Part shown: in pieces, positions 1 through 64,000 of the stretch
Layout of the letters: the number at the start of each line of letters is the position of its first letter
Numbering within the stretch: the stretch's first letter is position 1
NCBI GenBank assembly: GCA_002163085.1
Contig: MAAJ01000002.1
Coordinates: 22,367-86,366 of the forward strand
Length of the DNA: 64,000 bases
Direction of reading: 5' to 3'
From: Methylophaga sp. 42_25_T18
GTDB lineage: Bacteria > Pseudomonadota > Gammaproteobacteria > Nitrosococcales > Methylophagaceae
The notes under the pieces: generated by a model
Database searches by the model: none
The model's input: the letters and a program-made list of their open reading frames with translations, nothing else
Told to the model about the DNA's origin: nothing
Translations under genes and position numbers: made by a program

Positions 1-1
1 A

Positions 2-364
2 GGCGATGAAGCTTTGGTACGTCACGCTCAAGAGAACGCAACTAAAAATGCATTAAATAATGCCATCTTTGAGCAAGCCGATTTAACTCAAACAGAATTG
101 AAAGATTATCCCTGGGCCAAAACTGGTTTTAACAAAATCTTATTAGATCCACCACGTAGTGGTGCGTTTGAAGTATTACATCAACTTGCCGATTTAGGTG
201 CAGAACGTTTGGTCTATGTTTCTTGTAACCCAGCGACTCTCGCGCGCGATGCAGGTGAGTTGGTCAATAACCATGGTTATACCTTGGTATCTACTGGCGT
301 GATGGATATGTTCCCCCATACTAAACATGTTGAATCAATAGCCTTGTTTGTTAAAAATGACTGA
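2..364 (+). CDS. rlmD: 23S rRNA (uracil-5-)-methyltransferase RlmD/RumA, C-terminal part (5' end outside window)
   Basis: ORF is open to the window edge. SAM-MTase motifs [22 protein letters not shown] and [11 protein letters not shown] are typical of the RumA family. Confidence 0.85.
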
Positions 365-505
365 TTAGTACCAAAGTACTATTGACGCGACTATCGATTT
401 ACTCTAGCTTTAATCGTTCGGACTAAATAGTGCTTATTGAGTTCGTGGGTATTTTAAATTAATTTAAGCCAAGCTCGGTGTGAACTGGGTACGGAAAGCC
501 ACAGG

Positions 506-523
506 TCTTTAGTCGACTAAAGA
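506..523. promoter_or_regulatory. 18-bp perfect palindrome TCTTTAGTCGACTAAAGA upstream of the PEP-CTERM protein gene (candidate operator)
   Basis: Read directly: the 9-bp arms are exact reverse complements. It lies about 35 nt upstream of the start codon. Confidence 0.4.
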
Positions 524-558
524 TGGCTGGGTTGCATTTTCGAGAAAGGAAAATGTAT

Positions 559-1176
559 ATGAATAGGAATAAATTTTTAGTGTTGCTGGCAGCTGTTCTG
601 CTGTCATTTCAAACACAGGCTGCACTAGTAAGTGGCCCAGATATTATTGGTGCCGTCAGCGTGCAAGAAGATAGCCCAACCAACAACCATCAACAAGCAT
701 TCAATGAAAACCAATCTGTTTTTTTAACGAGTGCAATTAATGTAGATGGCGGCACTATTGCAGCCGGACAAACTGTAGATAGTCATCTTATCTTTTTAAA
801 CTCTAAAGGCAATACACGCGTTGATGATCGCCAAACATGGGGCTTTGATGGCATCATCTTAGGAGTGATGTCAAATAAGAGTGGTAGTTTGATGGGTGCA
901 ACGAATGGTTTGTTTGCTGCATTTAATGACTATTTTACAACGGGAAGTAGTTTACCATTTAATGCCGCAGGTTTAGAGTCAAATAATATTGCCAGTGGTG
1001 ATGGGTATATCATCAATGGCTTATTATTAGATCTTCGCATGGTGGTGACTGAACCAGGTGATTGGATTCGTGTGATTACCGCTTCAGCAGTGCCAGTACC
1101 GGCGGCACTATTTTTATTTGGACCTGCACTTTTAGGGTTTATTGGTCTGCGTAGAAAAGCAAAATTGTCAGCATAG
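559..1176 (+). CDS. Secreted PEP-CTERM (VPVP variant) sorting-domain protein
   Basis: N-terminal signal peptide MNRNKFLVLLAAVLLSFQTQA. C-terminus is VPVPAALFLFGPALLGFIGLRRK (motif, TM helix, basic tail). AGGA lies 8 nt upstream of the ATG at 559; an alternative ATG is at 553. Confidence 0.7.
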   Translation: MNRNKFLVLLAAVLLSFQTQAALVSGPDIIGAVSVQEDSPTNNHQQAFNENQSVFLTSAINVDGGTIAAGQTVDSHLIFLNSKGNTRVDDRQTWGFDGIILGVMSNKSGSLMGATNGLFAAFNDYFTTGSSLPFNAAGLESNNIASGDGYIINGLLLDLRMVVTEPGDWIRVITASAVPVPAALFLFGPALLGFIGLRRKAKLSA

Positions 1177-1252
1177 TTAAATATTAAGCTATGATGTGAG
1201 AAGCTGTGTTGGGCAACCAATACGGCTTTTTATTTGTCAGAAAAAGTGTGAT

Positions 1253-2356
1253 ATGAAAGAGAATCTTGGCCAAGATGCAGTTCGACACATTGCAGATATA
1301 TTGTCCGTTTCTATGGACAGGTTTGATAAAGGTTCATTTATAAAAGATGCCTTGGCTGGGCTGGATGAGTTAGAACTTAAACAACGAGTCAATCATTTGA
1401 TTAAAGTCTTAGCACTATATCTGCCAGATGAGTTCGAAAAAACTTTCGAGGTGTTAAAGGCTGTTAAAGGCAATTGGCACAAACCGGAAGGTGGAGACAA
1501 TTGGTTTAGCTTTGCTGCTTGGCCATTGATTGATTATGTGGCTGAATATGGAACTAATGATCCAGAAATAGCATTAGACGTTTTAAAAACGCTTACCCCT
1601 TTATTCTCAGCTGAGTTTGCAATCCGCACCTTTATTGATCAGCACTTTGACCTTACCTACAAGCAATTATTACTTTGGGCGGAAGATGAGGACGAACATG
1701 TTAGACGTTTGGCCTCTGAAGGCATGCGGCCTCGATTACCTTGGGGTAAACAATTAACCCAGTTTTGTGATGATCCGACAGCGATATTTCCGATTTTAGA
1801 ACGCTTGAAGGATGATGTCAGTCTGTATGTGCGTAAGTCTGTGGCTAATAACCTTAATGACATAAGTAAAGACCATCCAAAGCAAGTGGTTGCCTTATGC
1901 CAATGCTGGTACGACAATGCGTCGGCTGACAGGTTGTGGATTATTCGGCATGCTTTAAGAACGTTAATTAAATCTGGTCATCCTGAAGTCTTTTCGTTAT
2001 TAGGTTATACGGCTGAACCGCAAGTGAACTTACAAAAAATTGACTTGGATAAAGCAGTAATAGAGCTCGGGGACAATGTTGCAATAACAGTGAATTTGTT
2101 TTCTAAATCGTCACAAATACAGAAAATGGTGGTGGATTATAAAATTCATCATGTTAAAGCTAATGGCAAAACAACGGCTAAAGTCTTTAAATGGAAGAAT
2201 ATTACGTTGAGATCAAACGAAGAATTACAGATGGTTAAACGACATTCTTTTAAGCCCATATCAACACGGAAATATTATTCAGGTACACATCAGATTGAGC
2301 TGTTAATTAATGGGCAGCCGTATGGCAAAAAAGAGTTTGAATTAATTGTGGAGTGA
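1253..2356 (+). CDS. DNA alkylation repair protein (AlkC/AlkD-like HEAT-repeat family, COG4335-like)
   Basis: Contains VRRLASEGMRPRLPWG and VRKSVANNLNDISKDHP, characteristic of this family. Start placed at MKENLG. Confidence 0.7.
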   Translation: MKENLGQDAVRHIADILSVSMDRFDKGSFIKDALAGLDELELKQRVNHLIKVLALYLPDEFEKTFEVLKAVKGNWHKPEGGDNWFSFAAWPLIDYVAEYGTNDPEIALDVLKTLTPLFSAEFAIRTFIDQHFDLTYKQLLLWAEDEDEHVRRLASEGMRPRLPWGKQLTQFCDDPTAIFPILERLKDDVSLYVRKSVANNLNDISKDHPKQVVALCQCWYDNASADRLWIIRHALRTLIKSGHPEVFSLLGYTAEPQVNLQKIDLDKAVIELGDNVAITVNLFSKSSQIQKMVVDYKIHHVKANGKTTAKVFKWKNITLRSNEELQMVKRHSFKPISTRKYYSGTHQIELLINGQPYGKKEFELIVE

Positions 2357-4747
2357 TTGCTCCATGTCATAAACGACTTGGGTCATTTCAACCACGCTAT
2401 CCGGGTTTAAAGAAATCGAATCGATGCCATTTTTGACGAGAAACTCAGTGATTTCAGGAAAGTCGGATGCTGCTTGGCCACAAATCCCTACATATTTCCT
2501 CGCCTTTCGACAGGCTGCGATTGCCATACTAATAAGTTTTAATACAGCCTCATTACGTTCATCATAGTTATGCAACAGGCTGGAATCGCGATCGGCACCG
2601 AGTGTGAGCTGAGTGAGATCATTCGAGCCGATTGAAAATCCATCACACAATTCCAGAAACTGCTCCGCTAGTAAAACATTAGCTGGAATTTCACACATCA
2701 AATATAGTTTTAAGCCGCCGTCCCTTCGTTTAAGATTATGTTCAGCCATTTTTTTTATTACCCGTCGACCTTCATCAACAGTCCGAACAAAAGGAATCAT
2801 TACCGCAATATTATCTAGGCCCATGGTATCGCGTACTAAGTTAAGCGCGATGCATTCTAGTGAAAATGCATCAGTAAATGCAGGACTAGGATAGCGCGCC
2901 GCACCACGAAAACCGATCATAGGGTTTTCTTCTACGGGTTCATATAAATCGCCACCAACCAGGGCGGCATATTCATTAGATTTGAAGTCACTTAGTCGGA
3001 CAATAACGGGCTTGGGATAAAAGGCAGCCGCGATGGTAGCAATGCCTTCTGCTAAACGTTGTACATAAAACTCGGTATGACTGGCATAACCGGAGGTTAT
3101 GCCCGCTATTTTCTGTTGTAGCTTAGCTGGCAGGTGTTCATAGTTAATTAAGGCATTAGGATGAATGCGAATACTATTATTAATAATAAATTCTATTCTA
3201 GCTAAGCCGACACCCTCATTGGGTAACATGCTGGTGGAAAAAGCTATTTCAGGGTTCGCTAGATTCAACATGATCTGGGTATGTTGTGGTCGTGGAATGG
3301 TCGTCATATCAATATGATCAATATGATAAGGTTGGCGACCTTTATAGACGAAGCCGGTATCACCTTGACAGCATGATACCGTTACCGTAGCAGCAGAATG
3401 TAATATTTGCGTCGCATGATTTGTTCCTACTATTGCCGGGATACCTAATTCACGCGCGACGATCGCAGCATGACACGTTCGGCCTCCACGATTTGTGACA
3501 ATCGCGCCTGCAATCTTCATCACCGGTTCCCAATCAGGATCGGTAATATCGGTGACCAAGATTTCCCCTGGTTTTAATTCATGCATTTGGCTAGGTTCTA
3601 GAATGATACGTACTTTGCCTGCCGCCACTTTTCTGCCGATGCTTTTTCCTTGAATTAAAATCTCTGACTGGCCATCTAATACATGATTTTCTAAGGCATG
3701 AAGCGGTTTTGTTGCTTCAACAGTTTCAGGTCGGGCTTGAACAATATAGATCTCATTCGTATTACCATCTTTGGCCCATTCGATATCCATAGGCATTTGA
3801 TAGCCGGCTTTCTGACTGTAATGCTGTTCGATAGTGACTGCTATTTTGGCTAGGTGCAATACTTCATCATCGCTAAGGCAGAAACGAGATTGTTGTTCAC
3901 GACTAGTTTTTATATTACGGGTAGACCCCATATGGGTATGACCTTCAGCATAAATCATTTTGACTTTTTTACTACCCAGCTGTTTTTTTAAGATAGGACG
4001 ATAACCGGAAATTAGAGTGGGTTTAAAGACATAAAACTCATCGGGATTAACCATGCCTTGCACAATGTTTTCACCTAATCCCCATGAAGCGGTGATCAAA
4101 ACAACATCACGGAAACCTGTTTCGGTATCCAATGTAAACAATACACCTGAACATGATTTATCCGAACGCACCATTTTTTGCACACCAATAGATAAGGCTA
4201 CGGCCATATGAGCAAAACCTTTATCCACACGATAGGAAATGGCGCGATTGGTAAACAGTGAAGCAAAGATGTGACGGCAACTATGGATTAATTCAACGTA
4301 ACCACTGATATTAAGATGGGTTTCTTGTTGGCCAGCAAAGGAGGCATCGGGCAGATCTTCGGCGGTACCCGAACTGCGTACGGCAACATCAACGCCATCA
4401 CCATACTCCTGTTCTAACTGTTGGTAGGCGAGATGGATCTCTTTGAGTAAGTCATCCGGCAGTGTGGCATTGCTGATCCACTGACGAATTTTTTCTCCCG
4501 TTTTGGCTAAGGCCTTAGTATCGTGAATATCAAGGCCACTCAATGCTTCTGCTATCGGCGTTTCAAGTTGATTGTGCCGTAAGAAGTAATGATAGGCTTC
4601 TGCCGTGGTTGCAAAGCCATTGGGCACTTTGACTCCTTGAGCGGCTAGTTGTTGATACATTTCACCTAAGGATGCATTTTTTCCACCAACACTGGCTACA
4701 TCATCAATGCCGATGTCAGAGAAAAAATGTATGTACTTAAACGTCAT
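2342..4747 (-). CDS. ppsA: Phosphoenolpyruvate synthase
   Basis: 801 aa, full length. Has N-terminal VGGKNASLGEM, phospho-His region GGRTCHAAIVARELGIP and a PEP-utilizer C-terminal TIM domain. AAGGA RBS present. Confidence 0.95.
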   Translation of the reverse strand: MTFKYIHFFSDIGIDDVASVGGKNASLGEMYQQLAAQGVKVPNGFATTAEAYHYFLRHNQLETPIAEALSGLDIHDTKALAKTGEKIRQWISNATLPDDLLKEIHLAYQQLEQEYGDGVDVAVRSSGTAEDLPDASFAGQQETHLNISGYVELIHSCRHIFASLFTNRAISYRVDKGFAHMAVALSIGVQKMVRSDKSCSGVLFTLDTETGFRDVVLITASWGLGENIVQGMVNPDEFYVFKPTLISGYRPILKKQLGSKKVKMIYAEGHTHMGSTRNIKTSREQQSRFCLSDDEVLHLAKIAVTIEQHYSQKAGYQMPMDIEWAKDGNTNEIYIVQARPETVEATKPLHALENHVLDGQSEILIQGKSIGRKVAAGKVRIILEPSQMHELKPGEILVTDITDPDWEPVMKIAGAIVTNRGGRTCHAAIVARELGIPAIVGTNHATQILHSAATVTVSCCQGDTGFVYKGRQPYHIDHIDMTTIPRPQHTQIMLNLANPEIAFSTSMLPNEGVGLARIEFIINNSIRIHPNALINYEHLPAKLQQKIAGITSGYASHTEFYVQRLAEGIATIAAAFYPKPVIVRLSDFKSNEYAALVGGDLYEPVEENPMIGFRGAARYPSPAFTDAFSLECIALNLVRDTMGLDNIAVMIPFVRTVDEGRRVIKKMAEHNLKRRDGGLKLYLMCEIPANVLLAEQFLELCDGFSIGSNDLTQLTLGADRDSSLLHNYDERNEAVLKLISMAIAACRKARKYVGICGQAASDFPEITEFLVKNGIDSISLNPDSVVEMTQVVYDMEQSLHN

Positions 4748-4821
4748 TCAACTGTCCTTAGTTTAAGGAGCTAATACCGTGATGCTATGCCACAGAAATT
4801 GATCTGGCAATAAATAAGCAT

Positions 4822-4849
4822 AAAAAAGCCGCTTATCGAAAGATAAACG
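4822..4849 (-). terminator. Rho-independent terminator after small ORF 4880-4984
   Basis: Minus-strand reading is CGTTTATC-tttc-GATAAGCG followed by GCTTTTTT. Confidence 0.45.
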
Positions 4850-4879
4850 ACCTTCATGCTGGCAAACTAAAATGGACTT

Positions 4880-4984
4880 TTATGACAGGATTAAACCGTA
4901 AGCAACTAAGCCGATCCACATAATGGCAAAGATGATGATGATTTCCGTAAAATGATTAACAATGAACTTTTCTAAAAATTCCAT
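4880..4984 (-). CDS. 34-aa hydrophobic mini-protein (MEFLEKFIVNHFTEIIIIFAIMWIGLVAYGLILS), paralog 1
   Basis: Hand-translated; below the ORF-track size cutoff. GGGGGA RBS lies 5 nt upstream of the ATG. Has its own terminator and one predicted TM helix. About 59% identical to the neighbouring copy. Confidence 0.5.
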   Translation of the reverse strand: MEFLEKFIVNHFTEIIIIFAIMWIGLVAYGLILS

Positions 4985-5090
4985 GCTATCCCCCGAGCTG
5001 GTTTGATTAAGTTATTTGTACAACTCAATCATCGTTCATCTGGGAGTATTAGACATTGATCTGGATCAAGGATGGTTTTGTTTTAGATAC

Positions 5091-5120
5091 AAAAAAGCCA
5101 GTCATTGAGACTGGCTTTTT
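5091..5120. terminator. Bidirectional-looking intrinsic terminator hairpin
   Basis: AAAAAAGCCAGTC-attga-GACTGGCTTTTT, a perfect 8-bp stem flanked by an A-run and a T-run. Confidence 0.6.
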
Positions 5121-5139
5121 AATGAAGAAATTAGTTTTT

Positions 5140-5244
5140 TTAAGAAAAAATCAATCCATAGGCAATTAAGGCGAACCAAAATGCTGCAAATGAAAAAATG
5201 ATGAAAGGAAACTGTTCAACAACAAATTTTTCTAGTTTTTCCAT
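5140..5244 (-). CDS. 34-aa hydrophobic mini-protein (MEKLEKFVVEQFPFIIFSFAAFWFALIAYGLIFS), paralog 2
   Basis: Hand-translated. Same length and the same MExLEKF...AYGLIxS frame as 4880-4984. Followed by the terminator at 5091-5120. Confidence 0.5.
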   Translation of the reverse strand: MEKLEKFVVEQFPFIIFSFAAFWFALIAYGLIFS

Positions 5245-5314
5245 GATGTTTTCTCTTACTTTTTAAATATAGTTTTTTACGAAATTTGAGCTAACAATAG
5301 CAGTTACGGCGCTA

Positions 5315-6844
5315 TTATGCCAATTTATCATCGGCAATATGGTAGTGAGGATCTTCCAAAACATTGACCTCAATAAGACTCTCAGCATTTTTCAATAGCA
5401 GTTTACATTCATCACTTAAGTGACGTAGATGTAGTTTTTTCTCTGCTTTGATATAACGCTCGGCAAGACTATCAATGGCTTCGATTGCCGAGTGGTCATA
5501 AACACGCGAATTTTTGAAATCTAGGATCACGTCGTTAGGATCTAATTTCGGGTCAAATAATTCTGCGAAGTTGCGAACCGAACCAAAAAACAAGGGGCCA
5601 TTCAATTCATGCACCATCGAACCTTGCTCATTCACCGCACTGTTAATATAAATATGCTTGGCATGTTGCCATGCGAATACAAGGGCGGAAATAATAATAC
5701 CGACGATTACGGCAATCGCTAGATCGGTGAATACGGTGATTACAGCCACAGATATACCGATCAAAGTATCAGATAAGGGTATACGGCCAAGTAGGCGGAA
5801 GCTAGCCCACTCAAAGGTACCTAATACCACCATAAACATAACCCCTGTTAAGGCGGCTATGGGAATCAACTCGATAAGCGGTGAGGCAACTAAAATAAAG
5901 AATAATAAAAAGAGGGCGGCCGATAAACCCGATAAGCGGCCACGACCACCAGAATTAATATTGATCATGCTTTGACCAATCATCGCACAACCACCCATGC
6001 CACCAAAAAATCCAGTGACGGTATTGGCAACGCCTTGAGCGACACATTCCTTATTAGGTCGGCCGGTAGTTTCGGTCATTTCATCAATTAAGGTTAAAGT
6101 TAATAACGATTCAATCAAACCAATCAGGGCCAAGATGAAGGCATAGGGGGCAATAATGACTAAGGTTTCCCAGTTTAATGGCACAGTGGGAATACTAAAT
6201 TCAGGAAAACCACCGGCAATGGAAGCAATATCGCCCACTGAGCGAATATCCAAATCAAGACCAATAGCCAGTAAAGATACGACAAGAATGGCAGCAAGAG
6301 AGGAAGGTACAGCCTTAGTTAATTTTGGTAAAAACTGACTAATAAACATGGTCAGACCGACCAATGCCAACATGGTCCATAAGGGGTTACCGGTTAACCA
6401 TTGTTCGACACCGTTACCATCTTCAACCTTGAATGATTTTAATTGTGCCAAGAAAATCACCAGAGCCAAACCATTAACAAAACCCAGCATTACGGGGTGG
6501 GGCACCATACGAATAAATTTCCCTAGGTGGAATGTTCCAGCCAGAATTTGGAATATTCCCATTAATACCACGGTAGCAAATAGATATTGCACACCATGTT
6601 GAGCGACCAAGGCGACCATGACAACCGCTAAGGCGCCAGTCGCACCGGAGATCATGCCCGGACGTCCGCCGATAACAGCGGTAATTAAACCAACAAGGAA
6701 GGCAGCATAAAGGCCGACTAAGGGTTCAACACCAGCAACAAAAGCAAAAGCAACGGCTTCCGGCACTAATGCGAGGGCGACAGTTAAACCGGATAACACG
6801 TCGTTTTTGACGTTGCTCGGTCTTTGGGTAAGAAGAGTAAACAT
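5315..6844 (-). CDS. SulP family inorganic anion transporter with C-terminal STAS domain
   Basis: 509 aa, polytopic membrane protein. N-terminal [20 protein letters not shown] motif; C-terminal STAS-like region (LNGPLFFGS...[18 protein letters not shown]). Confidence 0.9.
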
Positions 6845-7072
6845 GTAATACCTTGAGGCTTAATGATTGGGCAAAAATGGCTGAGCTTGCTTGGCGATAA
6901 CCACATGACTTGAATATTTAACGTTGCACTGATGCTTCATCAGTAACGTAGAGTCTTGTCGATAACGGGAACACTAGAATAGCTCGCAGAGATGGGCGCT
7001 AATTATCCTTATTTACACGGTGAAAGTCCAGCTGGTGGAGCGAGGCAATGGATATTGTCACAAATTTGTCAC

Positions 7073-7095
7073 TTACCCACAAAATCTGTGGATAA
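7073..7095. promoter_or_regulatory. Converging pair of DnaA-box-like 9-mers (TTACCCACA and TGTGGATAA)
   Basis: TGTGGATAA is the exact reverse complement of consensus TTATCCACA. TTACCCACA has one mismatch. The two are 5 nt apart in the sulP/lexA intergenic region. Confidence 0.4.
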
Positions 7096-7387
7096 GTCTG
7101 TGAGTAATTGGCAGAGAACTCGCTAAGTCATTCTTTAATAATGTCAGTCGAAAGATTGGTCAATAAATGACCAGAAATTAATAGTTTATAAAAATCAGCA
7201 TGTTAGAGGTATTTTTAGCTGTTTCAATAACTTAGCGCAAATGTCTCACCTTGGGTTTGAGCTTTAATTGTAGGAGGTGCATAACTTGATAAATGCTTAC
7301 TCACTGTTAACACCATGTTATGCATGGTTATGAATAAATAAAGCATGGTTATTTGATGTCTATTTATCGTTAAGTTTAAGTAAATAC

Positions 7388-7416
7388 TTGCAGAGAATAA
7401 TTTTATTCTCTATATT
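7388..7416 (+). promoter_or_regulatory. Predicted sigma70 promoter (TTGCAG-17 nt-TATATT) overlapped by palindrome AGAGAATAA-TT-TTATTCTCT (7392-7411), a candidate LexA-type operator
   Basis: Read directly: the 9-bp arms are exact reverse complements and fill the -35/-10 spacer about 45 nt upstream of lexA. Confidence 0.5.
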
Positions 7417-7455
7417 TTCTCTTCTCACATTGTTCTCACTAGAGAGGAGGAGATA

Positions 7456-8073
7456 ATGCTTACTGAACGTCAACAAGATACTTTGGACTTTATCCGTAAC
7501 TATATTCAAAGTCATGGACGCTCACCCTTAGTAGCTGAAATCGCAAAAGGACTAGGCATCAGTTCACAAGGTACAACACACCGTTATATTCAAGCCTTGG
7601 TTGATGCAGGGCTGATGGAACGTCATGTTGGTAGAACGCGTGGTCTGGTTTTGGTTAAACAATCTGCGGAACAGCAAAATGAACTAACACAGCCGGTGAT
7701 ATTGCCAGTGATGGGAAAGATTGCTGCTGGTCGTTTGATTGAAGCCGTCGCCGATGAGACCGAAATTGATTTAAGTGAAATGTTTTCGGGTAAGGACCGT
7801 TTTGTGCTTAAGGTTAATGGTGACTCGATGATTGATAAAGCCATCATGTCGGGTGACTGGGTAGTGGTGCAATCACAACCGCGGGCACGCCATGGTGAAA
7901 TCGTTGTTGCTTTAGTTGATGGTTATGATGCCACCTTAAAAACATTATTAATTAATGATGATGGCACGGTGACGTTGATGCCTGCTAATGCTGATTATGA
8001 ACCGATTACATTGTCATCAGAGCGTGTCAGAATACAGGGCATTGTGGTTGGCCAATTACGTACCTATCCTTAA
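7456..8073 (+). CDS. lexA: LexA-family repressor (S24 autopeptidase) with divergent DNA-recognition helix
   Basis: 205 aa. Has an Ala-Gly cleavage site (KIAAGRLIE), Ser in GDSM and Lys in LKTL. The wHTH region reads SSQGTTHRYIQAL, against the SPNAAEEHLKAL I recall for E. coli. Confidence 0.85.
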   Translation: MLTERQQDTLDFIRNYIQSHGRSPLVAEIAKGLGISSQGTTHRYIQALVDAGLMERHVGRTRGLVLVKQSAEQQNELTQPVILPVMGKIAAGRLIEAVADETEIDLSEMFSGKDRFVLKVNGDSMIDKAIMSGDWVVVQSQPRARHGEIVVALVDGYDATLKTLLINDDGTVTLMPANADYEPITLSSERVRIQGIVVGQLRTYP

Positions 8074-8085
8074 GCAGTAGTTGAT

Positions 8086-9321
8086 ATGAAGGACTTGCAA
8101 TCATGGCCACGTATGATCGCCTTGGTGGACATGAATTGTTTTTTTGCAGCGATAGAACAGCAAGATCATTCTGACTGGCAAAAGAAACCGGTGGCGGTGA
8201 CGAATGGCCGCTTGGGTACCACTATTATTACCTCGTCTTATGAGGCGAGAGCATACGGTATTAAAACTGGCATGCGGTTAAAACAAGCCAGACTATTGTG
8301 CCCTCATCTGATTCAGGTGCCTTCTAGGCCGTATCGGTATGCTGATATTTCAACAAAAATCATGGCATCATTGCTTAATATCACGCCAGATATTGAGGTT
8401 TACAGTGTGGATGAAGCCTTTCTTGATTTGACGCATTGCCAACATTTGTATCATAGCCCGTTGGATATCGGCCAGAAAATCAAACAGCAAGTGAATAAAG
8501 CTTCTTTAGGTTTAAGTTGTTCTGTTGGCATTAGCGGCGATAAAACAACCGCGAAGTTTGCTGCTAAAAAACATAAACCGGATGGACTGACGATTATTCA
8601 TCCCGATAATGCTGAAGCAATACTTGCTGAAGAAGTTATCACTGAGCTAAGCGGTATCAATAAAGGTGTGGCCGGTTTTCTCAAACAATATCAAGTGACG
8701 CATTGTAAACACATGAAACAGATTCCGATCAGTATATTGGCGAAACGTTATGGCAATCTAGGTCGGCGTATCTGGTTAATGGCACAAGGTAAAGATCCGG
8801 AACCATTGCTAACAGAAGTCAAACCACCTAAAACGATAGGTCATGGCAAAGTCATGCCACCTGAAACCAAAGATAGACAGATTATTCTGACTTACTTTCA
8901 ACATATGGCGGAGAAGGTAGCAGCCAGGTTACGACAGCATCATTATCAGGCCAATCATTTTTTTATAGGTTTAAAAACTCAGCATGGCTGGTTAAAAAAT
9001 AAGGCAAGCACTGTTTTTTTTACTGATGATGGCCGAGAAATCTATCGTCTATGTCAGCAGTTTATTCAGTTTTTTTGGCAAGGGCAGGGAGTGTGGCAAG
9101 TCCAGGTGACGGCATTAAATCCACAACGTTTTATACAGCAGGACTTATTTGGTGAGCTTGAAATCGGCCAGCAACGTGGTGAACTTAACCATGCGATAGA
9201 TGATGTGAATAATCGTTATGGTGAATTTACCTTAGCACCAGCACGGTTGATGAAACGCTCAACCATGCCTAATGTGATTGCACCAGCATGGAAACCAACT
9301 GGGCATCGGAAAACAGTTTAA
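8086..9321 (+). CDS. dinB: Y-family DNA polymerase (Pol IV/DinB-like)
   Basis: 411 aa with VDMNCFFAAIEQ and SVDEAFLDLT catalytic motifs. Starts 12 nt after the lexA stop, so likely one operon. Confidence 0.8.
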   Translation: MKDLQSWPRMIALVDMNCFFAAIEQQDHSDWQKKPVAVTNGRLGTTIITSSYEARAYGIKTGMRLKQARLLCPHLIQVPSRPYRYADISTKIMASLLNITPDIEVYSVDEAFLDLTHCQHLYHSPLDIGQKIKQQVNKASLGLSCSVGISGDKTTAKFAAKKHKPDGLTIIHPDNAEAILAEEVITELSGINKGVAGFLKQYQVTHCKHMKQIPISILAKRYGNLGRRIWLMAQGKDPEPLLTEVKPPKTIGHGKVMPPETKDRQIILTYFQHMAEKVAARLRQHHYQANHFFIGLKTQHGWLKNKASTVFFTDDGREIYRLCQQFIQFFWQGQGVWQVQVTALNPQRFIQQDLFGELEIGQQRGELNHAIDDVNNRYGEFTLAPARLMKRSTMPNVIAPAWKPTGHRKTV

Positions 9322-9330
9322 TGAAAACGG

Positions 9331-10194
9331 TTAACCAAACTGCGTTCTAAAGTTTTCCTTGATATCTTCTTCTATATCGTGGTGATCAAACTCGGTCAAA
9401 CCCAAAAAGTCTAAGACCGACTCTTTAGCCAGTAGCCATTCACTATCGTCAGTCATAAATTTATATTGATTTAAAGCATTACCTGCTATTTTTACTAAGG
9501 CGTATAATTTTTTCTGTAAGTCGTTCGCATCACTAGCATCTAAAAAATCAGATTCATGATGCCTTAATATTAATTCACATAGGCTCTTGGGTAGGTTCCA
9601 TGAATTAGCCACAAAAAAGCCGACAATGGCATGATTAGTTTGATAATGCTCTTCTTCTATATCAGTGAAAATGGCTTCAGGATGATTGTTTGCTTCCATT
9701 AATGTTTCTTTATAGTCAGCATATTTCATTGCCATAAGGGGAATGCCACAATCTCGAAATAAGCCAAAAGCATAAGCGTCCTCGATAGGACATTCGCTCT
9801 GCAAGTTCATCTGTGCCAATAAAATGCTCATCATATTGGCGGTTTCCATTGCAGTATCCCAATATTTTTCGTGAGAGATGGATGAGTTTTTGCCATCAAA
9901 CGCGGTTTGTAGTTGGAAAAAGGAAACTAAATTACTGATATTGTCACAGCCAAGCAGCATGGCAGCCTGTTTAATATCCGTTATCGTTCTATTGAGACCA
10001 AAAACGGGTGAATTAACCGTTTTTAATACATTGGCAGATAAGGCGACATCTTTAGAGATGACTTCTGCAAAGGCGTTGGGGGAAGGGTCTGGCTGAGCTT
10101 GTTCGAGCTGTAAATCGGCTAAGGCTTGAGGTTTGGCTGGGATCTGAAAACCATTGATAATATTTTGGGCGGTAGCTTCAGTAATATCAAACAT
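9331..10194 (-). CDS. HDOD domain signalling protein
   Basis: 287 aa. Has the HDOD signature (LKTVNSPVFGLNRTITDIKQAAMLLG ... FGLFRDCGIPL ... HAIVG). Confidence 0.8.
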   Translation of the reverse strand: MFDITEATAQNIINGFQIPAKPQALADLQLEQAQPDPSPNAFAEVISKDVALSANVLKTVNSPVFGLNRTITDIKQAAMLLGCDNISNLVSFFQLQTAFDGKNSSISHEKYWDTAMETANMMSILLAQMNLQSECPIEDAYAFGLFRDCGIPLMAMKYADYKETLMEANNHPEAIFTDIEEEHYQTNHAIVGFFVANSWNLPKSLCELILRHHESDFLDASDANDLQKKLYALVKIAGNALNQYKFMTDDSEWLLAKESVLDFLGLTEFDHHDIEEDIKENFRTQFG

Positions 10195-10503
10195 TAAGAT
10201 CTAATTCCTTTTGGGCTAATGGCCTGCCGTTAATTTTACAGTTTTTCGAAAATTAAGTTATCTTTATTTGATGTTCTAGAGTACTTAATTTAAGACGATA
10301 GTTGATCTAAGTCAATAAGGCTCTCTGCCAGTTTGCTATCTTGCCCTATGTGTCTATGATTACGGTAAACAAGCAGCATTACTGTCACGTATCTTTATGG
10401 ATAGCTTGACGTATAGGGAAATAGGATATAGTTTTTCAATACGTTGTAGGAAATTAAGTGGGTGTTCCAAGGTGGATGACATGGAGATGAAAATTTAATC
10501 GGT

Positions 10504-11946
10504 ATGAGTGAATATGTAAGACTTAAACACGTCGTTACACTATTAGCTGTGATATGGACCGTGTTATTAATGGCATCGTTGCAGTGGAATTATCTTAATG
10601 AAAAGCAAGAAACAGTCGAGCTTGCGACCAATCAATTAGACACCAGCTTTAAAAAAATCGATGCCTTTCGTGCTTGGTTTGCATCGCATGGTGGTATTTA
10701 TGTCACGGTGAGTGATGAGCTAGTTCCTAATACCGCCTTAGAAAGTAGTCGTCGTGATTTAGAAACGCTCTCGGGGTTGAAGCTCACCCTGATAAATACG
10801 CCCTATCTATTAAGAGATATACAAAATAATTACATGGATGAGTTCAGTGGCAGTGCTCATATGATTGGTTGGGATCCAATCAATACCCTTAATACCCCCG
10901 ATGAGTGGGAGAGCCAAGCGTTAAAGTCGATACAGTTTGGTGCTCGTGAAGTTACTGATATTGTGATGAATGAACGTGGGCGAGACGAAATGCGCTTGAT
11001 TCGTCCCATTATGCTTAAAGAAAGCTGTTTAGAGTGTCATAGTCAAACAAAAGTTGAGGTGGGCGATGTATTAGGTGGGTTATCAACGTCGGTGCCGATG
11101 ACACCTTATTATCTGCAAGAACAAACATCCGTTAAACGATTATTATTTTCACATATCGGGATATGGTTTATTGGCCTTGTGGGCATAGCAATATTTTATA
11201 AAAGTGAAAAACAGGCATATGCCGCTTTAGTATCAAAAAGGCATGCTGATGAGGCTAATCGAGCAAAATCCGAGTTTTTGTCATCGATGAGTCATGAGCT
11301 GCGTACGCCACTGAATGCTATTTTAGGTTTTTCACAATTATTAGAAAGTGATCAGCAAACGCCACTTGATAACGCCCAAAAAGAGAAAGTGGAATATATC
11401 ATTAGTAGCGGCAATCATTTATTAGAATTGATAAATGACGTATTAGATCTATCGGCAATTGAGTCTGGCCAACTGGAACTATCTATTGAACCGGTTAAGT
11501 TATTGGATGCTCTCAATGAGTCATTCTCTTTATTGAGACCTGTTATAACGGAATATGGCAACCCAGAAATACAGATACTTAATAATGTTGATATGACGGT
11601 AATGGCTGATTACACCAAATTAAAACAGGTTTTGATAAATCTAGTAGGCAATGCAATTAAATATAACCGTGATGGTGGTTCGATTAGTATTGATTGGCAA
11701 ATCCGTCAAGAAAATCAGCTTAGAATCAGCATTATTGATTCAGGTAGCGGCATAACCGAAGAAAATCAACACAAGGTGTTTAATGCCTTTGATCGTCTTG
11801 GCCATGAATATTCTAATATCGAAGGCACTGGCATAGGTTTAGTCGTCACTAAAAAACTGGTTGAAATCATGAATGGCCAGATTGGTTTTACGAGTGTGGC
11901 AGATCACGGTTCAACTTTTTGGTTTGAACTACCGTTGGCCGAATAA
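10504..11946 (+). CDS. Sensor histidine kinase with periplasmic DUF3365-like c-type heme (CxxCH) sensor domain
   Basis: N-terminal TM helix, CLECH motif, second TM helix, HisKA H-box SHELRTPLNAILG, and HATPase N/G boxes (NAIKYN, GTGIGL). Confidence 0.85.
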   Translation: MSEYVRLKHVVTLLAVIWTVLLMASLQWNYLNEKQETVELATNQLDTSFKKIDAFRAWFASHGGIYVTVSDELVPNTALESSRRDLETLSGLKLTLINTPYLLRDIQNNYMDEFSGSAHMIGWDPINTLNTPDEWESQALKSIQFGAREVTDIVMNERGRDEMRLIRPIMLKESCLECHSQTKVEVGDVLGGLSTSVPMTPYYLQEQTSVKRLLFSHIGIWFIGLVGIAIFYKSEKQAYAALVSKRHADEANRAKSEFLSSMSHELRTPLNAILGFSQLLESDQQTPLDNAQKEKVEYIISSGNHLLELINDVLDLSAIESGQLELSIEPVKLLDALNESFSLLRPVITEYGNPEIQILNNVDMTVMADYTKLKQVLINLVGNAIKYNRDGGSISIDWQIRQENQLRISIIDSGSGITEENQHKVFNAFDRLGHEYSNIEGTGIGLVVTKKLVEIMNGQIGFTSVADHGSTFWFELPLAE

Positions 11947-11996
11947 CGGATAGTTCGATATAAGACTGCCGTGCAGTTTTGAGCGGATTTTCGTTG

Positions 11997-12794
11997 TTAA
12001 TTTACTAGACTGATTTCAACACGGCGATTAATCGCTCTATTCTTAATATTGTTATTAGCGACGATCGGCTGGGTAGAACCATGACCTTCGATACGAAATC
12101 GTCCTGGTTTAATTTCATTATTATCGAGCATGATATGCACGACAGCATTTGCGCGAGCGGCTGATAATTCCCAGTTTGAACGATAGCGCGAAGAGTTAAC
12201 GGGTATATCATCTGTGTGGCCAGACACAATAAAGTTTGATTTTGTCTGTGCCAGTGAATGCCGTATTTTTGCAAGGATGGGTACGAAAGCTGATTTTAGA
12301 TTAGCTCTACCGGATGGAAATGATGCCTGCTCATTAATGCGAATAGTGACACGATCTTCGATGGTTTCGATGCTGACAAGATCGAGTTTAATTTCGTCTT
12401 TTAATAATTGGGTTAATTGCTCTGTTTGCGTGTTTCTAATTGCGGCTTTATATTGATCTACATTATCGATTTTCAAGGCCTTCGCATCATTAACCGCTGA
12501 TTGGCGCAGGCTAGATAAAGGTGTTGGTTGATTGGGTGTAGGAGAGAAGGTCTGTTGAATAACACTGGTGCCCATGGGAATGGTATCAGAGCTATCTGGC
12601 GTGTCGACACCAAATGCATTCTCCATGGAGCGCACCACCATTTTCCATTTAAGTGCATCCATTTCTGAAAAGGAAAGCAGTAATACAAAGAAGCACATGA
12701 GCAGTGACATCAGATCGGCAAAGGTACCGATATAAGCCGGTAACCCTTCAGGTGGGCAATCACAGGCAGCTTGATTCGAGTCTTGCTCACTCAT
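11997..12794 (-). CDS. MotB/OmpA-family stator-like protein (no adjacent MotA)
   Basis: 265 aa. TM segment carries the conserved Asp (TFADLMSLLMCFFVLLL). C-terminal OmpA-like peptidoglycan-binding domain (GHTDDIP...SNWELSAARA...NRRVEI). Confidence 0.8.
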   Translation of the reverse strand: MSEQDSNQAACDCPPEGLPAYIGTFADLMSLLMCFFVLLLSFSEMDALKWKMVVRSMENAFGVDTPDSSDTIPMGTSVIQQTFSPTPNQPTPLSSLRQSAVNDAKALKIDNVDQYKAAIRNTQTEQLTQLLKDEIKLDLVSIETIEDRVTIRINEQASFPSGRANLKSAFVPILAKIRHSLAQTKSNFIVSGHTDDIPVNSSRYRSNWELSAARANAVVHIMLDNNEIKPGRFRIEGHGSTQPIVANNNIKNRAINRRVEISLVN

Positions 12795-13126
12795 AAGAGG
12801 GCTATCGCAAAATAAAAGAACTGATACTACCTAGATAATTGAAAATTAACAATAAAATCAGCCTGTTTATTAGGGATAATTTGAATCCGCTGAGAAAGCC
12901 TAAATTAGGCTTGATATAAAAGCGTGAACAGCATGTAGATACTAAATGAAAATTAAGAAGCATTTAAATCATTAAATTAAGGGTGTAGCATAAAGTTAAG
13001 TCAGCTTAATATTAAAAGAGCACCGTGGAATGTCATTAGAACGTGTTTTTTAAATACAAAGGAACTTTGTATGCAACAACCTAAAAATTCACGCCACAAT
13101 AATCGACACCACAGGTGTATGTTAGG

Positions 13127-13636
13127 ATGAATAACGCCAACCATGAATTAGTATTATTACGACATGGTAAAGCCGAAACGCATCTTCACTGCAGTGATAT
13201 TGAGCGAGATCTTACCGAAACAGGTTGCGAGCGGACATTCAATATTGCGAGTTATATGACTTCACAACAGCTCGTGCCCGACACCATTATTTCATCATCA
13301 GCAAAACGGGCAATAGCGACAGCGAATATTGTTTGTGATGTATTTTCTATTGACTCAGACACTATCGATGTACGTGCAGCTTTGTATAATGCTGATTGGC
13401 ATGAAGTACTCAATATAGTTCAACAAATACCCGATACAGTGATGCGCGTATTATTGGTTGGGCATAACCCTGCGTTTGAAGTTTTAGTTGAACAATTAGT
13501 ATCAACAGCTGTTGATGATATTCATTTGTCGCCATCATCCATGGCTAGACTTACGTTTGACGGAAAGTGGTCCGACTTATCGAGTGGGCAATGTCAACTG
13601 TTATCGATTATGCATGCGCAGGAATTAGTTGTGTAA
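13127..13636 (+). CDS. sixA: Phosphohistidine phosphatase SixA
   Basis: LVLLRHGKA (RHG motif), SSSAKRA and LLVGHNP. Size and motif order match SixA. An alternative GTG start is at 13115. Confidence 0.7.
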   Translation: MNNANHELVLLRHGKAETHLHCSDIERDLTETGCERTFNIASYMTSQQLVPDTIISSSAKRAIATANIVCDVFSIDSDTIDVRAALYNADWHEVLNIVQQIPDTVMRVLLVGHNPAFEVLVEQLVSTAVDDIHLSPSSMARLTFDGKWSDLSSGQCQLLSIMHAQELVV

Positions 13637-13916
13637 TTAAAGTGAAAGTCATGGATAGCCGGTTATCAAAATTTAACCGCTTATTGATGAGGCGAAATTT
13701 AGAGCTACAGCTAATAATGGGGTATAGTTTTACTAGGATTTAGATACAGGCTGGGATGCAAACAATTAAGTAATAACGGCTAGAGATGAGAGGATGAATA
13801 ACGATAAAATTAAAGATTAGCTAATATCGCACCGTTAACGTGTGAACGCCCTGTGCGGATTCCAATACAAGTAAAAATAATAATAAAAACAAAAAAGCTT
13901 TAAGGAAATAATTATC

Positions 13917-15983
13917 ATGCTAGAAAAAATAAAAAAACTGTCAATTATTCAACAAATTGCCATTATCTTATCGATGACCTCCGTCGTCATATTTAGTAGT
14001 CTGAGCTTTGTTGCTACCAGTCAAACCGAGGCAATTCTGATTGAGCAATCACAACAGTCTTTAAGAAAAGAAGTTGATTTGCTCGAGAAAATGTTTGAGT
14101 TCTACCACAGCACGGTGATGAATAATACTGAAAAGCTGGGGGCGCTGTTTTTCCAGCTTTATGATGGTTCTTTTCAAGTTGATCGTACTGATACGGTACG
14201 TATTGGCTCGTATAACAGTCCACTTATTTATCATGATGGTAATGTTGTTAATCTGAACTTTGATAAAGTTGATGAGTTTACTCGCCTCACCGGCGGCACC
14301 GCCACGGTATTTGTGCGTTATCAAGATGATTTTCTTCGAGCTACGACGTCGTTAAAAAATGAGCAAGGAAAACGGGCTATTGGTACTTTGCTTGGCAAAC
14401 AACACCCCGGTTATGAAGTGCTGATGAATAACCAAGTATATGATGGTTATGCCCATTTATTTGGTCGTGACTATATGGCTCGTTATATGCCGATCACTGA
14501 CAGAAATAATAAGGTGATAGCCATTTTGTATATCGGTTTTGATTTTACCGAAGGATTGGCAACGTTAAAAACAACCTTATCAAATATGAAATTTGGTGAT
14601 ACAGGTTTTGCTTATGTATTAAACGCTGCAGGCAAAAAGAAAGGTAAAGCCGTTATTCATCCCTATTTTAATGGCGGCAATATCCTAGATATAGAAAATA
14701 CAACCGGTCAAGCTGAGTTTGACGTTCTATTTTCAGATGAAGCTGGCATGACAGTCAGCACCTGGTCTTACGCTGATAATGCCTTTTCAAATAAAAAGAA
14801 CCTTGTTGTTTATTCTCCTTTGCCAAATTGGGAGTGGGTGGTGGCAGCCACAGTGGATATTGATGAGCTCACTAAAAATAGTGCGAAGGTTCGTAATTTA
14901 TTAATTGGTCTCAGTCTGATTTCATTAATCGTGATGGTGATTTTGATCTATAAAGTATTAGTATTTAGCTTGAAACCGTTACAACCCGTTATTCACCAAT
15001 TACGCGAAATCGGTGATGGCAATTTGAGCCATCAATTAGTTAAACATGGCAAAGGTACTTCGGTCGCGAGCAATAGTAATCAAAATGAAATTAGTCTATT
15101 AATTGATGCAGTGAATGATATGCACACTAAATTTAAAAAATTAGTGAGCCAGATTTCATCGGCCTCAACTGATGTGGCTAGCTCAGTCACGCAATTAGAT
15201 TCCATTAGTGCAAACATTGCGGAAGGCGTTCAACAGCAGGGCAATGATACGGAAATGTTGGCAACAGCCATTACGGAAATGGCCGCTTCAGCAACCGAAG
15301 TGTCGAATAATGCGCAATCCAGTGCCGATGAAATTAAGTCAGCATATGAGTTAGTTGTGGAAGGTCAAAATGTCGTTCAAGGTGTAGTCGATGTGAATAA
15401 CTCATTGGCGAGTGAATTAGATTCGGCCGTGGACGTTATCAACAAACTAGAAGTGGCCAGTCAAAATATAGGTACGGTTTTGGATGTCATTCGAGGCATT
15501 GCTGAACAAACTAATTTATTAGCATTAAATGCTGCTATTGAGGCGGCTAGAGCCGGTGAGCAAGGTCGTGGCTTTGCGGTTGTAGCGGATGAAGTCAGAA
15601 CCTTGGCCCAACGTTCACAAGCATCAACACAAGAGATACAAGTCATTATTGAAGATCTACAAACCAATGCAGGCCAAGCGGTCTTGGCAATTGACAGTGG
15701 TCGTGAGAAAGGCGCTGAAAGTGTCACTATTGCTAAAAATGCTGGTGAAGCATTAGGAAATATCTACGCCATCATGGATATTATCAATGATGCCGGTGAA
15801 CAGATTGCTACTGCCGCCAGAGTGCAGAGTGAGGTGGCAGAAGGCATCCACAAACATATTGTGAGCATCAAAGATGTTGCTGTAACGACATCTGAAGGTG
15901 CAGCAGCCTCAGCCGATGAAGTAACGCAATTGTTGTCGATGGCGGAAGGGCTTAAGTCGGAAGTAGATTGCTTTAAACTATAA
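13917..15983 (+). CDS. Methyl-accepting chemotaxis protein with periplasmic Cache-type sensor
   Basis: 688 aa: TM, about 300-aa ligand-binding domain, TM, HAMP, and a conserved signalling hairpin ([34 protein letters not shown]). Confidence 0.9.
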
Positions 15984-16022
15984 GCCTTGTTAGCTAACAC
16001 TGGGTCTTGTAGAAATAGGTAG

Positions 16023-16057
16023 AAAGCCTAAATTGCTATTAGCAATACAGGCTTTTT
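16023..16057 (+). terminator. Intrinsic terminator after the MCP gene
   Basis: AAAGCCTaaATTGCTattAGCAATacAGGCTTT followed by TTT. Confidence 0.6.
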
Positions 16058-16103
16058 CCTAATATTGGTGTAGGATAGGGTCACAGACATTAAGGAGAAT
16101 GTT

Positions 16104-16253
16104 ATGGCAGAGAGACGATGTGGAGAATGTGGTTCGCTGGTGTCGGATACAGCGAAACAATGCATGCGTTGTGGCGTACGATTGCTTTCACCTAAGAATA
16201 AAGAGCAAACTATCAACGACCTCTCGTTTCACAGGTTCAGGTTTTTAGTTTGA
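16104..16253 (+). CDS. 49-aa zinc-ribbon mini-protein (CGEC...CMRC)
   Basis: Hand-translated as MAERRCGECGSLVSDTAKQCMRCGVRLLSPKNKEQTINDLSFHRFRFLV. AAGGAG lies 6 nt upstream of the ATG. It replaces the antisense track ORF 16028-16216. Confidence 0.5.
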   Translation: MAERRCGECGSLVSDTAKQCMRCGVRLLSPKNKEQTINDLSFHRFRFLV

Positions 16254-16287
16254 CCTGGCTGGCGGGCTCTGTGTTATGCCATATTGA

Positions 16288-19200
16288 TTATGCTGAGACT
16301 GTTTGCAGTTTTAAGCGTTCATCAAACTCAGCCAGAATTGCATAAACATCATTAATACTGCTGTACATAGCCTCTAAGTTAGTTATTACTGGAACATTGT
16401 TAGTTTCACCATCTTTATGGGTTAATTGATGAGCTATCTGATGCATTTTATCATGGGCATGATGGAGTTTATTTAGCCATTGTTTGCTAAATAAGTGTTC
16501 TTTACTTTCGCTGTTTAGCCAATAACTACAGTGACATTTTTCTTGGTTGTGTCCGGTCCAAACTACATCATTAGCCTCAGATTGAGTGTAGTCAGTGAGT
16601 TGCTTGACCCATTGATTGATTATTAGGCGTAAAAGTTTTACTTTCTTTTCTACTGGTGTGAAAGCTTTGTTACTGCACGCCCTCCAAATAGGATTTGGCG
16701 TGTAGTTGTCTAACCAAAGAATCAAATCATCAGCGGGCATAGGGCGTGCGATGCCATAGCCTTGGGCATTATCGCAGCCCATGACCAGGAGCATTAAACC
16801 ATGCTCCGTCGTTTCGACACCTTCGGCAATAATATCTCGCCCAAAACTCTCTGCTAAAGCGATGATTCCAGCCACAATGGTGTAATCATTGGGATCATCT
16901 AATATGTCGAAAATGAATGATTGATCAATTTTAATTGTTTGTGCTGGCAGACTTCTTATATGTGTTAACGAGGAATAACCAGTACCGAAGTCATCTAAGG
17001 AAAATTGAATGCCATATTTGTTCTGACAAATTGTGATGCAATTTTGGATGGCATTAATATCGGTTAATACGCTACTTTCAAGTATCTCCATTTGTAAATA
17101 TTTGCTATCAATATCGGGATACTTGGCTAAGGTGTCATCAAGATAAGTAAAAAATGTGGGGGAGAGTAAGTGAAGAGAAGATATATTGATACTGATTTCC
17201 AGTTCAATGCCTAATTTCTTCCAATGAGCAAGCTGCCGCATAGCTTGGTTTATTACCCAGTTTCCTACTTTGATGTCTAATTCATGGCCTTCAATAGCCG
17301 GTAAAAATTCCATCGGAGGAATTAAGCCTTTTTCTGGATGAAGCCAACGAATTAATGCTTCAACACCAAAAGCCTTACCGGTTTTCATATTTACTTTAGG
17401 TTGATAATACAGCTGTAGTTCATCATTAGATAAAGCAATCTCAATTTCATGCAGACGATGATGTTGATGCACTATTTTTTGATTATCTTCGAGGTTAAAT
17501 AAATGATAATTATTTTTACCCTTTACTTTAGATTGATACATAGCCTGATCAGCATGACGTAATAAGGTATCTAAGTTGGCATCATCATAAGGATAGAGGG
17601 TAACTCCCATTGAAGCACTGATAGAAATAGTATGACCTTTTATCAAATAAGGTTGGGCAATAGCATGTTGAATGCGATCTAACATTTGCTCACCTTGAAA
17701 CGGTGATTCCAAGTCAATAAGGAAAAATGCAAATTCATCACCACCTTGGCGCGAAACAGTATCTTCTTCACGGATGTTTGATTGAATACGTTTTGCCACC
17801 TCGATAAGTAATTGGTCGCCAATGATATGACCATAGTTATCATTAACGGGTTTAAAGTTATCCAGATCAAGGAAACCAACAGCAACAATCGTATTGGTCC
17901 GTTTACTGTGAGCAATCGCTTGATTAAAGCGATCTGCAAATAAGATGCGGTTTGGTAATTTAGTTAGCACATCATAATGTGCCATCAATTCTAATTGTTC
18001 TTGCTGTTTCTTCGAATTGGTAATGTCAGTAAAAATACCAACATAATTGATAAGCTCATTGTTGTCATCGGTGAGTGCTGAAATGGTCAGTAACTCAACA
18101 TAAAGTTCACCGCTTTTTTTCCTATTCCATACCTCGCCCTGCCAATGGCCATAGCTAGCAATTTGTTGCCACATGTCATTATAAAACTCAGGAGCTTGTT
18201 GGCCAGAATTGAGAATGGAGGGGGTTTGTCCTATGACCTCTTCGCGCGAATATTCAGTTATTTCGCAGAAGGCTGGGTTGACATCAATAATGGTGCCAGT
18301 GACATTTGTGATAATGATGCCTTCATGCGTATCGGTAAATACGCGAGATGATAATTTAAGCTGTTCATCTATATTTTTACGTTCTAACTCGATGCCGGCT
18401 CTGGTTGCAAGGCTGTTTAAGAGTTCAACCGTATATGGGCGCTCCTTCATAGGATTGTCATCAAGCAGAGCCAAGAGGCCAATAGTTTTATTTTGCTTAT
18501 TTTTTAATGGCACGCCGATATAGCTTTGGGCATCCATGTCAATCAGAATGTCGTCGTCGGGGAACAGTTGTTGAATGTTGTCAGGATAACTACACATACC
18601 TTGTTCGGTGACATTTTTGCAGGGAGTGCAATCTAAAGGATAAGAAAAATTCTCGTCGTGGCCATTGCCATTCCATACAGCAAGTGTTGTCACTCTTGTT
18701 TTGTCGCTAGGATTAAGGATTGCTATAAGGGCATAACGCATGTCAAGAGATGAAGCTAATTGACGAACAATGGTTTTAAATATATCACCGTTATTAACAG
18801 AGCCTGTTTCGGCTAAAGTTCGCAATACGTCTTCACTGCGTTTGTGAGCTGAAATATCACGAACAGCGGAAATAATGTGTGTGTCATTGTTATTGGTAAT
18901 TAGCTGCTGGGATATTTCCACCCAGATAATATCGTGATTTTTATTTCTTGTTTGTTTGATGTAAGGCGTTGAAGGAATTTTTTGGGTGAGAGAAAAGGGT
19001 TTAGCTTTCGGTTCTAAATTAAGATCAGAGATGGAACGTTGCCGAAGAGCGTCATTAGAAAAGCCAAATAAACTACTTGCAGCTTGATTGGCATCAATCA
19101 TTTTGCCACTTTCGGAATCATGGATAAATATGGCTTCCGTGGTTGAATTAATTATGCCTAAGAAGTTTTTTTGACTTTGCTGAGCATTAGCCATTTCCCT

Positions 19201-19416
19201 CAATAAGAGAAAATAAATAATTATTGAACTGGCTATAACAAAAAAACAGCCTTTTAACACCTGTATCTGAGCTAGCAGTTCAGTACTTTGGCTGATGGAA
19301 TGTATAATTGCATCAGCGAATAAAATCCAACAAAGTGAAAAAACAGCATAAATTAGACTGATTTTAAGTGCTATTTTTGAACGCGGTTTATCGGCGTCTA
19401 AAACTACATCATTCAT
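16288..19416 (-). CDS. Membrane-anchored PAS-GAF-PAS-GGDEF-EAL c-di-GMP signalling protein with C-terminal CZB-like extension
   Basis: 1042 aa. GGDEF (QGGDEFAF), EAL (EALIRW ... DDFGTGYSSL ... EGVET ... QGY), and a tail with CHCSYWL and HHAHDKMHQIAH. Confidence 0.9.
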   Translation of the reverse strand: MNDVVLDADKPRSKIALKISLIYAVFSLCWILFADAIIHSISQSTELLAQIQVLKGCFFVIASSIIIYFLLLREMANAQQSQKNFLGIINSTTEAIFIHDSESGKMIDANQAASSLFGFSNDALRQRSISDLNLEPKAKPFSLTQKIPSTPYIKQTRNKNHDIIWVEISQQLITNNNDTHIISAVRDISAHKRSEDVLRTLAETGSVNNGDIFKTIVRQLASSLDMRYALIAILNPSDKTRVTTLAVWNGNGHDENFSYPLDCTPCKNVTEQGMCSYPDNIQQLFPDDDILIDMDAQSYIGVPLKNKQNKTIGLLALLDDNPMKERPYTVELLNSLATRAGIELERKNIDEQLKLSSRVFTDTHEGIIITNVTGTIIDVNPAFCEITEYSREEVIGQTPSILNSGQQAPEFYNDMWQQIASYGHWQGEVWNRKKSGELYVELLTISALTDDNNELINYVGIFTDITNSKKQQEQLELMAHYDVLTKLPNRILFADRFNQAIAHSKRTNTIVAVGFLDLDNFKPVNDNYGHIIGDQLLIEVAKRIQSNIREEDTVSRQGGDEFAFFLIDLESPFQGEQMLDRIQHAIAQPYLIKGHTISISASMGVTLYPYDDANLDTLLRHADQAMYQSKVKGKNNYHLFNLEDNQKIVHQHHRLHEIEIALSNDELQLYYQPKVNMKTGKAFGVEALIRWLHPEKGLIPPMEFLPAIEGHELDIKVGNWVINQAMRQLAHWKKLGIELEISINISSLHLLSPTFFTYLDDTLAKYPDIDSKYLQMEILESSVLTDINAIQNCITICQNKYGIQFSLDDFGTGYSSLTHIRSLPAQTIKIDQSFIFDILDDPNDYTIVAGIIALAESFGRDIIAEGVETTEHGLMLLVMGCDNAQGYGIARPMPADDLILWLDNYTPNPIWRACSNKAFTPVEKKVKLLRLIINQWVKQLTDYTQSEANDVVWTGHNQEKCHCSYWLNSESKEHLFSKQWLNKLHHAHDKMHQIAHQLTHKDGETNNVPVITNLEAMYSSINDVYAILAEFDERLKLQTVSA

Positions 19417-19485
19417 TATAAAAGGACCTATAAGAGGTTTTTCGGATTTACTTTAAATTGCTGTTAAAAGGTATCCGTTGTATCG

Positions 19486-21066
19486 TTATGCTTGTTGAAA
19501 CCGTTGAATCATATCGGTTAGATTATGCGATTGTTCGGCTAATGTTCCGGCGGCAATATCGGCCGAACTGACACCGGTGAGCACATTTTCTGCGCCACCG
19601 TTAATGTGCACGATATTTTGATTGATTTCCTCACTAACGGCACTTTGTTGTTCTACAGCAGTGGCAATTTGAATATTAAGCTCATTCATGCCACTGACTT
19701 GATCTGCGATGAGGCTGAGAGAATCAATAGCGCTGGAGATTTCCATTTCACTCTCATTTGCAGATTTCTGACTGTGACTCATCACTGATACAGCTTGTTC
19801 GACAGCGATATTTAAGTTAGCGATTAATTTCTGAATTTCTGCGGTGGAATCTTGTGTTCTTCCAGCTAAGGTTCTCACTTCCGCGGCCACTACAGAAAAA
19901 CCTCGACCTTGCTCACCAGCACGCGCCGCTTCAATGGCAGCATTTAATGCTAACAAGTTAGTTTGTTCGGCAATGCCTTTGATGACATCAACTACCGTAC
20001 CAATGTTTTGAGTATCGGTATCGAGCTGGGAGACCACATTGGCAACATTCGTCATTGCCTGATTCAGTGTTTGTAATCCGCCTACTGCACCAGAAGCATG
20101 GCGTACACCTTCTTGTGAGTGGAGATCGGTTTCCTCCGTTTTTTGTGCGGCGTACGCTGCATTTCTAGCCACTTCTTGTACGGTAGCCGTCATTTCAGTC
20201 ATTGCTGTTGCCACTAAATCGGTTTCAGATGCTTGATTTTGTATTGAAGACTTTATATTGCTCAGTGCGTCAGCAGTATTATCAGCATGCTCTTCTATGT
20301 GGCTAGCTACCTCTTTGATTCGACCCAAGACTGTTCGGAGTTTAGCTTTGAGTAACTCGGCGGGTAATTGTATTTGACCTATTTCGTCAGATCGTCCGGT
20401 ATAGATAAGCGCCATTAAAGGATTATTAATGTCGTTGTTAGCCATTTTTACTGCGTGTTGTAAGGGAGAAAATGCCCATGTAGAACCTAGATAAAATACG
20501 GCAAGGCTGGTTATAGTTCCCAGTAATAATGGCAAGCCACTAATATCAGGACTGATAAAGCATGCCGAGACACCTGAAAATACTGAGATAGCATTTAATA
20601 AAATGCTGCGACTTTTTAACGTTAGTCGATCAAAAAAGTGGCCTAATTTTGGTGCGTTGCCGGCATTGAGTTGCATATAGATTTTGTCAGCGCGCGCCAC
20701 TCGTTCAGTCGATGGCTTTGTTCGCACAGACTCATAACCTATAACCTGACCTTTTTCTGAAATTGGCGAGACATAACCATCGACCCAATAATAATCGCCA
20801 TTTTTAGAACGGTTTTTTACTATGCCCATCCAATGTTTGTCGGCTTTCAAATGTTGCCATAAGTCAGCAAAAGCAGCTGGTGGCATATCTGGATGACGGA
20901 TCACATTATGATTTTTTCCGCTGAGTTCTTCAGGTTGGAAACCACTGATATCTAAGAAAGTTTTGTTAAAGCTGGTGAGGGTTCCTTTTAAGTCCGTTGT
21001 CGATATGATTTCTTCATTAATGGGGAAAGGAATTTTATTATTTGTAACAGGTAAATTATTTTTCAA
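19486..21066 (-). CDS. Aer-like PAS-domain methyl-accepting chemotaxis protein
   Basis: 526 aa. N-terminal PAS ([16 protein letters not shown]...[11 protein letters not shown]) and an MCP signalling domain ([26 protein letters not shown]). Confidence 0.9.
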
Positions 21067-21289
21067 TGTTGCTTAAATCCAAAGTAAGGCGCATGCCCTG
21101 ATTATGCTCAGGGTTTTAATTAACGATCCTGTTAATTTTGCGATTGGTGGCGTAAAGATGAACAATGGAAGATCTATATAAGGCCTCACATAAAATTACG
21201 CAGATCATACTCGTGTACGTAATGTCACTACATGATCTAGATCAAGATCTGGCTAGTTAATCAAACTAGTTGTCAGGAAGTTGTTGATT

Positions 21290-21440
21290 TAAAGTTGTTT
21301 AAATTCGACACAGAAAGTCATACCACCTTCGGCATTGTTAAAAGCGCATCTCGCCATCTAATAGTTCAACTAATTGTTGGCATATAGTCAAACCTATGCC
21401 GGTACTGTGAATGGGTTATTTTTCTTGGCCAAGTCGATTA
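21290..21440 (-). pseudogene. Decayed 3' remnant of a histidine kinase gene (HATPase_c C-terminus, frameshifted)
   Basis: Hand translation gives ..STGIGLTICQQLVELLDGEMRF(stop). After a +1 shift it reads NNAEGGMTFCVEFKQL. No upstream kinase body is present. Confidence 0.45.
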
Positions 21441-21457
21441 AGGCTAAGTTATTTGGT

Positions 21458-21862
21458 TCAATCCGTGAGGGACTGGTGAATTTTCTCTAACTCTTTTTTT
21501 GTAAGACTGCCGTAGAATTTAGGATATGACCAGCCATAACCCCAACGAAATTTGGTGGGTAGAAAAGGTGTGCCTCCGACTCTAACACCTGCCAACATTA
21601 CAAGGGCTATTTCTGGTTCACCAACTTGTTCAACGCAGCGTTTTAAGGCTTGGTCTGCCACCAGTCTTTCGCTGTAACTACCACCTTGCCAATAAGAATG
21701 ATCATGTGCCGTTCAACACGACAACCAAAGCGTATTCTGTTCCAACGTGCCATCAGGAAAGGCACTGCAACCGTCACTGGTAAAAGGCTTGATGGAATCA
21801 GCAAGAAGAGTAGGCGAAGTGATAAAGAAAACTAATAAAGTTAAAAATAATTTAGTGGTCAT
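21458..21862 (-). pseudogene. Secreted CxxHD (prokaryotic PLA2-like) small protein interrupted by in-frame TGA at 21713-21715
   Basis: Hand translation: MTTKLFLTLLVFFITSPTLLA (signal)...DGCSAFPDGTLEQNTLWLSC-TGA-TAHDHSYWQGG...; the same frame continues into track ORF 21458-21661. Confidence 0.5.
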
Positions 21863-22070
21863 CACTATCTCGGAGACGGTATGAATATTATGAGCTAACT
21901 AGTTTAAGAATACAGTATATGCAGGATGATAAGTACTTGAGTGTTTTAATAGGTTGATGAGGGTTTGGGTATAACTTAAGCTCGCCAATTCAATGGCTTG
22001 ACTAACTTGAGTTTTACTCTAAATAGGCATATTGTGTTAATAAAAACCTTATTGAAATAAGGAGCCGGAT

Positions 22071-23534
22071 ATGGGCGTTATCGTTCTCGATAGTGAATTC
22101 TGTATAGAAGGTATTGACCGGCAAACCGCACAATTATTTGGTTATGATCATAAAGAGTTTTGTGGTCAAGCACTGAGTACATTCATCCCTGATTTTGATA
22201 AAGAGAAATATCAAGTTGAGCAGGGTGTTCTTAATACAAAAATAACCGAACAAAAAGCCAAGACTAAAAGTGGAGATATTTTTAGTCTTGATTATGGCGT
22301 CAACGAAGTCTCACAAGTAGAAAAAAAATCTTATGTTGTGACGATAGGTTTGTGTAGTCCAGCACTCTCTGATTCTGAAATTCGGCAACAGAACTTCAAA
22401 AATCAAGCTCAAGCTCAAGCTCAGGGTCATGACTGGTTAAAGTACCTACTCCGTTCTGGTCCCGTTGTTATATACAGTTGTATACCTTCTGGGCAATTTC
22501 CAACGATGTTTATCAGTGAAAATATCAAGCTTTTAACTGGCTACACACCTGAACAATATCTTGCCAGTCCTTCTTTCTGGCTAGATCATTTGCATCCTGA
22601 AGACAAAGAAGAGTTGCTTGCTGAAATGTCGGAGTTATTTTCTACCGATAAAAGCTTGTCCTATGAATACCGATTTTTATGTGCGGATGGCAGTTATATT
22701 TGGGTGTTAGATAAGCTAAAAGTTTATTATGACGATCACGGTCAGCCCACGGAAATGTTAGGGCTATGGCTTGATATCAGCCAACGGAAAAATGATGAAG
22801 AGTTACAAGCTGCGACTAATTTATTGCTCAAAAGAAAAACAGATGAGTTGCAGGACTCGAATGCAGAACTATCACAATTCACCTATGTGGTATCACATGA
22901 TTTAAAGGCCCCCTTAAGAGCGATCCACAGTTACTGCGATTGGTTGAGTGAAGACTTAGAAGGTAAGTTGGAACCTGAACAGCAAGAATATATCTCAGGT
23001 ATGCAAGATGCCGTGGAGGAATCTGAAACGTTGATTGAGGATTTGTTGGAGTTATCTAGAGTGGGCCGCCGGGCGGTTGAAGTCGAGGATGTAAATTTAA
23101 CTGATTTTTTCAGGGCGTTGACTAAAAAGGTCTTAGCCGATGAGCAGGTTGAGGTGGAGATAGATGAAGACATGCCTACCATTAATGTATCTCTCACTAT
23201 TTTGGCTCAAGTATTTCAAAATCTGATCACTAATGCGGTTGTTTACAATAAATCAGATACCAAAAACATAAAAATTAGCGGTCATGAAAATGGTGATAAC
23301 TACGCTGTTTCAGTTGCTGATAATGGTATTGGCATTGATGAAAAATACCATGAGCGTGTTTTTCAATTATTTCAGCGGTTGCATACAAAAGAGGAATACG
23401 ACGGAACGGGTATAGGGCTTGCGATTGTTCATAAGGCCGTTACGCATCTTGATTGGTCAATTGCTTTAAATTCAAGCTTAAATAATGGCTCGACATTTTC
23501 CGTTTACTTCCCCATAAAGGAGGTTAAATCATGA
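22071..23534 (+). CDS. Cytoplasmic PAS-PAS sensor histidine kinase
   Basis: 487 aa. H-box VSHDLKAPLRAI, N-box NAVVYN, G-box GTGIGLAI. Confidence 0.9.
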   Translation: MGVIVLDSEFCIEGIDRQTAQLFGYDHKEFCGQALSTFIPDFDKEKYQVEQGVLNTKITEQKAKTKSGDIFSLDYGVNEVSQVEKKSYVVTIGLCSPALSDSEIRQQNFKNQAQAQAQGHDWLKYLLRSGPVVIYSCIPSGQFPTMFISENIKLLTGYTPEQYLASPSFWLDHLHPEDKEELLAEMSELFSTDKSLSYEYRFLCADGSYIWVLDKLKVYYDDHGQPTEMLGLWLDISQRKNDEELQAATNLLLKRKTDELQDSNAELSQFTYVVSHDLKAPLRAIHSYCDWLSEDLEGKLEPEQQEYISGMQDAVEESETLIEDLLELSRVGRRAVEVEDVNLTDFFRALTKKVLADEQVEVEIDEDMPTINVSLTILAQVFQNLITNAVVYNKSDTKNIKISGHENGDNYAVSVADNGIGIDEKYHERVFQLFQRLHTKEEYDGTGIGLAIVHKAVTHLDWSIALNSSLNNGSTFSVYFPIKEVKS

Positions 23535-23965
23535 GTAATATATTGCCTATTCTGTTGGCTGAAGACAGTAAACATGATGTCATGACGGTTCAGCGAGCCT
23601 GGAAAATTCACAATATTCCTAACGAACTGATTGTCGTCAACGATGGTGAAGAGTGCCTTGATTATTTACATCAGAGGGGGCCTTATGCCCCACCTGCAGC
23701 AGCCCCTTTTCCCTGCGTATTGTTATTAGATATTAATATGCCTAAGCTAAACGGGCTTGAAGTATTGCGAGAAATTCGTGCCGATCCAGTCTTAAAGTGC
23801 CTGCCTGTAGTGGTATTAACCACCTCAAAACGAGACGAAGATCTGATGGAAAGTTATGATCTTAATGTTAATGCCTATGTGACTAAACCCTTACATTTTG
23901 AGGATTTTTCTGCGGCCATTAATACTATTTATGAATTCTGGCAAATAGCCGAGCAGCCTTTATAG
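23531..23965 (+). CDS. Single-domain response regulator (REC only)
   Basis: 144 aa. LLAEDS, LLLDINMP (acceptor Asp), VVLTTS and KP. Overlaps the kinase stop by 4 nt. Confidence 0.9.
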   Translation: MSNILPILLAEDSKHDVMTVQRAWKIHNIPNELIVVNDGEECLDYLHQRGPYAPPAAAPFPCVLLLDINMPKLNGLEVLREIRADPVLKCLPVVVLTTSKRDEDLMESYDLNVNAYVTKPLHFEDFSAAINTIYEFWQIAEQPL

Positions 23966-23979
23966 TGGGTAACTACGGT

Positions 23980-26913
23980 ATGGATTCAAAAACACTTAAT
24001 ATTCTTGTTGCCGAAGATAGTGAGCATGATTTTAAACAAATTAAGCGGGCTTTCAGTAAGTGTAATTATTCAGTCAACATCATTCATTGCATTGAGGCTG
24101 AAGCAGCAGTAGACATTGTTAATAATCAAGATGTGATGATTGATATATTGGTGTCTGATTACATGATGCCAGGTAAAACGGGCCTTGAATTAGCTGAGCA
24201 ACTGCTTAAGCAGGATGTACCATTTCCAATCATTTTGTTGACGGGGGAAGGGGATGAAAATATTGCAGTAAAAGCGATAAAGCTTGGTGTGTATGATTAC
24301 ATATCGAAAGATAGTGATGCTATTTTTATTGAATTATTACCGGAGGCGGTTAGTAAGGCCATCCAAAATTATGGCACCCAAGCTGAACTAAAAGCATCCC
24401 AAGAAAAAAATCAACGTTTATCTTTGGCTTTATCACAAAGTCAGAGTGCAATTACCATCGTTGACTTGAAGCAAAATGTAATTTACGTGAATTTTCGAGC
24501 TGAGCAATTAAGTGGTTACTCATCCGGTGAAGTGATAAATCAGGATCTTGTTAAAATTTATGGCAGAGCAAACAAAGAGTTTGATGTTCGCTTGATGTGG
24601 TATCGAGTTTTAACGGGTAGATATCAAGAATGTGAGTTAAAAAAATATAATAAAAAGGGTGAAAGTTATTGGGTTACTTTGTCGATGACGGCGATAAAAG
24701 GTGAGGAATCCGAAATTGCCTTTGTGCTGGTGGTTGAAGATAGCATTGATGAGAAACGTAGAATCAAACAATTAGAAGATGATATTCAATACCGAATTGA
24801 AACAGAGGGCCAACTTAGGGAGTCAAAAGAAAAAGAAAAACAGGCATCTGAGAGGTTGGCCTTAAAAGTGGAAGAACTTAGTTTTCAGAAAAATGCACTG
24901 GATGAACATGCGATAGTAAGTATCACCGATGAGCAAGGTGATATTGTCTATGTGAATGATAAGTTTAGTGAGATTAGTCAATATTCACAGGATGAATTGC
25001 TGGGTAATAGTCACCGGTTATTAAAATCAGATTTTCATCCTGACACCTTCTTTCATGCACTGTGGCGCACTATTTCTAAGGGTGATGTGTGGCATGGTGA
25101 AATCCATAATAAAGCGAAAGATGGATCTTATTATTGGCTTTCTTCTACTATCGTGCCCATGCTGGATGAAGCAGGGGAGCCAAAACAGTATATTTCGATC
25201 AACACGGATATTACCGACAGTAAAGAGCAGCAAAAAGTCCTAGAGACGATGGCTCATTATGATCTATTAACCCAGCTGCCCAATCGTATTTTACTTTCTG
25301 ATCGTTTTAATCAAGCAATCGCCCACAGTAAACGTTCGGAAACGTCCATGGCTATTTGCTTTCTTGATTTGGATGATTTTAAGCCGATTAATGATACCTA
25401 TGGCCATGAAGTCGGCGATGCTCTGCTTATCGAGGTGGCTGAGCGAATTACAACGACGATTCGAGAAGAAGATACCGTTTCCCGTCACGGCGGGGATGAA
25501 TTCATCATGCTGCTTAGTAATGTCGTGAGTATTTTAGAATGTGAAAAATTATTAGATAGAATCATTAAGGCGTTGGCAGAGCCCTATATGATGGGTGAAC
25601 AAGAGATTAATATCAGTGCATCTATTGGTTATACCCTCTACCCATCAGATGATGAAGATTTTGATACTTTAGTTCGTCATGCTGATCATGCTATGTATCA
25701 AGCTAAACTGGCTGGCCGCAATACATTTAATCGATATGATGCCGTTGAAGATCAACAAAATATTCAACAACTCTCAGATTTACATGAGATCGAAGGCTCG
25801 ATGAAAAATAAGGACTTTTGTCTGCATTATCAACCAAAAGTTAATATGAAAACGGGCGAACTATTTGGCCTAGAGGCACTCATCCGCTGGCAACACCCAG
25901 AAAAAGGCATGGTATATCCTCTTGAGTTTCTGCCAATAGCGGCGGGATCTAGTACAGAAATTGAGATGGGTAACTGGGTGATTAATGAAGCCATGCAACA
26001 ATTATATAATTGGAAGTTACAGGGACATGACTTAGAAGTGAGTGTCAATATTTCTGCTTACCACCTGTTATCGGCTTCTTTCTTTGAGGAGTTAAAAGCA
26101 GCATTAGCAAACTATCCTGATATAGAGCCGCAATACCTACAGTTGGAAATATTAGAAAATAGTGCCCTAGGTGACATTAATAAAATCAATGCGACGATTA
26201 AGTTATGCCAAGAGACATTAGGTGTCACCACTGCTCTAGATGATTTTGGAACAGGGTATTCTTCATTGACACATCTTAGAAACCTCGATGTTAATACCAT
26301 AAAAATTGATCAGAGCTTTGTCAGAGATATGCTGGATGACCCAGATGACTATGCCATTATTGATGGCATCATTGGTTTGGCCGACGCCTTTAATCGCGAA
26401 ATCGTCGCGGAAGGTGTTGAAACCACTGAGCATGGTCTAATGTTACTTAATATGGGCTGTGAAGAAGCTCAGGGTTACAGTATTGCCAAGCCTATGCCTG
26501 CAGGAGATGTACTAACTTGGCTAGCTCAATATGTGCCTAATCAAGAATGGATAGATTTTGGCAAACACTCACTGACGATACAAGAAAGCAGAAAAGCCTT
26601 ATTTGAATTTGCACTCAAACACTGGGCGCATCAAATTGAGGATAATCTCAATTCGTCACCAGAAAGCCTTAAACATTGGCCTATTCTAGACAGTAAAAAA
26701 ACATCTTGTGGTGTTTGGATTAAGCGAGAAAAACGAACTCATCTATTATTTGACGAGGACTGGTTAAATGAGATCGATGAATTAAATGAAAATGTAACAG
26801 TAATTGCCAATCAGTTGATGAATAACTACCAGTCTGGCAAGTTCGATGTTATTCGGGGTGGTTTAGCGAACCTGCAAGCGGCCGTTGATAAAATTGAAAT
26901 GGTTTTACATTGA
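23980..26913 (+). CDS. REC-PAS-PAS-GGDEF-EAL c-di-GMP signalling protein with C-terminal CZB-like extension
   Basis: REC (VAEDS...VSDYMMPG), GGDEF (HGGDEFIM), EAL (EALIRW...DDFGTGYSSL...EGVET...QGY). The tail is homologous to that of 16288-19416. ATG at 23980; an alternative GTG is at 23965. Confidence 0.9.
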   Translation: MDSKTLNILVAEDSEHDFKQIKRAFSKCNYSVNIIHCIEAEAAVDIVNNQDVMIDILVSDYMMPGKTGLELAEQLLKQDVPFPIILLTGEGDENIAVKAIKLGVYDYISKDSDAIFIELLPEAVSKAIQNYGTQAELKASQEKNQRLSLALSQSQSAITIVDLKQNVIYVNFRAEQLSGYSSGEVINQDLVKIYGRANKEFDVRLMWYRVLTGRYQECELKKYNKKGESYWVTLSMTAIKGEESEIAFVLVVEDSIDEKRRIKQLEDDIQYRIETEGQLRESKEKEKQASERLALKVEELSFQKNALDEHAIVSITDEQGDIVYVNDKFSEISQYSQDELLGNSHRLLKSDFHPDTFFHALWRTISKGDVWHGEIHNKAKDGSYYWLSSTIVPMLDEAGEPKQYISINTDITDSKEQQKVLETMAHYDLLTQLPNRILLSDRFNQAIAHSKRSETSMAICFLDLDDFKPINDTYGHEVGDALLIEVAERITTTIREEDTVSRHGGDEFIMLLSNVVSILECEKLLDRIIKALAEPYMMGEQEINISASIGYTLYPSDDEDFDTLVRHADHAMYQAKLAGRNTFNRYDAVEDQQNIQQLSDLHEIEGSMKNKDFCLHYQPKVNMKTGELFGLEALIRWQHPEKGMVYPLEFLPIAAGSSTEIEMGNWVINEAMQQLYNWKLQGHDLEVSVNISAYHLLSASFFEELKAALANYPDIEPQYLQLEILENSALGDINKINATIKLCQETLGVTTALDDFGTGYSSLTHLRNLDVNTIKIDQSFVRDMLDDPDDYAIIDGIIGLADAFNREIVAEGVETTEHGLMLLNMGCEEAQGYSIAKPMPAGDVLTWLAQYVPNQEWIDFGKHSLTIQESRKALFEFALKHWAHQIEDNLNSSPESLKHWPILDSKKTSCGVWIKREKRTHLLFDEDWLNEIDELNENVTVIANQLMNNYQSGKFDVIRGGLANLQAAVDKIEMVLH

Positions 26914-26958
26914 GCTAGAGCAATATTGAGCTCACTAAGCTCAAGCTTCATGGCAGTG

Positions 26959-27291
26959 TTAATTGTCACGAAGGCACGGTAAGCTCATGAAAAACTTAGT
27001 TCCTTTCCCTAACGCAGATTCCACTGTCATCTCACTACCATGATCTTCAGTAATGATGAAAAAAGACACACTCAATCCTAAGCCTGTACCTACGCCCACG
27101 GGTTTGGTAGTAAAGAAAGGTTCAAAGATACGGTTACGTATTTTTTCATCGATGCAGGGACCATTATCTTCGATGGTCACTGTGACCATGTTTAATGTAG
27201 TGTCATAAGCCGTCTTTAAGGTAATAGTTGCTTGTGTGGTCCCTGTTTCTGACATTGCTTGGCCACCATTACGCAATAAGTTCAAAAACAC
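26959..27291 (-). pseudogene. Truncated histidine kinase (HATPase_c domain only; sensor and HisKA missing)
   Basis: N-box-like LNLLRNGGQA, G-boxes DNGPCI and GTGLGLSV. An in-frame TGA lies about 30 nt upstream of the ORF, so no H-box can be encoded. Confidence 0.6.
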
Positions 27292-27520
27292 CTGTTGTAT
27301 TTTGCCTTCTGCCCAATTCTTTCATTGACTGAATAACGATATTCCTCTCATCGTTGATGACTTCAGATTTGGTCAGTAATAAATTTTCTTAATTATTAAT
27401 TAATAGTGCTACTATTACTGATTTTCAATTTGTACGCTATATGGAAATAAAATAGGACAGGTATTCTATTTTTTCTCCATTTGACTACGAATTAAGCAAG
27501 TAAGATGAAGGGATTCTGGA

Positions 27521-28276
27521 GTGGTAACGTTACAAATTGAGTCATGGGCTGCAATAGCTCCTGGACTTGAAACTAAAGAAGACTGGAGGCGGTGGTTAAA
27601 AAAACCAACCCTCTTACCCGAAGGTTTTAGTAAAGATTCCTTTCGACAAATACCTCCTATGTTACGGCGTCGATTTACCACTCTTGGGCGATGTGCCGTT
27701 ACCGCTGGCCTAAAAATCATGGATGAGGGGCAGTCAATCCCTAGCATTTTTTCATCTCGTTATGGTGATACCGCGATCTCTCTTTCGTTGTTGGAGCAAA
27801 TGGGAATGAATGAACCCATGTCTCCTTCTAATTTTAGTTTAGCAGTCCACAATGCAGTAGGCGGCTTATTTTCAATTGTTCGTAAAGATACGAGCAAGGT
27901 CACATCGATCACAGCGGTAGAAGGTTTTGTCGTTAACACATTATTAGAGGCCGTCGGGCAGCTGCAAGAGTCTGATAGGGTGCTCTGTGTTATTTATGAC
28001 ATTCCATTACCAGAATTATATCAACGCTATTGTGATAGCGATTTATTTCCCTATGCCATTGCTATGATTCTTAACAAGACGGGTGATGAGCAATTAAAAA
28101 TTGAACAGATTATACAACCAGATAACATTGAAAAAATCACCGAAAACTCACAAAAATCAGAGGCACTTCAACTTATCAATATGTTGACAGGTCTTTCGAG
28201 TGAAATGAATACGAAATTAAACGGAGTTATTTGGAAACTCACAAGGACTGTATGTAATGGTACTGAAAAAGCTTAA
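27521..28276 (+). CDS. apeC: Ketosynthase-like chain-length-factor subunit (no Cys-His-His triad), APE cluster
   Basis: 251 aa with KS N-terminal-like fold signatures (SPSNFSLAVHNAVGG) but no active-site Cys motif. GTG start. First gene of the cluster. Confidence 0.65.
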   Translation: MVTLQIESWAAIAPGLETKEDWRRWLKKPTLLPEGFSKDSFRQIPPMLRRRFTTLGRCAVTAGLKIMDEGQSIPSIFSSRYGDTAISLSLLEQMGMNEPMSPSNFSLAVHNAVGGLFSIVRKDTSKVTSITAVEGFVVNTLLEAVGQLQESDRVLCVIYDIPLPELYQRYCDSDLFPYAIAMILNKTGDEQLKIEQIIQPDNIEKITENSQKSEALQLINMLTGLSSEMNTKLNGVIWKLTRTVCNGTEKA

Positions 28277-29030
28277 TTATATCTGGCGTTGGTTTGCAAC
28301 AGCGTTCAGTTTTCTTGTTTTTGGCTTAGGGGGCGTTTTAATGCCACTTCTTGTTGTGCCTATTCTATATTTATTGCCAGGAAACCGATTACAAAGAGAA
28401 CATCGAGGGCAAAAATTCATCCATTATTCATTTCGTGCATTTATCTGGACGCTGGAAAAAATGGGCGTTCTGACATATGAAGTTACTGGGATTGAAAAAT
28501 TAAAGGATGCGAAGTTAGTTCTAGCGAACCATCCATCTTTGTTGGACATTGTTTTTTTAATCGCTTGTGTTCCAAATGCAAATTGTGTGGTCAAAAGTAA
28601 ATTACTTCGAAACCCCTTCATTCGTGGGCCAGTAAAAGCGGCTGGATATATTATTAATAATGATGAAGCAGAAGCTGTCATTACTACTGCAGCACAAGTA
28701 TTCGATGAAGGAAGAGTGGTGATTGTTTTTCCTGAAGGTACGAGAACGACACCATCACAGAAAATTCAACTTAAGCGTGGCGCAGCAAATATAGCAATCA
28801 GGACGGGGGCAGAAATTACGCCTGTGCTCATTGACTGTTCGCCAACAACATTAACGAAAGAAAACCGTTGGTATCAAATACCAGATAAACGGATGCATTT
28901 TACAATACAGGTGAAAGATAAGTTGGATTTCGGTCCGTCTATAGTGAATCTACCACCATCGAAAGCAGCAAGAAATTTAACAAATACTTTGAGTGAATAT
29001 TTTAACGGGGAGGTTGGTGTGTATGAGTAA
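28257..29030 (+). CDS. apeD: Lysophospholipid (PlsC-type) acyltransferase
   Basis: HX4D motif NHPSLLD and FPEGTRT. N-terminal TM helix. Confidence 0.75.
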   Translation: MVLKKLNYIWRWFATAFSFLVFGLGGVLMPLLVVPILYLLPGNRLQREHRGQKFIHYSFRAFIWTLEKMGVLTYEVTGIEKLKDAKLVLANHPSLLDIVFLIACVPNANCVVKSKLLRNPFIRGPVKAAGYIINNDEAEAVITTAAQVFDEGRVVIVFPEGTRTTPSQKIQLKRGAANIAIRTGAEITPVLIDCSPTTLTKENRWYQIPDKRMHFTIQVKDKLDFGPSIVNLPPSKAARNLTNTLSEYFNGEVGVYE

Positions 29031-29283
29031 TCTACACTTAGAAATTAAGCAGATGATAATTGACGTTCTAGATTTAGAAGATATAGATGTAGAAGACATT
29101 GTCGACGAGGAGCCTTTATTTGTTGAGGGTTTAGGGCTTGATTCTATCGATGCATTAGAAATCGGTCTTGCCTTACAAAAACGTTATGACATTAAATTAA
29201 AAGCTGACTCAGAAGATACGCGACAACATTTTGTTAGTGTTAATGCATTAGTGACATTAGTTGAATCGTACACAACGAAATAA
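29023..29283 (+). CDS. apeE: Acyl carrier protein 1
   Basis: 86 aa with the LGLDSIDALE phosphopantetheine Ser motif. The ATG overlaps the apeD stop (ATGAGTAA). Confidence 0.8.
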   Translation: MSNLHLEIKQMIIDVLDLEDIDVEDIVDEEPLFVEGLGLDSIDALEIGLALQKRYDIKLKADSEDTRQHFVSVNALVTLVESYTTK

Positions 29284-29294
29284 AGAGAGTAGTA

Positions 29295-29540
29295 ATGAAC
29301 AACCAAGAAGAAATTTACCTTAAAGTTGTATCACTTTTTGAAAATTTATTTGAGATTGATCCTTCAGAAGTCACATTGGAAGCCAATCTATACCAAGATT
29401 TAGATATTGACAGTATTGATGCCGTAGATTTGGTTATAGAGTTAAGGAAAATGACGAAGAAAAAAATTCAACCAGAAGATTTTAAAACGGTTCGTACCGT
29501 GCAGGATATTGTTGACCAAGTAGAAAAGCTGCTTAGTTAG
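29295..29540 (+). CDS. apeF: Acyl carrier protein 2
   Basis: 81 aa with the LDIDSIDAVD Ser motif. Confidence 0.8.
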   Translation: MNNQEEIYLKVVSLFENLFEIDPSEVTLEANLYQDLDIDSIDAVDLVIELRKMTKKKIQPEDFKTVRTVQDIVDQVEKLLS

Positions 29541-29551
29541 CATACATAGCT

Positions 29552-30097
29552 TTGATTAAACTCATTGTTGTGCTTCTTTCTGTTTGTTATCCCTTTATAG
29601 TGTATTGGGGATTACAGCATCATGACTTTCAAAATTTATTGTTGTTGCTCTTATTGGTATTAATACTGCGGTATTGGTTGGCAACGGAGAGACGTGAACG
29701 CACTGTGATTATCTTCACAGTATTAGCTGTAGGGCTCATTTCATGGTTAGTTGATGGTCAGGTTGGTTTGAAGATATATCCCGTTATGATCAATGTTGGG
29801 TTTCTCGCTGTGTTCGTCCATAGCCTCTATTTCCCTCCAAATATTATTGAACGATTCGCTCGTCTTAGTGAGCCTAACTTGTCACCAAAAATGCTCAGTT
29901 ATACACATAAGGTCACATGGGTATGGATCGGGTTTTTTCTGTTGAATGGATCAATATCAACAGCGACAACATTATGGGCAACAAATGAAATATGGGTGTT
30001 TTATAACGGATTTATTGCTTACATTTTGATGGGGAGTTTATTTGCTGGTGAATGGTTAGTTAGGCGATATAGATTAAAGATAACTAGCAATGGTTAA
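29552..30097 (+). CDS. apeG: Polytopic membrane protein (COG4648-like) of APE clusters
   Basis: 181 aa, about 5 TM helices, at the conserved position between the ACPs and the ligase. The TTG start is uncertain. Confidence 0.55.
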   Translation: MIKLIVVLLSVCYPFIVYWGLQHHDFQNLLLLLLLVLILRYWLATERRERTVIIFTVLAVGLISWLVDGQVGLKIYPVMINVGFLAVFVHSLYFPPNIIERFARLSEPNLSPKMLSYTHKVTWVWIGFFLLNGSISTATTLWATNEIWVFYNGFIAYILMGSLFAGEWLVRRYRLKITSNG

Positions 30098-31481
30098 ATT
30101 GACCCCCTTATCAAATTGGTTAAATGATGCACCTGAACAAATTGTTGCGGTGCATAAAGAAACACGTGTGACAACGGCGGATTTTTTAAATCGTGTTCAA
30201 GTGTGGACCGATGTCCTTGAACAACATCAAGACGAAGGTGGAAAGTGGGCTGTTTATCACCAGGATGCTTTTGAATTTTTAGCTATCTTATTTGCTCTGT
30301 GGCAGTTAAAAAAAACGGCGTGTGTTCCTGGTGATAACCGGCCTGGAACTGTAAAGCGATTAAGTAGCTATGTAGCTGGGTTTATTGGTGAGTTTCCTAG
30401 TATTGACACTGCACTTGATATAGATATAGCTATGCCAACTAGAAAGAGAAAATGGCTTACCTTAGCGCCAGATTTTATTGCTCTTGAAATTTATACTTCG
30501 GGCTCGACGGGACAGCCAAAACCGATTACAAAAACGATCGGGCAGTTAGATAATGAAAGTCATAGTTTGGCTCTTCTTTGGCCCACAAAACCTGACTGTG
30601 TTGTGTTGACCACTGTTTCCCATCAACATTTATACGGTATGACCTTCCGATTATTTTTACCTTTTATTTTAGGGCAGGCATTTGGGCGAAAGTTATGTAA
30701 CTACTCGGAAGATATTTATTATCATGCTAATTATTATTCATCTTTTCTATTAGTCTCTAGCCCATCACATTTAGGCCGATTAAGCAGTCAAATTAATTGG
30801 GCTGAGATAGGTGCGCGTTGTCAGTATATGTTATCTTCATCGGCACCATTATTAAGAGCTGATAGTCTTAAAATTAGCGCTTTATGGAATACGCCGGTGC
30901 GTGAAATTTATGGTAGTTCTGAAACAGGTGCGATTGCATGGCGAAGTCAGACAAAAGATAGTGCCGATGCAAAATGGCAAGCACTGCCATCTACTCAGTT
31001 ATCTTTGACTGATGATGGTGCCTTACAGTTGTCATCAAGTTTTCATGGCAGTAATGAACCAACGATTTTACCAGACAGAGTGTTATTTGATGATGATGGC
31101 ACGTTCAGTTTATTAGGTCGTGAAGACAGTGTGGTCAAGGTTGAAGGTAAGCGTGTTTCACTTACAAATATTGAACAACTCCTTGTAAATAGCCCCTTGA
31201 TCGACGGCTTGAAAGCTATCGTATTAGAAAGAAAACGTATAGAAGTTGCACTGGTGATTAAGTTAACGGCTAAGGGTTCTAACACGTTAAACAAACTTGG
31301 TCGCAAGGACTTGATCCGCCAGTTTAAATCTAGTTTGTCTAATGATCTCGAAGCGGTTGTCTTACCAAGGCGGTGGCGGTTTGTTAAGGACTTGCCGTAT
31401 AACCAGCAAGGTAAATTACCAATGACAGACTTATTAGCATTATTTGAGAAAAATGCTGTAAATATGGGAGAGGCAGTGTGA
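30090..31481 (+). CDS. apeH: AMP-dependent synthetase/ligase (aryl-acid:ACP loading enzyme type)
   Basis: 463 aa. Adenylation core motifs YTSGSTGQPK and EIYGSSETG. Confidence 0.8.
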   Translation: MVKLTPLSNWLNDAPEQIVAVHKETRVTTADFLNRVQVWTDVLEQHQDEGGKWAVYHQDAFEFLAILFALWQLKKTACVPGDNRPGTVKRLSSYVAGFIGEFPSIDTALDIDIAMPTRKRKWLTLAPDFIALEIYTSGSTGQPKPITKTIGQLDNESHSLALLWPTKPDCVVLTTVSHQHLYGMTFRLFLPFILGQAFGRKLCNYSEDIYYHANYYSSFLLVSSPSHLGRLSSQINWAEIGARCQYMLSSSAPLLRADSLKISALWNTPVREIYGSSETGAIAWRSQTKDSADAKWQALPSTQLSLTDDGALQLSSSFHGSNEPTILPDRVLFDDDGTFSLLGREDSVVKVEGKRVSLTNIEQLLVNSPLIDGLKAIVLERKRIEVALVIKLTAKGSNTLNKLGRKDLIRQFKSSLSNDLEAVVLPRRWRFVKDLPYNQQGKLPMTDLLALFEKNAVNMGEAV

Positions 31482-31819
31482 CTAAATGGCCTGAAATTAG
31501 AGCTGAAAATATGGTTGAGGATAGTTATATTATCCAGGCTGTGATCCCCAAAAATCTTCTTTACTTCGATGGACACTTTGCTGATAACCCCGTATTACCT
31601 GGTGTTGTGCAAGTTAATTGGGCCTCGGTAATGGGACGGCGTGCTTTCTCTATATCTGGCACCTTTAAGCAACTAGAAGTGATCAAGTTTCAACAGTTAT
31701 TTTTTCCATTAGATGAGATAACAATTACGTTGAAGTATGACGAAATAAAAAGGAAGTTAAGTTTTAGTTATGGATCTGAACGAGGAGTACACGCAAGTGG
31801 ACGTATTTGTTTCGAATAA
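31478..31819 (+). CDS. apeI: Hotdog-fold 3-hydroxyacyl-ACP dehydratase subunit
   Basis: 113 aa with FabA/FabZ-like FDGHFADNPVLPGV. Confidence 0.7.
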   Translation: MTKWPEIRAENMVEDSYIIQAVIPKNLLYFDGHFADNPVLPGVVQVNWASVMGRRAFSISGTFKQLEVIKFQQLFFPLDEITITLKYDEIKRKLSFSYGSERGVHASGRICFE

Positions 31820-32567
31820 GGAAATAAGCTTTAACCCCGCTATTTTGATTCCTGTTTATAATCATGAAAAAGCGGTTGTAACAACGCTTGAATCGGTGTT
31901 AGCTCATTCCTTACCTATATTACTTGTAGATGATGGTAGTGATAGGGTGTGCCAGCAAGTTTTAGAAGAACTGCGCGACAGTCATTCAGAACATGTCAGT
32001 TTATTGCGACTGGATAACAATGGTGGAAAGGGAGCAGCAGTTAAACAGGGCTTAATTGAACTGCATGCAAAAGGCTACAGTCACGCGATTCAAATTGATG
32101 CTGATGGCCAACATGATACAGATGACTTGCCAACGTTTTTAGCAACGGGACAACGTTATCCATCAACGTTAATCTCTGGCTGCCCGGATTATGATGAGTC
32201 GGTACCTAAATTACGCTATTACAGTAGGTACTTAACTTCTGTCTGGGTGTGGATCAACACTTTATCCTTTGAAATTAACGATAGTATGTGTGGTTTTAGA
32301 GTGTATCCATTGGCTGAAATAGTCACCTTGTTAGAACAAGAAAAATGCGGTGATCGGATGGATTTTGATATTGAGATCATGGTTCGTTGGTTATGGCGTG
32401 GCGGTAAAGTAAAGGGGATCGGCACACGGGTGAATTATCCCGTTGACGGTGTGTCACATTTCAATGCAGTTCATGACAATGTTTTAATTTCGTGGATGCA
32501 TACACGGTTATTTTTTGGCATGTTGTTACGTTTACCTACCTTATTAAGGCGGAAGCTAAATGGGTAG
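31797..32567 (+). CDS. apeJ: Family 2 glycosyltransferase
   Basis: ILIPVYNHE, VDDGSDR and DADGQHD motifs. GTG at 31797 has GAGGAG 9 nt upstream; an alternative ATG is at 31770. Confidence 0.75.
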   Translation: MDVFVSNKEISFNPAILIPVYNHEKAVVTTLESVLAHSLPILLVDDGSDRVCQQVLEELRDSHSEHVSLLRLDNNGGKGAAVKQGLIELHAKGYSHAIQIDADGQHDTDDLPTFLATGQRYPSTLISGCPDYDESVPKLRYYSRYLTSVWVWINTLSFEINDSMCGFRVYPLAEIVTLLEQEKCGDRMDFDIEIMVRWLWRGGKVKGIGTRVNYPVDGVSHFNAVHDNVLISWMHTRLFFGMLLRLPTLLRRKLNG

Positions 32568-33504
32568 GGGAAAACGTCATTGGTCTCAGCTGAGTGAATC
32601 AGGCACGGTAGTCGGTATTAAAATATTATTACTTATCTATCAGTTCTTTGGACGTTGGGGCTTTCGTGTTTTTTTATATCCGGTAATAAGCTATTACTAT
32701 TGGGTTCATGCAACGGCACGTCGTGCATCAAAAGAGTATTTACAGCGACTTAACTCTTTTTTACCACAAAAACAGCATGAAGAACGTTCAAGTTTTAAAC
32801 ATTTTTTAATGTTTGGCGAAATACTGTTAGATAAATTTTTGGTTTGGACAAATCAAATTGGCTTAGATGACGTTGTGTTTGCAACACCAACAGTTTTTGA
32901 TGCAATGAATGAGAGTAATAAAGGTGGAATAATAATTGTTTCACATCTCGGAAATATGGAGGTGTGTAGTGCATTAGTACAACAGTTTCCAGATCTTGAA
33001 TTAACAATTTTAGCCTTTACCCAACACGCAGTTAAGTTCAACAATATGATGAAAGATGCTAGCGATAATAAGCGTATTGAGTCATTGCAGGTTACAGATA
33101 TGACCCCTGAAGTGGCAATGAGATTGTCAGATCGAATCAATAGTGGTGGCTATATTATTATCGCTGGTGATAGAACGCCTGTTACTGGAGAAACTAGGGT
33201 TTCAGATGTCTCATTTTTAGGCGGTATAGCCTCCATGCCACAAGGAGGATTTATTTTAGCAGGACTATTGAAATGTCCGGTTTATTTTTTGTTTTGTTTA
33301 AAGCAGAAAAATCAGTACCAGATCTATTTGGAGCTGTTTTCACATCAGTTGGTTTTTCCTCGAAAAGAACGCCAGTCGGCGATGAATACGGTTGTGCAGC
33401 AATATGCTCAGCGTTTAGAGCACTATTGTGTGATTGCGCCATTACAATGGTTTAATTTTTATTCTTTTTGGAAAGAAAAAGAACAGGTTAAATATGAACG
33501 ATAA
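32560..33504 (+). CDS. LpxL/HtrB-like (lipid A biosynthesis-type) acyltransferase
   Basis: 314 aa. N-terminal TM helix; VSHLGNMEV and AGDRTP regions resemble lauroyl/myristoyl acyltransferases. Confidence 0.6.
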   Translation: MGRGKRHWSQLSESGTVVGIKILLLIYQFFGRWGFRVFLYPVISYYYWVHATARRASKEYLQRLNSFLPQKQHEERSSFKHFLMFGEILLDKFLVWTNQIGLDDVVFATPTVFDAMNESNKGGIIIVSHLGNMEVCSALVQQFPDLELTILAFTQHAVKFNNMMKDASDNKRIESLQVTDMTPEVAMRLSDRINSGGYIIIAGDRTPVTGETRVSDVSFLGGIASMPQGGFILAGLLKCPVYFLFCLKQKNQYQIYLELFSHQLVFPRKERQSAMNTVVQQYAQRLEHYCVIAPLQWFNFYSFWKEKEQVKYER

Positions 33505-33919
33505 AGTAGAGCTCAATGCAGAAGTGTTTATTGATATTCCATTTCATGATGTCGATCTAATGCGAGTTGCCTGGCATGGCCATTATGCAAAATACATGGA
33601 AATTGCTCGAAGTGCGTTATTAGATAAAATTGATTATAACTATCCTCAAATGGAAGAGTCGGGCTATGTTTGGCCTGTTATCGACATGAGAGTTCGTTAT
33701 GCTCATCCTTTACGTTTTATGCAAAAAGTAAAAGTGATAGCGACATTAGTCGAGTGGGAGAACCGTCTTAAAATAGCGTACTTATTTGAAGACACTGAAA
33801 GTGGTAAACGTTTAACTAAGGCATATACAGTGCAAGTGGCTGTTGATATGGAAAACCATGAAATGTTGTATGTTTCACCGAACATTCTTTTTCGTAAACT
33901 GGGTTTTCTTGATGAATAA
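33494..33919 (+). CDS. apeK: 4HBT/YbgC-type acyl-ACP/CoA thioesterase
   Basis: 141 aa with the hotdog thioesterase motif HDVDLMRVAWHGHYAKYME. Confidence 0.7.
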   Translation: MNDKVELNAEVFIDIPFHDVDLMRVAWHGHYAKYMEIARSALLDKIDYNYPQMEESGYVWPVIDMRVRYAHPLRFMQKVKVIATLVEWENRLKIAYLFEDTESGKRLTKAYTVQVAVDMENHEMLYVSPNILFRKLGFLDE

Positions 33920-34475
33920 ACTGTTACTGATTTGCCTTACACTTTTTCCTTTAGTTGTTTGTGCTGAGTTAACGTATGGAGAGTTGGAGAAGATATCAAC
34001 TACGCCTGAACAACTGAAAGGTCATTTCGAACAAGAAAAATATATTTCAAATTTATCGGTTAGCTTGAAGTCATCAGGACATTTTTCTTACCAACGAGGT
34101 CAAGCGCTTCATTGGCAGACGATGGTGCCAATCCAACACGAACTAGTGATGACAAGAGAAAGCATTATTAACAGACAAGGTGAAAATGAGTTAATACACC
34201 TAGATGTAAGTTCAAATCCTGCTCTTCAGGTAATAAGTGAATTATTTTTTTCAGTTTTGACTGCGGAATGGCAAGGATTAGAGCGATTTTTCAAATTATC
34301 GTCTGGCAGTAATGTAAATGGTCAATGGGTTGCAGAGTTGTTACCCATAGATACTGTCATAACTCAATTTTCGGAAAGGGTAACGCTACAAGGTGACTCT
34401 TTATTACGCGAAGTGACAATATACGAAAAAAGTGGTGATTACACTAAAATACGGTTTGATGACTTAAGTCAGTGA
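33912..34475 (+). CDS. apeL: LolA-like outer-membrane lipoprotein carrier family protein
   Basis: Signal peptide MNKLLLICLTLFPLVVCA. Size and position match LolA-like APE genes. The ATG overlaps the upstream stop. Confidence 0.6.
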   Translation: MNKLLLICLTLFPLVVCAELTYGELEKISTTPEQLKGHFEQEKYISNLSVSLKSSGHFSYQRGQALHWQTMVPIQHELVMTRESIINRQGENELIHLDVSSNPALQVISELFFSVLTAEWQGLERFFKLSSGSNVNGQWVAELLPIDTVITQFSERVTLQGDSLLREVTIYEKSGDYTKIRFDDLSQ

Positions 34476-36805
34476 AACTAATGACATCAAACGTTAAGAT
34501 TTTACCTATTCTGTGGTTATTATTTGTCACGGCTATCGCTGTTATAGCATTTAATGCAAAGCCAGTTTTTGACTCCAGTATTATGAGCTTACTACCGAAG
34601 TCTAAACAGCAAATTATCGTCCAGCAGGCAACAAAGAAAATGAGCGATATGTTTGCAAAGCGTGTCATCTTCTTACTTTCTTCTAATAGTGATAGCGAAG
34701 TCAGAGAAGTAGTTAGCACGTTAGCTGCAAGGCTAGAATTATTGCCTGATGTAGTCAATGTTGAGTGGCAGGTTAATGAAAGTGATTTCAGTAAAAGTCA
34801 GCAGGAGTTATATCCCTATCGCTTTGCCTTAATTGATCCTGTCAGTCGTCAATTAATGCTGAATCAGCAGTTTAAAGATATTCAAACACGGGCGTTATTA
34901 AACTTATACAGCCCAATAACTACCGGCGCTATTTCAATAATCGACGATCCTTTTGGATTATTTACACAGCTGAAGCTGGATCGTAAGACAGAACTCAACC
35001 TTCAAGTTTCCAATTCATTATTAAAAGTAGTGGGCAGCCAGCAACCAACATATATGCTGATAATGACACTGGCCGAGAAACCTTATTCTCCAGAGTTACA
35101 ACAGCGAGTTTTAAGTGTTATTGATAATCAAAAACGGGCAATGAAACAACGTGGCGTAAATATGGCGATGTCTGGCATGTTATTACATGCCGCAGCGGGT
35201 GCAGAGCAGGCAAATAAAGAAATCATGAGTATAGGTTTAGGATCTTTGCTCGGCATCATCATAATGATGTTATTTGTTTTTCGACAATTTAAACCTTTGT
35301 TTATGATGATATTCTCAGTATTAATGGGATGTGTTGTAGCGATTGCGGTAACAACATTAATATTTGAGCGGATACATGTTATTACATTAGCGTTTGGAGC
35401 AGGATTAATAGGTGTTTCGCTGGATTATGCCTTACATTATTTGTGTGAACGACGGGTGACACACAGTGACAAATTATTGTCCAAGATCATAATGGGCTTA
35501 TTATTAGGCTTGTTTTCTAGTGTTATCGCTTATGCGGCACAAGCAATGGCACCTTTCCCTGGATTACAGCAAATGGCTGTTTTTTCAGTTATAGGTTTAA
35601 TTGCATCGTGGTTGACGGTTGTTTTGTGTTTTCCTCTATTAACGCACTCCGACCCAATCAGGCCCTTAAATGCAGCTGCACAATTAACGAGATTGTTAAA
35701 AAACATTCCTCGAGTTGAAAATTGCCAAAAAACGTTCATCGTCATGCTGTTCATCAGTGTATTCATCGCGGTGTTAACGCTATCAAAGAGTCAGAATGTG
35801 GACGATGTTCGATTATTGCAAACATCACCAGCTGGTTTGCTGCAGCAAGAAAACTTTGTAAAGACTCAGCTTAATGCGAGTAGTAATTCACAGTTTCTTT
35901 TAATTCAAGCTAATAGTGTTGAAGCCGGTCTGCAAAAAGAAGAAGCGCTCAGGCCATTACTTGAACGGCTAATTTCAACAACATCGATTTCAGGCTATCA
36001 GGCCTTATCCACTGTTTTGCCATCCTTAAATAAACAAGAGGAAAACGCGCGTTTAATAAAAGAGTTATATAGGCAACAGCTAAGCTCTTTTTATGAGCAG
36101 CTTGACATGACAACTGAGAATTACCAGAAAGCACAAGCAAGTTTGACACAAGCTTTACCACAGCGACTAAGTTTTGATGAGTGGCAGCAGCATGAGGAAA
36201 GCAGAATGTGGGAGAACTTTATTGTCTCTGCGAAAGATGGACAGTTTGGCACGATCGTTCGATTCTCAGGTGTAATAGATCAACATGCTAAACAGCAACT
36301 CGCAGCGTTAGTTGCAGGTGACGACCAAATTATTTTTGTAGATCAGATACGCGATATATCTAACATAATGGGAGAGTATCGAAAGCAAATTATTAACTTG
36401 GTTCTTATTGCTTATTTATTTGTATTATTAGTGCTGTTGCATCGTTATCGGACTCAAGTATGGCGTATTATACTGCCGCCTTTACTGGCTTCAATTTTCA
36501 CACTAGCTATTTTGACTCAGTTGGAACAAGGGATAAATGTGTTCCATTTGATGGCACTTATTTTGGTATTAGGCATTGGTTTAGATATGGGGATTTTCTT
36601 AACTGAAACACGCGAGTCATTACATACCTGGTTAGCGGTTTCGCTTTCAGCGTATACGAGTTTACTCGCTTTTGGCTTACTGACCTTAAGTGATACTCCA
36701 GTGTTACATCATTTTGGTTTAACGGTGTTAGTGGGTTTAACGCTAGTCTGGATGCTGGTACTTGTGATGAGAAAAAACATCCCTGAATATGCCACTAAAA
36801 GCTAA
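34472..36805 (+). CDS. apeM: MMPL/RND-superfamily exporter
   Basis: 777 aa: two 5-6 TM bundles, each preceded by a large soluble loop. GTGA overlap with the upstream stop. Confidence 0.8.
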   Translation: MKLMTSNVKILPILWLLFVTAIAVIAFNAKPVFDSSIMSLLPKSKQQIIVQQATKKMSDMFAKRVIFLLSSNSDSEVREVVSTLAARLELLPDVVNVEWQVNESDFSKSQQELYPYRFALIDPVSRQLMLNQQFKDIQTRALLNLYSPITTGAISIIDDPFGLFTQLKLDRKTELNLQVSNSLLKVVGSQQPTYMLIMTLAEKPYSPELQQRVLSVIDNQKRAMKQRGVNMAMSGMLLHAAAGAEQANKEIMSIGLGSLLGIIIMMLFVFRQFKPLFMMIFSVLMGCVVAIAVTTLIFERIHVITLAFGAGLIGVSLDYALHYLCERRVTHSDKLLSKIIMGLLLGLFSSVIAYAAQAMAPFPGLQQMAVFSVIGLIASWLTVVLCFPLLTHSDPIRPLNAAAQLTRLLKNIPRVENCQKTFIVMLFISVFIAVLTLSKSQNVDDVRLLQTSPAGLLQQENFVKTQLNASSNSQFLLIQANSVEAGLQKEEALRPLLERLISTTSISGYQALSTVLPSLNKQEENARLIKELYRQQLSSFYEQLDMTTENYQKAQASLTQALPQRLSFDEWQQHEESRMWENFIVSAKDGQFGTIVRFSGVIDQHAKQQLAALVAGDDQIIFVDQIRDISNIMGEYRKQIINLVLIAYLFVLLVLLHRYRTQVWRIILPPLLASIFTLAILTQLEQGINVFHLMALILVLGIGLDMGIFLTETRESLHTWLAVSLSAYTSLLAFGLLTLSDTPVLHHFGLTVLVGLTLVWMLVLVMRKNIPEYATKS

Positions 36806-37366
36806 ATGGATTATAGAAAAATGAGAGCGTCAAAATTAATTCTCTATTGTTTTGTCTTGTTGTTAAGTGGCTGTAGTTTATTTTCAAAACCAGATAGCAC
36901 TAACCGAGAGTTAATGCTACTGCCACCCTCACAGGGACCGGAAGCCACCGTATTAAAACAAGTTGTTACTGTGAAGGGTAACGGAGAAGAAACTTCATTC
37001 TTAGTTGTGAGTAAATTTGAGCCGGAAAAGTTAGGGCTAGTCGCTTTATTACCAACGGGTCAGTCATTATTGTCACTAGACTATGATGGCCTAGATGTAA
37101 CACAACAATTGTTCGCTGAAATCAGCTTGCCAAGTGAAGAAATGTTAGCCATTATGCAGTTTGCATTATGGCCTGAGCCATCGATTAAACAACACTATAC
37201 GCAGGATGCTGGTTGGGTAGTAACCATCGATTCAGAGCAACGTACGTTATCAACATTGACAGAAAAAATACTTACAATACGATACCAGCAACAAACAGTT
37301 TTAATTGAGCATCATTTGCATCAATATAAAGTTATTGTTCGGACTATAGAAAAATATTCACTATGA
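36806..37366 (+). CDS. apeN: DUF3261-like lipoprotein
   Basis: Lipobox LLSGC. 186 aa, at the conserved position after the exporter. Confidence 0.6.
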   Translation: MDYRKMRASKLILYCFVLLLSGCSLFSKPDSTNRELMLLPPSQGPEATVLKQVVTVKGNGEETSFLVVSKFEPEKLGLVALLPTGQSLLSLDYDGLDVTQQLFAEISLPSEEMLAIMQFALWPEPSIKQHYTQDAGWVVTIDSEQRTLSTLTEKILTIRYQQQTVLIEHHLHQYKVIVRTIEKYSL

Positions 37367-38559
37367 CAAAACGATGTTATCTCAACGCGGTAGGCATACT
37401 ATGTTCTGCTGGTGACTCACCTGAAATGGTTAAGAAAAGTTTACTGAACCAACGAACAACACTGACAATGAGCTCTGCGTTTAGTACTGATATGGAAACA
37501 GTGTTACCACTAGGTATTTATCAGGGAGAATTGCCTGAATTAACACTGACTGACAAAAAATGGCAAAGTAGGAATAACCAGTTTGCTATAGCAGCTCTTA
37601 AGCAAATTAATAATGAAGTACAAGATGCAATAACACAGTTTGGAGCACATCGCGTAGGAGTGATTATTGGAACAAGTACCTCTGGTACAGCTGAAAGTGA
37701 AGCTGCGATTGAGCAGTGGGTTCAGACAGGAGATATTCCTCCTGAGTATGATTACGGTTTGCAGGGAATGGGCGCGCCAGCTCAATATGTGGCGGAATAT
37801 TTAGGCGTACAAGGGCCTAGTTATGGAATATCAACAGCCTGTTCATCCGGTGCAAAGGCATTGGCTTCAGCGAGACGATTGATTCGTGCGGGAATCTGCG
37901 ATGCTGTTATCGCTGGTGGTGTTGATACTTTGTGCAAACTTACAGTACAAGGATTTTCATCACTTGATGCGGTGAGTGATGAGATTTGTAATCCCTTTAG
38001 TAATAATCGTAAAGGTATAAATGTTGGAGAGGGAGCCGCTTTGTTTTTAATGACATCTGTTGAGAAGGGCGTTGAGTTATTGGGCGTTGGCGAGGATAGC
38101 GATGCTTACCATCTTTCAGCACCAGACCCAACTGGAGCAGGTGCTGTAAGGTGTATGACAGCTGCCGTAAATGACGCAAACTTAATTCCTGATGATATCG
38201 GTTATGTGAACCTGCATGGAACATCAACGAAGCTAAATGATCAGATGGAATCAATAGCCATGCATGCCGTGTTTGGTCCTGATACCTTATGCAGCTCAAC
38301 CAAACCATTCGTTGGACATACATTAGGTGCAGCAGGTGTCGTGGAAGCTGCAATTTGTTATTTAACACTTGAGTCTGGGACGGATGACTTTGTGCCAGTG
38401 CAGCTTTGGGATGGAGTGCTTGATCCAGAATTGCCGAAGATTAACCTTGTCGACTCGACAGAAAAACTGACCAGTCCTCTTAACTATGTATTAAGTAATT
38501 CATTTGCTTTTGGAGGAAGTAGTATTTCCTTATTATTCGGGCGAATAAGTAATGACTAA
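37363..38559 (+). CDS. apeO: Beta-ketoacyl-ACP synthase (elongating KS)
   Basis: 398 aa. Cys-His-His triad: STACSSG, HGTSTKLND, GHTLGAAG. Confidence 0.85.
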   Translation: MTKRCYLNAVGILCSAGDSPEMVKKSLLNQRTTLTMSSAFSTDMETVLPLGIYQGELPELTLTDKKWQSRNNQFAIAALKQINNEVQDAITQFGAHRVGVIIGTSTSGTAESEAAIEQWVQTGDIPPEYDYGLQGMGAPAQYVAEYLGVQGPSYGISTACSSGAKALASARRLIRAGICDAVIAGGVDTLCKLTVQGFSSLDAVSDEICNPFSNNRKGINVGEGAALFLMTSVEKGVELLGVGEDSDAYHLSAPDPTGAGAVRCMTAAVNDANLIPDDIGYVNLHGTSTKLNDQMESIAMHAVFGPDTLCSSTKPFVGHTLGAAGVVEAAICYLTLESGTDDFVPVQLWDGVLDPELPKINLVDSTEKLTSPLNYVLSNSFAFGGSSISLLFGRISND

Positions 38560-39001
38560 TTTTAGTGTAGATGATCTTGTGCCGCATTCAGGATTAATGA
38601 GTTTATTGGATCGTATCGTTGATTATGGTGATGATTGGCTCGAGGCCCAGGTAGATATTTCAGATAACACCCTCTTTTTGGAAGAGCAAGGCATACCTGC
38701 TTTAGTTGGATTAGAGTATTTAGCTCAAACAATAGCTGCTTTTTCAGGTGTTGAAGAACAGCTTAAAGGTGGTAGTCCTAAACTAGGTTTTCTATTAGGA
38801 ACAAGAAAGTTTGAATGCTCAACGGATTATTTTCAATTAGGACAAACGATAACGTTAAAGGTGCAACGTGAAATGAAAGCTGAAAATGGACTCCATGTAT
38901 TTCAGTGTGTTTTATCTGGCGAGGGGCTTAGTGCAACGGCGACGATAAATGTGTTTCAACCTGAAGATGCCAATACGTTTATAAAGGAAGCAAAAGCATG
39001 A
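38552..39001 (+). CDS. apeP: Hotdog-fold dehydratase subunit
   Basis: 149 aa, hotdog-like. Lies between KS and KR, as in APE clusters. Confidence 0.65.
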   Translation: MTNFSVDDLVPHSGLMSLLDRIVDYGDDWLEAQVDISDNTLFLEEQGIPALVGLEYLAQTIAAFSGVEEQLKGGSPKLGFLLGTRKFECSTDYFQLGQTITLKVQREMKAENGLHVFQCVLSGEGLSATATINVFQPEDANTFIKEAKA

Positions 39002-39723
39002 ACAAAACGGTTTTGGTAACAGGATCTAGTCGGGGCATTGGTAAAGCTATTGCTTTACGTCTTGCTCGTGAACACTATGATCTTGTACTTCATTGTCGGA
39101 ATAACCGTGAACAAGCGGACGAGGTGGCAAATGAAATCGTTGAAATGGGGCAGTCTGCACGAGTCTTACAGTTTGATATTGGAGACCGCGAACAAGCAAG
39201 GACTGTTCTGGAGCAGGATATGGATGAGTTTGGAGCTTACTATGGGGTGGTTTGTAACGCAGGAGTTGCAAGAGATAATGCTTTTCCTGCAATTCCGGGC
39301 GATGAGTGGGACCTTGTATTAAGAACAAATTTAGATGGTTTTTATAATGTACTTCATCCAATCATCATGCCTATGATACGGCGACGTAAGCCGAGTCGAA
39401 TTATTACGCTATCTTCAGTGTCAGGTGAAATGGGTAATAGAGGCCAAGTTAATTATAGTGCGGCTAAGGCCGGAATTATCGGTGCAACGAAAGCATTGGC
39501 TATTGAACTTGCAAAGAGAAAAATAACGGTAAATTGTGTCTCTCCTGGATTAATTGATACAGAAATGGTTGAGTCAGTAGTAATGGACGAAGCGTTGAAA
39601 ATGATTCCAATGAAACGAATGGGCCGCGTAGAAGAAGTTGCGGGTACAGTGAATTTTCTACTGTCAGAAGATGCGGCATATATAACCCGTCAAGTTATTT
39701 CAGTTAATGGTGGAATGTTTTAA
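38998..39723 (+). CDS. apeQ: 3-oxoacyl-ACP reductase (FabG-type SDR)
   Basis: TGSSRGIGKAIA cofactor motif and the catalytic S...YSAAK. Confidence 0.9.
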   Translation: MNKTVLVTGSSRGIGKAIALRLAREHYDLVLHCRNNREQADEVANEIVEMGQSARVLQFDIGDREQARTVLEQDMDEFGAYYGVVCNAGVARDNAFPAIPGDEWDLVLRTNLDGFYNVLHPIIMPMIRRRKPSRIITLSSVSGEMGNRGQVNYSAAKAGIIGATKALAIELAKRKITVNCVSPGLIDTEMVESVVMDEALKMIPMKRMGRVEEVAGTVNFLLSEDAAYITRQVISVNGGMF

Positions 39724-40949
39724 TGAAACGAGTAGTAGTGACGGGGATGGCGGGGTTTTCACCGATAGGAAATGATTGGTCGACCATTAATGAGAATCTA
39801 AAAATAATGCAGACGGGCATTGTCAGAATTGATGACTGGGATAAATATGATGGGCTAAATACACGTTTAGCTGCTCCCGTATCTGATTTCAAAGTGCCGG
39901 AACATTACACACGTAAAGTACTACGTGGAATGGGCCGAGTAGCACAGCTTGGAGTGAGGAGTACAGAGCTCGCTTTAGAAAATGCAGGCTTATTAGGCGA
40001 TGAGCTTGTAAGCAGTGGTCAAATGGGAATTGCCTATGGATCTTCTGCTGGTGATACGGCGGCCTTTGCTGGTTTTGCCCACATGATAGCAAACCATTCT
40101 TGCGATGGCTTAAATGCTAACTCGTATATAAAAATGATGGCGCATACATCACCGGTTAATATTGGTGTTCATTTTGGCTTGCAAGGAAGAGTTTATACCA
40201 CTTCAAGTGCATGCACCTCGGCAAGTCAAGGTATTGGTTTCGCCTATGAAGCGATTAAACACGGCCAGCAAATTGCAATGGTTGCTGGTGGTTGTGAATC
40301 CTTATGTGCAACAGCAGCAGCGGTATTTGATACCTTATATGCAACGAGTGTGCGAAATGATGAACCCCACCTTTCACCTAAGCCTTTTGATATAGATAGA
40401 GATGGCCTTGTTATTGGCGAGGGAAGTTGCACTTTTATTCTGGAAGAACTAGAGCACGCAGAAGCTCGAGGCGCAAAAATTTATGCCGAAATTGTAGGTT
40501 TTGGTACAAACTCAGATGGTAGTCATATTACGCAGCCAGTAGCTGAAACGATGGAAAAAGCAATGAGACTGTCTTTGGATGATGCGAAATTATCCCCGGA
40601 TACTATCGGCTATGTGAGTGCTCATGGTACCGCGACAGATCGAGGTGATGTGGCAGAGACAAATGCAACGTTTAATTTATTTGGTAATAAAACACCCATT
40701 AGTTCTTTCAAAAGTTTTACCGGCCACACGCTTGGTGCATGTGGTGCACTAGAAGCGTGGGTCGCGATTGAAATGATGACTCAGAATTGGTTCCATGCAA
40801 CAGCAAACCTTGATAAGGTTGATCCCGCTTGTGGTGATTTAGACTATATCATTCATGAGGGCCGTAATATTGAAACTGAATATGTCATGAGCAATAACTT
40901 TGCTTTTGGTGGCATAAATACCTCTTTAATTTTTAAACACTGGTCTTAG
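39723..40949 (+). CDS. apeR: Beta-ketoacyl-ACP synthase (FabB/F-like KS)
   Basis: 408 aa. SSACTSASQ, HGTATDRGD, GHTLGACG. Confidence 0.9.
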   Translation: MKRVVVTGMAGFSPIGNDWSTINENLKIMQTGIVRIDDWDKYDGLNTRLAAPVSDFKVPEHYTRKVLRGMGRVAQLGVRSTELALENAGLLGDELVSSGQMGIAYGSSAGDTAAFAGFAHMIANHSCDGLNANSYIKMMAHTSPVNIGVHFGLQGRVYTTSSACTSASQGIGFAYEAIKHGQQIAMVAGGCESLCATAAAVFDTLYATSVRNDEPHLSPKPFDIDRDGLVIGEGSCTFILEELEHAEARGAKIYAEIVGFGTNSDGSHITQPVAETMEKAMRLSLDDAKLSPDTIGYVSAHGTATDRGDVAETNATFNLFGNKTPISSFKSFTGHTLGACGALEAWVAIEMMTQNWFHATANLDKVDPACGDLDYIIHEGRNIETEYVMSNNFAFGGINTSLIFKHWS

Positions 40950-40973
40950 GCCACAGATAAAAGGAAGTATCTC

Positions 40974-41729
40974 TTGAAAAAAATGAAATATATTGGCGTT
41001 ATATCGGCTCTGTTTTTAGCCTCTTCTGCAATGGCATATACAACAGATGATGAGCGAATTGATGACTATTTAAATACATTAGCTACTGCTGGTGTTGATA
41101 CTAAAGTGACAATGCTTAATCGTATGCAGTGGGCAGGTATTACATCACCACGCTTCTACGATGAAGTTGAAAAACAATTGTTAGAGGTGTACTTAAATCG
41201 TAACTTAAGTCATATGCAGATAAAATTAGCGAGCTATCAAATACGCTCACTTGGTTATAGTGGCAACGAAAAATATCGAGCAACGTTAGATACGATCAAA
41301 AAGGATGCTTTTGCAGGAAAGTTTAAAGCTCATGCAACTAGAGCGTTACGAGACATTGGCAATTTCGCTGCATGGAACAGAGCAGTAGCAAATAGCTCGT
41401 TCGAGGTAAAAGGAAAATCGGCTGAAGTTACGACTTATATGAAAATGTTAAATGATGATGATGTGTTGGTGCAGCGTTTGGCCGCTCGTGCAATGTTTCA
41501 TGAAAAGCAAAGAGATGCTGACTTATTGGCATTAGCGGCTGATAAATTAACATTATTAACTAAGCAGCCGAATCTTAACAGTGATGAGCAAGATACGGCT
41601 GCATGGCTCTGTAAGGCGGTTGGGCAAAGTGGTGAAACTGTATATATAGATTTATTACGTCAAGTTATTGCTGGCACATCCTATGGCAAAATAAAAAGGC
41701 ATGCGTCGAAATTCACATCTCAATACTAA
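40974..41729 (+). CDS. Secreted alpha-helical repeat protein of unknown function
   Basis: Signal peptide (ISALFLASSAMA) followed by helical repeats. The TTG start has AAGGA 8 nt upstream. I recognise no family. Confidence 0.45.
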   Translation: MKKMKYIGVISALFLASSAMAYTTDDERIDDYLNTLATAGVDTKVTMLNRMQWAGITSPRFYDEVEKQLLEVYLNRNLSHMQIKLASYQIRSLGYSGNEKYRATLDTIKKDAFAGKFKAHATRALRDIGNFAAWNRAVANSSFEVKGKSAEVTTYMKMLNDDDVLVQRLAARAMFHEKQRDADLLALAADKLTLLTKQPNLNSDEQDTAAWLCKAVGQSGETVYIDLLRQVIAGTSYGKIKRHASKFTSQY

Positions 41730-41832
41730 GCTTGTAATAGCTAATTAAAACCGTATTAACGATTATTAAAGAGACAGCTGTCCATTTTTTTGGGGCCATT
41801 TGTGCCCCATGTTATGGCGACAGAGAAAATTT

Positions 41833-42552
41833 ATGGATAACAGTAAGAAATTAACAACACCTTGGGTAAAGGAGTCACTATTTGGGGTTTGGTTTTTGGG
41901 TACAGAAACATGGGTCCGAAGCGTCCTAACTCGAGCGATAAAAGATCTGATTAGATTGATGCCCACCAGACAAGATAGCTACTCTACGATTCTAGATATT
42001 GGCTTTGGTCATGGCCATTCTTTATGGCTGCTAGAAAAGTACTTTAAACCAAGTAAAATAATAGGTTTAGATGTTGACCCGAAAGCAGCAGCAAGAGCAA
42101 AACATAACATTAATAAATGTAACTGTGTTGTTGAACTGCAACAATCGGATGCAGCTACAATAGCATTGCCGGATGCATCGGTGGATATGGTGTTTTGTCA
42201 TCAGTCCTTCCACCATTTAATCAATCATGATCAAGCGATGGAAGAGTTTTTTCGTGTATTGAAGCCTGGAGGCATTTTGCTATTTGCAGAGTCATGTCGA
42301 CGATATATTCATTCTTATATGATTAGAATATTTTTCCGCCATCCTATGGATGTGCAGAAAACGGATCTTGAATACATCGATTTGATTGCTAAAACTGGGT
42401 TTATCGTCAAACCGGAATATGTATCGAGACCGTTTTTATGGTGGAGCCTACCTGATTTAGGATTGTTAAGTTATTTCGGTTTAAAAGCGAAAGAAATTGA
42501 AGGTGAACGTGAAGAAACAATGGTTAATTTAGTTGCTTATAAACCTGAGTGA
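41833..42552 (+). CDS. apeB: Class I SAM-dependent methyltransferase
   Basis: ILDIGFGHGH (motif I), LKPGGILLF (post-II). The symbol is assigned by analogy only. Confidence 0.65.
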   Translation: MDNSKKLTTPWVKESLFGVWFLGTETWVRSVLTRAIKDLIRLMPTRQDSYSTILDIGFGHGHSLWLLEKYFKPSKIIGLDVDPKAAARAKHNINKCNCVVELQQSDAATIALPDASVDMVFCHQSFHHLINHDQAMEEFFRVLKPGGILLFAESCRRYIHSYMIRIFFRHPMDVQKTDLEYIDLIAKTGFIVKPEYVSRPFLWWSLPDLGLLSYFGLKAKEIEGEREETMVNLVAYKPE

Positions 42553-42577
42553 AATATAACTAAAAGTATCGTTGTTT

Positions 42578-43303
42578 TCAGACAATAAACTCCTCTGACA
42601 GTGTTAACGTAAACATCTGTTCGTTACTTGAAGTGGGATAGTGATAGCACTTAATTATTTCCGGTTTATTTTTTACTACAAGTGAAAGCTGAAACTGTTG
42701 GTTTTTACCTTCATATAAAAACCACTGTTTTCTGTCACTTATTAATGTTGGAATGGAGATGTTTTTTAAAGACGTTTCTAATTGTTTTTTTCGAGAAATC
42801 GCTTTGTAATAAGCTTCTTTTGCACACCATAGTCGGTAGAAATTATTTGCTTGTTCATTTTTGTTGCGAGTAATGATTCTAAGCTCTTCATCATCCATTA
42901 CTAGCGGGCTTAAAGCTTCATAATTTCTATTAGCCAGTACATATTCAAGGTCTAAGCCAATAGAAGATGAAGATATTGCAAAACAGATAAGACCATTACT
43001 ATGACTTAGGCTGAGATATGTATCTTTTGGCAGATTGTTGACCATAGGTGGGCAGTTTGGTTTATCTATAAACTCCCATTCATCTTCAGGCGTTCCAAAC
43101 TGTCGGGTTAACGCATGTCTCATAAGCGCTCTACTGATGAGGAATTCACGTTTTTTATTATTACTTTTAGTTGCGTCTAGTCTTGTTTTCTCACTTGAAG
43201 ATAATAAGTTTTCAATCCTGCTTTCATGAGTCTTTGAAGTATTGCTTATATGGCAATACCAAATATCAATAGACAGAGGTGAATTCTGAGACTGTGATTT
43301 CAT
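42578..43303 (-). CDS. Sfp/EntD-type 4'-phosphopantetheinyl transferase
   Basis: 241 aa. LSLSHSNG, IGLDLE and WCAKEAYYKA motifs. Confidence 0.8.
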   Translation of the reverse strand: MKSQSQNSPLSIDIWYCHISNTSKTHESRIENLLSSSEKTRLDATKSNNKKREFLISRALMRHALTRQFGTPEDEWEFIDKPNCPPMVNNLPKDTYLSLSHSNGLICFAISSSSIGLDLEYVLANRNYEALSPLVMDDEELRIITRNKNEQANNFYRLWCAKEAYYKAISRKKQLETSLKNISIPTLISDRKQWFLYEGKNQQFQLSLVVKNKPEIIKCYHYPTSSNEQMFTLTLSEEFIV

Positions 43304-43368
43304 TTTTAACGGTAAAGTGAAGTTGATTACTCAATGAACACTTTCTTACCTAATGGGGTCAAGACGAC

Positions 43369-43818
43369 TTAAAACTTTTTCGCGAGTTTAGGCATGATCT
43401 GTAATGCCTGATCTTTACTCACAAGAAAGAAATCAGTTGAAGTCGTAAAGTAACTACTGGACACATAATATGTGTCAGGGCTTATAGAGTAATGTAAAAA
43501 ATAAGTTTTACCTGCTTTGAAGTTTCCTTCCACAAACCCGTCCCCCCCAATTTCGAGGGCTCTTCTTTCAGCTGCAATACGATGGTTGCCAGCAGGCAGT
43601 TTGTAGATGAGATAGGAATTGTTTGACAGGTTGCGAATTCTGCAATTATCAATAGCCATAGGTGTTGAATATAGCATTCCATAAGACGCGTCAGGCCTAT
43701 ATATGACCAAGGTGACAGCATCTGCACTTTCTTCATGAGGGACAGCACAATAAGGGCTAGTTGTTGCACAGCCTTGTAGAATGATGACTAAAGAGAGAAG
43801 TAATATCCGTATTTTCAA
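43369..43818 (-). CDS. DUF2846-like lipoprotein
   Basis: Lipobox ILQGCATT. 149 aa. Confidence 0.6.
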   Translation of the reverse strand: MKIRILLLSLVIILQGCATTSPYCAVPHEESADAVTLVIYRPDASYGMLYSTPMAIDNCRIRNLSNNSYLIYKLPAGNHRIAAERRALEIGGDGFVEGNFKAGKTYFLHYSISPDTYYVSSSYFTTSTDFFLVSKDQALQIMPKLAKKF

Positions 43819-43980
43819 TGCTACGATCCCTGTGTATAGGTTGCCTTAATAAATTTTTTCGAACTTAACTTATTATAACGGTGACGATACCATAGAAAAG
43901 TAAGAGATATCGTTAACCGTTCTCCTTGAAGGATATAATGAACAGAGGGAGCAAAGTGCTTCCCTATGTTTAAAGCGAAA

Positions 43981-44010
43981 AAAAGCCCCATCACAATAAA
44001 GTGATGAGGC
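43981..44010 (-). terminator. Terminator hairpin downstream of tRNA-Asn
   Basis: Minus-strand reading is GCCTCATCAC-tttattg-GTGATGGGGC followed by TTTT, with one mismatch in the stem. Confidence 0.5.
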
Positions 44011-44023
44011 TTTTTAGTATTCT

Positions 44024-44099
44024 TGGCTCCCCGAGCTGGACTCGAACCAGCGACCCATTGATTAACAGTCAATTGCTCTACCAACTGAGCTATCGGGGA
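44024..44099 (-). tRNA. tRNA-Asn (GUU)
   Basis: Reverse complement is TCCCCGATAGCTCAGTTGGTAGAGCAATTGACTGTTAATCAATGGGTCGCTGGTTCGAGTCCAGCTCGGGGAGCCA. It forms a cloverleaf with anticodon GTT and an encoded CCA. Confidence 0.95.
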
Positions 44100-44161
44100 A
44101 CAGAAAGATGGCTATAATAGTGATTTGACCTTGGTTGGTCAAGAAGAAATTGATATTTCTT

Positions 44162-45361
44162 TTATGCAATAAAGTCCTTGATTCTAACTAATGCATTTTG
44201 CAGGTTTTCTTCACTTGTCGCGATAGATAGGCGCATATGGTTTTTAAGGCCAAATGCAGTACCAGGTACAATTGCGACACCTTTATCGACTAATAACGCT
44301 TCAGCAAAATCAAGGTCATCACTCAGCTCAGGTTTACGATCTAACGCCTTGCTGATATTAGGGAAAACATAGAAGGTACCATCGGTGCTTAAGCAGTCGA
44401 TGCCTTCCATTTTATTCAGTTCTGCTACAACGTAGTCATGTCGTTTTTTGAACTCTGTCAACATGGTATCAATGCAGCTCTGATCACCGTTTAACGCTTC
44501 AAGTGCCGCAACTTGAGAAATCGATGTCGGGTTAGACGTGCTTTGCGATTGGATTTTTTTCATCGCACCGATCAGTTTTGCGGGACCAGCCGCATAACCA
44601 ATGCGCCAGCCAGTCATCGAGTAGGCTTTAGATACACCATTTAATACAATGGTTCGGTCATAAAGATCAGGGCAGGCCATGACGATGTTATAAAACTTTT
44701 CTTCTGCCCAGTAGATATGTTCATACATATCATCGGTGGCAATTAATACATCAGGGTATTTGCGTAATACGTCACCTAAGGCTGATAATTCAGCTTTGCT
44801 ATAAGCCATGCCGGTTGGGTTTGAAGGACTATTGATGACAAATAGACGCGTCTTATCAGTGATTGCTGCATCCAACTGTTCTGGCGTGATCTTAAAATCA
44901 TGTTCTTGGTTGCCTTCAATAATAACGGGCACACCATCAGCCAATAACACCATGTCTGGGTAAGACACCCAATAAGGCGCGGGAATAATCACTTCATCGC
45001 CAGTTTCTAAATAAGCTTGGCTAAGATTAAAAAAGCTTTGCTTGCCACCAACAGAAACCAGCACCTGATTAGCTTCATAATCAAGCCCATTATCACGCGA
45101 AAACTTGTCAATGACCGCTTGTTTTAAATCTGCCGTACCATCAACAGGCGTATATTTAGTGAAACCACTGTTAATGGCTTCAATCGCAGCTTGTTTGATG
45201 TGTTCTGGGGTATCGAAATCCGGCTCGCCTGCACCTAGACCAATGATGTCCTTACCCTCAGCTCTAAGCGCGCCTGCGCGAGCTGTGATGGCAAGTGTAG
45301 GGGAGGGTTTAATATTTTGAACGCGTTGTGCGAGTTTGATATCCAAAAAACTTTCCTTCAT
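44162..45361 (-). CDS. Class I pyridoxal-phosphate aminotransferase (aspartate aminotransferase type)
   Basis: About 399 aa. INSPSNPTG and the SKAYSMTGWRIGY PLP-Lys motif. ATG at 45361; an alternative TTG is at 45370. Confidence 0.85.
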   Translation of the reverse strand: MKESFLDIKLAQRVQNIKPSPTLAITARAGALRAEGKDIIGLGAGEPDFDTPEHIKQAAIEAINSGFTKYTPVDGTADLKQAVIDKFSRDNGLDYEANQVLVSVGGKQSFFNLSQAYLETGDEVIIPAPYWVSYPDMVLLADGVPVIIEGNQEHDFKITPEQLDAAITDKTRLFVINSPSNPTGMAYSKAELSALGDVLRKYPDVLIATDDMYEHIYWAEEKFYNIVMACPDLYDRTIVLNGVSKAYSMTGWRIGYAAGPAKLIGAMKKIQSQSTSNPTSISQVAALEALNGDQSCIDTMLTEFKKRHDYVVAELNKMEGIDCLSTDGTFYVFPNISKALDRKPELSDDLDFAEALLVDKGVAIVPGTAFGLKNHMRLSIATSEENLQNALVRIKDFIA

Positions 45362-45423
45362 GAAACACAAATAGGGTAATTAGTCGGGTAGTATACCCAA
45401 ACCTAAAACGATGCTGAATATGT

Positions 45424-47439
45424 ATGAGTAAACAATTTGAATTGGTGAGCGACTTTTCACCCGCCGGCGATCAGCCAACTGCAATTAAAGCGCTGATTGA
45501 AGGCTTAGAACATGGCGAAATGTGGCAAACCCTACTGGGGGTGACCGGTTCAGGTAAGACTTTTACCGTAGCCAATGTTGCGCAAGCGGTGCAACGTCCC
45601 ATGATGGTATTAGCACCCAATAAAACGCTGGCGGCTCAATTGTATAGCGAGATGAAAGAGTTCTTTCCCAACAATGCGGTGGAATACTTTGTGTCTTACT
45701 ACGACTATTATCAGCCTGAAGCTTATGTGCCGTCATCGGATACCTTTATAGATAAGGATTCATCGGTTAATGAACAGATAGAACAAATGCGTTTGTCGGC
45801 TACCAAGGCCATGTTGGAACGGCGTGATGCGATCATCGTTTCCAGTGTGTCGTGTATCTATGGTTTGGGTGATAAAGATTCATATTTAGAAATGGTGTTG
45901 CACTTGGTAAAAGGCGACATCATTAATCAACGCGATATTTTACGTCGCTTAGCCGAGCTGCAATATTCACGTAATGACATTGAATTATCTCGCGGTACCT
46001 ATCGTGTTCGCGGTGAAGTCATTGATATTTTCCCCGCTGAATCTGAACGTGATGCGGTTAGGGTTGAACTATTTGATGATGAGATTGAGCAGTTAAGTCA
46101 TTTTGACCCATTAACGGGCGAAATATTTCAGCGAGTGAATCGTTTAACCATTTATCCTAAAACGCATTATGTGACCCCGAGGGAAAATCTGCTGAGAGCC
46201 GTAGATGAGATCAAAGAAGAGTTACGGTTACGCTTAAAAGTATTAACCGATGAAGATAAGTTGGTGGAAGCACAGCGCTTAGAACAGCGTACTCGTTTTG
46301 ATATCGAAATGATCATGGAGTTGGGTTATTGCAGTGGCATCGAAAATTATTCTCGCCATTTATCGGGTCGTGAACAAGGCGCTGCACCGCCGACTCTCTT
46401 TGATTATCTGCCTGATGATGCTTTATTGATCATCGATGAAAGCCATGTGATGGTACCGCAGATTGGGGCGATGTATAAAGGTGATCGTTCACGTAAGGAA
46501 ACCTTAGTGAATTATGGTTTCAGATTGCCATCCGCCTTAGATAACCGTCCATTGAAATTTGAAGAATGGGAGCGATTAGCACCACAAACAATATTTGTAT
46601 CCGCCACACCGGCTAATTATGAGAAAGAACATTCAGGCGCGGTGGTCGAGCAGGTGGTGCGTCCGACCGGCTTGGTGGATCCCGAAGTTGAAATTCGACC
46701 TGTCGGTACTCAAGTCGATGACCTATTATCTGAAATTCATAAACGTGCGGCGGTGCATGAGCGGGTTCTAGTGACCACGCTAACCAAACGGATGTCAGAA
46801 GATTTAACCGATTACCTCAGTGAACATAATGTCAAAGTCCGTTATCTACATTCCGATATTGATACGGTCGAACGGGTAGAGATTTTGCGTGATCTTCGTT
46901 TGGGCGTATTTGACGTGCTTGTCGGCATCAACTTGCTTCGTGAGGGCTTAGATCTTCCTGAGGTATCACTTGTGGCTATTTTAGATGCCGATAAAGAGGG
47001 GTTCTTACGATCAGAGCGCTCATTGATTCAAACCATCGGCCGTGCCGCCCGAAACCTCAATGGCCGAGCCATTCTATATGCCGATAAAATAACGGGCTCA
47101 ATGCAGCGAGCCCTAGACGAAACCGACCGTCGTCGTGAAAAACAACTGGCACATAATAAAGAACATGGCATCACCCCACAGGGCATCAAAAAAGCCATTC
47201 GCATGGGCATGGATGATGGTGGATATGACAACAAGAAGAATAGAGAGCATATTGCCGAAGTCGCTGAAGAACAGGCTAAATACGCAGCACTCACACCCAA
47301 GCAACTCGCTAAACGTATCCAGCAAATGGAACAAGCGATGTATCGTCACGCTCAAAATCTGGAATTTGAAGAAGCCGGCAAAATGCGTGATGAAATCCAA
47401 CATCTGCGTGCCGTCGCATTAGGGCCAGAAGCAGGATAA
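45424..47439 (+). CDS. uvrB: Excinuclease ABC subunit B
   Basis: 671 aa. Walker A GVTGSGKT, helicase motifs, and a C-terminal UVR domain. Confidence 0.97.
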
Positions 47440-47487
47440 TTGCTTGCGTTAAAAATATAGCGCTGTATAATTCCCTCGCTTAACGGC

Positions 47488-47564
47488 AGGCGCGTAGCTC
47501 AGTTGGTTAGAGCACTACCTTGACATGGTAGGGGTCGGTGGTTCGAATCCACTCGTGCCTACCA
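47488..47564 (+). tRNA. tRNA-Val (GAC)
   Basis: AGGCGCGTAGCTCAGTTGGTTAGAGCACTACCTTGACATGGTAGGGGTCGGTGGTTCGAATCCACTCGTGCCTACCA. Anticodon loop is CTTGACA. Confidence 0.95.
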
Positions 47565-47727
47565 AATTTTATTTGGTAGTAGGGTGGTGAAAACCACTTG
47601 TTCGACAAATTTGTCAGGGCAAGCAATATTCCTGACATTGCTTTTGCATACACTCCATCCATAGAGATAAACAATTTAGAATTGTGCGAAGCACAACCCG
47701 CAGGGTGAAGGGCCGAACGCTCTGAAT

Positions 47728-47746
47728 AATCCACTCGTGTCTATCA
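47728..47746 (+). repeat. Imperfect direct copy of the tRNA-Val 3' end (AATCCACTCGTGtCTAtCA)
   Basis: 17 of 19 nt are identical to 47546-47564, which lies about 180 nt upstream. Confidence 0.4.
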
Positions 47747-47956
47747 GTTAAAATCTATATATTAATGCCTTCTAATCGGTTAGCTCCTTGGAAATAATCA
47801 AACACTTCCTCTTGCATTGGATGGCTTATGTTATTAGTTGTCCCAACTGAAATCTGAAAGTAATTAGCATCTAAATTTAAATGCTATACATTTTGTGTTA
47901 ATGTTTTAGAGGGGCTATCTCAGTTTTTTTGGAGGATCGTAGTCAGATTTACTAAT

Positions 47957-48784
47957 ATGTTAAAACCGTTGGTATTTTTCTTATTTTCACTCAGTGCTGC
48001 ATTGTTCTCAAGTAAAATTCTACAGGCAGAGCAATTGATTTTTGGTGTTTATGCTAACGATAATCCTCGGCAGATTGTGGAACAACTTAGACCTACACTC
48101 AACGAGCTAGAAAAAAACCTTAGTATTATTGCTGGTCGTGATATCACTATCAAGATGGATGTTTCTAGCTCCTACCACGATGCCATCAACCAACTCGTCA
48201 GTGGCCGAGTCGATTTTTCCCGTTTTGGCGTTGCTTCTTATCTCATCGCCCAGCAAAAAAATATGAACTTACGCTTACTCGCGATAGAAAAAAAGAAAGA
48301 TCAAGAGTTTTTTTATGGCATCATTTGTGTCAATGCGAAAAGTGACATTCAAACTCTCGGTGAGCTGACCGGGCGCTCCTTTGCTTTTGGTGATATGTCT
48401 TCGACCATTGGTCGTTACATGGCTCAATCGACACTGTTGCAAGCGGGTGTTTATGGCAAAAACTTGAGTCATTACGACTATCTCAAACGCCATGATAAGG
48501 TAGGTATGGCTGTAGCTGATGGCACTTATGATGCGGGCGCAATAAAAGAAAGTACTTTTAAAAGTTTAGTTAAAAACGGGTACGCTCTGCGTTCAATTAA
48601 ACGTATGCAAGTACCAACAAAGCCTTGGATTGCCAGTGATAGATTAAGCCAAGAAAACTTTGACCTAGTGCAAAATGCTTTATTGGCTATTCTCAGCGGA
48701 CAACAATCATATTACTTGCCCAGCAACCCAGTCGAACATTTTAAATCCGTTACACGAGCAATTACGTTGAGCAAGGACTTTTAA
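47957..48784 (+). CDS. PhnD-like periplasmic substrate-binding protein
   Basis: Signal peptide. The type 2 PBP fold resembles the phosphonate/phosphite SBP family (FAFGDMSSTIG ... DAGAIKE). Confidence 0.65.
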   Translation: MLKPLVFFLFSLSAALFSSKILQAEQLIFGVYANDNPRQIVEQLRPTLNELEKNLSIIAGRDITIKMDVSSSYHDAINQLVSGRVDFSRFGVASYLIAQQKNMNLRLLAIEKKKDQEFFYGIICVNAKSDIQTLGELTGRSFAFGDMSSTIGRYMAQSTLLQAGVYGKNLSHYDYLKRHDKVGMAVADGTYDAGAIKESTFKSLVKNGYALRSIKRMQVPTKPWIASDRLSQENFDLVQNALLAILSGQQSYYLPSNPVEHFKSVTRAITLSKDF

Positions 48785-48790
48785 TTAATC

Positions 48791-49849
48791 GTGGAAAAGT
48801 GGGAGCAACGTAGCCTAATTACCTTCACTCGCCTGTGGAAGCAAGTAGCCGCACTCTTAATTACGTTCATTATTCTAATATTCTCCGTTAGTTTTAGTTT
48901 TACCTCATTAACTGAAGTCAATTATCGCGCCAAACTCACGGATACCAGAAATTCTCTGGTGCTCGAACTCATTGAACAACTCTCCATTGAGGCATTGATT
49001 ATTGAAGATAGTATCAGCTTGCGATCTAATTTAAACAATCTTATCCGGAGTTTACCAGAGATTTTATTCGTCGAGATTAAGAATGAAAATGGAGAGATTA
49101 TTGCCAGTGTGTCTCGGCTGCTACTTGATAATAATAAACAGTTGATAAGTATCAGTAACTCAATCAAGTTTGAAGAAGAGCTCTTTGGTTATATCCACTT
49201 TAAGCGTGACCCTAGCCAAGATGTTATTGGATTAGCTCATCCCTTGAGCCAACTCCACTGGAACTACGTTGTTTTCAGTTCAATAATTCTAATTTTGACG
49301 CTAATTTTCCTGTATTTTAGCTTAAGGCCTTTATTTTTGAAGTCGATTAACGACTCAATGCATGATTCACTTACCAACATTCCCAACCGCAAGATGTTCG
49401 ACGAAGTGGCTAATGTTCAGGTGGCCTATGCTAAACGTAACCGGATCAATATTGGATTAATCTTAATAGACATCGATTTTTTCAAGCAATTTAATGACAA
49501 CTACGGACATAGCAAGGGCGACGAATGTCTGAAACAAGTTGCTCGATCCCTGATGTCGTCTGCTGAAAGAGAAAGTGATGTGGTTGCCCGCGTGGGTGGT
49601 GAAGAATTTGCTATCTTCATTTCTGGCAATGATTGTGATGTAAAAACTCTTGCCGAAAAGTGTCGACGTAATATTGAGAAACTTGCACAGCCTCATCAGT
49701 TTTCTGCCTGTGCCAATGTTATCACTATCAGTGCTGGCTTTGTTGAATGCGTTTCTTCTCCACATCTAAAGCTTAGTGAGCTATACGCTAGAGCCGATAA
49801 AGCCCTTTATCGAGCCAAAGGTAATAGCCGTAACAGTATCAGTCAATAA
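48791..49849 (+). CDS. Membrane diguanylate cyclase (GGDEF)
   Basis: Two TM helices flank a periplasmic loop. GGEEF active site (VGGEEFAI). Confidence 0.85.
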   Translation: MEKWEQRSLITFTRLWKQVAALLITFIILIFSVSFSFTSLTEVNYRAKLTDTRNSLVLELIEQLSIEALIIEDSISLRSNLNNLIRSLPEILFVEIKNENGEIIASVSRLLLDNNKQLISISNSIKFEEELFGYIHFKRDPSQDVIGLAHPLSQLHWNYVVFSSIILILTLIFLYFSLRPLFLKSINDSMHDSLTNIPNRKMFDEVANVQVAYAKRNRINIGLILIDIDFFKQFNDNYGHSKGDECLKQVARSLMSSAERESDVVARVGGEEFAIFISGNDCDVKTLAEKCRRNIEKLAQPHQFSACANVITISAGFVECVSSPHLKLSELYARADKALYRAKGNSRNSISQ

Positions 49850-49929
49850 CACTCCAATAATCATGTTCCAGACGCCACATAACAGCCAAAAATTGAATGC
49901 TAGTTCTCAACGACGAAATAAATGATGTT

Positions 49930-50193
49930 TTACAATAAAAAAAATAAACGGGTCTCCTTCTCTAGCATCTGAGGTGGTCCTAGCGACTTACTGTAGTCGG
50001 CTACATACCGAGACAAATATCGGGGGGCAATGCTTTGATTACTGCTAGTAGCATATTGTGGCTCAGCCTGAACTAGATCTATGCGATCGTCCATAGCGGC
50101 CACAGTAGCTTTTTTAGCAACAACATTAGCTACGGTATTGGCGAGCATGATTACAACAAAGGTAAATGCAAATTTGCGTACAATAAAGGGCAC
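49930..50193 (-). CDS. Hypothetical small protein (doubtful)
   Basis: Track ORF only. GTG start with no clear RBS. Hydrophobic N-terminus. Confidence 0.2.
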   Translation of the reverse strand: MPFIVRKFAFTFVVIMLANTVANVVAKKATVAAMDDRIDLVQAEPQYATSSNQSIAPRYLSRYVADYSKSLGPPQMLEKETRLFFLL

Positions 50194-50330
50194 AGGTTTA
50201 TTTTAGGTAAAAATGAAAGTTGAACAGAACTATTTTCATTGTTTTGCTATGAGATATATATAGTGTATAGTACGCCGCTGCAACGGTTCACACGAGATTT
50301 GGTTTTTCTAGTGTTTACTTAATTTTATTT

Positions 50331-50356
50331 AAAAGCACTTGAGAAGTGCTTTTTTG
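50331..50356 (+). terminator. Terminator-like hairpin inside the thrS leader
   Basis: AAAAGCACTT-gag-AAGTGCTTTT followed by TT. Ends 44 nt upstream of the thrS ATG. Confidence 0.45.
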
Positions 50357-50399
50357 GTTTTTACGGCCCTTTGTATCGGCCACAACCATGGAACATGAC

Positions 50400-52328
50400 A
50401 TGATTTCTATTACGCTCCCAGATGGCAGCCAACGCCAGTTTGAAAATCCCGTTACTATTTTTGATGTTGCCAGTGATATTGGTGCAGGCTTAGCGCGTGC
50501 AGCAGTGGCTGGCACAATTGATGGAGTGTTATCTGATACCTGCACATTAATTGAGCAAGATGCTGTTGTATCTATCATTACTGCCAGAGATGATGATGGC
50601 GTAGATATTATCCGTCACACAACCGCTCATTTATTTGGTCACGCAGTCAAACAGTTATTCCCAGAAACTAAGATGGTTATTGGTCCGGTTATTGATGAAG
50701 GTTTTTATTACGATGTTCATAGCGAGCACCGTTTTACTCCTGAAGACTTAATCACCATTCAAAAGCGGATGGAAGAGTTGGCTAAAACAGGTTATGACGT
50801 TGTTAAAAAGATGACGCCAAAATCTGAAGCTAGAGCTATGTTTGATGAGCGTGGTGAAGAATATAAAGTACGATTGATTGATGATATGGATGACTCTATT
50901 ACAGACGTTGGTTTGTATCATCATGAAGAATACCTTGATATGTGTCGTGGTCCACATTTGCCGAATATGTCGTTTTGTAAGGCCTTTAAGCTGACTAAGC
51001 TGGCGGGTTCGTATTGGCGTGGTGATGCTAATAATGAAATGCTACAACGTATTTACGGTACTGCTTGGGCTGATAAAAAAGCATTAAAAGCATATTTTCA
51101 TCGTATCGAAGAAGCAGAGAAACGTGATCATCGTAAAATTGCTAAAAACTTAGATTTATTTCATCTGCAAGAAGAAGCACCTGGCATGATCTTTTGGCAT
51201 GACAATGGTTGGCGTATTTATCGCGAAGTAGAAAACTATATTCGTGATGTATTACAACAAAATGATTATCAAGAAGTACGTACCCCACAAGTAGTTGATC
51301 GTTCTTTATGGGAAAAGTCGGGTCACTGGGATAAGTTTGGTGACATGATTTTCACCACTGAAACAGAGAACCGTGATTACGCTATTAAACCGATGAACTG
51401 TCCGTGTCATGTGCAGATCTTTAATCAAGGTTTAAAAAGCTACCGTGATTTGCCTCTACGTATGGCTGAGTTTGGCTCATGTCACCGTAATGAGCCATCA
51501 GGCACCTTGCATGGTTTAATGAGACTGCGTGGCTTTACGCAAGATGATGCGCATATCTTTTGTACTGAAGACCAAATTCAAGCTGAAGTATCGACCTTTA
51601 TTGATTTGTTACAAAATGTGTACGCAGACTTTGGCTTTAATGAAATCATCATTAAGTTATCAACGCGGCCTGAAAATAGAGTGGGCAGTGATGAGGTTTG
51701 GGACAAAGCAGAGCAGTCATTAGAAAAAGCATTGAATGCCAAAGGTTTGGATTGGGACCTGCAACTGGGTGAAGGGGCATTTTATGGCCCTAAAATTGAG
51801 TTCTCCTTAAAAGATTGCTTAGACCGTGTTTGGCAGTGCGGTACGATTCAAGTCGATTTCTCCATGCCGGATCGTTTAGATGCGACGTATATTGCGGATG
51901 ATGGCAGCAAACAAGTGCCGGTGATGTTGCATCGCGCAATTCTTGGCTCACTAGAGCGCTTCATCGGAATATTGATTGAAGAATACGCTGGATCGTTCCC
52001 AACTTGGTTGGCTCCACGCCAAGTTGTGGTGATGGGAATCAGTCAAAATCAGTCAGAATATGCTCAAAAAGTGACTAAAGAATTGCAAGATAAAGGCATT
52101 AGAGCTGATATAGACTTGAGAAATGAGAAGATTGGCTTTAAAATACGCGAGCATACATTGCGCCGTGTTCCTTATTTAGTTGTTGTTGGGGAACGAGAAG
52201 CGCAGGAAAACGCCGTGGCAGTACGTACTCGCAAGGGGAAAGATTTAGGTGCAATGACACTTGATGACTTCGTTAACACCTTGAATGAAGACGTCGCTAG
52301 CCGCGGTCGAATTACTTTAGAGGATTAA
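50400..52328 (+). CDS. thrS: Threonine--tRNA ligase
   Basis: Alignable along its whole length to the E. coli ThrS sequence as I recall it ([11 protein letters not shown]...). An alternative ATG is at 50388. Confidence 0.95.
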
Positions 52329-52848
52329 AAAAATCGCTACTGATGATAAAAGGCTGAATGGAGAAATCACAGCCAGAGAAGTGCGCCTAACCGGCGCTGA
52401 CGGTGAGCAAGTTGGAGTTGTTCCATTAGCGCAAGCTATGGCGCTCGCTGAAGAAGCGGATTTAGATTTGGTGGAGATATCTGCACAGGCATCGCCACCA
52501 GTTTGTCGTATCATGGATTACGGCAAGTATGTGTTTGAAGCTAATAAGCAAAAGCAAATTGCTAAGAAAAAGCAAAAACAGATACAAGTTAAGGAGATCA
52601 AATTTAGACCAGGGACAGAAGAAGGGGATTACCAGGTAAAACTACGCAACCTGACACGTTTCCTTGAAGAGGGTAATAAGACTAAAGTTAGTCTTCGATT
52701 CCGCGGCCGCGAAATGGCACATCAGGACTTAGGATTAAAGTTACTTGAACGAGTAGCTGAAGATCTAAAAGAACTGTCTGTTGTCGAACAGCGTCCTAAG
52801 AAAGAAGGCCGACAAATGATTATGGTTTTAGCACCTAGTAAAAAATAG
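52324..52848 (+). CDS. infC: Translation initiation factor IF-3 (ATT start)
   Basis: The frame opens after TAG at 52318-52320, and the IF-3 N-terminus (..[15 protein letters not shown]) precedes any ATG or GTG. ATT at 52324 overlaps the thrS stop. Confidence 0.85.
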
Positions 52849-52884
52849 ACACATTAACAATATTTAACGAATGCGGAGTTCGAA

Positions 52885-53082
52885 ATGTCAAAATTAAAAA
52901 CACACAGAGGTGCTGCGAAGCGCTTCAAAGTCACCGGTAGTGGTAAGTTCAAACGTTCACAAGCGTTTACTAGTCATATCCTTACTAAGAAAAGCACTAA
53001 GCGGAAACGCCAGTTGCGAGCTACATTGATCGTTTGTAAAGCCGATCATCGTTCAGTTCGTAAAATGTTGCCAAATCTATAA
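52885..53082 (+). CDS. rpmI: 50S ribosomal protein L35
   Basis: 65 aa, begins [15 protein letters not shown]. Confidence 0.95.
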
Positions 53083-53097
53083 TTAAGGAGTTATCTC

Positions 53098-53457
53098 ATG
53101 CCTAGAGTTAAACGCGGTGTAACCGCCCATGCCCGTCACAAAAAAGTAATCAAGCAAGCTAAAGGTTATAGTGGCCGTCGTAAAAACGTATATCGTGTTG
53201 CCGTACAAGCGGTAACTAAAGCGGGTCAATATGCATACCGTGATCGTCGTCAGAAGAAACGTACTTTCCGTACTTTATGGATTGCACGTATCAATGCTGG
53301 TGCACGTGAATGTGGTTTGTCATACAGCCGCTTGATTGATGGACTGAAAAAAGCTGCGATTGAAATCGATCGTAAAGTGCTTGCTGATTTAGCCATGAAT
53401 GACAATGCTGCATTTGTAGTTATTGCTGAAAAGGCCAAAGCTGCACTAGCAGAGTAA
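53098..53457 (+). CDS. rplT: 50S ribosomal protein L20
   Basis: 119 aa, begins [16 protein letters not shown]. Confidence 0.95.
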
Positions 53458-53497
53458 AAACATCTGCCGTTTAGTTAGACGGTAGTTGTACTGATAG

Positions 53498-54598
<1,101 letters not shown>

Positions 54599-54615
54599 TC
54601 TTGAGATAGTTTGCA

Positions 54616-56991
54616 ATGAAGTTTAGCGAAAAATGGTTACGTGAATGGGTTAACCCTGATCTTGATAGCACTGCACTAGTCGAAAAACTAACTCAAGCAG
54701 GGTTGGAAGTTGATGCAATTGAGCCTGTCGCAGGTGAATTTAAAGGTGTAGTAGTCGGACAAGTATTGTCCGTTGATGCCCATCCCGATGCAGATAAATT
54801 ACGTCTCTGTCAGGTTGATGTGGCCGCTGATGAACCTTTGTCTATTGTTTGTGGTGCCGCTAATGTGCGTCAGGGTTTAAAAATACCAGTTGCTGTTATT
54901 GGCTCAGTATTGCCGGGAAATTTCAAAATTAAAAAAGCCAAACTTCGCGGTGTTGAGTCATTTGGCATGTTGTGCTCAGAAAAAGAGCTGGGTTTAGCGG
55001 AAAGTGCAGATGGTTTGATGGAGTTGGTCGAGGATGCACCTGTTGGTAGCAATATCCGTGATTATCTCAACTTAGATGATGTCTCGATTGACGTTGATTT
55101 AACACCCAATAGAAGTGATTGTTTAGGCGTGGCTGGTATTGCTCGTGAAGTGGGTGTATTGACCGGTTGTGATGTTACTTCCTTGACACAAGATGCAATT
55201 ACCGAACAAAGCCAAAAAACAGTAGCTGTACAAGTAGAAGATACTCAAGCTTGCCCACGTTATTTGGGTCGAGTTATTGAAAATATTGATGTTAATGCGC
55301 TTACTCCTGTGTGGATGCAAGAAAAATTGCGCCGCAGCGGTTTGCGTAGTATTAGTCCTGTTGTCGATGTGACCAACTATGTGATGTTGGAGCTTGGCCA
55401 GCCGATGCATGCATTTGATTTATGCAAGCTTAATGGTGATATTACTGTTAGAGCTGCAAAACAAGGTGAGCTCTTAACCTTGTTGGATAGCCAAGAAATC
55501 ACTGTTAATGACAATACATTGCTTATCACGGATCAATCTGGACCTTTAGCTTTAGCCGGTATTATGGGTGGGCAGGATTCAAGTGTTGATAACCAAACTA
55601 AAGATTTATTTTTAGAAGCGGCGTTTTTTAGCCCGACGAGCATTGCAGGACGAGCCCGTAGTTACGGTCTACATACTGACTCGTCCCATCGTTTTGAGCG
55701 TGGCGTTGATCCAGAACTAGCTAAAGTAGCAATGGACCGTGCGACTTCTTTATTATTATCAATCGTAGGTGGTGATGCCGGAGCAATTACTGAAGTTACT
55801 ACTGAAGCTGATATGCCTCAAAAGCAAACGATTAATTTACGTGCAGCTCGAATCAAACGTGTATTAGGCATTGCGATTGAAGCTGAGCAGGTTGAAGAAC
55901 AACTCACCCGTTTAGGCTTAACCGTTGAATCAGCAGAAGATGGCTGGAATGTTACCGTGCCTAGTTTTCGTTTTGATTTATCGATTGAAGTTGATCTAAT
56001 TGAAGAGTTAGGTCGGTTGTATGGTTATGATTTATTGCCAAATACACGTCCGCAAGGCACCGTGTTAACAACCAATATATCTGAACATACCTTAGCAACA
56101 GAACGACTACAGAATTTATTGGTTGATCGAGGCTATCAAGAAGCAATTACCTATAGTTTTGTTGATCCAACAATTCATCAGCATTTCTTGTTAGAAGGGA
56201 TGACGCCGATCACCTTGGCAAATCCAATTTCTGCTGATTTATCAGAAATGCGCACTTCTTTATGGCCGGGCTTAATTCAAGCATTGGTCTATAACTTGAA
56301 TCGCCAACATGAGCGTGTACGTTTATTTGAAGTGGGCCGGATTTATATTGGTACCACCGATAATATAAAACAGCATCGCCAGATTGGTGGGGTAGTGTGT
56401 GGTAGTCGTTATGATGAGCAATGGTCAGAGAAACAACGTCCAGTTGACTTTTTCGATGCCAAGGCTGATGTTGAAGAGTTATTGAGTTTTTCAGGTGGTG
56501 ATATAAGCTTTGTTGCAGAGCAGCATTCCAGCTTACATCCTGGGCAATCAGCGCGTATATATAAAGATGGTCAAGCCATTGGCTGGTTGGGTGCTTTGCA
56601 TCCTCGTTTAAACAAGCCTTTAGGTTTTGATGGCAAAGTTTATGTGTTCGAACTTGCACTAACAGCGACGTTAGCAGCACAAGTTCCGAGCTTTGAACCT
56701 TTGTCTCGTTTCCCTGCAAATCGTCGTGATCTAGCATTGTTAGTTGACAAAAATATTACAGCGGGTGAAATTGAGCGTTGCCTGAATAGCATTGAATCTG
56801 ATATTCTTAAGTCAATTCAACTATTTGACGTCTATACTGGAGATGGAGTCGAGCTTGGTAAGAAGAGTATTGCCATCGCTTTCCATATCCAACATGGTGA
56901 ACGCACACTTACTGATGAAGAAGTGGAAGCGTTGATGTTAACGATTACGCAAACGCTAGAACAAGAATTAAAAGCGGTTATCCGATCGTAA
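54616..56991 (+). CDS. pheT: Phenylalanine--tRNA ligase beta subunit
   Basis: 791 aa, begins MKFSEKWLREWVNP. Full domain set. Confidence 0.95.
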   Translation: MKFSEKWLREWVNPDLDSTALVEKLTQAGLEVDAIEPVAGEFKGVVVGQVLSVDAHPDADKLRLCQVDVAADEPLSIVCGAANVRQGLKIPVAVIGSVLPGNFKIKKAKLRGVESFGMLCSEKELGLAESADGLMELVEDAPVGSNIRDYLNLDDVSIDVDLTPNRSDCLGVAGIAREVGVLTGCDVTSLTQDAITEQSQKTVAVQVEDTQACPRYLGRVIENIDVNALTPVWMQEKLRRSGLRSISPVVDVTNYVMLELGQPMHAFDLCKLNGDITVRAAKQGELLTLLDSQEITVNDNTLLITDQSGPLALAGIMGGQDSSVDNQTKDLFLEAAFFSPTSIAGRARSYGLHTDSSHRFERGVDPELAKVAMDRATSLLLSIVGGDAGAITEVTTEADMPQKQTINLRAARIKRVLGIAIEAEQVEEQLTRLGLTVESAEDGWNVTVPSFRFDLSIEVDLIEELGRLYGYDLLPNTRPQGTVLTTNISEHTLATERLQNLLVDRGYQEAITYSFVDPTIHQHFLLEGMTPITLANPISADLSEMRTSLWPGLIQALVYNLNRQHERVRLFEVGRIYIGTTDNIKQHRQIGGVVCGSRYDEQWSEKQRPVDFFDAKADVEELLSFSGGDISFVAEQHSSLHPGQSARIYKDGQAIGWLGALHPRLNKPLGFDGKVYVFELALTATLAAQVPSFEPLSRFPANRRDLALLVDKNITAGEIERCLNSIESDILKSIQLFDVYTGDGVELGKKSIAIAFHIQHGERTLTDEEVEALMLTITQTLEQELKAVIRS

Positions 56992-57028
56992 TATTATATA
57001 AGAAATAAAAGATTCTATAGAGGTATAC

Positions 57029-57328
57029 ATGGCATTAACAAAGGCCGACATGACGGAACAACTTTATGATGAGTTGGGATTTAATAAGCGTGAAGCCAAA
57101 GAGCTTGTAGAAATGTTCTTTGAAGAAATCCGTACCGCATTAGAAATTGGTGAACAAGTAAAGTTATCAGGTTTTGGTAACTTTGAGTTACGTGATAAAA
57201 GCGAACGTCCTGGTCGAAACCCAAAAACGGGTGAAGAGATCCCTATTTCTGCGCGTCGGGTGGTTACATTTCGCCCAGGCCAGAAGTTAAAAACGAGGGT
57301 GGATAATTATGCTCGAAGCAAGCAATAA
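57029..57328 (+). CDS. ihfA: Integration host factor alpha subunit
   Basis: 99 aa with MALTKADM...[10 protein letters not shown]...GRNPKTGE. Confidence 0.95.
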
Positions 57329-57665
57329 CAACGAATTACCAGTCATTCCAGGTAAACGCTATTTCACCATCGGTGAAGTAAGCGAGTTATGTGGGGTCAA
57401 ACCACATGTTTTGCGTTACTGGGAACAGGAATTCACTCAACTTAAACCAGTCAAACGCCGCGGTAATAGACGTTACTATCAGCGCCATGATGTGGTATTA
57501 ATCCGTGAAATTCGTGGGTTATTATATGAACAAGGTTTCACTATTGGCGGCGCTCGCCAACGTCTTGAGACTGATTCGAAGCCTGAAGCATCAGCAGAAA
57601 GTAAAAAACAACTGATTAAAGAGTTGCTGACAGAGTTAGAAGATATTCGAACTCTACTCGTTTAA
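57309..57665 (+). CDS. MerR-family transcriptional regulator
   Basis: 118 aa. [28 protein letters not shown]. Overlaps the ihfA 3' end. Confidence 0.8.
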
Positions 57666-57715
57666 ATCTATACTAAGTTTACTCTGCATCTGTTTTTATT
57701 CAGGTGCGAACTCGT

Positions 57716-57792
57716 CGGGGCATGGCGCAGTCTGGTAGCGCACTTGCCTGGGGGGCAAGGGGTCGAAGGTTCGAATCCTTCTGTTCCGACCA
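57716..57792 (+). tRNA. tRNA-Pro (GGG)
   Basis: CGGGGCATGGCGCAGTCTGGTAGCGCACTTGCCTGGGGGGCAAGGGGTCGAAGGTTCGAATCCTTCTGTTCCGACCA. Anticodon loop is CTGGGGG. Confidence 0.95.
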
Positions 57793-57865
57793 ATTAAATA
57801 TCTATGACCATCTAGTTAGTAACAAAATAAATTTCTGTTCTTTCTATTACAGTGGTTAATTTGCA

Positions 57866-58777
57866 ATGCAAAAAATTGCTTTAGATAAATTCCTTATAGA
57901 CCATCAATTACCTCTCCATTATTCTCATACTATTGAAGACTGGTTTTCTTCACTAGCAGAAAAAATTTCCAAGCAACAACAGCAAACAGCAAACACCTTA
58001 GTGCTTGGAATTAATGGTGCACAAGGATCGGGTAAAAGCACCCTAGCTAAGTTATTAGTGCAGATATTTGACCAAGACTTTGCGTTAACAGCCGTTGTAT
58101 TGTCTTTGGATGATTTTTACTACACTGGCCAAGAACGAAAGCACTTGGCGAAAACTATTCACCCGCTATTAAATACACGTGGCGTACCAGGAACACATGA
58201 TATCCCTCTAGCTATCAATACTGTGCAACGACTTTCTACAGCAGAAGACATTTGTTGTATGCCACGATTTAATAAAGTCACTGATGACCGATATGCAGAA
58301 ACGGAATGGGATACGATATCAGGTCATGTCGATATTATAATTGTCGAGGGTTGGTGTTTAGGGGCTCAAGCACAACATCCAGACGAGTTAGTAATGCCTA
58401 TTAACGATCTGGAAGCGAAAGAAGATAGTGAGAAAATATGGCGAAGTTATGTAAATAACCAATTGAAAGTGCTTTACCCAGCTTTATTTTCATATATTGA
58501 TGTTTGGATAATGCTGAAGGCGCCATCGTTCGAGTGCATTTATAAGTGGCGCTTGGAACAAGAAACGAAGCTTCGTGCGACAATCGCTCAGTCGCCGTAT
58601 AGTGAAAAACAAAATCAAAATTTAATGACAGAAAAAGACATTGCTCGATTTATTAAATTCTATCAACGTATTACTGAGCATATGTTAAAAACCTTGCCTG
58701 AAAAAGTAGACTACCTATTTGAATTGAATCAACAGCGTGAGATTCAAAGGCTTATTGATAATACTCATATCGACTAA
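57866..58777 (+). CDS. P-loop kinase (D-glycerate 3-kinase / uridine-kinase-like family)
   Basis: Walker A GINGAQGSGKSTLA. 303 aa. Confidence 0.6.
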   Translation: MQKIALDKFLIDHQLPLHYSHTIEDWFSSLAEKISKQQQQTANTLVLGINGAQGSGKSTLAKLLVQIFDQDFALTAVVLSLDDFYYTGQERKHLAKTIHPLLNTRGVPGTHDIPLAINTVQRLSTAEDICCMPRFNKVTDDRYAETEWDTISGHVDIIIVEGWCLGAQAQHPDELVMPINDLEAKEDSEKIWRSYVNNQLKVLYPALFSYIDVWIMLKAPSFECIYKWRLEQETKLRATIAQSPYSEKQNQNLMTEKDIARFIKFYQRITEHMLKTLPEKVDYLFELNQQREIQRLIDNTHID

Positions 58778-58798
58778 ACGGTATCTGTAAGCTAGTGA

Positions 58799-60403
58799 TT
58801 AGCGTGAGATGGGAAACTCAACCCAAAATGTACTACCCACGCCGACTTCACTGCTAAAACCTATTGTACCGTTCATGATTTCGGTTAAGTTCTTGGCTAT
58901 AGTTAGTCCTACACCTGCACCAGCGATAGTGGAGTTACTCTGTGATAAGCGCTCAAATGGCTGAAAAATAAGGTCAAAGTCTACTTTTTCAATCCCTGGG
59001 CCATCATCAGCTATTGTTATACGAACAGAACTGTCATCTTCAGATGACACATTAATATCGACTCTACCGTTGTTATGGTTGTAAATAATGGCATTGTTTA
59101 AAATGGCAAGCAGAACTTCATTGACTAGATGTGGATCAACGTTAATTTTTGGACAGTTCAGCATGATTGAGCACTTCATTTTCACCGACATAAGCTCTGC
59201 GACTTTTGAGGTGGAATCGAGAGCATTACTTAAAATTACTTGCACTTCATGTCCGGCAATAGTTGATTGAAGTTCATGTTTATCGAGGTCCGTCAGGATC
59301 AGGATCTTTTCAACCATCGTTAATAATATTTTTCCACCTTCAGAAATGCTTTGAAGACATTCTTTTTGTTCATCATCTAACTTTGTTTTTTCGAGTACCT
59401 GCGTATACCCTAGAATAAAGTTTAATGGCGTATTAAATTCGTGACTCATTGATGACAGGAAGGCTGATTTTGCTTGGCTAGCTGCCAATGCTTTTTGTTG
59501 CTCAAGTTGGATTTGTTGACGCTGCTGTTCTAACTCAACCACCACTTTAGAAAATGTATCGACGGCACTCTCGACTTGTTCTATTGATGATGTTTGTTTG
59601 GCATCATCCATAGGTTTTTGGCCTGAGACTATATTTGCAGTATGTAATAGGGATTTGTGAATATAGTCGAGCGCCGTAATGGTGTGTTTTGACACACGAA
59701 AACTAATATAAAAAAGTAATCCAGTAAACAGTAATACCCCCAGCCAAACATTGGTATAGAGTTTATTGTATTTATTTAACTGAAAATCCATAGATGTTTG
59801 AATGCTAGAAAACACGATGGAACGTACGGAAAGCAGTGCCTTATTAACTTTGATATGCCCGTTTACTGTCGACAGTGATAGGGAGGCGGCTTTATTCAAA
59901 TCAACCGAGGCAATTTCAACAGCTGATCGCACGACGATGTTGTATTCAGAAAAGGCTTCATTCATATCTATGATGGCAAGAGAGAGTTGAGTCAGCTCTT
60001 GTTCATAAATATCACGGTCATTGTCGACAATCTCATAAATGATGCCCTCAACATCGACAAGCAAGTTATTGAGGTGGTCTCGAGTTTGATCCAGTTCGTC
60101 AATTATTTTTATGCCGTTGTCGTAAATGTCTTCTTCACTAGCCCCTATTTCTGCCGATAATACTGTTTGTAGAAGGTTTTCTTGTAGGCGATTAAATTGT
60201 TCGATGGTTTGTTCAGTGGCCTTACCTATTTCCTGATGGTGATAGTTAACATCTTGCCAGAATTTTTTATGAGCATTACCCACGTAGACAAAAACGGATG
60301 ACAAGATGGCTAAGATAATAAGTAAACCAAGTGGACCAATATAGAATCGTTGTTTTAGGCCGATTTTATTAAATATAGAGAATGGGCTAGAACGTTTATT
60401 CAT
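58799..60403 (-). CDS. Membrane sensor histidine kinase
   Basis: 534 aa: two TM helices around a helical periplasmic domain. H-box SHEFNTPLNFILG, NAIIYN, GAGVGLTI. Confidence 0.85.
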   Translation of the reverse strand: MNKRSSPFSIFNKIGLKQRFYIGPLGLLIILAILSSVFVYVGNAHKKFWQDVNYHHQEIGKATEQTIEQFNRLQENLLQTVLSAEIGASEEDIYDNGIKIIDELDQTRDHLNNLLVDVEGIIYEIVDNDRDIYEQELTQLSLAIIDMNEAFSEYNIVVRSAVEIASVDLNKAASLSLSTVNGHIKVNKALLSVRSIVFSSIQTSMDFQLNKYNKLYTNVWLGVLLFTGLLFYISFRVSKHTITALDYIHKSLLHTANIVSGQKPMDDAKQTSSIEQVESAVDTFSKVVVELEQQRQQIQLEQQKALAASQAKSAFLSSMSHEFNTPLNFILGYTQVLEKTKLDDEQKECLQSISEGGKILLTMVEKILILTDLDKHELQSTIAGHEVQVILSNALDSTSKVAELMSVKMKCSIMLNCPKINVDPHLVNEVLLAILNNAIIYNHNNGRVDINVSSEDDSSVRITIADDGPGIEKVDFDLIFQPFERLSQSNSTIAGAGVGLTIAKNLTEIMNGTIGFSSEVGVGSTFWVEFPISR

Positions 60404-61019
60404 GAATGTAGTGTTTCCAATCTTGTGGACTAATGTGGGCGACTAATTCTGGTTGGTTTTCAACCGTTAATATATAAATCAACATAGCACCTTCTGGTTT
60501 AGGCCAATCACCGATAGCATCCCGTATATTTGAACTATGTCCAATAATAACGGTATTGTTTTTCCCCTCAGGTTGAGAATGTAACAGCTCTATAAGCCGT
60601 GAGGACCTTTTCTCCCGATCTTGTTGTTGAGTACCATATGAGGATGCTAGCAAGTTATCTGCTTCAGTACGCCCAAACGCTAACCTTGCAGTATCGATTG
60701 CCCTACAGTATGGACTACTTACAATGAGTCCAAGAGGAATATTCAGATTTTTAAATGCCTGACCGATTAAGGTTGCCTGTTGTCGGCCTAAATCAGATAA
60801 GGGACGTTGTAGGTCACAGTTGTTAAGATCTACAGGGAAAGCGCCATGCTTATCATGATCAGTTTCTGTGTGACGAAAGTAAATGATATAACCGCCACGT
60901 TGCAATGACTCAATCAGTTCATCATTAAGTTGGGACCAGCGTTGTTCTGCTACCGAGCTGTCTATGAAGGAGATAAAAATAAGTAAAAATAGGCATATGG
61001 TCTTCCTTGTTTTTATCAT
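60396..61019 (-). CDS. Secreted histidine-phosphatase superfamily protein (SixA/PGM branch)
   Basis: Signal peptide MIKTRKTICLFLLIFISFIDSSVA. Has the RH motif (YFRHTETD) and IIGHSSN. Overlaps the kinase start by 8 nt. Confidence 0.7.
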   Translation of the reverse strand: MIKTRKTICLFLLIFISFIDSSVAEQRWSQLNDELIESLQRGGYIIYFRHTETDHDKHGAFPVDLNNCDLQRPLSDLGRQQATLIGQAFKNLNIPLGLIVSSPYCRAIDTARLAFGRTEADNLLASSYGTQQQDREKRSSRLIELLHSQPEGKNNTVIIGHSSNIRDAIGDWPKPEGAMLIYILTVENQPELVAHISPQDWKHYIHE

Positions 61020-61230
61020 TTCCAATGCTCCATCGAATTTCTTTTGGATAAAAACTAACAAAATATACTTGAGGCTGTATTAAGGTGACTATACTAAAAA
61101 ATACTCATCTTCGCTTTAGTAATTATCTATCTTTAATATAAAGTAATGAAGTCATAAATTGTCGTATAATTTCAGTGTAAGAGGGTGCAGTTAATACGTT
61201 ACGCGAAGAACAAAGGATTAGGTATTTTTC

Positions 61231-62277
61231 ATGCGATATAACCATTTAGGAAATTCAGGCATTCAAGTCAGCGGCATTTGTTTAGGCACCATGACCTTTG
61301 GTGAGCAGAACAGTGAAGAAGAAGCACATCATCAATTGGATTGTGCGGTTGAACATGGCATTAACTTTATTGATACAGCCGAGTTATATGCCATTCCTCC
61401 CAAAGCAGAAACCTATGGCAGAACAGAAGAAATCATAGGTTCGTGGTTGGCTAAAAATAACAACCGAGAAGCCGTTGTTCTTGCCAGCAAAATCGCTGGC
61501 CCTGGGGCTGACTGGGTTTCTCATATTCGAGGTGGTAAAACACGGTTTAATGCAGAACACATACCTCAAGCATTAGATGCGAGTTTAAAACGTTTGCAAA
61601 CCGATTATCTCGATCTGTATCAGTTACATTGGCCTGAACGCCAAACAAATTATTTTGGTCGCTTGGGTTATCAACATCCAGATACTGAAGAGTCATTAAC
61701 ACCTATTAGACATGTATTAGAAGCGCTCGAAACACAGGTGAAGGCAGGGAAGATACGTGCTATTGGCTTATCTAATGAAACACCATGGGGGTTGATGCAG
61801 TTTTTAAGCATAGCCAAAGAATATGACTTGCCTAAAATAGTATCAGTGCAAAATCCATATAGCTTAATTAATCGTAGTTATGAAGTGGGTTGTGCAGAAA
61901 TATCTCATCGTGAAGATGTGGGCCTGCTAGCCTATTCACCATTAGGTTTTGGCGTGTTAACTGGAAAGTATCTTAACGGTGCACGGCCTGATAATGCACG
62001 AATTACTCTGTGGCCGGATTATGCTCGATATCTTAATACCGAAGCAGTAGCTGCTACCGAGGCCTATGTAGAATTGGCTCGTGATAATGACTTAGATCCG
62101 ACTCAAATGGCATTAGCCTATGTAAGTAGCCGACCATTTGTGACGTCAACCATTATTGGTGCCACAACAATGGCACAACTCAAAACTAATATCACCAGCA
62201 TAAACTTACAACTAGATGAAAGTATAATTTCGGCGATCGATCATATTCATGTGCAGTATCCCAATCCCGCACCATAA
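61231..62277 (+). CDS. tas: NADP(H)-dependent aldo-keto reductase, Tas-like
   Basis: 348 aa, collinear with E. coli Tas as recalled (LGTMTFGEQNSE...LQTDYLDLYQ.HWP...NPYSL.NR). Confidence 0.85.
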   Translation: MRYNHLGNSGIQVSGICLGTMTFGEQNSEEEAHHQLDCAVEHGINFIDTAELYAIPPKAETYGRTEEIIGSWLAKNNNREAVVLASKIAGPGADWVSHIRGGKTRFNAEHIPQALDASLKRLQTDYLDLYQLHWPERQTNYFGRLGYQHPDTEESLTPIRHVLEALETQVKAGKIRAIGLSNETPWGLMQFLSIAKEYDLPKIVSVQNPYSLINRSYEVGCAEISHREDVGLLAYSPLGFGVLTGKYLNGARPDNARITLWPDYARYLNTEAVAATEAYVELARDNDLDPTQMALAYVSSRPFVTSTIIGATTMAQLKTNITSINLQLDESIISAIDHIHVQYPNPAP

Positions 62278-62488
62278 TATTTAGCAAACTGCATTTTGTA
62301 ATAAAATTGTAAAAAACTTTGTTAAAGTTTCTAGTTTTTAAGCCGATATAATATTGGTTTTTTGTCATAAATTAGTGAAATATATTTCTTTAAAATAAGC
62401 GCTAGCAATGTAGCAAACTTACTGTATACTTCAGTCTTAAGGCCCACACCCCGCCTGAAAATTAAAATAATATGGATAACTTAAGGGA

Positions 62489-63166
62489 ATGTTTGTGGGT
62501 CAAAAGAGTCAAGAAACTGTTGTTGTTGGAATATCTAATCCATGCCATCTCCCGTACCTTCAATACGGTGAAGATCTGTTAAAGTTAGGCTATCAACTGA
62601 CCCATTGTGCGAATGATGAGTGGAGTGATAAAAGCCTTGATATTTGCATCTTATCTTTAGAACAAGTTCAATCGCCTCCTCCTGCGGTAATAAGCAACCT
62701 CCAAACCCATGATATTCCATTTATCATCAGTTTAAATGATGAGTCACCAATGGAAAATTTAACCGGCCACTTGCAACAAGCCGTCGGCTTTTTGTTTGGT
62801 GAGCCGACGTTAAATCAGTTGGCATTAGAAATTGAAGTGGGCCTGCATATACATCGTGAAAGAACGGTACATTCACGAAGAGTGGAGCGCGTGTCGACCA
62901 AAATTCAAAACAATCGTGATATTGGTGTTGCCACAGGCTTGTTAATGGCTCAAACCCATCTTAGTGCATTAGAAGTATTTGCCGTGATGAAAAGGTTTAG
63001 TCGAAATGGCCGAGTCAGAATAGCCGCTGTTGCCAGAGAAATAATCAACTTGTTTGAGCAGCAGCATCCAGACTTATCTAACGAAATAAAGATAAATGAT
63101 CTACATGCATGGTTATTGTTGCAGCTAAAGAACTGGTCTGAAAAAGATAGTAAAACAGAGTCGTAA
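62489..63166 (+). CDS. ANTAR-domain RNA-binding antiterminator-type regulator with pseudo-receiver N-terminus
   Basis: The C-terminal region IQNNRDIGVATGLLMAQTHLSALEVFAVMKRFSRNGRVRIAAVAREI fits the ANTAR three-helix motif. Confidence 0.7.
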   Translation: MFVGQKSQETVVVGISNPCHLPYLQYGEDLLKLGYQLTHCANDEWSDKSLDICILSLEQVQSPPPAVISNLQTHDIPFIISLNDESPMENLTGHLQQAVGFLFGEPTLNQLALEIEVGLHIHRERTVHSRRVERVSTKIQNNRDIGVATGLLMAQTHLSALEVFAVMKRFSRNGRVRIAAVAREIINLFEQQHPDLSNEIKINDLHAWLLLQLKNWSEKDSKTES

Positions 63167-63234
63167 TGAAGGTGGAAGTTAGTAATAGGTAACTAAACAG
63201 GGGGAAGAATGGATTCTCCTGACAGGTATAGATT

Positions 63235-64000
63235 ATGTGTCAAAAAGCGTTAGTTCTGCAGACTTATCAGCCGACAGGCTCTGTCATTGAAACTTTTTTG
63301 ACTGAATGCAGCGATATCATTTTTAACTATGAACAGAATTTAGCTGATGTTATTCAACAATTAATTTCATGTCGATACGATTATATTATTTGTTGTGAGC
63401 ACCTGCCTGATGACACGTTAAGCTCGCTGGAACAATTGAAGCAAGCACATGACATTCCTTTTGATACGCGCATCCTTGCTTTTTCATACGAGCTAGAACG
63501 TAGCCATAAGGAACAAGCCCTCGCGCTTGGTGTTATCGACTTTCACGATATAAATCATATTGAAAATTATGCTGATTTTTTTCAACAAGGTGAATTGGTC
63601 AGCTCTGGAACTATTTTGTTAGTTGAAGAGAATGAAGATGATGCAACGTTATTAACTTCATTACTTGAACAAAGAGGCCATATTGTTAATTGCTTTACTA
63701 ATATTGAGTTGGCGTACATTGCTGTAAAACAGCTCCATTATGATTTACTGGTTACGGACTTGTTTTCATTAAGCAAGTATTTAAATAAAAACCAATTGAT
63801 TAGCACGATAAATACGGTTGTGCTTTCAAATCATAATAAACCAGAGATGTTGGTAGATCTACTTCAACTTGGTGTGGCGGATGTTATCAATAAACCCATT
63901 GTTCCTGAGTCTTTGTTATTACGTATAGAGCGTATTTTAAAAACTAAGCAAAGTCACCGTGATGAATTGAAACATAAAACCCAACATTTATTAGAGCTGT
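63235..64000 (+). CDS. Response-regulator-like protein (pseudo-REC + REC), 3' end outside window
   Basis: Hand-translated open frame from the ATG at 63235 to the window edge. The second domain has LLVEENEDD, LLVTDL, VVLSN and NKP. Confidence 0.55.
   Translation, partial: MCQKALVLQTYQPTGSVIETFLTECSDIIFNYEQNLADVIQQLISCRYDYIICCEHLPDDTLSSLEQLKQAHDIPFDTRILAFSYELERSHKEQALALGVIDFHDINHIENYADFFQQGELVSSGTILLVEENEDDATLLTSLLEQRGHIVNCFTNIELAYIAVKQLHYDLLVTDLFSLSKYLNKNQLISTINTVVLSNHNKPEMLVDLLQLGVADVINKPIVPESLLLRIERILKTKQSHRDELKHKTQHLLEL

Follow-up and report, generated by a model that had tools for sequence, protein, structure and literature searches.

A very probably complete and functional aryl polyene gene cluster with three lineage-specific extra genes in an uncultured marine Methylophaga

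Aryl polyene (APE) gene clusters form the most widespread biosynthetic gene cluster (BGC) family of Gram-negative bacteria, and their product is a yellow antioxidant pigment-lipid of the outer membrane. Described systems include APE_Ec of Escherichia coli CFT073 (apeA-apeR, c1204-c1186) and the near-identical ape cluster of Xenorhabdus doucetiae. The roles of ApeH, ApeR, ApeO:ApeC, ApeQ, ApeI/P and the transport genes have been reported (PMC8253772), as have the structure of the APE-lipid and the roles of ApeD, ApeJ and ApeF (bioRxiv 10.1101/2020.12.19.423268). Here we examine a locus within a 64-kb stretch of DNA, hereafter the window, from an uncultured marine gammaproteobacterium. Judging from the sequence, this locus is very probably a complete and apparently functional APE BGC of the E. 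coli/Xenorhabdus type. Because the APE family is so widespread, there is little unusual about this member of a known cluster family beyond three lineage-specific extra genes, one of which, designated X, provides a modest lead for novelty.

According to the ORF listing, 19 non-nested + strand ORFs span 27521-42552, exactly the number of co-directional genes counted in an earlier sequence-only reading of this DNA, and a 20th lies on the - strand at 42578-43303. The 19 co-directional ORFs and the convergent gene for a phosphopantetheinyl transferase (PPTase) constitute a single compact unit, and the same 20-gene arrangement recurs in the nearest relatives. Translationally coupled overlaps join the cluster genes. 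Those announced as 4-8 nt long are indeed found at 29023, 30090, 31478, 32560, 33912, 34472, 37363, 38552 and 38998, but the one at 28257 measures 20 nt. The gene functions named in that reading were all found again by Pfam and NCBIfam profile searches. Furthermore, as the remainder of the 64-kb window holds signalling and housekeeping genes, it is reasonable to regard the cluster as the largest accessory system of the window. The genes are as follows.

apeC, 27521..28276, + strand: inactive ketosynthase (KS)-like chain-length factor (CLF); PF13723, 183 bits; 27% identity to E. coli ApeC
apeD, 28257..29030, + strand: PlsC/LPLAT-type acyltransferase; PF01553; 39% identity to E. coli ApeD
apeE, 29023..29283, + strand: acyl carrier protein (ACP) 1; NF006617 (PRK09184), 86 bits, cut-off 70
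apeF, 29295..29540, + strand: acyl carrier protein 2; NF003757 (PRK05350), 121 bits, cut-off 65
apeG, 29552..30097, + strand: small integral membrane protein; 41% full-length identity to E. coli ApeG
apeH, 30090..31481, + strand: predicted adenylating aryl-acid:ACP ligase; PF00501
apeI, 31478..31819, + strand: hotdog dehydratase subunit; PF22818 (ApeI-like), 59 bits, cut-off 28.5
apeJ, N-terminal half as its own gene, 31770..32567, + strand: GT2 glycosyltransferase; PF00535
apeJ, C-terminal half as its own gene, 32560..33504, + strand: LpxL-like acyltransferase; PF03279
apeK, 33494..33919, + strand: 4HBT/YbgC-type thioesterase; PF13279 and PF03061
apeL, 33912..34475, + strand: LolA-like periplasmic carrier; PF03548; 25% identity to E. 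coli ApeL
apeM, 34472..36805, + strand: MMPL/RND-type exporter; PF03176; 26% identity to E. coli ApeM over 780 aa
apeN, 36806..37366, + strand: DUF3261 lipoprotein (LolB-like); PF11659, 93 bits; 26% identity to E. coli ApeN
apeO, 37363..38559, + strand: elongating ketosynthase, partner of ApeC; NF006618, 488 bits, cut-off 407
apeP, 38552..39001, + strand: hotdog dehydratase subunit; PF22817 (ApeP-like), 41 bits, cut-off 27
apeQ, 38998..39723, + strand: FabG2-type ketoreductase (KR); TIGR01831, 396 bits, cut-off 339; 62% identity to E. coli ApeQ
apeR, 39723..40949, + strand: FabB-like ketosynthase (initiation); NF006587, 693 bits, cut-off 470
X, 40974..41729, + strand: secreted all-alpha HEAT/ARM-like repeat protein of 251 aa with a signal peptide
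methyltransferase gene, 41800..42552, + strand: class I SAM-dependent methyltransferase; PF08241 and PF13649
PPTase gene, 42578..43303, - strand: Sfp/HetI-type 4'-phosphopantetheinyl transferase; PF01648; convergent with the operon

Collinearity was assessed by blastp against an annotated E. coli APE locus that follows the order tabulated for CFT073 in PMC8253772. The expectation that content and order would follow E. coli apeC-apeR was borne out, 17 genes being collinear one-to-one with 25-62% identity. The ketosynthases are the most telling of the polyene-building enzymes. ApeC (251 aa) has PF13723 as its sole Pfam match, PF00109 and PF02801 being absent, and its only PDB matches, 6QSP_B and 7F28_A, are both ApeC chains. 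In the alignment an Asp occupies the catalytic Cys column and the protein stops short of the His-His half, in agreement with its earlier description as a KS-like chain-length factor devoid of the catalytic triad. The two Cys-His-His ketosynthases recognized in the same reading align with their catalytic residues intact (C160/H285/H319 in ApeO, C164/H301/H335 in ApeR). ApeO scores 227 bits against the FabF profile TIGR03150 (cut-off 494) and 149 bits against the FabB profile (cut-off 630), the corresponding values for ApeR being 357 and 293 bits. Solved ApeO and ApeR structures outscore FabF/FabB about 2-fold for both proteins: 6QSP_A (320 bits) and 7F28_B (292 bits) for ApeO, where no FabF exceeds 174 bits, and 4EWG (534 bits) and 7F27, the ApeR of Acinetobacter baumannii (504 bits), for ApeR, against 273 bits for FabF. 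What had been named as fatal to an APE assignment, namely ketosynthases of the housekeeping FabB/FabF kind and no match to an APE-specific HMM, is not what we found, since the cut-offs of PRK09185 and PRK09116 were passed and those of FabF and FabB were not. These two NCBIfam families, used as the nearest stand-in for the antiSMASH APE_KS1 and APE_KS2 profile HMMs, are also the ones that E. coli ApeO and ApeR match.

The same picture emerges for the reductive and dehydrating steps. ApeQ remains under the cut-off of the FabG profile TIGR01830 (256 bits, cut-off 298) and scores 335 bits with A. baumannii ApeQ (7CAW) versus 167 bits with E. coli FabG (1I01). ApeI shares 32% identity with E. coli ApeI and has 6QSR_A as its top PDB match, and 6QSR_B is the sole PDB match of ApeP. 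As for the carrier proteins, ApeE and ApeF share 52% and 58% identity with their E. coli namesakes, which match NF006617 and NF003757 too; the ACP serines are present in the cluster sequences, that of ApeE within an LDSID motif. ApeH, at a collinear position, aligns with E. coli ApeH across 418 aa at 32% identity and displays the motifs SGSTGQPK, YGSSETG and a C-terminal GK, and ApeD displays HPSLLD (HX4D) and FPEGTR. E. coli ApeJ (558 aa) aligns with the GT2 gene product through residues 2-245 (51% identity) and with the LpxL-like one through residues 243-553 (37% identity); ApeJ is likewise split in two in those relatives' loci where gene calls were examined. ApeK aligns with E. coli ApeK from the Met at 33494 onwards at 54% identity, the signal peptide of ApeL begins at the Met at 33912, and ApeN carries the lipobox LLLSGC. 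No Pfam family matched ApeG, whose function label, COG4648, is taken from the literature (PMC8253772).

Based on orthology to reconstituted APE systems, we infer the following pathway. The adjacent Sfp-type PPTase would turn both ACPs into their holo forms, and ApeH would adenylate a hydroxybenzoate starter and load it onto ApeE. This starter would most likely be 4-hydroxybenzoate drawn from the ubiquinone pathway; no starter-supply gene, whether UbiC, XanB2 or TAL, turned up in the cluster or among those ORFs of the window that were scanned. ApeR would perform the first condensation, after which the ApeO:ApeC heterodimer, the ketoreductase ApeQ and the ApeI:ApeP dehydratase would iterate with malonyl units and, as there is no enoyl reduction, the product would be a conjugated aryl polyene. 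The class-I methyltransferase would then probably tailor the aryl head, in replacement of ApeB or of the halogenase of relatives. ApeD and the split ApeJ (GT2 and acyltransferase) would build the glycerophospho-sugar lipid bearing the pigment, with ApeK serving as thioesterase, and ApeG, ApeM, ApeL and ApeN would transport this lipid to the outer membrane. There it would serve as a cell-bound yellow antioxidant.

Within 27521-43303, the sequence-only reading had left three genes undescribed, those encoding the 251-aa secreted protein, the SAM methyltransferase and the Sfp-type PPTase. Protein X has no Pfam or NCBIfam match above cut-off. Its AlphaFold2 model (pLDDT 92) comprises 13 helices and resembles, among known structures, only generic HEAT/ARM repeat folds (TM ~0.33). 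Relatives of X fall into about 677 50%-identity clusters at E<=1e-10, and X lies directly 3' of apeR in 38 of the 46 GTDB loci carrying it, the carriers including Methylophaga, Marinobacterium, Motiliproteus, Shewanella and others. By sequence comparison, X is thus placed as a conserved, clade-specific member of the APE cluster, and it probably acts in the periplasm. More tentatively, and less likely than not in our view, X may found an undescribed secreted HEAT-like family that is a dedicated periplasmic part of APE-lipid handling in marine Gammaproteobacteria, in a clade that would swap the halogenase for an unrelated class-I methyltransferase; X could then be a pigment-lipid binding chaperone or an adaptor between ApeM/ApeL export and outer-membrane insertion. 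The methyltransferase, which adjoins X in the nearest relatives too, has no similarity to E. coli ApeB (FlxJ-family) by blastp, and its top NCBIfam match, BioC, is sub-threshold. It is probably a head-group tailoring enzyme with ring C, ring O or the carboxyl as candidate targets. Among 40 related clusters, 33 have a flavin halogenase, five the methyltransferase and none both, and this mutual exclusion suggests that the two enzymes provide alternative head-group tailoring among X-bearing relatives. The PPTase has weak NCBIfam matches to HetI and AcpT, and the close relatives L002 and L004 have it in the same place (62-70% identity). Outside the window, an adjacent PPTase was observed in the closest metagenomic relatives alone.

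Other products can be envisaged for this set of genes. In the 33 halogenase-bearing relatives, a Trp-halogenase-type FAD enzyme is encoded between apeM and apeN, which would fit a halogenated product of the xanthomonadin type. However, in the window the last base of apeM (36805) is directly followed by the first of apeN (36806), a zero gap that leaves no room for a halogenase gene there; tblastn with the relatives' halogenase against the whole 64-kb window gave no match, the methyltransferase stands in its stead, and by domain content none of the 20 cluster proteins is a XanB2-type chorismatase (3-/4-hydroxybenzoate synthase). A halogenated xanthomonadin-type aryl polyene is therefore highly improbable, and the label "xanthomonadin-type" applied earlier is right only in a loose sense and fails as regards the halogenase. 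A flexirubin-type product, in which the aryl polyene is esterified to a dialkylresorcinol, is less credible still: the NCBIfam matches that recall it, LolA2_flexi (69 bits, cut-off 125) and FlxB (271 bits, cut-off 340), are both sub-threshold, the genes are ordered as in the proteobacterial ape operon, no DarA/DarB-like or ammonia-lyase gene occurs among the 20 cluster genes, and an FlxJ-type methyltransferase is absent from the cluster by profile search and blastp. We likewise deem it very unlikely that the locus is a second fatty-acid synthase (FAS) set whose product would be no aryl-headed pigment but a membrane lipid, either ordinary or non-aryl polyunsaturated, even though the core enzymes are all FAS II paralogues and the Xenorhabdus ape cluster also yields a non-aryl conjugated C26:5 acyl chain (bioRxiv 10.1101/2020.12.19.423268). 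Indeed, both ketosynthases lie under the FabF/FabB cut-offs and belong to Ape-specific families, the cluster encodes a predicted adenylating ligase of its own, the orthologue of ApeH, and a halogenase or a methyltransferase, as aromatic-ring tailoring enzymes, accompanies related clusters.

A different concern is that the cluster, intact in sequence, might be transcriptionally silent or decaying, as a relocated island without function in its host. Silence of such a cluster has a precedent in X. doucetiae (bioRxiv 10.1101/2020.12.19.423268). The 5' end of the cluster adjoins a truncated histidine-kinase remnant, the sequence upstream of apeC gave no convincing sigma-70 promoter, a congener with a 96% identical UvrB has the cluster about 560 kb away from the aspC-uvrB backbone, and the methyltransferase gene is frame-split in L004. 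On the other hand, the 20 ORFs are all of full length and retain catalytic residues, the GC content of the cluster is in line with that of the surrounding window, and neither flanking repeats nor an integrase was found, so that we consider a silent or decaying island unlikely and retain the apparently functional APE cluster as our reading.

Compared with APE_Ec, the order apeC-D-E-F-G-H-I-J-K-L-M-N-O-P-Q-R is identical and the homologues are reciprocal; operon-like gene overlaps are common to both loci, and ApeO, ApeR, ApeQ, ApeE and ApeF belong, above cut-off, to curated NCBIfam families shared by the window and E. coli. The window cluster differs in lacking apeA (lipoprotein) and apeB (FlxJ-family methyltransferase), in having ApeJ as two genes (GT2 and acyltransferase), and in adding X, the unrelated class-I methyltransferase and the Sfp-type PPTase at its 3' end. 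While the E. coli system depends on the orphan PPTase AcpT (PMC8253772), the window cluster thus has a dedicated one. The top solved-structure matches of ApeO, ApeC, ApeR and ApeQ are characterized Xenorhabdus and Acinetobacter APE proteins; comparing individual proteins, A. baumannii ApeO:ApeC (7F28), ApeR (7F27) and ApeQ (7CAW) far outscore FabF, FabB and FabG. The Xanthomonas pig (xanthomonadin) system follows a related type II PKS logic, with an outer-membrane pigment in both cases. Closer to the window are the uncharacterized APE clusters of Methylophaga, Marinobacterium, Motiliproteus, Amphritea, Pokkaliibacter and Shewanella, whose ApeR proteins are 64-78% identical and which carry X directly 3' of apeR. 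Unlike the window, most of them possess the halogenase and are devoid of the methyltransferase. A halogenase is a feature of xanthomonadin producers and of many relatives of this cluster, of which the window represents the methyltransferase variant.

The cluster comprises 19 consecutive, non-nested open reading frames on the + strand (27521-42552), as the sequence-only reading had counted and the ORF listing bears out, followed by one convergent ORF on the - strand (42578-43303). Overlaps of 4-8 nt had been reported at ten junctions; nine of them overlap by 4 or 8 nt, whereas the junction at 28257 shows a 20-nt overlap. The apeQ and apeR genes have one base in common, apeM and apeN abut, and the GC content of the cluster (0.37-0.42) is the same as that of the remainder of the window. 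Pfam and NCBIfam scans recovered every gene function named beforehand and revealed three genes that had been left without description, namely X, a methyltransferase (MT) gene and a phosphopantetheinyl transferase (PPTase) gene.

Genes of the cluster, all on the + strand except the PPTase gene, with the family matched ("scan", Pfam/NCBIfam scan) and, where given, the blastp identity to the E. coli protein
apeC: ketosynthase (KS)-like protein, PF13723 only; 27%
apeD: PlsC-type acyltransferase, scan; 39%
apeE, apeF: two ACPs, PRK09184 and PRK05350; 52% and 58%
apeG: membrane protein, no family matched; 41%
apeH: AMP-binding ligase, scan; 32%
apeI: ApeI-like hotdog protein, PF22818; 32%
split apeJ: a GT2 gene and an LpxL-like acyltransferase gene, scan
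apeK: 4HBT thioesterase, scan; 54%
apeL, apeM, apeN: LolA-like protein, MMPL and DUF3261, scan; 25%, 26% and 26%
apeO: KS, family PRK09185; 43%
apeP: ApeP-like hotdog protein, PF22817; 32%
apeQ: FabG2, TIGR01831; 62%
apeR: KS, family PRK09116; 58%
X: 40974-41729, +, 251 aa, signal peptide, HEAT_2 match sub-threshold only
MT: 41800-42552, +, class-I SAM methyltransferase
PPTase: 42578-43303, -, Sfp/HetI-type

The grouping of the two KSs was judged by curated cut-offs and by bit scores against PDB entries. ApeO reaches 488 bits with PRK09185 (cut-off 407) versus 227 with FabF (cut-off 494) and 149 with FabB (cut-off 630), while ApeR reaches 693 bits with PRK09116 (cut-off 470) versus 357 and 293 with FabF and FabB (cut-offs 494 and 630). 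Both KSs thus lie below the FabF/FabB cut-offs and above those of PRK09185 and PRK09116. The same five families are passed by ApeO, ApeR, ApeQ, ApeE and ApeF of E. coli. The PDB scores agree: ApeO scores 320 bits with Xenorhabdus doucetiae ApeO (6QSP_A) and 292 with A. baumannii ApeO (7F28_B), versus at most 174 with any FabF structure, and ApeR scores 534 bits with 4EWG and 504 with A. baumannii ApeR (7F27), versus 273 with a FabF structure and about 200 with FabB. The only PDB matches of ApeC, the chain-length factor, are the ApeC chains 6QSP_B and 7F28_A; the identities of these KS and chain-length factor entries are confirmed in PMC8358021. ApeQ matches A. baumannii ApeQ (7CAW) with 335 bits versus 167 for E. 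coli FabG. ApeI and ApeP match chains A and B, respectively, of 6QSR, which we take to be the X. doucetiae ApeI:ApeP complex. In alignment, the Cys-His-His residues are C160/H285/H319 in ApeO and C164/H301/H335 in ApeR, and ApeC carries an Asp in the Cys column and stops before the His-bearing half. By these criteria Ape-specific models match the proteins and the KSs stand apart from housekeeping FabB/FabF; of the outcomes named beforehand as refuting, neither KSs that cluster with FabB/FabF nor a lack of Ape-specific hits was seen.

According to PMC8253772, including the work of Grammbitter summarised there, ApeH adenylates 4-hydroxybenzoate and loads it directly onto an ACP, ApeR initiates the chain, ApeO:ApeC elongates it and sets its length, ApeQ carries out the reduction and ApeI/ApeP the dehydration. 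For the later steps, it has been proposed that a second, non-aryl conjugated acyl chain is borne by ApeF, that ApeD places this chain on lysophosphatidylglycerol, that ApeJ attaches first GalNAc and next the pigment carried by ApeE, and that the lipid is transferred to the outer membrane via ApeG, ApeM, ApeL and ApeN (bioRxiv 10.1101/2020.12.19.423268). Since all parts of this working model are present and intact, the window cluster would follow the same pathway, with the two activities of ApeJ on separate polypeptides, as orthology and the literature suggest. A dedicated Sfp-type PPTase is joined to it, whereas the E. coli cluster has none and AcpT is used instead (PMC8253772); with its own PPTase, this version is self-contained for heterologous expression. 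Because no source of the starter acid was found in the cluster, the putative starter is presumably the 4-hydroxybenzoate of the ubiquinone pathway.

Of the whole pathway, export and anchoring of aryl polyene (APE) lipids are the steps about which least is understood, and gene X is the single lead worth following: it encodes a conserved, undescribed, predicted periplasmic protein that goes with apeR across several genera and symbionts. A word-based search returned only 89 homologues, all unnamed, and 677 clusters were obtained at E<=1e-10 when 1.84 billion representatives were searched with a profile. The confident AlphaFold2 model, built with 36 homologues (pLDDT 92), is a 13-helix alpha-solenoid, for which a Foldseek search of the PDB retrieved only designed alphaRep/armadillo and other generic HEAT/ARM repeats (TM ~0.33) and no functional lead. 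Scanning GTDB representative genomes with the X alignment yielded 46 loci, hosted by Marinobacterium, Methylophaga, Motiliproteus, Amphritea, Pokkaliibacter, the Olavius Gamma-3 symbiont, sponge symbionts, about 17 Shewanella species and Cellvibrio. The apeR gene lies directly upstream of X on the same strand in 38 of the 46 loci, and in 36 of these 38 no more than 102 nt separate the two genes; in one rearranged cluster X still adjoins ape genes. In a Candidatus Spongiihabitans MAG (L006/L013, locus 1-10744), the ape cluster is rearranged, X is divergent beside the methyltransferase gene, the KS/KR/DH block adjoins apeC-G on the opposite strand, and an ApeH-ApeI fusion of 598 aa (AMP-binding and ApeI-like) occurs with an extra alpha/beta hydrolase.

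Among the 40 X loci with apeR, 33 have a gene for a FAD enzyme of the Trp-halogenase type inserted between apeM and apeN (as in L005, 4626-5858, and in L007), 5 carry an MT of the window type, none has both enzymes and 2 have neither. Given this mutual exclusivity, and since methylation and halogenation are known alternative head-group decorations (PMC8253772), we infer that the window MT is probably the head-group tailoring enzyme. Such a clean either-or pattern makes head-group tailoring accessible to experiment. X, MT and PPTase are arranged alike in the metagenomic relatives closest to the window, which share 88-93% identity in ApeR. In the closest of them (L004, a Logan assembly, ApeR 93% identical), the MT gene is split between two reading frames (7339-8087), which may reflect a frameshift pseudogene or a mistake in the assembly.

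Exact or near-exact copies of the window proteins were absent from the collections searched, a scan of the genome collection with the MMPL protein gave no match, and the species has no near relative among GTDB representatives. UvrB (45424-47439) shares 96% identity with a protein encoded on a 1.3-Mb metagenome contig from JGI (Ga0209495_1000001), which belongs to a congener, and 85-88% with proteins of Methylophaga, Methylophagaceae and Piscirickettsiaceae. On this JGI contig, some 560 kb separate the same ape cluster from the conserved aspC-uvrB-thrS-infC-pheST backbone, so the cluster has changed its chromosomal position within the lineage; there, xfp-ackA (phosphoketolase, acetate kinase) is found upstream of aspC, at the place of the window cluster. 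A histidine-kinase remnant at the 5' edge (26959-27291, - strand, and 27292-27520) retains HATPase_c only (N-box 'NLLRNGGQA' onward), with several same-frame stop codons just upstream, and a tRNA-Asn lies about 0.7 kb past the 3' end. A classical mobile island found no support: no flanking direct repeats, att-like copies of the tRNA-Asn 3' end or integrase were found, and the GC content is that of the surroundings. Between 26 and 45 kb, the tRNA-Asn is the only Rfam element, riboswitches included; sigma-70-like promoter sites are fewer than in shuffles, none being convincing upstream of apeC. The DUF2846 gene between PPTase and tRNA-Asn (43369-43818, - strand) was excluded from the cluster because it is absent beside PPTase in relatives.

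Several other features of the window were recorded. A strong terminator-like hairpin (15 pairs and a T-run) stands right after the tRNA-Asn(GTT) (43980-44015, - strand; 44024-44099). The region immediately upstream of the cluster (13917-26913) is dense in signalling genes, with two MCPs, a histidine kinase, a receiver domain and two PAS-GGDEF-EAL proteins, each about 1000 aa long, that share 55% and 52% identity with a single protein of the congener. A LexA/S24-peptidase-like gene and, next after it, a polymerase gene of the UmuC type (impB/mucB/samB) form a umuDC-like SOS mutagenesis pair (7456-9321), and three ORFs of 217, 386 and 303 aa (523-2356 and 57866-58777) match no Pfam family at E<=1e-5.

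As to its class, the cluster appears to have every defining feature of the APE family that sequence can address. The sequence-only reading was right in both observation and interpretation; its designation as APE/xanthomonadin-type holds for the APE family and only loosely for the xanthomonadin subtype, as neither a halogenase nor a chorismatase-type domain was found in the cluster; likewise, it lacks the flexirubin features (DAR genes, Flx families) and those defining housekeeping FAS II. One more APE cluster, here in an uncultured marine bacterium related to Methylophaga, is on its own a small addition. The KS-KR-KS segment matches 825 of 5426 complete E. coli genomes by distant blastn, in genes annotated as FabG2 and beta-ketoacyl-ACP synthase, and the 18-gene order of the annotated E. 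coli locus (L001) is that of the CFT073 apeA-apeR table in PMC8253772. When the 20 window proteins were compared with this locus by blastp, apeC through apeR gave strictly collinear, one-to-one matches, in agreement with the gene content and order named beforehand for CFT073. In contrast to E. coli, ApeJ is split in two, the GT2 gene corresponding to residues 2-245 of the 558-aa E. coli protein (51%) and the acyltransferase gene to residues 243-553 (37%). ApeA and ApeB homologues are absent from the cluster and from the rest of the 64-kb window, the MT is unrelated to E. coli ApeB (FlxJ family), and the last three genes, X, MT and PPTase, have no E. coli counterpart. The cluster is thus a member of the well-known APE family with lineage-specific variations: a split ApeJ, no ApeA/B, and the added X, class-I MT and PPTase.
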